Positions 1-35,340 of a stretch of DNA of 35,340 nucleotides are shown one piece after another. The position numbers were made by a program, and so were the translations under genes. The stretch's first letter is position 1. Every line of letters starts with the position of its first letter. The DNA lies in the NCBI GenBank assembly GCA_001275005.1, contig JWZX01002690.1, positions 1 to 35,340 on the forward strand. Direction: 5' to 3'. The notes below the pieces were generated by a model. The model saw only the letters and a program-made list of their open reading frames with translations, had not been told where the DNA came from and searched no databases. Source of the stretch: Chrysochromulina tobinii (lineage: Eukaryota).

Positions 1-70
1 CGCGCTTTGCGCCCCCCACGATGGGTCTCCACGGGACCTGTGGCTGTGCGTCTCGCCGTGATGGCCAATT

Positions 71-94
71 AACGTGAACGTGAACGTGAACGTG
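71..94. repeat. (AACGTG)x4 microsatellite about 90 bp upstream of the first CDS
   Basis: aacgtgaacgtgaacgtgaacgtg read directly. Confidence 0.9.
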
Positions 95-185
95 ACTTCT
101 GTTCTCGTTCGCCTTCGCGTCGGGAGTGCCGAAAGCCCGCGCGCGAGCTAGTGTGCCGCGGTGGCGCTGAACCGACGCGTCGCAC

Positions 186-1913
186 ATGCTGGAGCCTGAC
201 TTCTTCAGCCGCTACGACCAGCTGGCCAAGTTCGCGGAATCCTTGTCAGGCGTGGCCACCCAGCTAACCACGGCGACGAATTCGCTGCAGCAGACGCAGT
301 CACAGCTTGCTCAACAGCAGGCGGCGCTTGCTCACAATGTCAAGGAAACTAAGATCAACGTTGACCGAATCAAGTGCGTCTCGTCGCACTGGTTCTACGG
401 CAATACTGCGCTTCAGCCTCAGTTGTGGCTGCGGGGTGGGACCAAGGGTAAAATCTCGCGCGCGGAGGCAAAGCTCGCCAAGTTCGAGGAGGAGAGACCC
501 GGCCTCGAAGCAGGGATCGCGCAGCTGCAGAGCGTGACCCTCCCTCCGCTTCAGAGCGAGGTCAATCGGCTCCAAGCTTTGAGCAACGACAAGGCCGGCG
601 CCGACAACGAGCGAGCTGCCATGCGCGAGCGCGCTGTGAAATCCCACCCCTCACCCCGGCTCCAGTACCTCAATTCCACCGCCGAGGAGTGGAAAGTGAT
701 GCTCGCATTTGAGCAGGCGAATTCGAGCATCTTGAAAGAAGTGGGCAAGCTTTGCCACCAGGCGCATGATAAGTACAATCGGGCGCTGCAGGACCTGCAG
801 CAAGCCAACAATGCCAACCAAGCGGCCATTCGCGAGCATCGGCGCGAGCAGAGGGAGGAGGGACAGGACGCGCAGCTGGCCGCTCAGCGCGAAGCCATGG
901 ATCAACAGCGACGCGATCGCATGATGGAGCAAGCGGCGCGAGACGCCGACCAGGCCGCCGGGATCCTCACCAACGCCTTTGCCATGGTGCCAGCGGCAGT
1001 GCGGCAGCGCTACCCGGCCCAATGCGCGCAGATCGGCCACGTGCAGGTACCGTTACTCTCCCAGACCGACTTTGGCAATAAGATGATGGAATTCTTCGGC
1101 GGGGGGGCGGAACTCTTCGCTGAGTTCAACTCGGGCAATAAGATCCGGCGCAACATGGCCATCGTGAACCAGTGCAAGTCCGTCGCGCACTCGCAGGAGC
1201 AGACGGTGCGCGCTCTCGAGGCCCAATTACTCAGAGACGCGGACGAGGCAAGGAGGCAGCTGCAGCTGACCACACAGCATCTCGAGGCGGAGAAGGACCA
1301 GATCATGGCCGCGTTGCGGAACGCCATGATGCAGGGCTTCCCGCAGGCGGCCCCAGCAGTGCCTATGACGATGATGCCTGCCGCGCCGCCCATGGCGATG
1401 GCAGCAGCGTACACACCACAAATGGCCGCGCCGCCTATGGCGATGGCAGAAGTGTACACGCCGCAATTGGCCGCGCCGCCCATGGCGATGGCAGAAGTGT
1501 ACACGCCGCAAATGGCCGCGCCGCCCATGGCAACGGCAGAAGTGTACACGCCGCAAATGGCCGCGCTACCAATGGCGACCGCAGAAGCGTACCCGCCCAT
1601 GGTGATGCCGGCGCCGCAAGTGGCGGCAATGATGCCGGTGCCGCCCATGGCCCAGGCGCCTATTGGTGCCGCCCAGGTGCAGCAAGACATGGCGATGCAG
1701 CAAGAAGTGGCGATGATGGGCCAGATGATGGGGCAGATGGCAACCGTGCAAATTGGGGCGATGGCGCAGATGTCGGCGATGGTGCAGCCGCAGATGGCGC
1801 AGCAGGCGATGGAGCAAGGGCAGACGGCGGCGAAGGTGCCGCCGCAAATGGCCGCGCTGCCCGTCGCGACGGCAGAAGCGCACCCGCCCATGATGATGCC
1901 GGCGCCGCCGTAA
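186..1913 (+). CDS. Hypothetical coiled-coil protein with a Pro/Met/Ala/Gln-rich repetitive C-terminus (575 aa)
   Basis: Long ATG-initiated ORF with GC3-rich codons, a Q/E/A/L helical N-terminal two-thirds and a low-complexity tail. No family recognised. Confidence 0.75.
   Translation: MLEPDFFSRYDQLAKFAESLSGVATQLTTATNSLQQTQSQLAQQQAALAHNVKETKINVDRIKCVSSHWFYGNTALQPQLWLRGGTKGKISRAEAKLAKFEEERPGLEAGIAQLQSVTLPPLQSEVNRLQALSNDKAGADNERAAMRERAVKSHPSPRLQYLNSTAEEWKVMLAFEQANSSILKEVGKLCHQAHDKYNRALQDLQQANNANQAAIREHRREQREEGQDAQLAAQREAMDQQRRDRMMEQAARDADQAAGILTNAFAMVPAAVRQRYPAQCAQIGHVQVPLLSQTDFGNKMMEFFGGGAELFAEFNSGNKIRRNMAIVNQCKSVAHSQEQTVRALEAQLLRDADEARRQLQLTTQHLEAEKDQIMAALRNAMMQGFPQAAPAVPMTMMPAAPPMAMAAAYTPQMAAPPMAMAEVYTPQLAAPPMAMAEVYTPQMAAPPMATAEVYTPQMAALPMATAEAYPPMVMPAPQVAAMMPVPPMAQAPIGAAQVQQDMAMQQEVAMMGQMMGQMATVQIGAMAQMSAMVQPQMAQQAMEQGQTAAKVPPQMAALPVATAEAHPPMMMPAPP
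1380..1600 (+). repeat. 45-bp coding tandem repeat, about 5 copies (AAPPMAMAEVYTPQM)
   Basis: Units start near 1380, 1425, 1470, 1515 and 1560. A further dispersed copy lies near 1842-1923. Confidence 0.9.
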
Positions 1914-2512
1914 GTGGCGGCAACGACTTCCACAGACATACCATGATCCCATGAGCGCTTCATCGCATCATTCAAAGACTCATGCTTTATTGCGATTGCG
2001 GATGGTCGTAGCCGCCGCTCTATTAAACCAAAAAACGTACAGCCAGGCCCACGTGGATGTGCACTGGGCTGACTGTATAAGGGGGGCACCATTGGGCACA
2101 CCCTCTCCAGCAACGAACAGTGTGCCCCTGTCGCTGGTTCTTTTTCCTTGGGGGGCATGGGAGGCCGGTCACGTGAACTATCGGCCGGGGGCCGATAGAT
2201 GTAGCGTGGCCGGGACGGGGGTGGGGGGCCGGATCCTTGATAATCCTCGCCGGTGTGTTAGTCCACCGAGCGACGCGACCGCTGCGTGGCAGTGTTTCGC
2301 GTGGTAGTGGCTGGTCGGTACCTTGTGTGTCGATTCAACTGACCCTTTCTCAATCTTGTGGGCAAAACATGGGTCATGATGGACGCGGCGACCAAATAGG
2401 TCGTTGGCATTCGTATTGCTATCCATCTAGGCGGTGCGAACTACGAAGAGAGTGCGGTCGGGGAGGACGTGCCTGACGTGCACGGCGAGCCGCGCGTCAA
2501 CGGTGCGGTCAG

Positions 2513-4357
2513 ATGAAGGTCCTGATCATATGGCTCCTTTTTCCTCTGTGCCGCACCGACACGACCATTGTCCACAAGCGCCACTGCTCTTTCGAGCACC
2601 GAACCAAGGTCCGGGATTGCACGCAGAACCGCAACCGGCACGATTGTGAGGCGTCACGCATGGGCAGCACACTGGACGTATTCCAAACGTGCTGGGACTG
2701 GGGACACAGCTGCCAGCCAGCCCGACGGATCTTGGCTGCAGGGCTGGACGGCAACATGACGCGGCAACGATTGGCATGGCAGATTCGGAGTCGGCTGCAG
2801 CAGTGCCCCCAGGATGCACCTGTGCGGACCCTAGAGGCGAAGTTTGCACAGGAGGAGTGCTCGTCGTCAATGGAGCTGTGTGTCCGACGGCGCTACACAC
2901 GGCCCGCGCCGGTACAGCCAACATGGGGCAAGTATGGCTACCACGGCAAGCATTTTTCCAAATGGCTCGACGACTTTGAGCTCAGGCATCCGATGACGCC
3001 TCCGGTAGCGAAGACCAAGGGGTGGGAAGAGCCATACAAGGGGCTGACAGCAGCTCTCACTCCGGATGGGGCGGTGCTGCAAGGCGCCGAGGCCGACGAG
3101 GCGCTCTCCGCTCTGCACTTGAGTCGTCCCGTCGCCTACGGTCTCGTCATGATGTCGAGCCACCATCAAAAGGACCTGCAGTACAAGCAGTCGGCGGCGA
3201 TGCTCCGGTGGAGTGCGTCCGCCCTCGCGCACGTGAGCCAGCGGCCAGGGGGGCGTGGCCTCGGGCTGGCCGCACTGCTGCTGGTACACAACAACGCGGC
3301 CTGGAGTGAGAAGGAGCTGATCCGCATGCTGCAGTACTATGAGCTCGAAGGTCCACGCCAGATGCTCCGAATGCTCGTGCGTCCGACGGTGAACATGGGC
3401 TACCTGTGCGGTGAGCTCTCCATCCTCGCCCATGTACTCCTCTCCCATCTACTCTCATGATTCGTCCATCTACCGCACAGGTGAGCTCTCCATCCTCGCC
3501 GCAACGGCCTCGATGTGGGCGCACTTCCCTTGGGTGCTGTACAACAGTGGCCCCGACGCGGTCCTGACCCCGTACGGTGCGACCGCCTTCGCGAATTGGA
3601 TGGAGTGGGTCGAGCCCGGCTGCGCGAACACGACGGCATTCCTCGGCGGCCGCTTTCAGGTGTGATGACGACTGATTGTATGCTGATGGGCCTCCCTCAC
3701 TGCATGCTGACCGCGAACACGACGGCATTCCTCGGCGGCCGCGTTCAGACACCCGAGCGCATCATGCAGGTCGTCCCTCACTTCGCCATGGACGTCTTCT
3801 TCTTTTGGCCTGCCAAGTTCCTCGAGGCCGGCCAGAAGGCGGCTGGCCAAGCCAATAAGGCGCCCCAGCCCATGGCGAGCTCGGGCAGGCGCTCGCCGTT
3901 GATCACGCCGTGGTTGAATGCGACACGATGGTGCTTGATGGGCTGGGCTCCTGACGAGCCACGGCCCGAGTCGACGACCTATGGGCCGTTCAACAATGAG
4001 ACGGACGAGATCTTCGCCCTTCCGGAGTATCTGCTCCACGAGATGCAGTTCAGATTCGATCTCGACTACCGCATACTGCCCGGCGGGACTGGATGGGGGA
4101 TCGCAGACTCAGCCCGGGTCCCCAAACCAGGGCAGCCCGGAAAGTTCGAGAACCGGCACGCTAAGGCCATTCCGTTCCCGAAGCAGACGTGTGCCAACGG
4201 CATCTGCGATGACTGGCACGGGATCTGGCATAGCCACTTTTGGCAGTCGGTTGAGGAATGGATGCACAACCTGAACCGCACGTTTGGAGGCGACGTGCCA
4301 TGGACGCACATGTTCGATGTCGACAAGACTCATCGCACGTACGATATTGTTACCTAG
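2513..4357 (+). CDS. Secreted hypothetical protein, 3 exons (2513-3410, 3481-3659, 3749-4357; 561 aa)
   Basis: Signal-peptide-like start MKVLIIWLLFPLC. Three overlapping ORFs join into one frame after removing two GT-AG introns (spliced length 1686 nt). Confidence 0.7.
3411..3480 (+). other. GT-AG intron (70 nt) whose first 20 nt equal the first 20 nt of the next exon
   Basis: gtgagctctccatcctcgcc occurs at 3411 and 3481. The intron ends in cgcacag and its removal restores the frame. Confidence 0.8.
3660..3748 (+). other. GT-AG intron (89 nt) whose last 37 nt copy the end of the upstream exon
   Basis: cgcgaacacgacggcattcctcggcggccgc(t/g)ttcag occurs at 3623-3659 and 3712-3748. Removal gives GGRFQ|TPERIM. 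Confidence 0.8.
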
Positions 4358-4576
4358 ATATCGATCAGCTGAGTCACAAGCGTCGAGCGAGTCCCTATGG
4401 CTCGATTATGCCGCGCGGTGTCGTCGTACCCCGCTTGCCGTGCCTTTTCTGCGCGGTGCCTTTTCTGTGCGGAGTTTTATCACTTTTCTCACTTTCCGCA
4501 ACGCTGAAGAAATGACGCATAATCTATCATATCGACACGTGACAAGCATATAAGTATCCGCTTGTCCGTGCGCGCC

Positions 4577-6376
4577 TTAGACCAGCTCGGTGCTGCCACC
4601 CGTCTCGGCTTGCCTATCGATCTGCTCATCCCGCGCCTTCTTCGCGCCAAGGATGCACCTCGAGGCAGCGTAGAAGACGAGCGCGAGCACGACCGTAAAC
4701 GTAGATCCCGAAAGGATGGCCATCGCCTTGGCAGCCGTCGAGTACGGCGTCGCGAGGGACGCCACGTACGTCGGGGCGACGGCATGGGCGACCGCCTCGA
4801 CGACGAGGAGAGAGGAGAGTCGGAGGTAATGCACGTAGAGGTCGCGGATGCAAATCAGCCATGTCCAGCCGACAAAGAAGGCGCCGCCGTGGATGAGCAA
4901 GAACATCCCGGTGGCCTTGCGGCTCGCGGAGGTCTCATGCCTCTTGCCAGCGATCACGATCAAGTACGAGACGAAGAGCGTCAGGCTGAGGGTCACGACG
5001 AGGTTCTGGCCGAGGACACGTAAGGTGGGCGCCTGACTGAGCGAGAGGAAGAGTGCCGTGGCCACGTCCGACCACGCGCAACCGACGACGAATGCGAGCG
5101 CCTCCTGGACTGCGTCCGCGTACACCAACGCATACGAGTATGCAACTCCCTGCTGCTCGAGGCGCCTGGACACCAGGCTGGATAAGAGGGTCGCAACATA
5201 AGTGATCGCCAGCGTGTACAGCACCTGTATTTCCACCTTGAGGTACCGCCCACTATCTCTAGGCAAAGCGAGGTACTCGGCCATGTACAAGGTCTTGTAC
5301 CACAAGACCATGGTGACGACCGAGGCGACGCACTTAACCATCGCAATAAAGTCCATGATGAACTCCTCACAGGCTGACGAGCGCTGTACTGAGCGCGAGG
5401 TCCTCGTCGGCGCTGAGGCTGTCGGACTTGACGGTGGGGCGGCCGATTGTGGGGAGGCCGAGGTGCCCAAGATGGCGCTCGTTGTACCCTCTGGGCGTCG
5501 AGGGGGCGGAGTATCCGAGGTGCCCAAGATGGCGCTCGTTGTACCCTCTGGCCGTCGAGGAGGCGGAGTATCGTACGCAGCTCGAGAATGCGCATGAGCA
5601 TCCAGGGCGAGGCCATTATTGGCCGCGCTGGTGTGGGCGCTCCTCGCGCCATCGAGCTCGTTGATCTCGGCGTCGACCTCGGCGTTGATCTCGGTCCTCG
5701 CGGCGAAGGGCTCGATCATCACGATGACGAGCCCGAGCGCGAGCGCCGTCGTGAGCGTGAACGCCACTGCAAAGGCAGCATCGAAGGCGATGCAGTCACC
5801 ACTTGTGGTGAGGCTGCCGATCTCGCAGATGGCCGGGTAGAAGAGCTTCATCTCCACGACGGCCTGTGAGAGGGCGTTCGCCCACGCCCAGCCGACGATG
5901 AAGTTGCAAATGAGGTGGTTGCCGAACATGAGCTTGGCAAAGCCGGTCACTGGGATGGCGATGAGCGCAAAGACAGCCTGGTCCCACGCTGAGCCGACCG
6001 GGTTGCACGGGGCCGGGTGGTATGGAGTGCCACAAAAGGGTACCGGCCGCAAGCCGAGGATGTCGGCAGCGATCAGATCGTAGATCGTGCGAGAGAGGCT
6101 GAACATGGCCGCGCCCTCAAGGAAGAGAGCGACAGCCTTGACCGTGCTAAAGGGCAGAGCCGTGCAGCATATGAGGATCGGAGGCTCGTCGCTCTTGCCG
6201 TACCGAACCCGCAACTTGCTCATCTTCGTGTCATCGGGGCGCGGCGTACGATACGCGAGTGGGTGCGATAAGCGAGTGAGCTTCACGCTGGAAGCATCGC
6301 CGTAACAATCTCGGAGCGTCTCCATGCGTTCACGGAGCATGCGTTGTTTGAACGCGCGCAACTCATTGCTGGCCAT
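4577..6376 (-). CDS. Multi-pass membrane protein of unknown function (599 aa)
   Basis: Long ATG ORF with two clusters of hydrophobic segments separated by a Pro/Ser-rich loop. Confidence 0.7.
   Translation of the reverse strand: MASNELRAFKQRMLRERMETLRDCYGDASSVKLTRLSHPLAYRTPRPDDTKMSKLRVRYGKSDEPPILICCTALPFSTVKAVALFLEGAAMFSLSRTIYDLIAADILGLRPVPFCGTPYHPAPCNPVGSAWDQAVFALIAIPVTGFAKLMFGNHLICNFIVGWAWANALSQAVVEMKLFYPAICEIGSLTTSGDCIAFDAAFAVAFTLTTALALGLVIVMIEPFAARTEINAEVDAEINELDGARSAHTSAANNGLALDAHAHSRAAYDTPPPRRPEGTTSAILGTSDTPPPRRPEGTTSAILGTSASPQSAAPPSSPTASAPTRTSRSVQRSSACEEFIMDFIAMVKCVASVVTMVLWYKTLYMAEYLALPRDSGRYLKVEIQVLYTLAITYVATLLSSLVSRRLEQQGVAYSYALVYADAVQEALAFVVGCAWSDVATALFLSLSQAPTLRVLGQNLVVTLSLTLFVSYLIVIAGKRHETSASRKATGMFLLIHGGAFFVGWTWLICIRDLYVHYLRLSSLLVVEAVAHAVAPTYVASLATPYSTAAKAMAILSGSTFTVVLALVFYAASRCILGAKKARDEQIDRQAETGGSTELV
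5459..5572 (-). repeat. 57-bp in-frame tandem duplication (DTPPPRRPEGTTSAILGTS x2)
   Basis: Two near-identical units at 5459-5515 and 5516-5572. Confidence 0.9.
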
Positions 6377-6588
6377 GTCAACGGGGCTCGCTCGGCTCGC
6401 TGTTGACCGCGAGTCGGTTGGGTACCGGGTAGTGCAACATGATCACGCCATTTGCTCTTCACATCAATTAGACGCACCAAATTAGGTAACGAAACGGACC
6501 CACACACTCACGTTGGACCCAAGGATCTGACAATCGCCAGCTCTTCTAAACTCAAATCTGGCTTTTGGAGATACCCGGTACCTCCTCC

Positions 6589-7845
6589 ATGCTAATGCTT
6601 TGGTGGCACGCGGCCAGCGCCCTCTCCTTGCGGCCAGCCAGCCGAGCCTCACAAATTCACGCTACTGTGGGTACAGCTGAGATCCTTGGACGTAGTCCGG
6701 CCACTTCCGGCGACGTACTACTGTTGGGTCTAGCATTGCAGCAGCTGCAGGCGTCGCCGCTGTCGGTGGCTGAGCTTACAGAATCGATCGATCAAGCTGG
6801 GACCAACGCGTCGCCATCGGCTCTCGAGACGATCGCCGATTTCCTCAAGCGTCAGCGGCGCTCGCAGCTGCTCGTCGATTTGCTCAAGTCGGATCGTGCC
6901 GCCTACATTGAGACAGCGACCTTCTTGCCCATCCCGCGACGTGAGCTGCCCAACCGGCAAGACATACCGCTGCGTGCGTGCGACACAGCGCCGCGACGCG
7001 CCGACGCACTCCCCGAGACTGATCTGATCGGCGGTCTCACTGCCGACGGGTTGGTGCCCGATAGCCCCTTAGCGGACAAGGCGATGGGCGAAAACGGGCT
7101 CGAGGCCGCAATCCTTGAATTGACTCGCGACATCTACTCAAAGGAAACCGGCGTCTCGCGCAGTGACGAGAAGGGCATCCGTGGGCTAATCGACGAGATG
7201 CGCCGCTTTATGCTCTCGGCGCGGGGCGTCTCACCCGCGGCGCAGCAGGAGGTGCTCATTCGGACTCTTCGCGTACTGATGACGCCCGTGCTGCCGCCCT
7301 TCTATCGCATCTTCATGGGCGGCAAGGTGCCGACTTTTGACCCCGAGGACGAGCGCATTGGCGCCGACCCACAGTGGCTCGCCGACGGTTTCAGCTGGGT
7401 GCGCTCCAAGCTGCCCGTGGGCAAGCAGTGGCTCGAGCCGGGCCGGCAGCTCGGTCCATGGTTTTACGCCCCGACGCTGACTGCGGTGGTGGCTCCGTAT
7501 GCGTTCGGCTTCCTCGTTGGCCCCGCGTCTCTCAACCGACGCTCAGACGGCGAGTTGGGGGGGCTCGTGGTGGAGAAGTGCAAATTCCTGCAGGAGTCCA
7601 ATTGCAAGGGCATGTGCCTCAACTCGTGCAAGCTGCCCGCCCAGAATCTGTTTGCTGAGCTCGGGCTGCCCTTGCGAGTGAGTCCCAATTTTGCGACGCA
7701 CGAATGCCAATGGAGCTTTGGCGAGTTGGCGCCACCTCCAACGGAAGACCCGACCTGGCCAAAGGGCTGCGTCGTAGGCTGCACTTCGCGCGAGGCGATG
7801 AGGCAACTCAATGGTGGAGGTCCGACGGTGCGGGCATGCGAGTGA
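6589..7845 (+). CDS. Beta-carotene isomerase D27-like (DUF4033) protein, probably plastid-targeted
   Basis: C-terminal motif VVEKCKFLQESNCKGMCLNSCKLPAQ...LGLPLRVSPNF..HECQWSFG..PP..EDP is typical of D27/DUF4033. The N-terminus MLMLWWHAASALSLRP resembles a signal plus transit peptide. First ATG is at 6589. Confidence 0.85.
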   Translation: MLMLWWHAASALSLRPASRASQIHATVGTAEILGRSPATSGDVLLLGLALQQLQASPLSVAELTESIDQAGTNASPSALETIADFLKRQRRSQLLVDLLKSDRAAYIETATFLPIPRRELPNRQDIPLRACDTAPRRADALPETDLIGGLTADGLVPDSPLADKAMGENGLEAAILELTRDIYSKETGVSRSDEKGIRGLIDEMRRFMLSARGVSPAAQQEVLIRTLRVLMTPVLPPFYRIFMGGKVPTFDPEDERIGADPQWLADGFSWVRSKLPVGKQWLEPGRQLGPWFYAPTLTAVVAPYAFGFLVGPASLNRRSDGELGGLVVEKCKFLQESNCKGMCLNSCKLPAQNLFAELGLPLRVSPNFATHECQWSFGELAPPPTEDPTWPKGCVVGCTSREAMRQLNGGGPTVRACE

Positions 7846-8424
7846 GCCGCACGTGCGCACTACGCTCCACAGCAGAGGAGCAACGTCGACTCCGTCGAGT
7901 GACAAAGAGGAAGAGATCTGGAATCTGGGTGCGTCCCCGTCCGAGTTACCGAGGATCCAGATCTGCCCTCTGGCACGCATGGCTCTGGATGGGAGGCTCT
8001 GGATGGGATGCATGCGTTTGTTCTTCGCGTTCACTCACGTGTCACGATGCACCCGCCCTGAGCTCTGCCGTTCCGGTTCACACAACAGTCGACACATGCC
8101 ATAACCTCGATCTCTGCGGAGTCAGACAAATAATTATCTATGTTCAGGCCTTTAAAGCACGTGATACAGCTCGTACACGGGGCGAGGGGGGGTGGACACA
8201 CGACCGCCGCGGGGCGCGGGAAAGCTACCGGTACAGAGGGCGGGGGAGAGGACAGATCGGATGAACATTGGTGCGCACCGCCAGCTAAATTGCGGACGAC
8301 CCACTCTGACGAATCGCCCACGCAACGCTGTGGAAAGTGACGAATTGCTTCAGGCACCCAAAAAAGGTCTCACACATCGGCACCCACAAACGCAAACGCT
8401 CCCCCCCCGTCGGCACCCCACAAA

Positions 8425-9219
8425 ATGGTATCGACGTCAATGCTGCTTGCACTTGGCTCCGAGGCGCAGCTCAACATCAACTGTACCTTATCCGTCAGCA
8501 ACCCGGTGGACATATCTCCTATACGTTCGCCACAGGATGTCCATTCTGTGCTGGCCAACGATTATTTTGCGCGCAAACGCCTTGTTGAGATTGGCACGCG
8601 CAACGGCGACGGGATGAGCTGCTTTGTTCGAACGGCATCCCACGCGATTGCCTACGAGGCCGAGAAGAAGTATTGCACCAAGCTTGAGGCCCGCCAGCGG
8701 GGAGAGGGGACAAACTACACGGTGAGTTGCACGCTCTTCGGTTCAGCAGACATGGCTTCGTTCCCAGATGCCGACGTGTACCATTGGTGGCTCGGCCGAG
8801 ACTTTCTGAACAAGCAGCTTTTGTACGAGTTGTGCCGGCGCGTAAGTTGCGGTCAGCTACGTGCAAGCACTATAGCGGTCGTGCTCTTTGATCCAAAGGA
8901 GAAGCACGACGTGGCCAGCCTGCGCGACATGCGTCGCCTCGGCTGGATATCACGGGAGCAAGAAGTTGCATACGACGAACAGGCGAAATGCAACGCGATG
9001 CTCGAAGCCCTCAGAGCAGTTTGGCCAGCCTCAACGCCGATCGGGCCTCAAGATCCCGATCTGCTCTGGGCTTGGAGATGGGACCATAACGTGTGCGAAA
9101 GAGCCAAGGGCAGCCTGACGATTGCGACTTTCCCCATCTCGAAGCTCTCCGCGTCTCCGAAATGCAAGTGCGATGCAAGCCGGGCCGACGACGCTGACCT
9201 CAAGAAAGGGTTGTTCTGA
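8425..9219 (+). CDS. Hypothetical protein, possible class I SAM-dependent methyltransferase-like fold
   Basis: ATG ORF of 264 aa. LVEIGTRNGDG resembles motif I and is followed by AIAYE. The function is only an inference. Confidence 0.55.
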   Translation: MVSTSMLLALGSEAQLNINCTLSVSNPVDISPIRSPQDVHSVLANDYFARKRLVEIGTRNGDGMSCFVRTASHAIAYEAEKKYCTKLEARQRGEGTNYTVSCTLFGSADMASFPDADVYHWWLGRDFLNKQLLYELCRRVSCGQLRASTIAVVLFDPKEKHDVASLRDMRRLGWISREQEVAYDEQAKCNAMLEALRAVWPASTPIGPQDPDLLWAWRWDHNVCERAKGSLTIATFPISKLSASPKCKCDASRADDADLKKGLF

Positions 9220-9676
9220 TCGTGCCCAGCTGACCTCAGCTGCTCCGGTTCTCCGGTTCGCTGCGCCTCGGCCTGCCGGGGTGCTCCCCCGGGTGCCCTC
9301 GTCCGGTCCGGGGTGCTGCACTGCGTTGCTGGGCTGCTGGCGGGCCGGCGGCCGGGCCCCGGCAGGCCCGCATGAAGGCCCGTGGTCGCCCAATTGGCCC
9401 GCGGGGTAGTGCCCCGCAGTGACTCACTAGGGCACCAACTCCACCAGCACCGCGATGTGTGCAAATACTATAGAGCTTTTTAAGGCGCCTTTATTGAATC
9501 CGACCCACCGCGCGCGTCACCTGTGCACCTCCCGGTAACGCGCGATCTGTCCAAGCTCCAGGCATGGCTCCAGAGAACCAAAACTCACCCGAATCGAATC
9601 CCGATAGTAGACCACAGTCTACACTCGAGAGATGGCCTTCAAGCAGAGTGCGGGGAGGCGGGAGCGCGCGTGTTGC

Positions 9677-12600
9677 CTAGACGGCGACGGCGGCCTTGCG
9701 CGCGCGCACAAACTCCTCGAACTTTGCGCACGTGGCGAGAAAGTCGCCCGCGTGCGCCTCAGTATCGGCGATCACGGCGTCCCCGTCGACAATCTTGATG
9801 CGCATGTCGAGGTCGACGCGCGTGCATGCGGGGGTGATGGCCTTGGCCGCCGCGGCGGCTTCATATGCGGCGCGCTCCTCGGCAATCAGAGCCTCGACGT
9901 CCTGCACGAGCGCCACCAGCCATCAGAAAAAATCATCATTCTCAATTGGGGATCATCAGCGGCAATGAGCGCACCTGCTCGAGGAGGGACTTGTGATGAG
10001 GGACACACTCACGTGCAAGCAGAGGCAATCAGCACACCTGCTCGAGCATCGCCACCCACGCGTCTCCGGAGAGAGGCTTGCCAGTGAGCCGCTCGACCAG
10101 CCCTAAGAAAGGTTCCGAATTCCCGGGCCTCCAGTAGGCCTCGCGCAGCGTCGGGCCGATCTTGGGGTTGTCGACGAGTGCGCCGTCGCGTTCCGACAAA
10201 AAGGCGCGCGTCTGGTGAACGGCCATCTCGGCGAGCACGTACCCGTGGTAATAGCAGCTCGCTTCGTCAGAGAGCAGGTGGGGCACTGAGAGCAGCGGCC
10301 GGCCGCCGAGCCCGCCCTGGATCTCCTTCTCTACCTTATCGGCGAGGGCGAGCACCGACTGCGCGCTCAGCACGTCCTCCGGCATCTCATACCTGATGGG
10401 AGGAGGCAATCAAAGGGCCATCAGCCGCAATCAGCGGTCCATAGAAGCACTATCTGCAAGTACAGTGCCTTCTCAAAGTAGGGCCATCAGAGGTCATCAG
10501 AGGTCATCAGAGGTCATCAGAGGTCATCAGAGGCACTATCCTGCAAGTACAGTGCCTTCTCGAAGTAGGGCCATCAGAGGTCATCAGAGGTCATCAGAGG
10601 CACTATCTGCTCGTACAGTGCCTTCTCAAAGTAGGGCCATCAGAGGTCATCAGAGGTCATCAGAGGTCATCAGAGGTCATCAGAGGCACTATCTGCTCGT
10701 ACAGTGCCTTCTCAAAGTAGGGCCATCAAAGGTCATCAGAGGTCATCAGAGGTCATCAGAGGTCATCAGAGGCACTATCTGCTCGTACAGTGCCTTCTCA
10801 AAGTAGGGCACAGCGATCATGCCGCGCAGCGTGAGCACTTCGTACGGGTGCTTGGCGCGAACGTCCTCCTCGTGCAACTCGAAGGGGAGGGGCACGCCCT
10901 CGCGGCTGACGGCGTACCTGATGAGGGACGTCATCACACATGATGAGGCAGGCCATCAGAGCTCAGTAGGATGAGGCAGGCCATCAGGGCTGATGAGGCA
11001 GGCCATCAGAGCTCAGTAGGATGAGGATGGCGTACCCGGCGAGGGACGTCATCAGAGGCAATCAGAGGCCATCCACGCACTTGCACCGCCACGCCGCGTC
11101 GCCCACGAGGGAGTCGAGGAACATGGACTGCAGCTCGGCGTATGCGACCGAGGTGGGGGCGCGCTCTTGCGAGAAGAGAGGTGAGCGCTGACGGATATTG
11201 GCAAAGTGCGCCGCGTGCCCGGCCTCGTGCATCAGGGTCGTCAGGGCGGTGTGGCCGGAGCCGATCGCCGAAGGGTCCGCAAGGGAGGTAAAGTGGGTCA
11301 CTGTGGGCTGCCACGATCCGTCCGCGCGCACCTGTGGGGAAGGAGGTGAGGCGTCGTGGTGAGCACTTGCATGCTGGCTCACTGCGGGCTGCCTCGATCC
11401 GTCAGCGCGCACCCACGCAGGCTGCGGCCAGTGGCAGAAGCCGTTGGAGTACTTGCCCTTACGATCGAGCAGGTCGAGCGACATGCTCGCGCCTTCGTAG
11501 GAAATGCCGAGCGCCGAGAAGGAGCGTCCCCACTGTTCGATGGCCTTCTCGAAGGGGAAGTACGGATCGAGCTTCTTGGTGATGTCACCTGTGGGGACAG
11601 AGAGGGGGCGCCGTGGTGAGCACTCGCTTGCTGGGCGACGCAGGGAAAAGTACGGATTGAGCTTCTTGGTGGTCACCCGCCATCATGTACGCCGAGTTCC
11701 ACGGCTCCAGCGCCATCTCGCCCTTCTCCTTCGCGAGCCGTGCGCGCGCTGCCTGCATGAGAGGGCGCGTGCCCTTCTCGAGGGTATCCAGGATTTCGAA
11801 GAGGGCCGCCTTTCCAAACCCCTCGGCCTGCGTGACCTTGTAGTCGTAGTAGTCCACGTACCCGAGGGACTTAGCCATGCGATTGCGCGCCTGGACGAGA
11901 TCGACGCACCCGCTCAGAGGCAATCAAACGCACTCAAAATCAATCAGAGGCACTCCGATGCGCGCCTTGACGAGATCGACGAACCCGTTCGCCGTTACGA
12001 AGTCGCCGATGGTGCGCACGCCATCGTAGCATGCCTTGCGTGTACCTGATGAGGAAGGCAATCAGAGGCCATCAGAGGCAATCAGATGGTGCGCACGCCA
12101 TTGTAGCATGCCTTGGTGCATACCCTCCGCGGAATCGACCCTGATGGGGAAAGGTAAGCAGAGGCAACTAGCCTTGGCGCGCACCTTCCACCGGCTCGAC
12201 CCGCATCTTGTTGCGCAGACCCACGGACGAGAGCTCGACGAAGGAGCCGTCGATGGTCGCGCCGAGTTTCATCTTGTTGCGGGCGGCCTCGAGCGTCCCC
12301 TCGATCTTCATGCACTGCTCGCGCAGCACGAGCCCTTCAGGGTTCTCCATTATGTAACAGCCGAATGTGCGCTCGAACATCTTCAGTGTCTTGCGCTCGT
12401 CGTCCGTCAGGTCCGACGAGGCGAGGTACTCGCGCGTCTGCGCGAGCTTCTCCTTGGACGCGAGGAACGCCTGTGGCGGCGAGACTCGAGCGCGGCCGAC
12501 TCGCATGAGACTCGCATGCGACGCGTGCGCGCCAGTGTGGGTGAGTCTGAGCCGTACGACCTCCATCTCAGCCTTGGTGCGCGTGAGCTCCGGGACGGAG

Positions 12601-12890
12601 TACGCTTCACCGCCGAGCGCCATCTTCGTCCCCCAGAACTGAAGCTCGAAGGACTTGTGGACCTTCTCGTACTCGGTGTTGATCGTTTCAATGAAGGTGG
12701 TCGCGGCCGACATGGCAGAGGGGCTGTAAGACGGAGAATCGAGGCGCAGCGTGAGAGAGCGCAGCAACGGACGGCTGAGTTTGCGAAAGCTGCGCCACGA
12801 TTCGAACCGTGCCGAATACCGTGCTCTCTTCGAGGACATGCTCGCTGCGGAGAGGATCGCGGGAAAGACGCTTGACGCGTACAAGCGCAT
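9677..12890 (-). CDS. M3-family zinc metallopeptidase (oligopeptidase-like), 9 exons
   Basis: HEAGH (HExxH) plus downstream AELQSMFLD, and motifs DLLDRKGKYSNGFCHW and YYHGYVLAEM. Exons: 12713 (or 12890)-12561, 12470-12185, 12045-11966, 11890-11677, 11588-11413, 11331-11081, 10917-10789, 10392-10038, 9901-9677. This gives 622 aa from ATG 12713; the upstream ATG at 12890 would add 59 aa, possibly a targeting peptide. Confidence 0.88.
9902..10037 (-). other. M3 peptidase intron 8 (136 nt) with an internal CAG|GT junction at 9975/9974
   Basis: CTCGAGCAG|GTGTGC at 10037, a second CTCGAGCAG|GTGCGC at 9974, and acceptor GTGCAG|GAC at 9902. Confidence 0.75.
10393..10788 (-). repeat. M3 peptidase intron 7 (396 nt): array of exon-end/donor copies interleaved with (CATCAGAGGT)n
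   Basis: On the + strand, the unit gcactatctgc(tc/aa)gtacagtgccttctcaaagtagggc occurs 5 times, separated by 5, 3, 5 and 5 copies of the 10-mer. Splicing CT|GTACGA...ATCAG|G gives EKALYEMPED. Confidence 0.85.
10918..11080 (-). other. M3 peptidase intron 6 (163 nt), built of CTGATGGCC/CCTCATC repeats
   Basis: AA|GTGCGT...CCTCATCAG|GTAC. Splicing gives DAAWRCKYAVSR. Confidence 0.75.
11332..11412 (-). other. M3 peptidase intron 5 (81 nt, in frame): ~38-nt copy of the next exon plus acceptor cassette
   Basis: The ORF shows duplicated peptide VRADGSRQPAVS...VRADGSWQPTVT. Boundaries are TGG|GTGCGC and CCCCACAG|GTG. Confidence 0.8.
11589..11676 (-). other. M3 peptidase intron 4 (88 nt): ~33-nt copy of the next exon plus acceptor cassette
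   Basis: The intron starts GTGACCACCAAGAAGCTCAATCCGTACTT and the exon starts GTGACATCACCAAGAAGCTCGATCCGTACTT. The intron ends CCCCACAG. Confidence 0.8.
11891..11965 (-). other. M3 peptidase intron 3 (75 nt), GC-AG, flanked by duplicated exon sequence
   Basis: GTCGATCTCGTCAAG|GCGCGCA ... GTCGATCTCGTCCAG|GCGCGCA. The intron contains an in-frame stop, and splicing gives GFVDLVKARNRMAK. Confidence 0.7.
12046..12184 (-). other. M3 peptidase intron 2 (139 nt), compound
   Basis: GAAG|GTGCGC...CCTCATCAG|GTACAC. It contains an internal acceptor-like site (12141), a donor-like site (12123) and a copy of the next exon. Confidence 0.75.
12471..12560 (-). other. M3 peptidase intron 1 (90 nt, in frame), no obvious exon duplication
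   Basis: GAG|GTCGTA...CCACAG|GCG. Splicing gives KAEMEAFLASK. Confidence 0.6.
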
Positions 12891-13256
12891 CGATCGCGCG
12901 ATTCGTCGAGGTTCGTCAAAGTTTTTTTCAAGCGTCGATGCGCGAGTGCGCCCTCGACCCCGACTCTGGGCTACGCTTGCTTTCGCCTTCGATGCCCTGG
13001 AAACCGGCCAACGCTCAGTCACATAGCCACATCGCCACGATAGCCCCACACATCATGGCACACACCGCGGCTGCCCGCCTTCACATGCCCTGAATGAGAA
13101 TCGCTCGCCCTTGCAAGCTCGCCCGTGAATACGCGCTCCATAAGGGCGCTCCATAAGGTGCGAGACGGCCAGCACGTACCAGCACACAACCACCGTCCCC
13201 TCACATCTCTGATTCTGCGCCTTCCCCTCCCACGTTCGGCACGCGCCGCGACCTCC

Positions 13257-15398
13257 TCAGGCAGTGCCGAGCGTCGTGCCGAGCGGCACGCCCCCGTAGC
13301 TCGTCTGGCGAGGGCTCGAGGGTGCGAGGTACTCGGCAAACGCCGAGCCGCCGGTCGAATCCGCACCCGCCGCGCCGATGCGGGCTCGGTCCGCTGACGG
13401 AAGGCTCTCGGCAAGGGCGAGTCCCGCACGGGAACGGAGCGATGCGAGCGCTGCGCCCGGCACGTACATCTTGGCCGTCGCCTCGGCGTCCGCGCCGTGG
13501 GTGGTGTTGTCAAAGTTGAGCCGCGTGGCCACGGGTGGTTTCGTCTCGTGTTTCGTCAATGTGGCGGCGGCGGCGGTGGCGGCCGCCGGTGTCGCGCCCG
13601 CACTGTCCGCAGCCTCGGTGGATGAGCCTGTGGGAGTGTTCACCTTGGCGCCGGTGGGCGTGAGAGAGCTCATGTACGAGGACGGTGGCGGCGGCGGCAG
13701 CGACGAGTGCGAGGCGACAGCGGCGGCGACGGCGGCGGCGGAGGAGGAGCTCGACGATAGAGAGGAAGAGGAGGACGAGGAGGTGGACGAGGTGTAGGGC
13801 GAGGTGTAGGACGAGGGCACAGGCAGCTTAGACGGAGGCGAGCTGGTCGCGCCACCCATGCCCGCCATCGGAGCCCTGGACGGGAGCATCGGGCGGAAGC
13901 TAGGCGGGCGGGCGTGTAATGATCCGAGCAAGGGGCGCCCGCCCGCCTGCGCCTCATTGAGCTCGTGGTTGAGGAACTGGATGACTTCCTGATTGGAGCG
14001 CAGGAGGGTATGCGCCTCTGTGAGCTGCGCCTTGCATGCGCTCGTGCGCTCCTCGGCGCGGTCCTTGTCCGCACGCAGCTCGGCCGCGGCCGCGCGAAGC
14101 TCAGCCATCGCCTTGGTCGCCACGTCGAGCTCCGTCTGCTTGGCGGCGCAAAGCTCACCCTGCTGCAGAAGCTGCTGCGCCTTGAGCTTCAGCTTGGCCT
14201 TTAGCTCGCGCGAGTCACCCTGGAGCTTGGCGATGATGCTATTCCCCTTGGTGATCTCCTGCGCCGAGAGCCGCAACTGCTCTTGCAGCCGCGAGTGACC
14301 CTCCTTGTACATCGCGAGGGAATCCTCAAGTTGCCTCTTGGACTCGGCCGCAGCCTCACGAGCACAGCCCATCTGAGCGAGGAGCGTCTCCTTGTCGGAG
14401 GCGGCCTGGCTCGCCGCGGCGAGCTCGACGTCGCGCGCGCTCAGCGCCTTCTCGAGCGCGTGCACCCGCGCGCTCAGCCGCGCATTCTCCTCGCGCAGCC
14501 CCGTCGCCTCCTGACGAAGCAGCCCCACCTCCTGCTCCGCCCCCTGAAGCCTGCTCGCCGTCTCGCGTTGGCGCAGCGAGAGCTCGTGCGTGCTGCTCGT
14601 GAGCTCGCCCACGCGCGCGCGCGCCTCGGCCTCCGAGCGGCGCAGCTCGCGGAGCTCCGCCTCGCTCCGATCGAGAAGCCTCTGCCGTGCCTCCTCCGAC
14701 GCCGACGCCTGCTCCTGCTGCGCCGCCACGGCCGCCTCCCTGCTGGCGTTGAGCAGCCCTGCGTGCCGCACGTCACGCTCGTGCAGCTCGCGCGCGTGCT
14801 CGTCGCCGATGTTGCGAAGCTGCTCGGCCTGCGAGGCCGCGCGCTCCGCCGTCGCCTGCAGCTGCGCCGTACGCTCGCGCAGCTCTTCGCTCGTTGTGAG
14901 CAGCTGCGCCTTGTACTCAGTCACGCGGCCCGCGAGATAGCGCTTGATGGCCGCGTCATTGCCAGCGACGAAGCGCAGTGCGAGGTGCGCAAGCTGCCGG
15001 AATGGGTTCGTCTCGGTGATCGTCAGCATCGGCTGGCCACTCTGCGTCGAGAGCACCGCGACAAAGCGCGGGTGGTCCTCAGCGGCGCTGCTCTGGCACT
15101 GGCGCAGCAGCTCGATCACCTTGGAGGGGAAGGTGAGAAAGTCGACGAGGATATTCTGCTCCGTCTTGAGTGAGTGGAAGTCATCCTCCGAGATCTCGAG
15201 CGTGTACAGCAGGAAGGCATCGCTCTCATCCGTTAGCTGCACCCGCAGCACTTTTTGGTTGCGAGGCTGCCCGGTGCTGTGCGTGATCGCGACCGTGAGC
15301 GAGCTCGAGCGGTCCTCGCGGTCGGCGCTCTTTAGGATGACCGGGACTGCCCCGTGGAAGATGTCCTCGTGCTCCTGCCACTCGCAGGTTGCGGGCAT
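13257..15398 (-). CDS. SAS6: Spindle assembly abnormal protein 6 (centriole/basal body cartwheel protein)
   Basis: Head-domain motifs LRVQLTDESDAFLLYTLEISEDDFHSLKTEQNILVDF..FP and ETNPFRQLAHLAL, followed by a long coiled coil and a Ser/Pro-rich tail. First ATG is at 15398. Confidence 0.92.
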   Translation of the reverse strand: MPATCEWQEHEDIFHGAVPVILKSADREDRSSSLTVAITHSTGQPRNQKVLRVQLTDESDAFLLYTLEISEDDFHSLKTEQNILVDFLTFPSKVIELLRQCQSSAAEDHPRFVAVLSTQSGQPMLTITETNPFRQLAHLALRFVAGNDAAIKRYLAGRVTEYKAQLLTTSEELRERTAQLQATAERAASQAEQLRNIGDEHARELHERDVRHAGLLNASREAAVAAQQEQASASEEARQRLLDRSEAELRELRRSEAEARARVGELTSSTHELSLRQRETASRLQGAEQEVGLLRQEATGLREENARLSARVHALEKALSARDVELAAASQAASDKETLLAQMGCAREAAAESKRQLEDSLAMYKEGHSRLQEQLRLSAQEITKGNSIIAKLQGDSRELKAKLKLKAQQLLQQGELCAAKQTELDVATKAMAELRAAAAELRADKDRAEERTSACKAQLTEAHTLLRSNQEVIQFLNHELNEAQAGGRPLLGSLHARPPSFRPMLPSRAPMAGMGGATSSPPSKLPVPSSYTSPYTSSTSSSSSSSLSSSSSSAAAVAAAVASHSSLPPPPPSSYMSSLTPTGAKVNTPTGSSTEAADSAGATPAAATAAAATLTKHETKPPVATRLNFDNTTHGADAEATAKMYVPGAALASLRSRAGLALAESLPSADRARIGAAGADSTGGSAFAEYLAPSSPRQTSYGGVPLGTTLGTA

Positions 15399-15458
15399 TG
15401 TCGCGGCGAGCGCGCGTCGCTTTCGCGCGCCTTTCCTTCCCCTATGCAAGAGTTATGC

Positions 15459-15487
15459 AAGTCAAGTCAAGTCAGTCAAGTCGAGTC
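15459..15487. repeat. Degenerate (AAGTC)n microsatellite just upstream of SAS6
   Basis: aagtcaagtcaagtcagtcaagtcgagtc read directly. Confidence 0.75.
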
Positions 15488-15676
15488 CCCTTACACACTC
15501 GAGAGGGCGGTGTGAACTTTTTCTTTTCTTTTCTAAATAGATTCTCAGAAGCTTTTCGCCCCCGCCGGCACACCATTGCACCATGCCATCAGCAGACATG
15601 TACCGGGTACAGTAGATGTCAGTTTTACTTGGTCGTCGAAGGATTTCGTGCAGGTGGACCTACAAAGTGCATTGAT

Positions 15677-16717
15677 CTAGTCCTTTTCAAACTCAATGCG
15701 AAAGAACTTCACTGTGATGAAGTTGGACAGCCTGCCGATGGCGTTGCCAAAGAGGGGGATGCCAGTTAACAAGTAAACGGATACAAAGAGCAGCTCGGCA
15801 TCGTCTACTGAGCCCGGCGGAGTTTGGCCACACGAGGAGATCGAAAAAAATGCAAAGTATAACGCGTCCACCCAGTTCCATTGATTGTACAGGATCTCGA
15901 AGAGGGTTCCCAACAAGAGAATGAAGAATACCACGAGGAATGGCGCCACGACGTCGTACAGGAACCTGAGTGCCTGCTTGAAGCTTGATTCGTCTGAGTC
16001 CAGCGCCTTCGTGGAGAGCTCCTTAGCCACCTGCAAACATGAGATGCTTGGCGACGGGGTAAGAGCGCAACGGGCGAATCGCAAACGTGTAGCATGCATC
16101 AGCGCGCGTTCGCGGCACAGTGACAAAGGTACCTCTGTCGCCTTGTTGCTCAAGCGCGCCATGAAGATAGCGAGGGCCGAAGTGATGAACAAGATCATCA
16201 CAAGGCCGTGGAGAATCGTAAAAAGCTTCCACAACTCGTTGCGCTCTGTGAATAAGCCATAGCCGACATGGAAGCCCATGAGCACAGAATAGAACAAGCC
16301 GGCCGCCCAAGTTGGCTCCTTGCACGCCGCCGGGTTGCGAAAGTTCGTGAGCGCACCGGGTGGTTGCGGACAAAAGTCGGCAAGAGCAAAGTACTTGTAG
16401 ATGGATGTCGTGATGAAGAGCCAAGCGACGAAGGCCGCGAGCCAGATTCGCCAAGCCAAGTCTTGGCGTCGCTGGCGCTCGCGCTCAACCACGTGTCGCA
16501 GACCCACGCGAAGCGGAGATTTATACGGGGCTGGAGGCATGTGGGGGGCAACAAGTGGTGTGCTCTCTGTCGGCGGCAATGTTGCTCCTGACCATGTGGC
16601 GACCGGAGCTGCAGGTGCCTCCGCCTGCAAGGCAGCTGCTGTAACGGCTTCTGGAATGAGAGCGGGAGCCTCCATATCCAGAGGAGCTGATGCCACGGCT
16701 GATGCTGAGGCCTGCAT
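15677..16717 (-). CDS. Two-pore-domain (4TM/2P) potassium-channel-like protein; probable in-frame intron at 16132-16031
   Basis: TM-P-TM pattern occurs twice, with pore helices GLFYSVLMGFHVGYG and WNWVDALYFAFFSISSCG and the motif YLLTGIPLFG. The intron is GAG|GTACCT...TTGCAG|GTG (102 nt). Confidence 0.75.
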   Translation of the reverse strand: MQASASAVASAPLDMEAPALIPEAVTAAALQAEAPAAPVATWSGATLPPTESTPLVAPHMPPAPYKSPLRVGLRHVVERERQRRQDLAWRIWLAAFVAWLFITTSIYKYFALADFCPQPPGALTNFRNPAACKEPTWAAGLFYSVLMGFHVGYGLFTERNELWKLFTILHGLVMILFITSALAIFMARLSNKATEVPLSLCRERALMHATRLRFARCALTPSPSISCLQVAKELSTKALDSDESSFKQALRFLYDVVAPFLVVFFILLLGTLFEILYNQWNWVDALYFAFFSISSCGQTPPGSVDDAELLFVSVYLLTGIPLFGNAIGRLSNFITVKFFRIEFEKD

Positions 16718-17267
16718 GTCCTTCCCCAGGGCAGCCCCCGCGCACCACGTGCTCCTGGGTGCCCGTGGATGCGCGAGCGCAGCGCAAGGCTAAATTAGGG
16801 AAGTGGTGTCGGTTTCTGGTTTCGGGGTTGGGTTGTGTACGTGCCTTTGCGATGTTACAACTGTGCGGAGTAAACTGTAATTAGTGTTGTAATCCGTTTT
16901 TTCATTTTCTGCTTGCGCGCCGGCGCGGGGGCCGAGATGGCGGGACGGACGGAGCCGACTCCAGCGCGCACAGCGGGACGCCGCGAGGAACCATCGTCGA
17001 ACTCCATCGTCGGCCTTTGATGGCGACCCCGGGCTTGCCGCGGGCTATTGAGTGCCCAGCCTCTGCGGGCCTCTGGGCCCTCGGACAGCACGGTCACGCT
17101 GTTCGTTTTTACACCGTCCGAACACGCTGGGTCGCTGTCCCACCTTAAAAGCTCTCGAAATGACCGATCAGCCGGCAGCGCGGTTCCACATAACCGAACC
17201 GACATTCGATGTGCCTCTCGGCTACCTTCGGCAGCCACAGCCCTACGACGGGCGCCTGGCGCATGTG

Positions 17268-17373
17268 CTGGGAGCATGGCGGCCGCCGCACTCACGGGCG
17301 CCCCACTGCCCACGACGGCGCTCACGGGCGCTCCACTGCCCACGACGGCGCCACTGGGAGCATGGCGGCCGCC
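17268..17373. repeat. Two 30-bp tandem units bracketed by a 20-bp direct repeat
   Basis: ctcacgggcgc(c/t)ccactgcccacgacggcg occurs twice (17291-17350). ctgggagcatggcggccgcc occurs at 17268 and 17354. Confidence 0.75.
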
Positions 17374-17492
17374 ACCGCCAGGTGATGGTAGTGCACGGGA
17401 GGGCGTGCCACGCCCGCCCACGCGCATAGTAACTGGTGCATGCTGGCCCCCTCGGCCGCGTCCTCGGGGGGCGGAGGTGAGACCTCCCCGCT

Positions 17493-18962
17493 TCACATCT
17501 TGAGTGCAATGTTCATGTATGCGTACGTGGTGACCAGCACGCCGGCGACGCCGAGCCATGAGTGCAATGTGGTGGCGACGCCGAAAAAGTTGGCCGAGAC
17601 GATGACGAGGACGGCCATCACGGCTGAGTTGGCAAAGTTCTTGACGATCGCATCGGCGTACTTGTACACGAGTGTAACGGCGAGCCCGTGGAAAGCTTGG
17701 AAGAGCACGAGCAGGAGCGCGAGGGGCGTGTAGCCCTCAAAGAAGCCGACGTGGACCGCGCCAGGCCGGGGCGGCATGACCAGGTACGAGAAGATTGCGA
17801 TCGAGAAGCCGAAGACGTACAGGATCGTGTTCTGCAGATGAACCGTCACGTCAAAGTTCTTCACGACCTGTTGATTCCACACCGACGAGACGGCTGTGAT
17901 GACGGTCGCCACCGCCACGACCACATACCCGTGCGTAGGCACCATGCCGCGCGCCTTGCATGCATCGTACTGCGACACGGCGATGCAAATGCACTGGAGC
18001 AGCACGCACACCCATTGCAGCTCGTTGAGGCGCTGTCCGAGCACGCGCAGCATCAGCGCGACTATGTACGGCGCGAGCGACTTGGCGAGTGTGAACGTGC
18101 CTGGGTCGACCAGCTGCGCGCGAGAAGAGGCCGAGGGTGGGGGTGAGTTGGAAGTGGAGGCTGAGGGTGGGAGTTAGAGAGCTCATGTGGCGGGGCAGTA
18201 GCAGCTCATGTGGCAGGGCACTGTGACTCGAGAGAGTCGCCACACGTGTCGCACCTCGAGCGCATAGAACGTGAGCTGGTTGTTGATGGTGTACAGCACT
18301 GCCAGGAAGAAGTAGTGCGCGCAGATTCGCGGAGTCACGCCCTTAAATGGATCTACGCCGGTCGCCTTCACATGGCGCGAATGCAGCGTGACGGCGAGCG
18401 CGAGCTTGCAGGCCTCCGTCATCGCGACGCACGAGGCGGGCGAGAAGGAGTACGAACCCGACGTCTGGCAAAGCTTGAAAAGCAAGATTGCCACTGACTG
18501 GACACAGACGAGCACCACAAACGAGCCGATCTGCGTGCCGTACGACGACATGCTGCCCCAGTACGACGACACGCCGCCGATGCAGCATTGGAGCACGACG
18601 CAAAGGCAGCACACGATCAGGGCACCTACTGCGAGCATGGGGAAGTAGCTGCCGCTGCTGCTCTCTGGGGGTGGCGACAACAGCTCCGGCGGTGGCGGCG
18701 ATTGCTTTGTGTGTTTTTGTACTCCGTGCTCCTTGTGCTCCTTTTTGACAGTGCTCGCTGGCGACCCCGCACCCTCGTCCACCTTTTTGGCTAATCGCTC
18801 CACCTTTTTGGCAGCACTCTCGGGCGTATCTTGCAGAGATCTTGCAGCGGCCTTTGCAGCGGCCTTGTTGGTGGATGTGTTGGCGATGTCACTCGGCGGC
18901 ACCGGCCGTGTCTGGGCAAACGCCGTGAGGCAGATGAGCAGGAACAGATGCAAGGTACGCAT
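17493..18962 (-). CDS. Nucleotide-sugar transporter (SLC35A-like), 2 exons (18962-18255, 18113-17493; 442 aa)
   Basis: Motifs MTEACKLAL, AVLYTINNQLTF, DPGTFTL, LQW, HLQNTILY.FG and GLAVTLVYKYADAIVKNFA. The 141-nt intron GAG|GTGCGA...CGCAG|CTG restores the frame. Confidence 0.88.
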
Positions 18963-19105
18963 ACCTTCCTGTCAATCAATGCGCCGTCTCGGCCGGGGGA
19001 GCCTGCGCGGCTCTTCGGCTTCGCGGCGCACTGCTCGACGCGGCCGAACGTTTGGGCTGTGAATAATTCTGATGCGTGACTGTGAAAACTATTCGGGGCG
19101 TTTCA

Positions 19106-19129
19106 ACAAGCAAGCAAGCAAGCAAGCAA
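19106..19129. repeat. (CAAG)n microsatellite upstream of the transporter gene
   Basis: caagcaagcaagcaagcaagcaag read directly. The complementary gcttgcttg occurs at about 19178 and about 25787. Confidence 0.8.
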
Positions 19130-19457
19130 GGTACTCGGTTGCGCTGGTTTAGGTACCTGTGTGTGTCGACTAACTAGCTTGCTTGCGTTTCAACAGGGTG
19201 GGGGGGGCACTTTACATGTATCTCTGCACACTGCTAATAAGTCGAAACAACACAAGTATCTTGCTTGCTCTCTGGGTCTGGCTCTCGAGCGCTCTCCGTC
19301 GTTACTCGTTGGTAGATTCGTTTCGGCGCTCGTTTAGTCTCATCAGACATCTCGCAGCCCAACGACCCCAACTTAACCCCAACTCGCAACTGCTTGGGCC
19401 ACCCAGGCCCTGCAAAGAGAACATGCGCTCACATGCGCATGCCGAATATCCTGGCAG

Positions 19458-20940
19458 TTACCACAGAGCCGGAGCATTGTCCCGCACCACGGCGAGCGGC
19501 GCGACAGCTGCGCCGGCGACGCCCCCCTGGACGACCCCATTCGCCTGAGAGCTCTCTTCGCCAGAGAGCGCATACTCGAGCTCTATGCGCCAAGCGGCAG
19601 GGAAGCGCGCGTCCTTGTGGGCACCGTCCACGTCCTCCTTGTACAGCGCGCCGCCATAAGGGAGCGGCTTGAGCATGCGTGCCAGGAAGCCAGTGTGCAG
19701 CGTCGCCCAGCCCAGCCTCTCCTCCGTCAGAAGGCCATTATTACTCAGGCGCAGCTCAAAGTCTCCGCGGAGGAGCAACCCGTCGCCAGGCAGCTCGAAG
19801 CGCACGGCCGGCTGGAAGGGCGCGCAGCGCACGGGGCCGCACGTGCAGATGGACGAGCGCAGCGTCTGGATGCCATCCGCGGTGGGAGACGCCGTCGTGA
19901 GCGCGAGCAGCTCCAATCTCAGATACCTGTGGGGAGAGAGGCGATGGCGCCGTGGTGAGCACTTGCATGCACCGACGGATCCAATCTCAGATACCATGGA
20001 TTGAGATCCAATCTCAAATCAGATTGAGATCCAATCTCAGATACCATGGATTGAGCAGCGAGTCGGCGTCCGCGCGCGGCGCGCCACTTGAGGCGAAGTA
20101 GGCGCCCGGCGCCGAGGAGAGTGTGACCGCCTTGAGCACGACCGTGGCGCCCTCGAGCAGCTGCGCGCGCCTCTCGACCCCCTCGCAGCGCAGCAACTGC
20201 TCGTACATGCGCACGCAACGCACTTGTGATGGCTGGTTGATGGCGTCGAGGTCCGTCGTGCGTGCGCTGCGGAAGAAGTGGATGGCTGCGTCGGCCGACG
20301 GGCACTCGGCGTGCCCGATGCGGAGCAGGAACGCGCACACCATCACCCCTGTGCGCCCCTTGCCAGCCTTGCAATGCACGGCTAGCACATTCGCCTGGTC
20401 ACCCTCCATGAACGCGTACGCACGATCGCAAAAGGCATCGAGCGCGCGCAGCGCGGGTGCGTGGTGATCGGCGAACGGGTAGCGCATGACGCGCACTGCA
20501 CCCGGCCAATCGGTGTCCAGGTAATCGCGCTCGTCGCACAAGTTCACCATCGCGTAGCGGCCGCCGTGTTGGCCATCCATGAAAGACCGCACATCCGAGA
20601 GCGGGTTGCGATACCACGACTCGAATGAGCTGCTCGGCAGCCCCAGCGCGATGACGCGCGGCACAATGTACGTCAGGTCGAGGTCGAAGGTGTCCGTCTG
20701 CGTGCGCCTCTTGGAGCCGGATACCAAGTGCCGCGCGACTCGGAATGGCACATCGGTGACGCCGGAGGCAACTGCGGTGAGGCTCTGCGTCCACGTGGCA
20801 TCCTTGTTGGAGCCCCTCGTCTCGAGTGCCTCGACCTCGAGTGACTCGATGCGTCGCTGCATCGGTTTAATCGGTGCGGCCGCGGCTGCAGCGCTGATTG
20901 GGATAAAAGAGACCGCAGCGCCGTCCTTGTGCTCCGCCAT
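19458..20940 (-). CDS. PTEN: PTEN-like phosphoinositide phosphatase with C2 domain, 2 exons (20940-20045, 19926-19458; 454 aa)
   Basis: Catalytic HCKAGKGRTG, plus LVS..KRR...FDLDLTYI.PRVIA.G.P, YRNP, FADHHAP and PSQ.R motifs. C-terminal C2-like region GDF...LHTGF...KEDVD.AHKD.RF. Confidence 0.9.
19927..20044 (-). other. PTEN intron (118 nt): patchwork copies of the exon junction plus acceptor cassette
   Basis: TG|GTATCTGAGATTGGA...CCCCACAG|GTATCTGAGATTGGA. Splicing gives LLNPWYLRLELL. Confidence 0.8.
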
Positions 20941-21085
20941 TTCCAGTTTTTGACAAAACCTGGACCTCGTCTTGAAAAGAGTTTAGAATCCCGGGTGTGA
21001 ATCGAGAGCGCGTTGGCATAGACCCGTGGGAAGGGCAAGGTCGATCGCCCGAGGAAATGCATGCGCGTGTGGAGTGAATTGTTTG

Positions 21086-21904
21086 ATGATGCTGCTGCGG
21101 CGGTGCCTCGGGCTTCTTGTGTTGCTGCCATGTGAATCATGGAGATCACTTGCAGATGATCTGGTGCTCGCGGCTGCTAACGGCGACGCGACAGTGGTGA
21201 GCAACATTCTCAATGATGGCGTGGCAGTGGATGCTACAAACAAGGAGGGCACGACCGCCTTGCTCTCTGCGGCGATGCGAGGGCAAGCCGCCATGGTGCG
21301 TCTCCTCGCAAAAGCTGGCGCCAATGTTGACGTCCAGGGCACAATATCCAGATTCGACTCTCAGGGTCGCCGTTCAGAGTCAAAGGATTGGAGTGCACTA
21401 GCTTTCGCAGCGGACTGTGCCAACGAACGTGATGCAGTGAATGATTTTGCAAGGTCTGAATGGTCGGCGGAGGCGGGCTTATCACTGGCAGTGTCTCTGC
21501 CCTGTGTCAACGGCCTCGACACGGTGGCTGCTCTGCTGGAAGCGGGTGCTAACCCATTCATCGAGGATTTCAACGGGTACAACGCGCTGATGCGTGCAGA
21601 CTCGGGCTCCAAACATCACGCACTCATTGAGGCGCGCGTCCATCAGCTTGGGTGCGTCGTGGCTACTGGTGACAAGTGCAGCGACAAGGAGATCACCTTC
21701 GCGGCCAAGTGGAAGAGCAAGACGGTAGAGGAGGTCGACGCGGAGGCCTCCAGGCTGAACATGTACCTGAAGAAAGCTATGAGCTACACGAGCGAAAAGA
21801 AACTACGCAAGTGGCTGCAACAGCGACTCAACGCTCTGTCGCAGATCCGCAAGAACACCCGGCATCCTAGCCGGCATCATGACGTAAATCACGACGAGCT
21901 TTGA
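21086..21904 (+). CDS. ER-luminal ankyrin-repeat protein with C-terminal helical domain and HDEL (272 aa)
   Basis: Signal-like MMLLRRCLGLLVLLP, ankyrin consensus (GTTALLSAAMRGQAAMVRLLAKAGANVD; LLEAGANP...GYNALM) and terminal HDEL. Confidence 0.82.
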   Translation: MMLLRRCLGLLVLLPCESWRSLADDLVLAAANGDATVVSNILNDGVAVDATNKEGTTALLSAAMRGQAAMVRLLAKAGANVDVQGTISRFDSQGRRSESKDWSALAFAADCANERDAVNDFARSEWSAEAGLSLAVSLPCVNGLDTVAALLEAGANPFIEDFNGYNALMRADSGSKHHALIEARVHQLGCVVATGDKCSDKEITFAAKWKSKTVEEVDAEASRLNMYLKKAMSYTSEKKLRKWLQQRLNALSQIRKNTRHPSRHHDVNHDEL

Positions 21905-22573
21905 GCGTCGAGTGATGCCCTGGTGATCCATATATCACCATATGCTACCCTGGTGCCGTCTCGTCTGAGTGCCTCTCTCGCTGCTGTTACGTTCTACGAT
22001 CTAACTATTCAAAGTGCTGCAAATTTTAGTAGTACCTAGTAGTCGTGTAGAACTTTTCATTTGAGAGAGACCGCAATATTAACTTGCTCTACACCTCTAC
22101 ATGTCATTGGAAACTAGTTGGGGAAGTGTACGCGACTGCACATCACGGGCTCGTCACCCTAAGTATCGTCACCCGGGGACGCCGGAGACTGTCTCGTATA
22201 GACCAGAAGACCACGCCGGACGAGCGACAGCTTGTTAGCTTGCCGACAGTGCACCAGCAGGCCGATCGAGGAGGAACGCCAGGAACCGTCCAGGATCACA
22301 TGATTAATCTTTAATGACCAGAGGACCACCCGACCAATCGGCATGCTGTCACTACTATACGCTGCACTCCACTTTTTCCGTCGTTTTCCGTCGACTCCCC
22401 CATAGAATTCTCACGCTAAAACGCTAGTTAAAGAGTGCTTTCACAGCGGCCGCGGTTGCGTGTGAGCGGAACGATGCAGCAGCGTTCAGCGTGCAGGGGC
22501 CCATGCGCGGTGCTACACAGTTGACTAGACTTCCACACGGGTACCACACGGAAGTGCCACATGCTCTCGCTCC

Positions 22574-23293
22574 TCACGCGTCGATGTCGTCGAGATGACC
22601 GTCGCCATCATCGACCTTGGCGTGCACCTGAGACAGCCTCATAACGCGTGAAGCATTGTCCTTTTCGAGTTGACGGCGCTCAGCTTCCTTGCGCGCGCGG
22701 CTTTGAGCGGCCACGATGCTGCGAGCGGCACCAGCGGACCCCTCGCCATCATCCCAAACCTTCGAGTCGGTCTTGCTCTGGGTCTTGTTGATGATGGCGA
22801 AGTAGAGGGCATTCGCGGATCGGAGGGCGTCGTCTTGTGCCTGCCGCCGCGCCGCTGATTCCGCCCGGAGCCGCGCGCGTGACTCGCCCGTCGCGTCGTC
22901 TTCCGTGTCGTCATCGATGGCTGACGTCATGCTTGCGAGTCGCTGTTGATGCACACGGTACCGCTCTTCCGCCTGCTTCAGATACCAGTCAGCCGCAGCA
23001 TCACGGTAGCTTTTCTCGACCTCAAGCCGCTTCGTATTCATGTCCATACGCCAGTCGACCACGAGCCCAGAGCCAAAGAGACCGTCACCATCGTCAGTCT
23101 TGGCCGTGATGCTCTTCAGCCTCCGACGGAGGTCGCGATTCTCCTTGGCTATACGTGCTGCCTCAGAGGCCCGATGGCTCTGCGATGCGGAACGGAACTT
23201 TTGCCGAGCTGCTCCGGCGAGCTCATCTTCGATGTTGGTATCGAGATTCGACTGGACGCTGCTGTAGCCCTCATTGGGCATCCTCCGGCTCAT
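22574..23293 (-). CDS. Hypothetical protein with about 3-4 charged helical repeats ending in (K/A)(T/V/I)DD
   Basis: Repeats of D..AG.AR.....S..R........N......L.....K.DD. ATG candidates are 23293 and 23281; the track start at 23428 is not an ATG. Confidence 0.65.
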   Translation of the reverse strand: MSRRMPNEGYSSVQSNLDTNIEDELAGAARQKFRSASQSHRASEAARIAKENRDLRRRLKSITAKTDDGDGLFGSGLVVDWRMDMNTKRLEVEKSYRDAAADWYLKQAEERYRVHQQRLASMTSAIDDDTEDDATGESRARLRAESAARRQAQDDALRSANALYFAIINKTQSKTDSKVWDDGEGSAGAARSIVAAQSRARKEAERRQLEKDNASRVMRLSQVHAKVDDGDGHLDDIDA

Positions 23294-23485
23294 CTGTCCG
23301 GTCCCCCTCCCCGGAAAGACGATGTCAGCCGGCCCGGGCGAGCAGGGCTTTCCGGCCTCGAAAACCAATACATGTCTTTCTGTGATGAGGAGAGACACTT
23401 TTGTCCGGCTTTTGTCATCTCTGTACAACTTTGAAACCGAAACGCGAAATCATCGATGCATGCGAAAGGGCCGTGCTCGCGCTCT

Positions 23486-24889
23486 TCAGCAAGCCGTCTT
23501 CACCAATGGCCGCAGCAGACCCGCAATGTACTCCCCCGCCTCGAGGCCCGAGAGGCACGCCGCCTCGAACCCTGGCGCTCGTCGCGAGCAGTAATCCCCC
23601 GCATAGAAGATCCCGAGCGCCTCCTCCGCCAGAAAGTCGGCATCGTCCTGAGCGTCCGCGCCCATCTCGGCGGCTGGCCTTTCGTAGACGAGCGGAGGGA
23701 CCGCACTCTCATACGTGATCCCGAGCACCTCCGTGCTCGTCGGGCCGCCCCCCCGAACGTCACGACCCTCGACCGAGGATGGCGCCGGGAAGGCCGAACC
23801 CCAACGCTGGGCCTGCAAGTACGCAGGCGTGTCCGGCGGCGGCGGAGCGTCCAGCGGGAGCAATGGGGCGATCGCGCGCGCAAAGGCGCGGTAGAGCAGC
23901 GGGCCCGGCTCCGAGTTCAAGTAGCCATTCTCCTGAGGACGGAACGCGCCTGTGGTTGGGTCCTGCATGGTGACCCTGGCAATTTCGGCCGCTGCGTATG
24001 TGGGCGTCGAGATGAGCGTCCAGCACTCATGAGCGTGCGTGCTGCGTCCCAGCCCAGGCTTGGAGGCGGTGCGAGCCGCAAACCAAAGGGGCTGGTCGGA
24101 GCCCGCGCCATCACTGAAAGTGAAAGCGTCGTAAGGCAGTGTCAGGGTCGACGGAAGTGTGACCATGCAACTGAAGAGAGGCACGCGCACACGAGAGCGT
24201 ACACGCTCGGCGATGGCCTCGGGCACGCCCGCCGAGGCACGGTGCCACGACTCGAAGGAGGAAGAGACGTCCGTGAGCAGCACCACGTCAAAGATGCCGA
24301 GAACGCGAGGCGCGGTCGCGGCAGCTTGCGCCTCGGGTGAGTCATGAAAGGCCGCGACCCCACCAACGCCTTCGATCTTCCACCCGAGGGTTTCCTCGTT
24401 GCGAGTCATGCCGCTGACCCGTACGCCGGCGTGAACCGTGACAGCTTCACTCGCTCCGCGTAGGATGACGCGCGGCAAGCGCTGCATGCCGCCCACTCCC
24501 ACGTAGACAGGCCTTGCATCCGATGGAAGCCCGAAAAAGTCGACTGCTGAGCCGTCGCCGACACAGCCGAAGCGTCCTTGCCACTGCGCTGCGATCCCAG
24601 ATGCGCACCAGTTTGCACAGAGCTCTTGCATGCGAGCTGAATCGGCGCGGAAGAACTGACAGCCATGATCGAATTCGAAGGTCTCCTCAGGCACGGGCCC
24701 ATCATCTGGGAGCACTTTTGCGTCATCTGGGCGGACCGAGCGGTGAGACGCACGGCCACCTGGCCCGCGACTTCCCTGATCGAAGACGACCACTTCTACA
24801 CTGCGCCCAGCGTGATGCGCAATCGTGGACGCGGCCATCGCGCCCGTGATGCCTCCGCCGACGATCGCGACCCTCTTCGGTCGCGACAT
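23486..24889 (-). CDS. Renalase-like FAD/NAD(P)-dependent oxidoreductase
   Basis: VAIVGGGITG dinucleotide-binding motif, FDQGSRGPGGRAS.R, FDHGCQFF, AQRWGSAFP and AGDYC...GFEAACLSG..A. Start is ATG 24889 (24937 also possible). Confidence 0.85.
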   Translation of the reverse strand: MSRPKRVAIVGGGITGAMAASTIAHHAGRSVEVVVFDQGSRGPGGRASHRSVRPDDAKVLPDDGPVPEETFEFDHGCQFFRADSARMQELCANWCASGIAAQWQGRFGCVGDGSAVDFFGLPSDARPVYVGVGGMQRLPRVILRGASEAVTVHAGVRVSGMTRNEETLGWKIEGVGGVAAFHDSPEAQAAATAPRVLGIFDVVLLTDVSSSFESWHRASAGVPEAIAERVRSRVRVPLFSCMVTLPSTLTLPYDAFTFSDGAGSDQPLWFAARTASKPGLGRSTHAHECWTLISTPTYAAAEIARVTMQDPTTGAFRPQENGYLNSEPGPLLYRAFARAIAPLLPLDAPPPPDTPAYLQAQRWGSAFPAPSSVEGRDVRGGGPTSTEVLGITYESAVPPLVYERPAAEMGADAQDDADFLAEEALGIFYAGDYCSRRAPGFEAACLSGLEAGEYIAGLLRPLVKTAC

Positions 24890-24980
24890 TTCTGCACGGC
24901 GCGTTGTGTCAGGCGCGCTTGAAATGAAAAGATTCACATATGGTAGTACCTTTGGTGTGTGTCGCCCATGCCTGACTCGC

Positions 24981-25685
24981 TCAATCGCGCAGCTTCCTGA
25001 AGTCTTTGCTCGTCATCGCGCCTCCGCCCGTGAAGACGGGCACTACGTATTGCGCATCTGGGACGCCGCCACGCCCCTCGGCAGTGTTCTCGGGGACCAC
25101 CATGCCGCCGTCCGGGTCGTCTATCTTGCCTAAGCGTCGATACTCGCCCAGCGCCTCTCGTGCGCTGGCAAAGGCGGTCGTTGCACGCTGCTCGTCCTTC
25201 CCGTCGATCGCCGCCTGCAGCTCGATACATGAATTCTTGTATCGCTCCGTTTCGGCGGCCATGCTCTTTTGCGTGTCCGACTTCTTCTTGCGCTTCGTTG
25301 AACGTGCGCCCTCCACCGAGCTCGTGAATAGCGGCATTGCAGTCGTCGCATCCAGCATCCTCGCTTGCACGATTTGTACTCCCTCCCAGTCGCGTTCCTT
25401 GAGTGCTTGCAAGCCGAGCTCATCCACGGCTATCCAAGCCCTTAGGATGCGCGGGCAGTAGCGATAGCGCGCCATCGGGAAGTAATAGTTGTTGCCAGGC
25501 CGCTCACTACCCACCTTTGAATATGTGCCGCCCGAGGAGCTCTCTTCTGCAAAGCACGGTGGCATGCCAGCAATCGCAGACAAAGCTCCAGCTATCATGT
25601 GCCGGCGGGTGAAGCATCGCAGCGAATGATACTGCAGTGCGCCCACGGAGGAGGCGATCGCCGTCATCGCGAGCATCGCCGACAT
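24981..25685 (-). CDS. Hypothetical plastid (thylakoid-lumen-like) protein
   Basis: Hydrophobic signal followed by TRRHMIAGALSAIAGMPPCFA (twin-Arg plus AxA-like cleavage) and a helical mature region. The localisation is an inference. Confidence 0.6.
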   Translation of the reverse strand: MSAMLAMTAIASSVGALQYHSLRCFTRRHMIAGALSAIAGMPPCFAEESSSGGTYSKVGSERPGNNYYFPMARYRYCPRILRAWIAVDELGLQALKERDWEGVQIVQARMLDATTAMPLFTSSVEGARSTKRKKKSDTQKSMAAETERYKNSCIELQAAIDGKDEQRATTAFASAREALGEYRRLGKIDDPDGGMVVPENTAEGRGGVPDAQYVVPVFTGGGAMTSKDFRKLRD

Positions 25686-26430
25686 GCGAGAGCACGACCT
25701 GCGAGCGAGCGAGAGAGTTTCGCCCAATTCGGCAAGTCACGTGAGTAAATCAGGGGGAAGAGTACCGGTAACTTTCGACTAATTAGCTTGCTTGCTTAAC
25801 TCACCTACCCCCTTACTTTTCCCCAGTGGCCGGGGCCTCCCTCTCACCTACCCCCTTAGCACGACTGCACGAGCCCACCTTGAGCGGATGAAGGCGCATG
25901 AACGACCCCTTATGGTAAACTCATCGAGACAGAATTGGGAAACTCATCGAGACAGAAAGCGGTCATCGAAAACGCCGAAAACCTCATAGTTGCATAGATC
26001 AAGTGTTCAAAGCCCCCTGAGTAGTGAGAAGGTCCCCCTAGGTCAAACAAGTGCGCCGTTAGATTTTGATTTACCTCTTCAAAAGATCGGCTAGGGGATG
26101 GGGTGCGGTGCACTCTCTCTGCACATCGCGGCGACTGCCGATCGCGCTCTTTTTAACGAATATGAAACGTTTTGTCCCTTTATGCCATGCTTATGCGTTT
26201 AACGAACAACGATGTCAAAATCGAGAAAAGGCACTCTCCGACATCGACACATCATTAGCACATGAAGATCATCGTGATTAATTCAGACTTCTAACTTCCT
26301 GTACGCATGAGTACATTTTCTACATGAACTGAATCGTCGAAAGGAGAATGCGCACAGATGGCAGCAAGTGCAGAGCCCGGAGCCCGAGGGGCGCACCCGA
26401 GAGATCTCATGCTCTCACGCCGATCCATCC

Positions 26431-27102
26431 TCACTGGAATGGGTTCGATGCGACACCAAAGTAGGCGCCCCAAGTGTCGCCAGTGACGGCCTCCTGCGCC
26501 ATGAAGCCGGCAGCTGCGAGCATGCCGAGGCGTCCGTTCTGCAGCTCCTTGGTCTGCATCTCGCGCAGGTCCGCGTCGTTGGTGGGCTTGAGGCCGAGCG
26601 GGTCAAAGCCGAGATTGCCCGGGTAGTACCCCGGCTTCAGCTTCTGGAAGAAGTGGCCCTCGAGCGTCGGGTCGTTCCAGCCGCGTGCGACACGGATGCC
26701 CTCGGCGATACCGACGCCGAAGATCATCGCGACCCAGATGCCCGCCGGGAGCTTAGGCATCTGCGAGATAGCGGGGCCGCCGTCGGCGCCGAAGAGCGGG
26801 TGCCACCACTCCTGCACGAGGAAGCCGAGGGCGGCGAGCATGCCGACGCGCCCGTGCGTAAGCTCCGCCTCGCGCAGAGTGTAGACCTCCGCCTTGGTCT
26901 TGTCTTTGAGGAAACCTGCCGGGTCGAAGTTCTCGATGGGCGCGATCGAGCCCGGGAGGCCGTAGCAGAATTTGCCAGCGTCCGGGTCGGCCACCACAGC
27001 CTCGGCCTTTGCTTGCATCTTGCACGAGACGGGGCGGGAGTGCATCACCGTGAGGGCGTGCGGCGCGGTGAAGCCGATCGTCGAGGTGCTGAGCATCATC
27101 AT
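26431..27102 (-). CDS. Lhcx: Light-harvesting fucoxanthin-chlorophyll a/c protein, Lhcx/LI818-like clade
   Basis: FDP.GF, REAELTHGRVGMLAALGFLVQE, HPLFG...GPAI, YYPGNLGFDPLGLKP and MQTKELQNGRLGMLAAAGFMAQE. The LHC call is firm; the Lhcx subclade is inferred from HPLF/GPAI. Confidence 0.9.
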   Translation of the reverse strand: MMMLSTSTIGFTAPHALTVMHSRPVSCKMQAKAEAVVADPDAGKFCYGLPGSIAPIENFDPAGFLKDKTKAEVYTLREAELTHGRVGMLAALGFLVQEWWHPLFGADGGPAISQMPKLPAGIWVAMIFGVGIAEGIRVARGWNDPTLEGHFFQKLKPGYYPGNLGFDPLGLKPTNDADLREMQTKELQNGRLGMLAAAGFMAQEAVTGDTWGAYFGVASNPFQ

Positions 27103-27394
27103 CCTGAGGTCTGTGGCGACGGGCGACAGAGGACGCGCGCGTCGGTGCCGTCGATGGGGGGCGGCTGTGGGACTGCGGGAGGCGACAGCGTACGCACCTT
27201 GATCGTGCGCGAAGGAATCGAGCGATGCGATATCTTAGAATGCAATCGTCGAAGGTTTTTTCTGAGAATGTTCCTTTCAGTCAAGACAAGTGCTCGATAT
27301 TTCAAGTATAGGCTTCCTGTATTTTCTCGGTTGTCTGATCTTTGGATGACTTGACTTGAGTGCGCCGCGCCCAGTGCCCGCTCCCCGGACGTGG

Positions 27395-29107
27395 CTAATA
27401 CCGCGGCATTTCCCACGAGGTTTCCCCGGTCATGGTGTGAAAGAAGTAGACCTCGCCCGTATCTTCGTCCTCGTGCGCCTCCCAGCCGGGTGGCAACCTG
27501 GCCTTAGGCGGCGGCTCCTCGATCGCAAACGCCGTATCGATCTCGGCCCCCCAGTTACCTGATTGGGCGGGGAGCGTGGAGAGTGGCAAGTCGGGCGGCG
27601 TCGGCGCCGCGTCCATCTCCTTGGTGAAGCCGGGGGGCTTGTCCCAGGTCGACTCTCCCGTCACGGTGTTATACCAATAGGGGTAGCCGCTCTGGTCGTC
27701 GACCATCTGCTTCCAGCCGGTACTCGGGTCGACGCCCAGGCTAGCGCTGCCACGAGCGCCCGCACCGGCGCTGCCACGAGCGCCGGCGCTGGCACTGGCG
27801 CTGGCGCTGGTGCTGAGGTTGGGGCTGACGCACTCATCGGCGCTCGCGCCATCATCGGCGCCATCGCCCGAGAGAGCGCCCGAGAGAGCTGGCGATTCAT
27901 CCGTCTCTTCGTCCTCGAACTTGCCATATTTGGACGCGGCCCACTTTGCGGACAGCGTCTTACTGCGCTCGAGCTTGAGCATCTGGATCCCAGCACCCAG
28001 CTTCCCAGCACCCAGTTTGTCCTTCTTCGGGTTGCCTGTTTTGGGACCCCGGCTTGCGAAAGCGTTCATCGGCTGTTTGTCGGCGCGGCCGGCGCGCGGG
28101 CGTTGCCTGCGGCGACGGAGGCAGTAAGCGACCAAGCCGCAGCAGCCGCACACTGCGATCAGCATCACGGCGATCAGCGTGAGCTGGAGCCTGGCTGCGT
28201 CGCCCCTCTCTCTGCTGGCTTCAAGTGGCTGCGCGGGCGGTGCAGGCACGAGCTGCACGGCCGGCTCGCTGACGGCCTCGACCTCAGTGCCGAGGTGCAC
28301 GGCGCGTGCCGTCGAGATCACGCCACATCCGATGCGCCCGCCCGCTCTATTATGGAGCACAATCACACGGCCCTGGATCGAAGAGACGCCGGTGCCGCCG
28401 CTCAGTGTGAAGCCGCCCACCGTCGCGTCGACGCGAGCGACGGTGCCGCCGCTCGGCAGATTGTACGTGAGGTTCACCCACGGGTCATCCCCAGTCGCCG
28501 TGAGCAGATGCCCTCCCACCTCGGCTGCGCTGGCACAGCTGGAGCCGGTGTGAACATGCCAGCCGCCCGAACTGCTCACGCCGGTCACGACCCCTTCTAT
28601 GTGCACAGCAGTCGCGAGGGAGTGGACCATCAGGGTACCGCCCTCCGAGCAGCAGGGAGCGCCTGGATAGGGTCCCAAGCTGGCCATGCCATCGGACACG
28701 AGGGGCCTGAGGCGAAAGAGGACGAGAAACGCGGCCGCGGCCGACGGCACAGAGACGACCACGTGCACCGTTGTCAACATCGTCTCCGTGTCCGTATCAT
28801 CGCCGTGGTGGTGGTGGTGACGCGCGAGCGACACGACGTCCGCGTCCACCGCGCACGCAGCCGCCAGACGTGCACGCAAGACGTTGTCGGATATGTCGGC
28901 GTCGTGGGCGCTCGTGTTAGTGCCCAAGGTGAGCGTAGTCGTCACCCAGTGCGGCACATCCGGCGGCGGCAGCGTGGGCGGCCGAGGCGGCATGGGCGAG
29001 GGTGGCGTCGGCTCGCAGGTTAGGTTATTGCTGCTGGCGCAGCTCTGGCCATAGGCGTAGCCTAGGCAGAGGAGCTGAGCGATGGAAATGGCTTTACGCA
29101 ATCGCAT
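27395..29107 (-). CDS. Type I membrane protein: signal peptide, Cu-SOD-like domain, TM helix, two cytosolic WW domains (570 aa)
   Basis: Signal MRLRKAISIAQLLCLGYAYG; GWHVHTGSSC..GGH...SIQGRVIVLH...RIGCGVI; TM LTLIAVMLIAVCGCCGLVAYCL followed by RRRR; WW motifs GWKQ..D..SGYPYWYN..TGESTWDKP and LPPGWE...D..TG.VYFF...TGETSWEMP. Confidence 0.8.
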   Translation of the reverse strand: MRLRKAISIAQLLCLGYAYGQSCASSNNLTCEPTPPSPMPPRPPTLPPPDVPHWVTTTLTLGTNTSAHDADISDNVLRARLAAACAVDADVVSLARHHHHHGDDTDTETMLTTVHVVVSVPSAAAAFLVLFRLRPLVSDGMASLGPYPGAPCCSEGGTLMVHSLATAVHIEGVVTGVSSSGGWHVHTGSSCASAAEVGGHLLTATGDDPWVNLTYNLPSGGTVARVDATVGGFTLSGGTGVSSIQGRVIVLHNRAGGRIGCGVISTARAVHLGTEVEAVSEPAVQLVPAPPAQPLEASRERGDAARLQLTLIAVMLIAVCGCCGLVAYCLRRRRQRPRAGRADKQPMNAFASRGPKTGNPKKDKLGAGKLGAGIQMLKLERSKTLSAKWAASKYGKFEDEETDESPALSGALSGDGADDGASADECVSPNLSTSASASASAGARGSAGAGARGSASLGVDPSTGWKQMVDDQSGYPYWYNTVTGESTWDKPPGFTKEMDAAPTPPDLPLSTLPAQSGNWGAEIDTAFAIEEPPPKARLPPGWEAHEDEDTGEVYFFHTMTGETSWEMPRY

Positions 29108-29746
29108 AGAATTCCTTTCACAGCCGCAATGATCCCTTTCATCAAGGGCAGTCAGGCCGCCCAATTTGTGGGGAAACAGAAAGGCCTGATTCCCATTCCT
29201 CTCGAAAACCTGCGCACACACGTCCTGATCCCTACTATTGTACATGTGCAGTATACGCATGCTATACCCCTATACGCCGGCGGGGGCTCAGAGTGAGTGA
29301 GTTTTATCTGTATTCGCTATCGACACGCGAATCACCAGGGAGCAGGGTGCCCCCTCGACGTGGCATGGTGCCGTGTGTCCGTGATGCGTGCAATGGATGC
29401 GTGAACGCTGAACGGCGGTGGCGCCCCCCTCAGGCTCCCGGTGTGAGCTTCAAAACGAGAGCGCGTTGCTGATGTTGTATGCGATTTCGTCACTTTTCTC
29501 TTTTTAGGTTGCAACCTGACTAACCTATACTGTATGGGTATCAACCGCCTACTGTTCACCTATCACAGTACTTGGATAACCCAAGAAAGGTCAACAGTCG
29601 TGATAAGACCCTCGCCTGGGAGGCGTGGAAGTACCAAGTATGGATTCAGATTCATAACAAAGGATCCATGACTGATTGTCGAAGCGTTGGCCATATGCCC
29701 CCCCCGAAGGCTCCACCCCTCCCTCTGGCCGTCGGGTAGCTCGGGG

Positions 29747-32700
29747 CTATCTCAGTGCGCGCGTGATCGAGAGCGCAATGAACACGGCCCACAGCACCAC
29801 GAAGAAGAGAGCGCTCAGCCACCTGGAGACCGGCGGACCGCCCAGTTCGGCGCCGAGCAGACGGCGGCGCGCAATGAGTGTGCCGAAGCACAGGCTTGCC
29901 ACGGCCAAGAAGATCTGAATTGAGTAAGCGAGGTCACCCGCGGGCACCACGAAGCTGACGGCCATCTGGGGCGTGTACCACGGCTCAGAGGAGTACCTGT
30001 CGCGCCACTCGGCCTCATGCTCCAGGCCATAGGAGGCCCAGTAGATGGCGGCGATCATCCAGGGCAGCCCGAGGCCGAGGTAGATGATGACGCTATTCGA
30101 GCCAGTGATGTTGGTAATGCACGCGTCCGCGGTAGGCTCGGTGGCGGCGGCGATGCGCGACGCAAAAGTGTCGGGCAGCGAGGAACCCATCGCGACAAAG
30201 GTCATGGCTGTCACCGATTTCGAGATGCCCAAGCAGCAGCCCATGTGGCTAGCGAGGTCGCCGACGAGCGCCGTGAGCAATCCAATGAGCACGAGCGTCA
30301 CGAGGAAGCACGACCAGCCACCTGACCACTCGGGCGGCGGCACAATGGCGCAGATGAGCTTCCAGGGCAGCGACAACAGCCACATCGCCATGGATCCCGG
30401 CCCAACTTCCGAGGGCAGCTGCACCGCCTCCTGGAACTGGCCTAGGTACGAGCCATCGCCGTGCTCGTGCTTCGCCTTGGGCTGCGGCGAGCTAAAGTCG
30501 AGCAACTGCACAAGCTCGTCCACGCGCGCGACACGCTCCGAGTCGGAATGGACGTGCACGACGGAGAAGATGGATGCTCGGCGCAGGCGCATGTTGCCGT
30601 CGGTGACGAACCGCGTCGCCTTCTCGCCCTTCTGCCCTGCGGCCGACGTGAGCACCACCTGGAAGTCATCGAAGCGGTGGTATGCACCTGTGTCTATGAG
30701 CTCCACCTCAATTGTCTTCGACACGACGCCTTCCTCAAAGACCATTCGGCCCGATCTGCCGACATAACCCTGGCCCGCGATCGAGGTGCCGTCGCGCGTC
30801 GCCCATTGGCATGCAATCGTCCCTTCACAGCCATGCGTGCGCAGCACTGATAACGTCACGCGCTGCGCTGTCTCACAGACATCGACCTCGCGTGAGTCTA
30901 AGTGTAACTCGCCCGGCCCGTCGTGGTCTTGAATGGTGACGTCGCACGTGGTCGTGGCGCCCAGACGGCAATGCTTCGGACAGAAGAGCTCGACGAAAAA
31001 GTGCTCATCGTTCTCCTCATCGTCGTCGTCGATGATCTTGACGCTGATCGTCTGGTGCGTGACGCCCGGTGCGAACACGATGAGGCCTTCAGCCTGAACA
31101 CAGTCGAGCTCAGCGCAACGCTCAGAAATAGGGGGCACTCAAAGAAACCACTCAGGGACGCACATCAGCAGAGAGAGACGCGCTGAGGGACGCTCCCAGA
31201 GACCAGGGAGGCATTCAAGGACGCACTCCGAAGAGCACTTAGGGACCATCAGTGGCCGTCGGCGCACATGCTCGAAGTCGACTCCGTCGGTGGCGGTGCC
31301 GCTCTTGGTACAGTACTCGACTGAGCATGCTCTGGACTTGTCGCCGTTGCGTACGATCGCGAGTGTCACGCTCCCTTGCCCCTCTCGGCAGACGCGCTTC
31401 GCCTGCGCCCACTGCACGCGGGTCTCGCCGCGCGCGTCCTCAACCGCGTTGCCCTCCCGCTCGAGGATGGTTGCGCGCAGAAGGCCAGCTTCGTCAAGCG
31501 CCTTGTTGCCGAGAGCGGCGTTCATCCCAGCCTTTCGGTAGTAGGCTTGCGACTGCGGCGGCAGCAGCATCGAGGCGACGGCGGCGAGCTGCTCGTCGCC
31601 CGAGAGCGTTTCGATGGACTTGAGTGCAAGCACGCGCGAGATGTCAGTCTTTGTGATCTGGCGCCCATCCTTGCCGTAGCCGATGGCCGCGGCCGCCTCA
31701 GCACTCTCAGCGTCATGAGCGGCGAAGACGGACGCCTCGGCGTCGGCCACATCTGCACGGTATGCCACGTACACGAGGAGGGGGAACATGACGAACGTGG
31801 TGACACCCTCCCACACATCGATGACATCGGGCGTGATGTACTCGAGTATGATGATGAGCCACACGTATCCAAAGATCGAGGCGACCCCGGTAATGTAGAA
31901 GACTGGAAGTGCCTTGATGGCGGTCTGGCCGCCGTCTGGGATGGCCGTGATGCACACAGCCGAGATGATGAGCATGTTGAAGGCAGCCGAGCCCACGATC
32001 GTCGACGGGCCGAGCTCGCCCGCGTAGAAGCCCGAGCTCACAATCTCGATGATCGAGAGCAGGATCTCCGGCGCGGAGGAGCCGAGCGCCATCAGCGTGA
32101 GGTTGGCGACCGTCCCATTCCACACGGTGACCGTATACCTTCGCACCTCGCCTGAGGGCAGCTCGATCGTCCTCGTCGTCTCCGTGGACGTGATTTGCTC
32201 GATGCCGGCCATGAAAACGTCCGCCGCGATCGCAATGCCCAGAAAGGTCCAGCAGAGCAGAGCCATGAAGAGGAGCGTGTTGCGCCCTGTGCGCGCGGGC
32301 CCATACAGTATCCAGCCGTCGGAGCAGTGCTCACCGCCGAGCTCCGGGTCCACGCGCGGATCGTTGAACCACTCTTCAAGGCTGTCGAATGCCGGCTCGA
32401 CGGCGCCCATGTCGAAGATTCCGATCTCGTTGGCGAGCGCGCCCAGCAGCAGCCCGAGCAGCAGCAGCAGCAGGCCGCAGCACGCGGAGGGAAAGATCGT
32501 GATCGTGGCCATCGGGGGCGTCTCCGGCCCCGACGGCGTCCCATCCGCACTCTCGCTCTTGAGCGCAGCGGCGGTAGGTGCCGCCTTGACGGACGGCGCC
32601 ACCTTGGCGGTCGGCGCCGCCTTGGCTGGCGACGATGGCTTCGATAGCGGAGGCATGGCCGCCGCCGTCGTGGCCGGCTGCATCGCCTTTGAAGAAGTGC

Positions 32701-32935
32701 CCGACGGCGCGCTGCAGGCCGTGGTCATGTACCGTGCGTATGGTGACTGCGTATCGCGTTCACAAGCGCCCTGGGTGGCAGCATGGGGCACGTTGGCACC
32801 AGCAGCCCATGATCCGGATTCAGTGCGCTGCTTATCGAGGAGCAAATCCTCGTCATCGGGGGTGATCGGGCTTCTTGACGGCTGCTGATGCGAAGCGGAG
32901 CTGCCCGACGTCCGCGTAGATCCCCAGCGCAGCAT
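29747..32935 (-). CDS. NCX: Na+/Ca2+ exchanger (SLC8/NCX family) copy A, 2 exons (32935-31268, 31093-29747; 1004 aa)
   Basis: Alpha-1 repeat VWNGTVANLTLMALGSSAPEILLS..GPSTIVGSAAFN, two Calx-beta domains, and alpha-2 repeat GSSLPDTFAS..GSN. The 174-nt intron CAT|GTGCGC...TTCAG|GCT restores the frame. Confidence 0.92.
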
Positions 32936-35340
32936 CAGAAAGATCGCGCGCCGATTGGCGGCCGCGAGTGATCTGACCACGCGACCGTCATATGGGGCGT
33001 ACGCCAAAAATTACCTGCCAAAAATTACCCCACTTCCAAAATGAAATAGTGATTGAAATCTCATCTCCGTGCCATGAATTCTGGGTACGAACTGTAATTT
33101 AGAGAATAATTGCCAGAGGCGCCGATTTTTTTTGATCTTGCCACTCACCGCTCCCAGGCACGCGCAGTACACATGTACCGGATAGCATGGAAAGGTGCAT
33201 ACATGTATGGCCCCCGGGGACAAGTAGGTGGACTCTCTGACAGTGCCTGTAGACCTAAAACTGTCTCCCCGTCTTCGGCCCGCTGTGACATTGTTATAGT
33301 GACATTGTTCATTGTTATAGTGTTTGCTGCGCTGAGTCTGGTGCCTCTGTGCGCTCTGCGCTGCGCCCGCTGCGTGAGTGCACGTGGAGTTCTTTACTAC
33401 GTGGAGTAGCGAAAAACGAAGTAAAATCGAAATTTGTCACACGATTATGGCCTCGAAATTTCGAAGATCTAGAGTCACCCCGAATGAGGGTCCTAGTCGG
33501 GTCTCAACTTCGTCCAAAAAAGGTGGCTACTTTTTTTGGCGGCATCATCAAGAGGTCTCCAACATGACGGAGTGTGTCCAAGCGCACTCGCGGTTGCCAA
33601 TCGGTGCGCGATCTTTCTGATGCTGCGCTGGGGATCTACGCGGACGTCGGGCGGCTCCGCTTCGCATCAGCAGCCGTCAAGAAGCCCGATCATCCCCGAT
33701 GACGAGGCGTTACTCCTAGATAAGCAGCGCACTGAATCCGGATCATGGGCTGCTGGCGCCAACGTGCCCCACGCTGCCACCCAGGGCGTTTGTGAACGCG
33801 ATACGCAGTCACCGTACGCACGGGACATGGCCACGGCCTGCAGCGCGCCGCCGGGCACTTCTTCAAAGGCGATGCAGCCGGCCACGACGGCGGCGGCCAT
33901 GCCTCCGCTATCCAAGCCATCGTCGCCAGCCAATGCGGCGTCGACCGCCAAGGTGGCGCCGTCCGTGAAGGCGGCACCGTCCGTCAAGGCGGCGCCGTTG
34001 GGGCCGGAGACGCCCCCGATGGTCACGATTCCCTGCCGCCTGCTGCTGCTGCTGCTGCTGCTCGGGGTGCTGCTCGGGCTGCTGCTGGGCGCGCTCGCCA
34101 ACGAGATCGGAATCTTTGACCTGGGCGCCGTCGAGCCGGCATTCGACAGCCTTGAAGAGTGGTTCAACGATCCGCGCGTGGACCCGGAGCTCCGCGGTGA
34201 GCACTGCTCCGACGGCTGGATACTGTATGGGCCCACACCCACAGGGCGCAACGCGCTCCTCTTCATGGCTCTGCTCTGCTGGACCTTTCTGGGCATTGCG
34301 ATCGCGGCGCACGTTTTCATGGCCGGCATCGAGCAAATCACGTCCACGGAGACGACGGTCACGATCGAGCTGCCCTCAGGCGAGGTGCGAAGGTATACGG
34401 TCCACGTGTGGAACCGGACGGTCGCCAACATCACGCTGATGGCGCTCGGCTCCTCCTCGCCGGAGATCCTACTCTCGATTTTTGAAATTGTGGGCTCGGG
34501 CTTCTACGTGGGCGAGCTCGGCCCGTCGGCGGTCGTGGGCTCGGCTGCCTTCAACATGCTCATCATCTCGGCTGTGTGCATCACGGCCATCCCTGACGGC
34601 GGCCAGACCGCCATCAAGGCACTTCCAGTCTTCTACATTACCTTTTTCGCCTCGATCTTTGGATACGTGTGGCTCATCATCATACTCGAGTACATCACGC
34701 CCGATGTCATCGATGTGTGGGAGGGTGTCACCACGTTCGTCATGTTCCCCCTCCTCGTGTACGTGGCATACCGTGCAGATGTGGCCGACGCCGAGGCGTC
34801 CGTCTTCGCCGCTCATGACGCTGAGAGTGCTGAGGCGGCCGCGGCCATCGGCTACGGCAAGGATGGGCGCCAGATCACAAAGACTGACATATCGCGCGTG
34901 CTTGCACTCAAGTCCATCGAAACGCTCTCGGGCGACGAGCAGCTCGCCGCCGTCGCCTCGATGCTGCTGCCGCCGCAGTCGCAAGCCTACTTCGTAAAGG
35001 CTGGGATGAAAGCCGCTCTCGGCAACAAGGCGCTTGACGAAGCTGGCCTTCTGCGCGCAACCATCCTCGAGCGGGAGGGCAGCGCGTTGGAGGATGCGCG
35101 CGGCGAGACCCGCGTGCAGTGGGTGCAGGCGAAGCGCGTCCGCCGAAAGGGCCAAGGGAGCGTGACGCTCGCGATCGTACGCAACGGCGACAAGTCCAGA
35201 GCATGCTCAGTCGAGTACTGTACCAAGAGCGGCACCGCCGCCGACGGGGTCAACTTCGAGCATGTGCGCCGACGGCCACTGATGGTCCCTAAGTGCTCTT
35301 CGGAGTGCGTCCTTGAATGCCTCCCTGGTCTCTGGGAGCG
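31191..35340. repeat. Large inverted duplication: arms ~31191-32991 and ~33564-35340, AT-richer spacer of ~570 bp
   Basis: Reverse-complement alignment by eye. Homology begins at ATGACGG on both sides and continues to the window end. Confidence 0.9.
33620..35340 (+). CDS. NCX: Na+/Ca2+ exchanger copy B, partial (exon 33620-35263; intron from 35264 runs off the window)
   Basis: Inverted near-identical copy of copy A, with an open frame from ATG 33620 (MLRWGSTRTSG...) to FEH|gtgcgc. It is missing from the ORF track because no stop occurs before the window end. Confidence 0.85.
   Translation, partial: MLRWGSTRTSGGSASHQQPSRSPIIPDDEALLLDKQRTESGSWAAGANVPHAATQGVCERDTQSPYARDMATACSAPPGTSSKAMQPATTAAAMPPLSKPSSPANAASTAKVAPSVKAAPSVKAAPLGPETPPMVTIPCRLLLLLLLLGVLLGLLLGALANEIGIFDLGAVEPAFDSLEEWFNDPRVDPELRGEHCSDGWILYGPTPTGRNALLFMALLCWTFLGIAIAAHVFMAGIEQITSTETTVTIELPSGEVRRYTVHVWNRTVANITLMALGSSSPEILLSIFEIVGSGFYVGELGPSAVVGSAAFNMLIISAVCITAIPDGGQTAIKALPVFYITFFASIFGYVWLIIILEYITPDVIDVWEGVTTFVMFPLLVYVAYRADVADAEASVFAAHDAESAEAAAAIGYGKDGRQITKTDISRVLALKSIETLSGDEQLAAVASMLLPPQSQAYFVKAGMKAALGNKALDEAGLLRATILEREGSALEDARGETRVQWVQAKRVRRKGQGSVTLAIVRNGDKSRACSVEYCTKSGTAADGVNFEHVRRRPLMVPKCSSECVLECLPGLWE

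Follow-up and report, generated by a model that had tools for sequence, protein, structure and literature searches.

Recently gained introns of Chrysochromulina tobinii combine a long duplicate of the insertion site with a filler likely copied from another intron

How new introns originate is a long-standing question, and it is raised by a stretch of 35,340 nt (the window) from the cultured freshwater alga Chrysochromulina tobinii. In an initial annotation made from the sequence alone, about 10 introns in three unrelated genes were described as containing a copy of adjacent exon sequence in two mirror arrangements: type 1, in which a GT-starting copy of the next exon is followed by an insert ending in CAG, and type 2, in which an insert starting with GT or GC is followed by a copy of the end of the previous exon. 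Are such segments true introns, and by what process could they have been gained? The features concerned are collected in Table 1.

Table 1. Genes and introns of the window, with exon copies at the junctions and the number of RNA runs (out of four) containing the exact skip
Feature	Position	Strand	Description	Exon copy	RNA runs
Gene A	2513..4357	+	561 aa spliced; hydrophobic N-terminus (putative secretion)		
Type 1 intron	3411..3480	+	Copy of next exon, then non-family insert	Perfect, about 20-21 nt	3
Type 2 intron	3660..3748	+	Insert of CTGAT repeats with GT start, then previous-exon copy that ends in AG	37 nt with 1 error	2
Peptidase M3 gene	9677..12713	-	622 aa, 8 coding introns		
Intron	12471..12560	-	No visible duplication	None	4
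Nested intron	12046..12184	-	Outer donor; decayed 31-nt junction-spanning copy; next-exon copy; family-2 insert	Inner module, about 38 nt (score 25)	4
GC-AG intron	11891..11965	-	Both splice sites from duplication spanning AG/GC	22+7 nt	4
Type 1 intron	11589..11676	-	Exon copy and family-1 module, core 11607-11631	29-33 nt	4
Type 1 intron	11332..11412	-	Exon copy and family-1 module, core 11350-11374	38 nt	4
Family-2 repeat intron	10918..11080	-	Without junction-anchored exon copy	None	4
Family-2 intron	10393..10788	-	Expanded by tandem units including 20-24 nt of previous exon and donor	7 nt (score 4)	4
Type 2-like intron	9902..10037	-	Decayed copy of previous exon end, alone within chance range	Score 8	4
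PTEN-like gene	19458..20940	-	454 aa		
Type 1 intron	19927..20044	-	Exon copy, followed by pieces in fold-back and tandem form and a family-1 module with core 19946-19970	15 nt	

Contigs of four RNA runs from four studies were screened for exact intron skips, and both introns of gene A and all eight introns of the peptidase M3 gene were skipped exactly (introns are named by their first nucleotide). The spliced M3 protein aligned with P0001 with 0 gaps across 619 aa. For the nested intron RNA uses the outer donor 12184, which ruled out a model with two introns there. Part of gene A is KOO27645.1, and no Pfam family was found in two of its exon pieces. Intron 20044 of the PTEN-like gene rests on protein evidence: removal of the 118 nt of 20044-19927 gives a predicted 454-aa PTEN identical to KOO27639.1 across 428 aa, an alternative intron of 68 nt was rejected because the ORF stops at 308 aa, and the joint was absent among the RNA joints listed (best 15 of 27). 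The claim that splicing restores the coding sequence exactly was thus borne out, and no transcripts retaining the segments or using other junctions were seen.

It could be argued that the duplications are assembly errors or that the segments are not introns, since the assemblies are short-read and long tandem arrays vary between them. However, 12 DNA runs contain 96-98% of the sampled 31-mers (run X1 may be the source), the duplications are present in raw-data contigs, RNA skips the copies exactly, and read-through proteins come from many independent contigs. An artefact is therefore refuted for the 10 junctions with listed RNA skips, and this explanation has next to no probability.

Junction-anchored exon copies were scored against 240 mismatched pairs (top control score 9; the pairs include two guessed introns with wrong coordinates, 27106 and 31090, both ignored as rows). 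Seven of the 14 supported introns in 2850-20950 carry copies beyond chance. All positions given as type 1 (3411, 11412, 11676, 20044 and the inner module of 12184) exceed the control, while 10037 and 10788 fall within its range and no junction copy was found at 11080, 12560, 12819, 16132 (scored 1 nt off) or 18254, so the figure of about 10 introns held for seven. Among the proposed type 2 cases 3660 stood and 10037 did not rise above chance; at 11965 the copy spans AG/GC, which makes the duplication, and not the insert, the source of the GC donor.

Three window inserts share one 25-nt core (0 expected by chance), and others carry 10-mer arrays containing CTGAT. In five regions of the window no terminal inverted repeats occur; what matches in inverted orientation at 3411 is the flanking exon, both ends of this insert being inverted copies of the upstream exon (11/11 nt across the acceptor). 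In 9600-12900 every Rfam family stayed below its gathering score, and the idea that U1 snRNA or another small RNA served as the template was discarded, as Rfam gave only chance-level C/D-box matches.

Beyond the window the inserts fall into two abundant families. Family 1 is represented by 294 cores across 112 non-redundant loci, and a copy of the next exon lies upstream at 149 of 173 acceptor sites of its module on other contigs, compared with 7 of 516 in the control (a first count of 162/206, which included tandem-array self-matches, was superseded). The duplicates at these acceptors are 8-45 nt long, with a median of 27. The long variable duplications, the mirror configurations and the lack of terminal inverted repeats that had been described in the window recur at more than 100 further sites. 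The mirror form occurs within the same family, type 1 and type 2 sharing one core, and similarity between introns stops short of one end, the 5' part in type 1 or the 3' part in type 2 being a site-specific exon copy. None of 14 donor-carrying core copies, read by eye, has its own canonical acceptor tail. The two types are the ends of a continuum which includes introns with both sites from the duplication and core-only inserts. Tails were unique in 129 of 138 cases, the shortest fillers measure 9 nt (L087 vs L040), and core divergence did not correlate with duplicate decay. A conserved hairpin in the core was rejected, the folds being weak and a common variant breaking the stem (by eye).

In an uncurated and only indicative generic scan, the family-tagged matches comprised 140 of type 1, 26 of type 2 and 48 junction-spanning ones, and 197/411 were untagged, largely opposite-strand re-reads and arrays. 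In 154 kb at a distance from the search seeds, 19 family-1 cores and 12 family-2 ends were counted, a density of about 12 and about 8 per 100 kb, which in a genome of 59 Mb (PMC4580454) would amount to several thousand copies. Viral contigs gave 1 and 0 matches, and three matches in prokaryote genomes were taken as chance and dropped. No homologue was found when a 51-aa piece was used as the query.

The proposed recent activity is supported by close relatives. Intron 11965 is missing in P0360, P0350, P0362 and P0363, 11412 is missing in P0362 (P0360 has a different insert at that site), and 12560 is missing in P0335, though it shows no visible duplication; these relatives are near-identical. 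Intron 20044 is missing in the 92%-identical P0300. Relatives without an intron include ones with 99-100% identical exon protein, so ancient shared positions were not seen. One clean polymorphic intron was found, with a single-copy empty site and a perfect 34-nt repeat at the filled site; among the loci examined, its 49-nt insert has a single exact match, the next intron, 524 nt downstream. Deletion between long repeats would yield a perfect empty site too, so that a single polymorphism does not prove its direction.

At a probability of roughly one half, we consider these to be real, recently gained spliceosomal introns, in which a duplicate of the insertion site is joined to a filler whose probable source is one end of an existing intron, copied through template-switching repair of a staggered break. 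Nicks on opposite strands about 20-40 nt apart would leave complementary 3' overhangs, and one end would prime, through a few bases of AG/GT-like homology, at another intron's junction, frequently that of a nearby intron, from which synthesis would copy 10-70 nt inward. The copied end would then rejoin the other end, and fill-in of both overhangs would create the duplicate. Antisense-end priming would supply branch point and acceptor (type 1), and sense-end priming would supply donor and branch point (type 2). In exons only products restoring the mRNA would survive, so that duplicates start with GT or GC or end with AG and introns measure 67-90 nt. Each new intron would in turn become a donor, and families would thus arise without a full-length master element. 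In mouse cells, paired nicks with 3' overhangs are reported to produce tandem duplications that occasionally contain templated inserts (PMC5730883, PMC8355091).

Several observations argue for template-switching repair. The duplicates vary in length without helical, 10-nt periodicity (Rayleigh p 0.09-0.23, n=60), and the filler of the clean polymorphic insertion matches the next intron. Near-identical inserts are enriched in near neighbours (3/135 pairs vs 6/14,687), and the tails are mostly unique. The shared core of both types, the 9-nt fillers and the same-strand bias of tail-less cores (55 of 58 on the strand of the neighbouring acceptors) point the same way. The ends of the 3411 insert are inverted copies of its own upstream exon, so sense RNA cannot template them. 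Against this reading, two families dominate and family 1 has a sharp 5' edge at GCATGC (of about 108 junctions, only 7 lie over 3 nt into the core), a pattern that fits a recognised element. Taken across all sites, the signal of local copying is weak (mean shared suffix 9.8 vs 8.9 nt, n=69, p=0.0004), 43-48 nt are common to two pairs from different loci, and spacers are not enriched for inverted local templating (2/57 vs 2.2%). The neighbour-copy result is one event, and the strand bias can stem from selection for splicing. The responsible nuclease or polymerase is hypothetical, and frequent, uniformly staggered breaks in this alga would be a puzzle.

A non-autonomous retro-process would instead have a reverse transcriptase prime at a nick on an intron-containing RNA (pre-mRNA or excised intron) or a SINE-like RNA, with second-strand cleavage 10-45 nt off giving the duplication. 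The variable duplication length typical of non-LTR elements (PMC9977147) is found here, the 3' end is fixed and the 5' end variable in type 1 (the reverse holds in type 2), the 55 to 3 sense bias and neighbour copying fit a nascent-RNA template, and the repeated 3'-terminal units of family 2 fit re-priming. We nevertheless hold it unlikely: inserts end in YAG with no poly(A), simple or fixed tail and no small-RNA-derived head, the mirror type would need internal priming, the inverted copies at 3411 require a DNA template, and when long ORFs of the loci, about 1% of the genome, were crudely scanned for motifs, no reverse transcriptase candidate came up (1 unrelated match). Of the two routes suggested in the initial annotation, both hypothetical, templated break repair fits somewhat better than target-primed retro-insertion; the reading in that annotation stood overall, with the addition that the inserts are not unique and are probably drawn from other introns.

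Movement of tiny non-autonomous elements by a Replitron- or Helitron-like HUH transposase, which would leave one precise end, one fuzzy donor-flank end and a variable target duplication, is more doubtful still. Replitron-1 of Chlamydomonas reinhardtii inserts after RG in one orientation with donor-derived fuzzy ends and variable duplications, and one Rep locus was recovered from C. tobinii (PMC10288648); the L065 insert includes 7 nt of donor flank (one event), and the sharp family-1 edge agrees. But the precise ends differ between families, only splice signals being common, inserts of 9-70 nt stand against 0.9-3.6 kb, no terminal direct repeat is apparent by eye, Replitron insertions are described as under-represented in coding sequence and introns in Chlamydomonas, and 3411 lies outside both families. 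Slightly less probable again is that ordinary short-duplication introners came first and that half of each intron was later replaced with exon sequence when it recombined out of register with a cDNA or an allele lacking the intron. Introners with a 4-bp target-site duplication in marine Chrysochromulina MAGs (PMC9860276), the anticorrelation of duplicate and insert length (slope -0.73) and the junction-spanning tandem expansions that arise later (10788; L071 vs L032) speak for it. However, none of the 284 scored cores belongs to a full-length family-1 copy, the donor-to-core distance of 22-50 nt is broad and not fixed (too broad for exact length replacement of a 72-nt master), and the youngest insertion already has its full 34-nt repeat.

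Introners that take a splice site from the target duplication are described in Symbiodinium, in Polarella (classes 4/5, 6/8/10 and 14) and in family 5 of a marine Chrysochromulina MAG (PMC9860276; bioRxiv 10.1101/2020.10.14.339549). Like them, the C. tobinii introns are alike in sequence at unrelated positions, take one splice site or both from duplicated exon, leave the mRNA unchanged and are present or absent among close relatives. Unlike them, the similarity is limited to one half and does not reach both intron ends, and the duplication, fixed per class at 3-8 nt in those accounts, is variable here and makes up at least one third of the intron. The fixed short target-site duplication and terminal inverted repeats of MITE-type (DDE) introners were not found. 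Introns from staggered-break repair in Daphnia pulex also show, at their far end, a direct repeat of adjacent exon sequence, along with later nested insertions and parallel gains, but their repeats are described as 4-12 bp with mostly unknown insert sources (PMC4202315), whereas the C. tobinii fillers are traceable to intron families numbering thousands. Replitron-1 is alike in orientation, fuzzy end and duplication; it differs in its terminal direct repeats and Rep transposase, and intron-making is not among the properties in the description drawn on (PMC10288648). Tandem AG/GT duplication resembles 11965, and intron transposition likewise brings intron sequence to a new site within one gene (PMC3443670; local propagation in Oikopleura, 10.1101/051292); a filler is superfluous in pure duplication, and what transposition moves is an entire intron with no long duplication, whereas here half an intron is combined with a long duplication.

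The idea of a different, recently active mechanism is thus supported and extends well beyond the window. C. tobinii was screened for introners but is not listed in one survey (PMC9860276), and it was scored with 0 families in another (PMC12130899), in which introners are presented as the only route to genome-scale intron bursts; yet several thousand cores are extrapolated for this public genome. Somewhat short of even odds, its introns may self-propagate without a transposon, break repair copying half of an intron, often the next in the gene, and a 10-45-nt exon duplicate serving as the other half, with thousands made and still segregating. If so, such bursts would be unseen by end-to-end introner searches, and similar ones may be missed elsewhere. 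Because target and donor are preserved in each event, the decaying duplicate acts as an inbuilt clock, and near-identical relatives carry empty alleles, the way in which introns are gained can be tested directly in this alga.

The window genes matched C. tobinii CCMP291 records (KOO27639.1 and KOO27645.1) at 100%, and their introns were modelled by hand, then compared with contigs from four of six available RNA runs, from which splicing efficiency cannot be read. In gene A a 70-nt segment was skipped in contigs of three of the four runs and an 89-nt segment in two, and in the M3 peptidase gene segments of 90, 139, 75, 88, 81, 163, 396 and 136 nt were skipped in all four, each in agreement with its model. 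The 118-nt PTEN intron model agreed with the annotated protein across 428 aa, its RNA joint not being among the matches listed.

About ten window introns had been thought to carry a copy of adjacent exon sequence. Against 240 mismatched pairs (maximum score 9), junction-anchored copies exceeded the control in introns 3411, 3660, 11965, 11676, 11412 and 20044 (named by donor coordinate), together with the inner module of 12184, which is 7 of the 14 supported introns; those at 10037 and 10788 scored inside the chance range and are suggestive. Intron 11965 had been assigned to the mirror form, in which an insert supplies the donor and a previous-exon copy follows. Its exon copy stood, but the duplicate crosses AG|GC and thereby supplies both splice sites, including the GC donor credited to the insert.

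Three window introns had a 25-nt core in common (family 1), with a CTCAC that we take, from the consensus, to be branch-point-like; other introns there (family 2) carried CTGAT 10-mer arrays ending in CATCAG. Scanning metagenome contigs for the family-1 core gave at least 133 stretches in 127 loci, a sample neither complete nor random. Once 17 loci that were redundant or allelic and 3 prokaryote matches attributed to chance had been taken out, 112 sequences remained, the window being one of them (671,510 nt in all). With sites followed by another array unit excluded, an anchored upstream copy of the next exon was found at 149 of 173 family-1 acceptors vs 7 of 516 controls. Among the matches listed, 138 of these 149 copies began with GT or GC, the copies measured 8-45 nt (median 27), 50 of 138 duplicates were perfect with a mean error of 5.6%, the target consensus was (C)AG|GT(G/A)CG, and the introns implied by sequence would be 67-90 nt long (5th-95th percentile). 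Fourteen family-1 copies had their own GT head, also among the matches listed; judged by eye, at least seven such sites continued into a 14-26-nt previous-exon copy ending in AG, and a canonical tail of their own was seen in 0 of 14. For family 2, a copy lay within 145 nt of 35 of 83 acceptors among the matches listed, long arrays making up many of the negatives. Fillers of core alone, flanked by 13-53-nt repeats, were also present, and away from the search seeds 19 cores and 12 family-2 ends occurred per 154,359 nt. Between direct repeats, metagenome loci L001 (151-290) and L015 (near 9850-9940) held other short-repeat fillers, a GACGAACCCT 10-mer and GACTT arrays, which suggests additional families.

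Coordinates of further features in the window
Position	Feature	Remark
1335-1895	Coding tandem repeats of 45 nt	Rich in Met/Ala/Pro
5458-5571	57-nt tandem duplication (96%)	Multiple of three; no filler
12471-12560	M3 intron 12560
12724-12819	Further intron	RNA contigs
15460-15490, 19107-19135, 25780-25800, 27325-27340	Short GCAA, CAAGT, TAGCTTGC repeats	5' of several genes
16031-16132	Further intron	RNA contigs
17268-17373	Perfect 20-nt direct repeat enclosing two 30-nt units	Units resemble 3' half of family-1 core; no splicing seen in evidence examined
18114-18254	Further intron	RNA contigs
19100-19137	Repeat	Flagged in read comparison
31191-32970, 33585-35340	1.8-kb inverted duplication, 93.5% identical, head to head	Runs past window end; 5' part of membrane-transporter-like gene, presumably Na/Ca exchanger

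In relatives, ORFs ran through several of the intron positions. A 588-aa ORF 76% identical to the M3 protein (P0145, on a 63,331-bp contig) was uninterrupted at all eight intron positions, and in the C. rotalis cluster seven of the eight were crossed by genomic ORFs. ORFs of closer relatives gave a sharper picture. At the protein level, a relative identical in 231/231 exon residues (P0362) appears to have intron 11676 and to lack 11965 and 11412, and P0360, represented by 40 contigs of which the longest has 24,710 bp, appears to lack 11965 and to enter a different, family-2-like insert at 11412. Near-identical relatives present three states at 11412 (family-1 intron, different insert, empty), which is likely parallel gain. 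PTEN likewise appears unbroken at the 20044 site in a 92% identical relative (P0300, contigs up to 21,855 bp), and ORFs of 98-99% identical relatives appear to enter that intron. Intron 12560 contains neither duplication nor family motif and, judged from protein, is absent in P0335 (98% identical), whose ORF enters the introns on both sides; another gain route or intron loss must also be at work.

Eleven overlapping locus pairs were compared as DNA, and the single-copy empty site that recent gain calls for was found. The 81-nt intron of L065 consists of a perfect 34-nt repeat plus 47-nt filler, and L011 and L033 have the exact single-copy site at its position, with flanks 98% identical. L087 vs L040 differed by a 9-nt filler and a 33-nt repeat (not listed when compared over a shorter window), and L071 vs L032 by an additional family-2 module with a ~37-nt repeat across a donor. 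Intron loss through deletion between the repeats can leave what looks like an empty site; comparison with outgroups indicates gain overall but does not polarise every case.

At its 3' end the L065 intron has 49 nt whose only exact match was the same gene's next intron, 524 nt downstream, and this downstream copy was exact in L011 and L033 and had one mismatch in L065 itself. Across all sites the neighbour effect on filler similarity was real and small; tails were unique in 129 of 138 cases among the matches listed, and two cross-locus pairs had 43-48 nt in common. The 3411 filler belonged to none of the families, its start and acceptor end being inverted copies of the upstream exon, and the PTEN intron contained a fold-back piece; inverted copies tested in family-1 spacers were not enriched.

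All forms are one geometry, duplicate-filler-duplicate. It could arise if a staggered break left 3' overhangs and one end were first extended on another template, the choice of end deciding between type 1 (next-exon copy, then insert with acceptor) and the mirror form. Selection would set splice-compatible boundaries and intron length, and serial copying would explain why the middle is conserved, the flanks are diverse and a full-length master is absent. The 57-nt duplication in the table fits such a break repaired without template switching. Family 1 has a sharp 5' edge and two families dominate; both observations speak for specific recognition, so that a retro-process or a Replitron-like transposase stays a candidate source of these introns. 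A transposon-free, self-copying route by fill-in on existing introns is given a probability of about 0.4.

The C. tobinii introns work like staggered-break intron gain and behave like introners, but fail the fixed-TSD, TIR and end-to-end tests for known introners. Introners with 4-bp TSD are reported for marine Chrysochromulina MAGs (PMC9860276), where, among the rows listed, 'tobin' matched only in the list of screened genomes; the relevant portion of the PMC12130899 supplement gives C. tobinii 0 families. The 2022 pipeline, as outlined in PMC9860276, needed similarity close to both intron ends, which is likely why these introns were missed. Portions of further sources were considered (10.1101/2020.10.14.339549, Polarella; PMC10288648 and its preprint, Replitron; PMC4202315, Daphnia; PMC3443670; PMC9977147; PMC11282704; PMC4580454; PMC5730883; 10.1101/051292; PMC8355091), and in the literature searched, subscription journals and bioRxiv supplements lying outside it, no account of Chrysochromulina introns with long, variable duplications was found. 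The introns of C. tobinii are real, recent and abundant, and they apparently represent a system undescribed so far.

Follow-up and report, generated by a model that had tools for sequence, protein, structure and literature searches.

Cassette introns in two genes of the window

The window analysed here is a 35,340-nucleotide stretch of Chrysochromulina tobinii DNA (contig JWZX01002690.1), in which the introns of interest lie in two minus-strand genes. The first (9677..12713) encodes an oligoendopeptidase-like peptidase M3 (PF01432); its spliced model was checked to position 11080 and its 3' part by eye. Splicing of this gene yields a 387-amino-acid stop-free stretch with 89% ungapped identity to protein P0001. 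The second (19458..20940) encodes a PTEN-like phosphatase with a C2 domain (DSPc-type and PTEN_C2 matches), whose spliced frame of 454 amino acids would, if unspliced, meet a stop at residue 308.

A preliminary description of this DNA had reported a shared cassette of about 43 nucleotides at the 3' ends of three introns in these genes, each time between two copies of exon sequence. The three cassette strings are present on the minus strand as reported, and assembled RNA contigs skip all three introns exactly, each running from GT to CAG. The 81-nucleotide intron of the peptidase gene (11332..11412, minus strand, phase 0) begins with a copy (11375..11412) of the first 38 nucleotides of the next exon (11331-11294), identical at 34 of 38 positions, which is the source of its GT donor. 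Its remainder (11332..11374) is the cassette, comprising a 25-nucleotide core with a branch point predicted from a CTCAC motif, a pyrimidine tract and CAG. The 88-nucleotide intron of the same gene (11589..11676, minus strand, phase 1) is made up of an exon copy of about 37 nucleotides (aligned with gaps), a short linker and the cassette at 11631-11589; both of these joints are found in RNA from X1 and X5. The 118-nucleotide intron of the PTEN-like gene (19927..20044, minus strand, phase 2), whose joint is found in X5 only, carries 15-nucleotide exon copies at 20044-20030 and 19994-19980, a 9-nucleotide linker and the cassette at 19970-19927. Its start matches the downstream exon at 15 of 15 positions, and the second copy may stem from a later local tandem duplication. 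The placement between exon copies is borne out in all three introns.

What is conserved is the 25-nucleotide core rather than all 43 nucleotides. The three cores are similar without being identical, with pairwise identities of 22, 24 and 23 of 25, and the tails differ. The core at 19946..19970 (minus strand) carries the commonest bases of the whole family, as judged from a base profile of the 261 copies listed, and has hexamer palindromes at both ends. Summed depth is high over the bins holding the cassettes, a signal that was not taken as copy number.

Two further minus-strand introns of the peptidase gene, with joints in RNA from X1 and X5, are built from related parts. The end of the 139-nucleotide intron (12046..12184) is a second, CTGAT-repeat acceptor module, accompanied by internal exon copies, and both ends of the 75-nucleotide GC-AG intron (11891..11965) are copies of exon sequence around a CTGAT-type spacer. 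RNA defines nine introns in 11000-20950, and four of them lack both the core and an exon duplicate.

Recurrence and forms of the core in metagenome loci

Further copies were sought in 130 metagenome loci (~0.86 Mb) that were chosen for holding a seed of the core, and all counts are lower bounds. The 21-nucleotide seed, with up to four mismatches, gave 406 real matches in these 860 kb, whereas three base-shuffles of the same DNA gave none at up to three mismatches and one at four. Recurrence of the core is not due to chance. At least 261 distinct copies with full flanks were recovered, in line with the expectation of many copies. The sole match in genome_contigs (L132, a bacterial genome) has neither the upstream bases nor the tail and was excluded as a chance match; L060 resembles it but remained among the 261. 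L001, the sole viral_contigs match, has every feature of the pattern and probably comes from the host.

Among the matches listed, a pyrimidine tract and a YAG end follow the core in 196 of the 261 copies, and the remaining 65 have no acceptor. The distance from core end to acceptor is mostly 12-22 nucleotides, close to the fixed spacing that had been anticipated, and GT or GC follows the acceptor directly in 177 of the 196 listed copies. The expected exon duplications are likewise present: a duplicate of the next exon, 11-54 nucleotides long, lies upstream in 129 of 196 listed copies, compared with 6 of 980 in one control and 4 of 189 in another, and in 126 of 192 once overlapping or orthologous loci were dropped. 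Introns implied by these duplicates are 63-94 nucleotides long in 123 of the 129 listed cases, and duplicate length trades off against linker length (rho -0.62, n=103, among the matches listed). Divergence of the duplicate is uncorrelated with that of the core in the same number of listed copies (rho 0.03, n=103), a null result for this age test.

The core has a well-defined profile, with the commonest base reaching 84-100% at each position across the 261 listed copies. Its 5' edge is sharp, conservation falling from 95% to 48%, and the bases directly upstream are conserved at 30-57%. There is hardly any variation at its 3' end (275 of 292 listed matches), and 5' truncations occur. A family-wide fold, stable hairpin or end-to-end stem beyond shuffled sequence was not detected (z -0.02 to -2.3). 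A shared donor arm is found in a minority of copies only; the longest, which is also the longest candidate for a master copy in the 0.86 Mb sampled, is 30 nucleotides and stops at the donor site. Rfam searches of L007, L021 and L069 for a source ncRNA returned only sub-threshold matches, with none near the gathering score.

The predicted sense orientation applies to 103 of the 109 acceptor-bearing copies with a strand call, but some acceptor-less copies are antisense and some lie in frame inside exons. Direct repeats flank 46 of the 65 acceptor-less copies listed, compared with 13 of 195 controls. One antisense in-frame copy, L010:7041, resides in a helicase gene whose strand is set by RNA joints, although no RNA contig covers the copy itself among the contigs listed. 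Another is present in L023 (11144-11446), such that antisense copies occur in at least two genes. The codon model used to call strand made 4 errors in 59 decided cases in cross-validation and mis-called both L077:2652, which is sense by Pfam, and L010:7041. Because its calls are weak for single sites, the tally for acceptor-less copies (25 sense, 10 antisense, 4 conflicting, 26 undecided) is not to be read as a rate. Given these acceptor-less and antisense copies, and since no master copy beyond the 30-nucleotide arm turned up in the 0.86 Mb sampled and no ncRNA source in the three loci searched, the label 'mini-SINE-like' proposed earlier is unsupported.

Other arrangements recur as well. There is a mirror form that brings the donor rather than the acceptor (12 of 25 listed cases versus 5 of 125), and the second acceptor module, unrelated to the core, shows the same geometry in 76 of 143 versus 37 of 429 (among the matches listed). 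Whole-unit tandem duplications are common.

Empty site, putative parent introns and proposed mode of copying

At L073, an 81-nucleotide insert with a perfect 33-nucleotide duplicate is precisely missing from the orthologous loci L008 and L037, and is a copy of an intron ~510 nucleotides downstream. Similarly, some exon-derived bases belonging to L043:10001 recur 2.5 kb from it in L043:12535, with five matching bases at the joint. The many copies, their spacing from the acceptor, the exon duplications, the sense orientation of acceptor-bearing copies and the one empty orthologous site support the earlier proposal, in which a duplicated G|GT becomes a new intron through a template-copied acceptor cassette. 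Deletion between direct repeats, which would speak against break-repair copying, could also have produced the L073 empty site, the only one found; in DNA runs X15-X17, none of the listed introns was seen in joined form. RNA demonstrates exact splicing of four introns in L010, which together with the three in the window makes seven verified.

Linkers or tails are common to 30 of 241 same-strand pairs less than 3 kb apart (11 loci), compared with 304 of 31,896 pairs between loci (among the matches listed); the local pairs are not independent, since L061 and L039 give most of them. For opposite-strand pairs under 3 kb the count is 3 of 28 listed, two of the three from one gene. The orthologous pairs L043/L068 and L008/L073 were removed from the later local-versus-between-locus test, not from the first ones. 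Linkage between linker and tail was not detected in a first test (1502 of 2000 permutations reached the observed value), and became positive only once donor-arm copies were excluded post hoc. Three or more bases are shared at 4 of 10 non-tandem core-end junctions (null 2.8%, p ~1e-4), and the acceptor junction shares at most one base in 70 of the 129 listed copies with a duplicate.

We consider it about an even chance (roughly 0.5) that these introns, composed of an 11-54-nucleotide exon duplicate and a recurring branch-point module, were born at a staggered break whose repair, guided by microhomology, copied an existing intron that often lay in the same gene. Offset nicks or a template switch would duplicate 11-54 nucleotides of the target. 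As the two parent-daughter pairs suggest, synthesis would then detour via an existing copy, with two to five matching bases at both entry and exit, and carry over the core, the tail and a few bases flanking the parent. Where the copy is in sense, with YAG and a duplicate starting in GT or GC, the spliceosome would remove duplicate and insert exactly, as it does in the seven verified introns. The remaining products, within exons, would survive only if in frame, and thus selection rather than a splice-coupled machine would yield the sense bias and the sharp splice-site ends. Each survivor would in turn be a new template, allowing the module to amplify without transposon ends.

Copying from RNA is a possible though less probable route to the same products under the same selection. 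A LINE or Penelope-type reverse transcriptase, nick-primed on the gene's own pre-mRNA or a released intron, would start copying at the 3' side, giving 5' truncation and a variable target-site duplication. The fixed 3' end and 5' truncations of the core resemble retroposition and count against break-repair copying. Same-gene sourcing is strong, intron modules are strongly enriched among inserts, the longest 5' arm ends at the donor site, and non-LTR insertions with long variable duplications are described in PMC9977147. However, a poly(A) or simple-repeat tail is lacking, as is an ncRNA match at Rfam thresholds in the three loci searched; 3' junctions fall at the core end, in the tail or, in the mirror type, inside the core; and of the nine linkers that matched sequence downstream, none reproduced the following exon across an intron. 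DNA is the more likely template. Counting against break-repair copying, the core is the filler in 90 of 249 spacer-duplications (among the matches listed, in loci chosen for the core), although generic repair would be expected to take up whatever DNA lies close by. Such an enrichment may require an enzyme specific to the element or an RNA template in abundance.

Mobilization of the core as a tiny non-autonomous element by a Replitron-like HUH transposase, or some other enzyme, is improbable. In its favour, hexamer palindromes stand at both ends of the core and its 5' edge is sharp. Replitron-1 as outlined in PMC10288648 combines one fixed end at a dinucleotide target with a fuzzy parent-flank end and duplications of variable length, and that paper reports one putative Replitron locus in C. 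tobinii. Against this, terminal direct repeats and a stable hairpin are absent, both ends vary, and the second module shows the same geometry without being related to the core. We regard as very unlikely that no introns were gained and that old ones were remodelled by local tandem duplication of the acceptor and exon start, followed by loss of the original 5' half. Whole-unit duplications would favour such remodelling, but the orthologous empty site is entirely without an intron, parent bases turn up in daughters at other positions, and the in-frame and antisense copies are not close to any intron. For fungal introner-like elements it has been proposed that the spliceosome reverse-splices introns after their excision, a route with a similarly slim chance here. 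Acceptor copies are in sense, GT or GC mostly follows them and their targets resemble donor sites, but this route predicts seamless, sense-only insertion of whole introns rather than partial inserts, long duplicates, and antisense or acceptor-less copies.

Relation to known routes of intron gain

The origin of new spliceosomal introns is a long-standing question. Mass gains have so far been credited to transposon-like introners, and gains by break repair or tandem duplication are known as scattered cases. A half-intron module paired with an exon duplicate was not found in the literature searched.

Gozashti et al. (10.1101/2022.06.06.494994; PMC9860276) list introners in Emiliania, Chrysochromulina sp. 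and Prymnesium and define them by at least four introns that share sequence in unrelated genes, with similarity near both intron ends. The label 'introner-like' fits in how the module works: at least 196 acceptor-type copies (seven introns RNA-verified) place related introns in unrelated genes, splicing is exact, one splice site comes from a target-site duplication, and one orthologous site is empty. It does not fit the both-ends definition, because the 5' part is a host-exon copy. By that definition, and by the Chrysochromulina example given in PMC9860276 (a 4-bp duplication, the element carrying the 5' site), the introns described here differ in that only part is shared, the 11-54-nucleotide duplicate makes up the other half and the copied source is often close by. 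Such duplicates, and the lack of an end-to-end stem, also depart from the terminal inverted repeats and short fixed duplication of MITE-type introners, and the whole-intron, seamless, sense-only pattern of fungal introner-like elements is not seen.

In tandem genomic duplication, a route of intron gain described in PMC3443670, a duplicated exon likewise contributes a splice site without altering the mRNA. A subset of introns, such as 11965-11891, takes both sites from the duplicate (duplicated AG|GT), whereas the main class obtains its acceptor and branch signal from a separate copied module, which allows short duplicates to reach the spliceable 63-94 nucleotides. Daphnia-type break-repair inserts share direct-repeat flanks above background, junction microhomology and nearby donors, but the filler here is a recurring, self-templating splice module that is present hundreds of times and lies between long repeats.

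According to PMC10288648, Replitrons measure ~0.9-3.6 kb, bear direct repeats at their termini and have a transposase. The L043 and L073 pairs (n=2) share with Replitron-1 of Chlamydomonas, as outlined there, the fixed end, fuzzy parent-derived end and variable duplication, but the unit is 25-75 nucleotides without defined termini, and its base profile has no short terminal direct repeats. The variable duplications and 5' truncation that PMC9977147 attributes to SINE, LINE and Penelope-like insertions occur here too, but no ncRNA-derived head (three loci searched) or master element (0.86 Mb sampled) was found; tails are variable with no A-run, and the 3' junction varies.

Half-intron copying during DNA-break repair is a likely route to mass intron gain, at hundreds of places in the DNA of this alga. 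It is a coin-toss whether it amounts to a transposase-free, self-amplifying intron factory, in which break repair would duplicate a few dozen nucleotides of exon and fill the site with a branch-point module copied from a neighbouring intron. Such a factory would have made thousands of exactly spliced introns, both within genes and from gene to gene, with gain ongoing and polymorphic among strains, in a class that searches for similarity at both intron ends would miss. Every young intron is a record of its own birth in its duplicate length, junction matches and sometimes its parent. With ~90 core copies per Mb of sampled DNA (loci chosen for the core seed) and an organism present in culture-derived data, the mechanism is directly testable. 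None of the core's three sense frames contains a stop codon, which affects gene annotation, and a protein search with the core translation gave nine matches.

Cassette introns within the window

The preliminary description had located a common 3' splice-site cassette in three introns, and all three strings were found on the minus strand, at 11374-11332 and 11631-11589 in a peptidase M3 gene (gene A) and at 19970-19927 in a PTEN-like gene (gene B). Its claim of a shared 25-nt core holds as a close match over the first 25 nt of the cassette (22, 24 and 23 positions alike in pairwise comparisons) but not as an identity, and the tails differ. The exon duplication said to surround the cassette is present: all three introns open by repeating the following exon. 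RNA contigs lack these introns, which run from GT to CAG and measure 81 and 88 nt (missing in contig sets X1 and X5) and 118 nt (missing in X5 alone). Splicing at the RNA joints restores two frames, one of peptidase M3, in which the 387 aa checked have 89% ungapped identity to the comparison protein P0001, and a PTEN-like one of 454 aa. The likely host is a prymnesiophyte haptophyte: a homologue cluster at 59% identity includes a Chrysochromulina rotalis protein, an Emiliania homologue is 62% identical, and GC content is ~62%.

Nine introns are defined by RNA within 11000-20950: three carry the core and a duplicate, two a CTGAT-type module (the second class of acceptor) with exon copies, and four neither. 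Gene A introns 10391-10780 and 10899-11078 (minus strand) hold repeated exon-end copies and arrays of a 10-nt CTGAT-type unit, and the X1 and X5 contigs depart from the reference at 11079. Two likely introns of a plus-strand gene (~3410-3490 and ~3620-3735) show exon duplicates and CTGAT-like spacers. A sodium/calcium exchanger gene (31170-32940, minus strand, with a Pfam match) seemingly adjoins a close inverted partial copy, read by eye at ~33660-35340 (plus strand).

Size and anatomy of the cassette family

The cassette phenomenon is real and widespread. A degenerate 21-nt core pattern matched one viral-collection locus, at least 130 metagenome loci and one bacterial locus, the last being a chance match that was dropped. 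The remaining listed loci and the window hold 327 matches at up to two mismatches, in 280 distinct contexts. As the cassette claim had anticipated, copies are many: the analysis used 261 distinct contexts among the matches listed, those whose flanks extend at least 200 nt on the upstream side and 100 nt on the downstream side (255 once 19 overlapping, orthologous or chance loci are also removed). Density is 16 in 168 kb in sequence lying over 3 kb away from the anchors and 3 in 35 kb in the window; scaling to the reported 59-Mb C. tobin genome (PMC4580454) would give ~5,000 copies, an extrapolation from biased loci and from the size of another genome.

Conservation is 84-100% per core position and drops to 30-57% just upstream, and the tail after the core is variable and pyrimidine-rich. 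A pyrimidine tract and YAG terminate 196 of the 261 copies, followed by GT in 158 and GC in 19. The expected flanking duplication, called at a score of at least 10 and beginning at the first exon base, was found upstream of 129/196 acceptors, compared with 6/980 swapped and 4/189 offset controls. Duplicates span 11-54 nt (median 26), a few being whole-unit tandem copies; identity is 95.6% in the 103 simple cases, of which 43 are perfect. Longer duplicates accompany shorter linkers (rho -0.62), and the implied introns measure 63-94 nt in 123/129 cases and cover all three frames (43, 50 and 36). A G directly precedes the duplicate in 106/129, and a donor-like target is already visible in the exon copy.

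The predicted sense bias was also observed, with 103 of 109 decided acceptor copies called sense by a codon model; the six exceptions approximate the model's own error rate (4 in 59). Strand agrees with that of the nearest second-class acceptor in 81/85. At metagenome locus L010, four more cassette introns (81, 71, 133 and 79 nt) are spliced in RNA contigs, and a fifth predicted one is absent among the 15 RNA joints listed. One of the verified introns, L010:5470-5548, lies inside a DEAH-type helicase gene (Helicase_C match), where it interrupts the Walker A motif, and has the same linker as an intron ~250 nt downstream. Acceptors accompany 180/270 full cores and 8/104 short 3' core fragments, some of these short matches being chance; this rarity suggests that the first 10 core bases may aid splicing.

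Probable gain events and probable source of the copies

Orthologous loci L073 and L008 (29 mismatches over 1504 aligned bases) differ by an 81-nt insert in L073 with a perfect 33-nt duplicate, the joined form occurring in L008 and in a second assembly, L037 (113/113 bases). Linker, core and tail of the insert are copied from the intron that lies ~510 nt farther downstream on that stretch. Junction matches of only 2-4 bases are too short to make an assembly chimera likely; loss by deletion between direct repeats, rather than gain, is possible. Intron gain by the cassette is likely still active. The copy at L043:12535 holds bases that are exon-derived at L043:10001, joined at five matching bases, which indicates a parent-to-daughter direction over 2.5 kb. 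Linkers or tails are shared by 30/241 same-strand pairs within 3 kb (from 11 loci, hence not independent) versus 304/31896 between-locus pairs. A permutation test across all copies detected no linker-tail linkage; post hoc removal of donor-arm copies gave 24 linked pairs (0/2000 permutations), with orthologous loci still counted as separate.

We give a probability of roughly 50% to templated repair of staggered breaks, followed by selection for exact splicing or reading frame. A staggered break would be repaired by copying from a template, often local, and exactly spliced or in-frame products would be kept. Staggered-break repair fits the partial inserts with variable ends in either orientation, the long, variable duplicates with local parents, and the junction microhomology (4/10, p ~1e-4). 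Weighing against it, the loci compared offer one empty site only, the age correlation is null and no enzyme was seen. The same products could tentatively be ascribed to a non-LTR reverse transcriptase copying from RNA, a route that accounts for the fixed core end and for why intron modules dominate the inserts (of 249, 90 have the core and 53 the second-class module, in loci chosen for holding the core). A Replitron-like enzyme is improbable, and remodelling of old introns and reverse splicing are both very improbable, all three fitting worse than break repair or an RNA template.

Other copies, further modules and known introners

The core module also occurs apart from the acceptor. The acceptor tail is missing in 65/261 copies, 46 of which are flanked by direct repeats (13/195 in controls), the repeat beginning exactly at the core end in 14. 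Some are local tandem copies inside introns, others sit between duplicated AG|GT sites and add no more than the branch signal, and others again lie in frame within exons (period divisible by 3 in 8/13), as does L077:2652 at the DNA level in a 1179-aa filamin-repeat reading frame. L010:7041 is an antisense copy, in frame at 69 nt, in a helicase gene whose strand is set by RNA joints, and has an 11-base linker in common with sense introns of that gene. Six copies in two clusters at L023 are antisense to the acceptors of their gene. In a mirror type the insert supplies a donor arm, and the duplicated sequence is the end of the upstream exon (12/25 versus 5/125 controls), and the CTGAT-repeat acceptor, unrelated to the core, has the same geometry (76/143 versus 37/429 controls).

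Short tandem repeats occur in Emiliania introns, and both telomerase-RNA insertions at breaks and retrohoming of linear group II introns are known. The introner survey requires members of a family to resemble each other close to both ends of the intron, gives a 4-bp duplication in its Chrysochromulina example and, in the supplement, lists 653 Emiliania huxleyi, 827 Chrysochromulina sp. and 230 Prymnesium sp. introners. A later preprint (10.1101/2024.06.04.597373) leaves haptophytes unmentioned in its main text, and a single mention of introns occurs in the paper on the C. tobin genome (PMC4580454). Other sources cover intron gain via tandem duplication and break repair (PMC3443670), patch-type duplications (PMC7407515) and seamless fungal elements (PMC8469720), and PMC11782384 reports that intron borders in general have direct repeats nearby, 11.4 bp long on average. 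No description of the cassette or its geometry was found in the literature searched, which was largely open-access. The cassette works like an introner, yet falls outside the published definition; this comparison is by description rather than family sequences, and the donor-arm type may overlap. Exon duplication joined to copying of a splice module would be a new variety of intron gain.

Core or half-core copies at L077:2652, L006:10001-10828 and L023:15235-15355 lie in frame in open reading frames as low-complexity peptide repeats. At L071:1-60 an antisense core is fused to a partial sense core at a 5' hexamer palindrome, a fold-back junction. L001, filed as a viral contig but probably host DNA, has a full cassette whose flanks are duplicated. 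More spacer modules between duplicated exon pieces occur at L069:11203, L023:11733 and L001:1369-1450 and in tails at L012, L104 and L111, some of which we take to resemble telomeric CCCTAA units.

Follow-up and report, generated by a model that had tools for sequence, protein, structure and literature searches.

Where new spliceosomal introns come from on a large scale is a long-standing question. The available sections of a recent survey present introners as the sole mechanism able to explain bursts of intron gain (PMC12130899). In the parts accessible of two studies, the introners of Symbiodinium and Polarella (classes 4/5, 6/8/10) supply their own 3' splice site, the 5' site coming from a target-site duplication (TSD), which is fixed per class at 3-8 nt (10.1101/2022.06.06.494994, 10.1101/2020.10.14.339549). 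Introner family 5 of a Chrysochromulina sp., a haptophyte, is described in the available text of Gozashti et al. (2022) as lacking terminal inverted repeats (TIRs), having 4-bp TSDs and carrying its 5' site. Direct repeats at or in new introns are also known from Daphnia neointrons (PMC4202315) and from AGGT tandem genomic duplication (PMC3443670), which, in the sections available, represent parallel gains of unrelated sequences.

Here we analysed a 35,340-nt stretch of the haptophyte Chrysochromulina tobinii (the window) together with related contigs, in which many introns consist of a short copy of a neighbouring exon plus a shared 10-base repeat with its acceptor, and new introns likely arise from pasted intron ends. 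As in the Symbiodinium and Polarella introners, so far as their partial accounts go, the repeat provides the acceptor and a duplicated host GT the donor, one orientation is favoured and the mRNA is unchanged. In contrast to their short, fixed TSDs, the host copies here are variable and 10-63 nt long, and the arrays further differ in having no TIRs, no full-length identity, tandem 10-mers, repeat rounds and sharing between neighbours. Taken as introners in the broad sense, they have sequence common to many unlinked introns but lack end-to-end similarity, with locus-specific 5' parts. A DNA-transposon introner of the MITE type fits poorly, since the copies spread continuously from 10 to 63 nt instead of forming a fixed short TSD, the 5' ends of the inserts vary, and the inverted CTGATG/CATCAG lies internal to the 3' end. 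Chrysochromulina family 5 likewise has no TIRs, but the 10-mer introns carry the 3' end and a long duplication, a contrast drawn from the available description of that family only. The direct repeats of host sequence at the inserts are as expected of neointrons made by double-strand break (DSB) repair or template switching. Such repeats, repeated bouts at one site and splice sites drawn from duplicated exon sequence, as in one window intron (11891), are shared with the Daphnia DSB-repair neointrons and the AGGT duplications. The haptophyte case differs from both, as far as they are described, in involving hundreds of loci with the same acceptor tail, apparently copied from introns. The literature searched held no account of this architecture in haptophytes, and the available parts of PMC12130899, PMC4580454, PMC12480563 and PMC8469720 do not describe it; the family may already be listed in the introner supplements.

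RNA-confirmed introns of a peptidase gene

Most window matches to the 10-mer lie in introns of an M3-family peptidase gene (Table 1). PF01432 is found in homologs of its product, whose translation has an HEAGH motif, and 554 of the 622 residues are identical to P0004. Among named homologs, that of Emiliania huxleyi is the nearest (91% over one exon), which marks the host as a haptophyte; GC content is 62%, against 63.4% in PMC4580454. A protein alignment against five homologs has no gap at any of the eight coding-intron junctions. All eight coding introns are spliced out in RNA contigs; together with the 5' UTR intron this gave nine joints in the RNA runs and none in the DNA run X1, and ten more spliced joints were read in locus L038. 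Removal from RNA at GT/GC..AG is as expected of U2-type spliceosomal introns.

The first-pass annotation had proposed acceptors at 10393, 10918 and 12046, all of which exist and are used: RNA contigs of three runs join 10788 to 10393, 11080 to 10918 and 12184 to 12046, and DNA run X1 has none of these joins. The internal site that it placed at 12141 is an AG inside the 139-nt intron, unused by the RNA joints listed; we ruled out its use as an acceptor with a 17-nt microexon, as the joint skips the whole 139 nt. Three further introns, those starting at 10037 and 11965 (both RNA-confirmed) and at 3660 (predicted, the frame opening on removal), contain the 10-mer words as it reported.

Table 1 Genes, introns and junction copies located in the window
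Feature	Position	Strand	Observations
M3-family peptidase gene	9677..12713	minus	622 aa; nine coding exons; spliced ORF open
5' UTR intron of the peptidase gene, 96 nt	12724-12819		RNA-confirmed; no array, no exon copy
Coding intron	12560-12471	minus	RNA-defined
Coding intron, two-round, 139 nt	12046..12184	minus	RNA-defined (RNA joint)
Junction copy, 56 nt	12085..12141	minus	Local alignment, junction -18 to +38
Coding intron, GC-AG, 75 nt	11891..11965	minus	RNA-defined (RNA joint within 9-nt ambiguity)
Coding intron, 88 nt	11589..11676	minus	RNA-defined (RNA joint); other tail family (GTGCTCACCAC..CCCCACAG)
Coding intron, 81 nt	11332..11412	minus	RNA-defined (RNA joint); other tail family
Coding intron, 163 nt	10918..11080	minus	RNA-defined (RNA joint); CTGATG-type units; 3' end CCCTCATCAG
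Coding intron, 396 nt	10393..10788	minus	RNA-defined (RNA joint); 3' end CCCATCAG
Coding intron, 136 nt	9902..10037	minus	RNA-defined (RNA joint); degenerate units; own 5' junction copied at 9983
Predicted intron of another gene, 89 nt	3660..3748	plus	Frame opens on removal
Predicted intron, 70 nt	3411..3480	plus	Perfect 20-nt next-exon copy at start; unrelated tail

Elsewhere in the window, two near-identical gene copies lie head to head as an inverted duplication (29761-32971 on the minus strand and 33588-35340 on the plus strand). The duplicated gene resembles a sodium/calcium exchanger, a putative label read off the sequence, and an intron of it at about 31116-31270 holds a degenerate TGAGTGC-type array.

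A genome-wide, sense-biased intronic repeat

Matches to CTGATKRCCTC with at most one mismatch number 28 in the window against 2.76 expected, a count reached in none of 100 shuffles, and 25 of the 28 lie on the minus strand within RNA-confirmed peptidase introns. The family described in the first-pass annotation as CTGAT(T/G)GCCT is thus a real repeat, although its commonest unit is instead CTGATGACCT (14 of 22 perfect window units), which occurs 457 times in all loci listed against 316 and 282 for other unit types. DNA reads cover the arrays at a depth of 18,069, compared with about 40 over single-copy bins, so the repeat is genome-wide. An intergenic bin of the window (2002-2668) also stands out, with a depth of 4529 in DNA run X1 against about 40, and therefore contains another high-copy repeat.

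A scan of metagenome contigs yielded at least 136 loci, from which 11 redundant loci were dropped and L051 was trimmed before counting; the analysed set comprises 637 kb of related contigs including the window. Strand and compartment were called by a self-trained 3-periodic HMM rather than from annotation, and this roughly reproduced the RNA-confirmed gene. Among the loci listed, 261 arrays have at least two units: 178 are sense and 6 antisense (hence 178 of the 184 strand-called arrays are sense), 9 lie in opposite-strand gaps, and 68 at contig edges carry no strand call. By eye, at least six of the nine in opposite-strand gaps end in CATCAG or CATTAG acceptors. The 52 unselected arrays, those lying over 2 kb away from the hit by which their locus was chosen, show the same pattern, with 48 sense, 0 antisense, 3 at edges and 1 in opposite-strand gaps (42 kb). 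Counted by compartment and strand, the arrays are therefore intronic and sense-biased, and are not equally abundant in intergenic DNA and on both strands; the sense-strand bias claimed earlier holds. That they are almost missing from intergenic gaps may point to a link with transcription or splicing. Sense units lack AG and contain stops in every frame, whereas each antisense unit has two AGs but is free of stops, so some of the strand bias can be put down to selection.

Five antisense arrays lack a terminal acceptor (L002:8267-8529, L070:8400-8420, L014:988, L032:9435 and L035:1151), and in three of the six antisense cases a direct repeat of 18-34 nt flanks the array. Because antisense runs are stop-free and CATCAG-rich, translation may pass through them in frame, or splicing may use the AGs that they contain. 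The double 10-mer had 0 matches in viral contigs, and telomere-repeat introns were rejected as family members, five loose matches containing no true (CCCTAA)n array.

The arrays converge on a shared 3' end. Across the 637 kb, 175 CATCAG acceptors among the loci listed have a common 30-nt consensus, CTGATGACCTCTGATTGCCTCCCTCATCAG, and only this 3' part is shared. Units are ordered along the array, with TTG in 61 of 104 last units and TGA dominant further upstream. In 86 of 110 terminal acceptors (loci listed) the A of the last CTGAT lies at position -17 relative to the AG, a branch-point-like position that fits the role earlier suspected for this word. Pairing between CTGATG and CATCAG, also suggested at that stage, fared less well: it appears in the minimum free energy (MFE) structure of two of the three array introns folded, and a terminal hairpin as a selected structure was rejected, as none of the three exceeds shuffles (z = -0.56, -1.78 and +0.25). 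A third common end, TTGCATGCAG, follows 10-mer arrays at L011, L016, L025, L042, L050, L069 and L038, and the other tail family is also headed by GCATGC; UGCAUG is the RBFOX motif.

Copies of flanking exons within the introns

The first-pass annotation viewed the repeat as a strand-biased intronic microsatellite. It overlooked the main feature, namely copies of the flanking exon junction within the introns; a target-like duplication of the host exon accompanies the arrays, which are therefore more than an intronic microsatellite. Exon-start copies were counted over the 110 of 175 CATCAG acceptors that are terminal (loci listed). The exon that follows starts with GT in 86 and GC in 12 of these (98 of 110 together), with the consensus GTRCG. 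A copy of the next exon start lies upstream of 53 of the 110, against 1.6 in shuffled pairs, and 57 have no detectable copy. The 53 copies are 10-63 nt long (median 26) with a mean identity of 96%, and the inserts of 27-352 nt are mostly array. In 40 of the 53 the outermost copy is preceded by non-array sequence; joining at those copies leaves the reading frame intact in 30 of 39 cases, and in every one of the 18 with both frames clear (p = 2.6e-9). The other 13 come after an earlier acceptor or array, the pattern to be expected if the 3' junction of an old intron were duplicated.

A flanking direct repeat accompanies 72 of 175 sense arrays (loci listed) against 4.7 of 219 control pairs, and a crude sort of the 72 gave 27 next-exon copies, 10 across AG|GY, 9 previous-exon copies and 26 unsorted. 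The other tail family has the same exon-start copy in 12 of 24 cases versus 0 in the control. Of 19 RNA-confirmed introns, no more than three open with a clear copy of at least 17 nt; two of these belong to the other tail family and one is a CCTCATTAG variant. Several RNA-confirmed introns (10788, 10037, L038:6475 and L038:7723) have one of their own junctions, 5' or 3', copied inside them, which is what local duplication of introns already in place would also produce.

Where copy and array meet flush, microhomology of at least 2 nt is seen in 11 of 17 joins (p = 7e-4); 23 of the 40 scorable joins have 1-12 nt of filler, and microhomology over all 40 is non-significant (p = 0.43). The filler of 18 inserts held no convincing foreign exon piece carried over from a donor intron. 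Three loci contain a tandem run of five to six [exon start + array + AG] modules (L008:13190-13550, L016:4420-4756 and L032:10070-10335), and each internal AG|GT in them could be a recursive splice site.

Individual window introns illustrate the range of these structures. The two-round intron consists, 5' to 3', of a degenerate 14-nt exon-start copy, a first tail with the AG at 12141, the 56-nt copy, an array and CCTCATCAG; in the 56-nt copy the upstream exon end and downstream exon start are contiguous, without the intron, as in an intron-less gene. The GC-AG intron has a 7-nt copy of the next exon start, an array and a 25-nt copy of the previous exon end, and a duplicated exonic AG|GC is the source of both its splice sites. 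Judged from their layout, these two introns argue for gain. In the 396-nt intron, the end of the upstream exon together with the start of the intron is copied four times (10723, 10637, 10571 and 10484; exon original at 10809), and these copies alternate with CCTCTGATGA arrays. Likeness to the next exon start is short in the 163-nt intron, at about 5-8 nt only. Both introns of the other tail family in the peptidase gene open with a 38-nt next-exon copy, identical at 34 of 38 positions in the 81-nt intron. In the predicted 89-nt intron, degenerate units come first, and the end of the previous exon, copied over 37 nt, then supplies the AG. A further intron of the other tail family, at 19929-20046 (minus), contains 18 nt copied from the next exon as well as an internal exon-junction copy.

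Local sharing of tails and changes in array length

Rare 12-mers are common to 8 of 60 same-strand acceptor pairs at most 3 kb apart, against 74 of 3604 pairs across loci (permutation p = 2e-4; p = 0.006 over 5 loci); these variant-sharing tests used 36 of 126 sequences, and the rare 12-mer was the second measure tried. Mean tail similarity between neighbours was borderline (p = 0.058). Local sharing is clear in L063 and L038 and weak in L028: L063 has three introns with one unusual tail before unrelated exons, two of them, 2.7 kb apart, having up to 53 exact terminal bases in common against 23 in the best other locus, and L038 has three introns with another common tail. For most inserts a local match is no closer than a distant one. 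Array density is about twofold higher within 2 kb of another array, and orientation is the same by 23 to 1.

Five overlapping locus pairs were aligned, and these showed no presence/absence of an intron, only a change in array length; between L004 and L049 it differs by 60 and 10 nt. In those two loci the array sits within a segment bounded by CCAAAACAC-type repeats, and the two versions differ in array length and in a replaced middle part, possibly a mobile element.

Origin of the introns

We favour, with a probability of about 0.58, a reading in which template switching pasted the 3' end of an existing intron, an array terminated by CCTCCCTCATCAG, into an exon and duplicated 10-60 bases of the target. 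As no intron-less allele or ortholog was seen, we infer the gain. The long, variable target duplication would supply the donor, and template switching is the probable route. An exonic DNA end would switch template to the array of an existing intron, sometimes a neighbour in the same orientation; copying would run through the AG and return a few tens of bases upstream, typically at GT or GC. The duplicated GT would then act as donor and the pasted end as branch point and acceptor, so that the old mRNA would be restored exactly. Slippage by 10 bases would alter array length, more rounds at one junction would produce nested introns, and selection would help to maintain the sense orientation because only antisense units contain AGs. 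Counting against this pasting reading, a DNA-level switch alone leaves the near-absence of arrays from intergenic gaps unexplained. The 57 acceptors without a copy, the few clear starting copies among RNA-confirmed introns, the 13 copies after an earlier acceptor or array, the mixed microhomology, the borderline similarity of neighbouring tails and the lack of a closer local match for most inserts weigh against it too.

More tentatively, the replicator could be the intron 3' end itself. Copying of the branch point and acceptor module, transposon-free and coupled to transcription or splicing, would then proceed into exonic GTRCG proto-donor sites, often from a source in the same gene, with the target duplicated and the event repeatable at one junction, amounting to ongoing, protein-neutral intron gain at genome scale.

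Hallmarks of non-LTR insertion are variable TSDs and 5' truncation, and the fixed 3' end with variable 5' length and variable TSD-like copies seen here matches them. This would suit a non-autonomous, SINE-like introner acting in trans by target-primed reverse transcription, with a fixed CCCTCATCAG 3' end, a variable 5' end and the GT of its variable TSD co-opted. The ordered units (TTG last, TGA upstream) also agree with such an element, and known introner families, in their available descriptions, bring the 3' site with them and use the TSD as the source of the 5' site. It is nevertheless unlikely: the 110 ends show no poly(A), and there is no TIR and no end-to-end identity; an unrelated second tail family and unique tails bear the same copy; variants are common to neighbours; and the unselected arrays include 0 antisense among 48 strand-called and only 1 of 52 in opposite-strand gaps.

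Less likely still, the introns are old and their 10-mer is a minisatellite that is favoured because it offers a branch-point signal free of AG; it would drive local duplications across splice junctions already present, the old 5' part being deleted later. The 13 copies that follow an earlier acceptor, the RNA-confirmed introns with copies of their own junctions, the visible slippage and the absence of AG from sense units, against two in antisense units, are all in keeping with this. Emiliania huxleyi, likewise a haptophyte, reportedly has intronic tandem repeats of similar period (10-11 bp), which Read and colleagues are said to have treated in 2013 as a matter of composition, without connecting them to exon duplication or to the gain of introns. 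But in 40 of the 53 introns the old part would have to have been deleted exactly as far as the copied GT, both sites of the GC-AG intron come from duplicated exonic AG|GC, the 56-nt copy is intron-free, and identical long tails in separate introns require copying between introns.

Finally, iterative de novo addition of 10-mers at staggered breaks by a telomerase-like reverse transcriptase or polymerase theta, with ATCAG as a fold-back of CTGAT, which comes closest to the synthesis proposed in the first-pass annotation, is very improbable and less likely than copying of intron ends with slippage: the short unit, the flanking duplication like that of a staggered break, some microhomology, the terminal inverted CTGATG/CATCAG and a few acceptor-less antisense arrays with flanking repeats (three of the six antisense cases) fit it, but the unit-order gradient and the locus-specific variants that some neighbours share speak against a single fixed template, the hairpin is not above shuffles, and the non-repetitive second tail family is left unexplained.

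Implications

Pasting of intron ends would be a variant of known routes of intron gain, with introner-like action but without a fixed TSD, TIRs or end-to-end identity. The repeat also misleads gene callers, since its antisense reading is stop-free and a translation of the repeat matches 254 database proteins. Near-perfect footprints of intron formation are kept in many of these introns, 24 of the 53 exon-start copies being 100% identical, and RNA and DNA runs for the organism already exist. Together with the misfit to a fixed-TSD transposon, these footprints make the repair or template-switch route to new introns directly testable.

Follow-up and report, generated by a model that had tools for sequence, protein, structure and literature searches.

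Minisatellites that straddle an exon-intron boundary have been described in the human genes F7 (a 37-bp VNTR of intron 7), LMNB2 (100-bp unit) and PDGF (81-bp unit) by Borensztajn et al. 2006 (PMC1557585). According to that paper, mutational work on F7 showed that the identical downstream pseudo-sites are functional and lose to the most upstream site, and studies cited in it report that splicing at the next two pseudo-sites occurs in the human genes 6-16 and CBS. Minisatellite-like duplications of exon-intron boundaries are also described, under the name 'mirages', in a study of amphioxus (PMC3087553).

A splice-donor minisatellite is present in intron 8 of an M3-family metallopeptidase gene in the 35,340-nucleotide stretch of Chrysochromulina tobinii DNA analysed here (contig JWZX01002690.1, positions 1 to 35,340; hereafter the window; Table 1). 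Its first copy spans the boundary, its units are of minisatellite size and arranged head to tail, identical donor copies follow downstream and the major mRNA product is spliced at the most upstream donor (4/4 RNA runs), as in F7, LMNB2 and PDGF, and its unit length and copy number lie in a similar range. The differences are that the host is a protist in which the neighbouring introns measure only 75-163 nt, that each unit carries 21 nt of exon versus 4 in F7, and that the unit is itself a nested repeat with a 10-mer satellite; pseudo-site competence and variation between alleles are known for the F7 type. With the mirages, the locus has in common tandem boundary copies, many of which keep their GT or AG, with no seen effect on normal splicing, and an occurrence as several cases per genome that are easily mis-assembled. 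It differs from them in belonging to another supergroup, in copies that would have been seeded at satellite microhomology, and in the presence of other introns with single long copies of the start of the next exon. In their 2013 Nature account of Emiliania huxleyi, Read and co-workers reportedly described tandem repeats of 10-11 bp in introns, with a strand bias, together with GC donors. In kind these resemble the sense-strand 10-mer intronic repeat and the GC-AG intron of the haptophyte-like peptidase gene, and that account is not known to describe captured splice donors. A search by title and abstract, in a literature composed mostly of papers outside subscription, returned no description of a donor array in haptophytes or other algae, and the portions available of PMC2784329, PMC4580454 and bioRxiv 2021.10.25.465678 make no mention of splice-site repeats.

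Table 1. Positions of the donor array, its host gene, further introns and neighbouring genes in the window.
Feature	Position	Strand	Details
Candidate 89-nt intron	3660-3748	+	Recognised from sequence alone; 3' end repeats last 37 nt of upstream exon, 97% identical
D27-like carotene isomerase gene	6550-7842		Pfam
M3-family metallopeptidase CDS	9677..12890	-	10 exons, 9 introns (one GC-AG), 649 aa
Intron 9	10037-9902	-	Spare donor copy near 9983-9957
Exon 9	10038..10392	-	First 7 nt equal first 7 nt of intron 8 at 6/7 positions
Intron 8	10393..10788	-	GT-AG, 396 nt here, 567 nt in L003/L020; RNA joint in X15, X17
Unit 5 and intron tail	10393..10484	-	Exact exon-end copy, variant donor 10463, degenerate 10-mers, acceptor ending CATCAG
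Unit 4	10485..10571	-	87 bp (86 in L003/L020); one-mismatch exon-end copy, variant donor 10550, five 10-mers
Unit 3	10572..10637	-	66 bp; exact exon-end copy, perfect decoy donor 10616, three 10-mers
Unit 2	10638..10723	-	86 bp; exact exon-end copy, perfect decoy donor 10702, five 10-mers
Unit 1	10724..10809	-	86 bp; authentic exon end, donor 10788, five 10-mers; in-frame stop 10748-10746
Repeat template, last 21 nt of exon 8	10809-10789	-	Copied at 10723, 10637, 10571 and 10484
Exon 8	10789..10917	-	129 nt; RNA contig pieces 10786-10917 in X15, X17
Intron 7	11080-10918	-	22/28/50-bp repeat; spare acceptor-like copy near 11026-11054
HEXXH zinc-binding motif	11215..11229	-	Exon 7, upstream of array; sequence, aligned with homologs
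Intron 6	11412-11332	-	Starts with 30-38 nt copy of start of next exon
Intron 5	11676-11589	-	As intron 6
Intron 4	11965-11891	-	GC-AG; flanking direct repeat of ~29 nt (22 nt exon end, 7 nt next exon start)
Intron 3	12184-12046	-	Diverged 50-nt copy of spliced exon 3-exon 4 junction behind spare acceptor
SAS-6 gene	13260-15452		Pfam
Two-pore ion channel gene	15680-16789		Pfam
Candidate intron, dual-specificity phosphatase-like gene	20044-19927	-	Read from the bare sequence; CCCCACAG element, spare exon-end/donor copy at 19994, 15-nt copy of next exon start
WW-domain protein gene	27398-29269		Pfam
Sodium/calcium exchanger gene	29750-33010		Pfam

The exons of the peptidase gene were delimited by putting RNA contig pieces into GT/GC-AG register, which gave an open frame of 649 aa; the start codon and the intron 1 donor are putative, being placed from the sequence and the size of the RNA contig. 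The translated product shares 88.6% amino acid identity over 642 aa, with no gaps, with P0001, 81.5% with a protein of Chrysochromulina rotalis, 72.1% with a protein of Prymnesium parvum and ~67% with two further eukaryotic homologs, one of which derives from a diatom. By themselves, these homologs point to a Chrysochromulina-like haptophyte as the likely host. The peptidase M3 domain (PF01432) is present in homologs at 67-89% identity, and a Pfam scan of two single-exon peptidase fragments taken alone gave no match at 1e-4. Across the exon 8-exon 9 junction the residues L-Y-E are continuous in homologs, with the PYFE motif found in 103/120 of them, and a reading of the array as a coding repeat was ruled out on these grounds. 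A ladder of in-frame micro-exons was likewise ruled out, as every unit contains stops and a frame shift. At one homologous peptidase locus (L019) a stop codon falls at the conserved tyrosine, just after the matched motif, and represents either a pseudogene or an assembly error.

On the minus strand, the 21-nt exon end followed by GTAC begins at 10809 (the authentic copy) and again at 10723, 10637, 10571 and 10484, with each 66-87 bp unit composed of this exon end, a GT donor and 3-5 10-mers. Unit 1 spans the exon-intron boundary, its first 21 nt belonging to exon 8 and the remaining 65 nt to the intron. Both Tandem Repeats Finder and a direct-repeat search recovered the same array, and the exon-end 21-mer has 4 occurrences in the window, versus no 21-mer occurring more than once in 20/20 window shuffles. 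The five exon-end/donor copies and the 10-mer runs of five, five, three and five given in the first-pass annotation were thereby reproduced, with the corrections that the exon-end copies are exact in 4/5 cases, the one at 10571 carrying a mismatch, that the first 10-mer of each spacer starts with G and that one 10-mer has a C-to-T change. Its separation of proximal copies that resemble the real donor from two distal variants was equally sound, GTACGAGCAG following the first three exon-end copies and GTACTTGCAG the last two, with the +5 G changed to T in the variant donor of unit 4 (10550). The perfect decoys match the authentic donor site from -21 to +15, and its count of at least two such decoys agrees with the donors identical to the authentic one in 2/4 intronic copies in the window and 4/6 in the contigs L003 and L020.

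These two contigs came to light in a pattern scan of metagenome contigs that returned 35 loci, 25 of them peptidase homologs and 10 unrelated and left out. Both represent the same locus as the window, with identical flanks and an identical seven-copy array, in which units 1 and 2 occur twice as a 172-bp dimer (an A-B-A-B higher-order repeat, which accords with the stepwise amplification that the first-pass annotation had supposed). Before they were found, contig depths already indicated ~5 copies of the GAG-type unit. In DNA runs X1, X2, X4 and X10, 7/7 observed depth ratios (4.95, 5.24, 4.49, 4.69, 2.99, 1.92 and 1.61) lie nearer to the seven-copy prediction (5.18, 5.03, 5.03, 4.84, 3.0, 2.0 and 2.0) than to the five-copy prediction (3.09, 2.95, 2.95, 2.84, 2.0, 1.0 and 1.0), depth being an inexact gauge of copy number and the DNA runs and assemblies possibly deriving from one strain and one campaign. 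As L003 and L020 carry seven copies and the depth fits seven in 4/4 DNA runs, the array in the window has most likely lost one 172-bp dimer to assembly collapse. With identical flanks, assembly collapse is a likelier source of the five versus seven copies than allelism, although a genuine five-copy allele at the locus is possible; the variation in array length between alleles that had been proposed from the window is best explained in the same way, by collapse. The additional base that unit 4 has in the window relative to L003/L020, in the 10541 region, is probably an error in the consensus of the window's assembly.

The opposite error, in which an assembler would have over-expanded a single unit into an array, is hardly credible. 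Short-read assembly of tandem arrays is unreliable, and the window and L003/L020 differ both in copy number and in one unit-4 base; however, fixed diagnostic changes tell the units apart, the first and last copies each lie in a single-copy contig of their own that shows 0 differences (unit 5 and the tail being so covered in 4/4 DNA runs), the units have a depth of 4.5-5.2 x single copy in 4/4 DNA runs, and seven copies are present in two assemblies. Over-expansion, the outcome that the first-pass annotation had named as fatal to its own claim, thus fails against the seven copies of L003/L020 and a depth that fits seven.

The choice of donor was followed in RNA contigs, from which rare variants are lost, of 4 of 6 RNA runs (X13, X14, X15 and X17), possibly from one campaign. 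Sequencing runs X19-X21, in which almost none of the stretch is present, were left out of the analysis as a whole. A joint from 10389 to 10786 that skips 396 nucleotides and has the ends CT..AC was found at a depth of 18.1 in X15 and 16.8 in X17. The mRNA contigs of X13 and X14 leave an unlisted piece of 130 nt between the exons that flank intron 8, which admits the first donor only, because use of any decoy adds at least 86 nt. The mRNA contigs of 4/4 RNA runs are accordingly spliced from the most upstream donor, 10788, to the acceptor at 10393. The authentic junction and a decoy junction can each be told apart by six 31-mers of their own, and the X15 joint contig, which extends 30 nt into the exon, contains all six of the authentic ones. 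No decoy joint is among the two joints listed for intron 8 in the RNA contigs of X15 and X17.

Sequence that reads past the authentic donor is also represented in these contigs. A 36-nt contig in X15 runs through the authentic donor at a depth of 6 versus 18.1 for the spliced form (about 25%), and the repeat unit has an RNA depth of 24.6 in X15 and 25.7 in X17, or ~5 per copy over five copies. Across the unique intron tail (10406-10457) there is no RNA contig in X15 and X17, and only exon-level contigs account for the depth in X13 and X14. Assemblers may prune a low-depth tail beside a high-depth satellite. The combination of read-through and missing tail is ambiguous, as it fits unspliced precursor or DNA with a tail pruned by the assembler, and also minor decoy use of up to ~1/4. 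The first-pass annotation had offered two alternatives, namely that the most upstream site is strictly chosen or that unproductive isoforms are made. Use of the first donor stands in 4/4 RNA runs, but its strictness does not, given the read-through contigs and the loss of rare variants from contig assemblies, while the unproductive isoforms found no counterpart among the listed joints. The novelty that it implied was too high, since published accounts of human F7, LMNB2 and PDGF, and of amphioxus, already contain both the arrangement and the first-site rule.

We consider it probable, at roughly three chances in four, that splicing of the assembled mRNA proceeds from the most upstream donor and that the spare donors are silent by-products of slippage, forming an array that is tolerated. 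The match to the U1 consensus is 4/9 at the authentic donor and at all decoy donors and does not separate them, while the predicted accessibility is 0.38 each for the authentic donor and the two perfect decoys. As the predicted accessibility is equal, structure fails to explain the choice of donor, and since the authentic donor and the perfect decoys are also equal in sequence, position must decide. The first donor probably wins because it is transcribed first, on a co-transcriptional first-come basis, and because it would be the sole donor preceded by a complete exon, an argument made for human F7. Splicing at any of the four decoy donors retains the stop at 10748-10746, whereby the protein ends at residue 470 and ~190 residues are lost. 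Products with a premature stop of this type are targets of nonsense-mediated decay. Rare decoy products would be expected to take this route, and the array may be tolerated because they would be cleared by it. A protein search with exon 8 and its read-through tail for truncated products recovered none at E <= 1e-20, a cut-off too strict for 56 aa.

The same decoy products are central to a reading that we regard as unlikely, in which a minority of transcripts is spliced at the perfect copies and degraded, such that copy number tunes the output of the peptidase, as might be compared with human CBS and 6-16. It would draw on the identity of the decoys with the authentic site, on the splicing at the next two pseudo-sites that PMC1557585 cites for those two human genes, and on the X15 read-through and repeat-unit RNA in combination with an intron tail that lacks an RNA contig. 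Against it stand the absence of a decoy joint from the joints listed in X15 and X17, the use of the first donor in the mRNA contigs of all four RNA runs, and the X15 junction contig, which is continuous at the point where a decoy path would branch. Furthermore, the array bears no sign of conservation, with an intron at this position in 0/23 homologous loci of other organisms, of which 8 are clearly genomic, having introns elsewhere, while the closest may be transcripts.

The read-through could alternatively reflect a retention switch, whereby a hairpin between exon end and satellite hides the donor, intron 8 often stays unspliced and each further copy adds a hairpin. This would be consistent with a predicted fold that places the donor within an 11-12 bp stem in each unit, with a fold z of -2.54 for the exon and first hairpin, with the ~25% read-through of the intron 8 donor in X15, and with intron 3, whose junction is also duplicated and whose read-through contig in X14 (12056-12212) has a depth of 16.7 versus 42.6 for the exon, which suggests that intron 3 is frequently retained. 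However, the folds of whole units are not more stable than those of shuffles (z = -0.04 and -0.44), the intron tail that a retained intron should contain is without an RNA contig, and the read-through may come from DNA in the RNA libraries. As such, a switch of this kind appears highly improbable, and silent spare donors behind a first donor that is used by virtue of its position remain our preferred reading.

The sequence of the units points to the manner in which such an array may have arisen. The 10-mer is abundant in the samples, the bins over the array summing to a depth of ~1e5 versus 38-49 for single copy, and 31/40 relaxed matches to it in the window lie in peptidase introns, all on the sense strand. 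Intron 8 may be pictured as having already held a stretch of the 10-mer satellite common in this organism. A variant of the satellite ending in TGGCCC would have made a short match with the exon at a point 21 nt before the donor, so that a first duplication took in the exon end. TGATG precedes every exon-end copy, and in the intron tail a satellite variant leads into GCCCT, the same start as that of the exon copy. Given this common entry through TGATG and the run of the tail variant into GCCCT, the duplication was likely seeded where exon and satellite share a microhomology of 5-7 nt, and the position of the unit break point at this short match between exon and 10-mer satellite suggests slippage. 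Unequal exchange or slippage would subsequently have amplified the unit stepwise. The distal pair shares one older change, the TTG form, that would have arisen once, and the proximal 172-bp A-B-A-B dimer would have doubled last; the GAG form is taken as ancestral because it matches the start of the next exon and the coding sequence of homologs. The 6/7 match between the first 7 nt of intron 8 and the start of exon 9 is weak evidence of the trace left by an insertion or a staggered repair. Short flanking repeats at introns are common by chance, according to PMC3443670.

The origin of intron 8 itself, as opposed to that of the donor array, is what a comparison with introners concerns. Introners, including a family of Chrysochromulina sp., are described with a 4-bp target-site duplication in PMC9860276, and PMC3443670 presents tandem duplication and break repair as routes of intron gain. 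Intron 8 resembles introners in being lineage-restricted and in its short flanking direct repeat, and the gene has common 3' ends, with CATCAG in introns 3, 7 and 8 and CCCCACAG in introns 5 and 6. In contrast to introners, the similarity among the peptidase introns is satellite-like or limited to the 3' half rather than extending from end to end, and the flanking repeats measure 7-38 nt here versus 3-9 bp for introners. Within the gene, the similarity of intron 8 to introns 3 and 7 is confined to the 10-mer and the CATCAG end.

Copies of splice junctions can also be observed in other introns of the peptidase gene. In 5/9 introns (3, 4, 5, 6 and 8), 25-50 nt of the end of a flanking exon is present as a copy that aligns with scores of 35-52, versus shuffle maxima of 21-25. 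Introns 7 and 9 contain shorter copies of acceptor or donor context, with scores of 28 and 27 that are without a matched null, and introns 1 and 2 of the peptidase gene contain no copy of a flanking exon end. The direct repeat that flanks intron 4 has the pattern that a tandem duplication would leave. Introns 5 and 6 look like insertions with an unusually long target-site duplication; their 3' ends share a 48-nt element, with CCCCACAG at its end, that is abundant in the DNA runs and likely belongs to a dispersed family, because its summed DNA depth is 70-90 x single copy. It is conceivable, if distinctly improbable, that introns are routinely born with 15-38 nt exon duplications beside two mobile 3'-end families and then undergo satellite-seeded growth, which would provide a genome-wide test of first-donor choice, and that at intron 8 a measurable fraction of transcripts is sent to decay by the perfect decoys, in keeping with copy number.

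Taken singly, the locus is an ordinary intronic minisatellite, in an arrangement already known from human and amphioxus genes. It constitutes a tidy test case, as the mRNA still uses the first donor although the acceptor is nearer to each of four to six spare ones, of which as many as four are perfect. Short introns are expected to favour the nearest pair of splice sites, and the use of the first donor in a lineage far from animals, and with short introns, runs against this expectation. The locus also calls for caution in annotation, given that short-read assemblies collapse such arrays and that gene predictors can choose the wrong donor. The duplication of junctions in 5/9 peptidase introns and in two candidate introns elsewhere in the window may bear on intron gain in haptophytes and represents the more promising lead.

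Two further tandem repeats in the window, at 1335-1604 (45-bp unit) and 5458-5571 (57-bp unit), are of in-frame length and lie in long open frames without Pfam hits. Most of the neighbouring genes consist of long uninterrupted frames, versus the nine introns of the peptidase gene.
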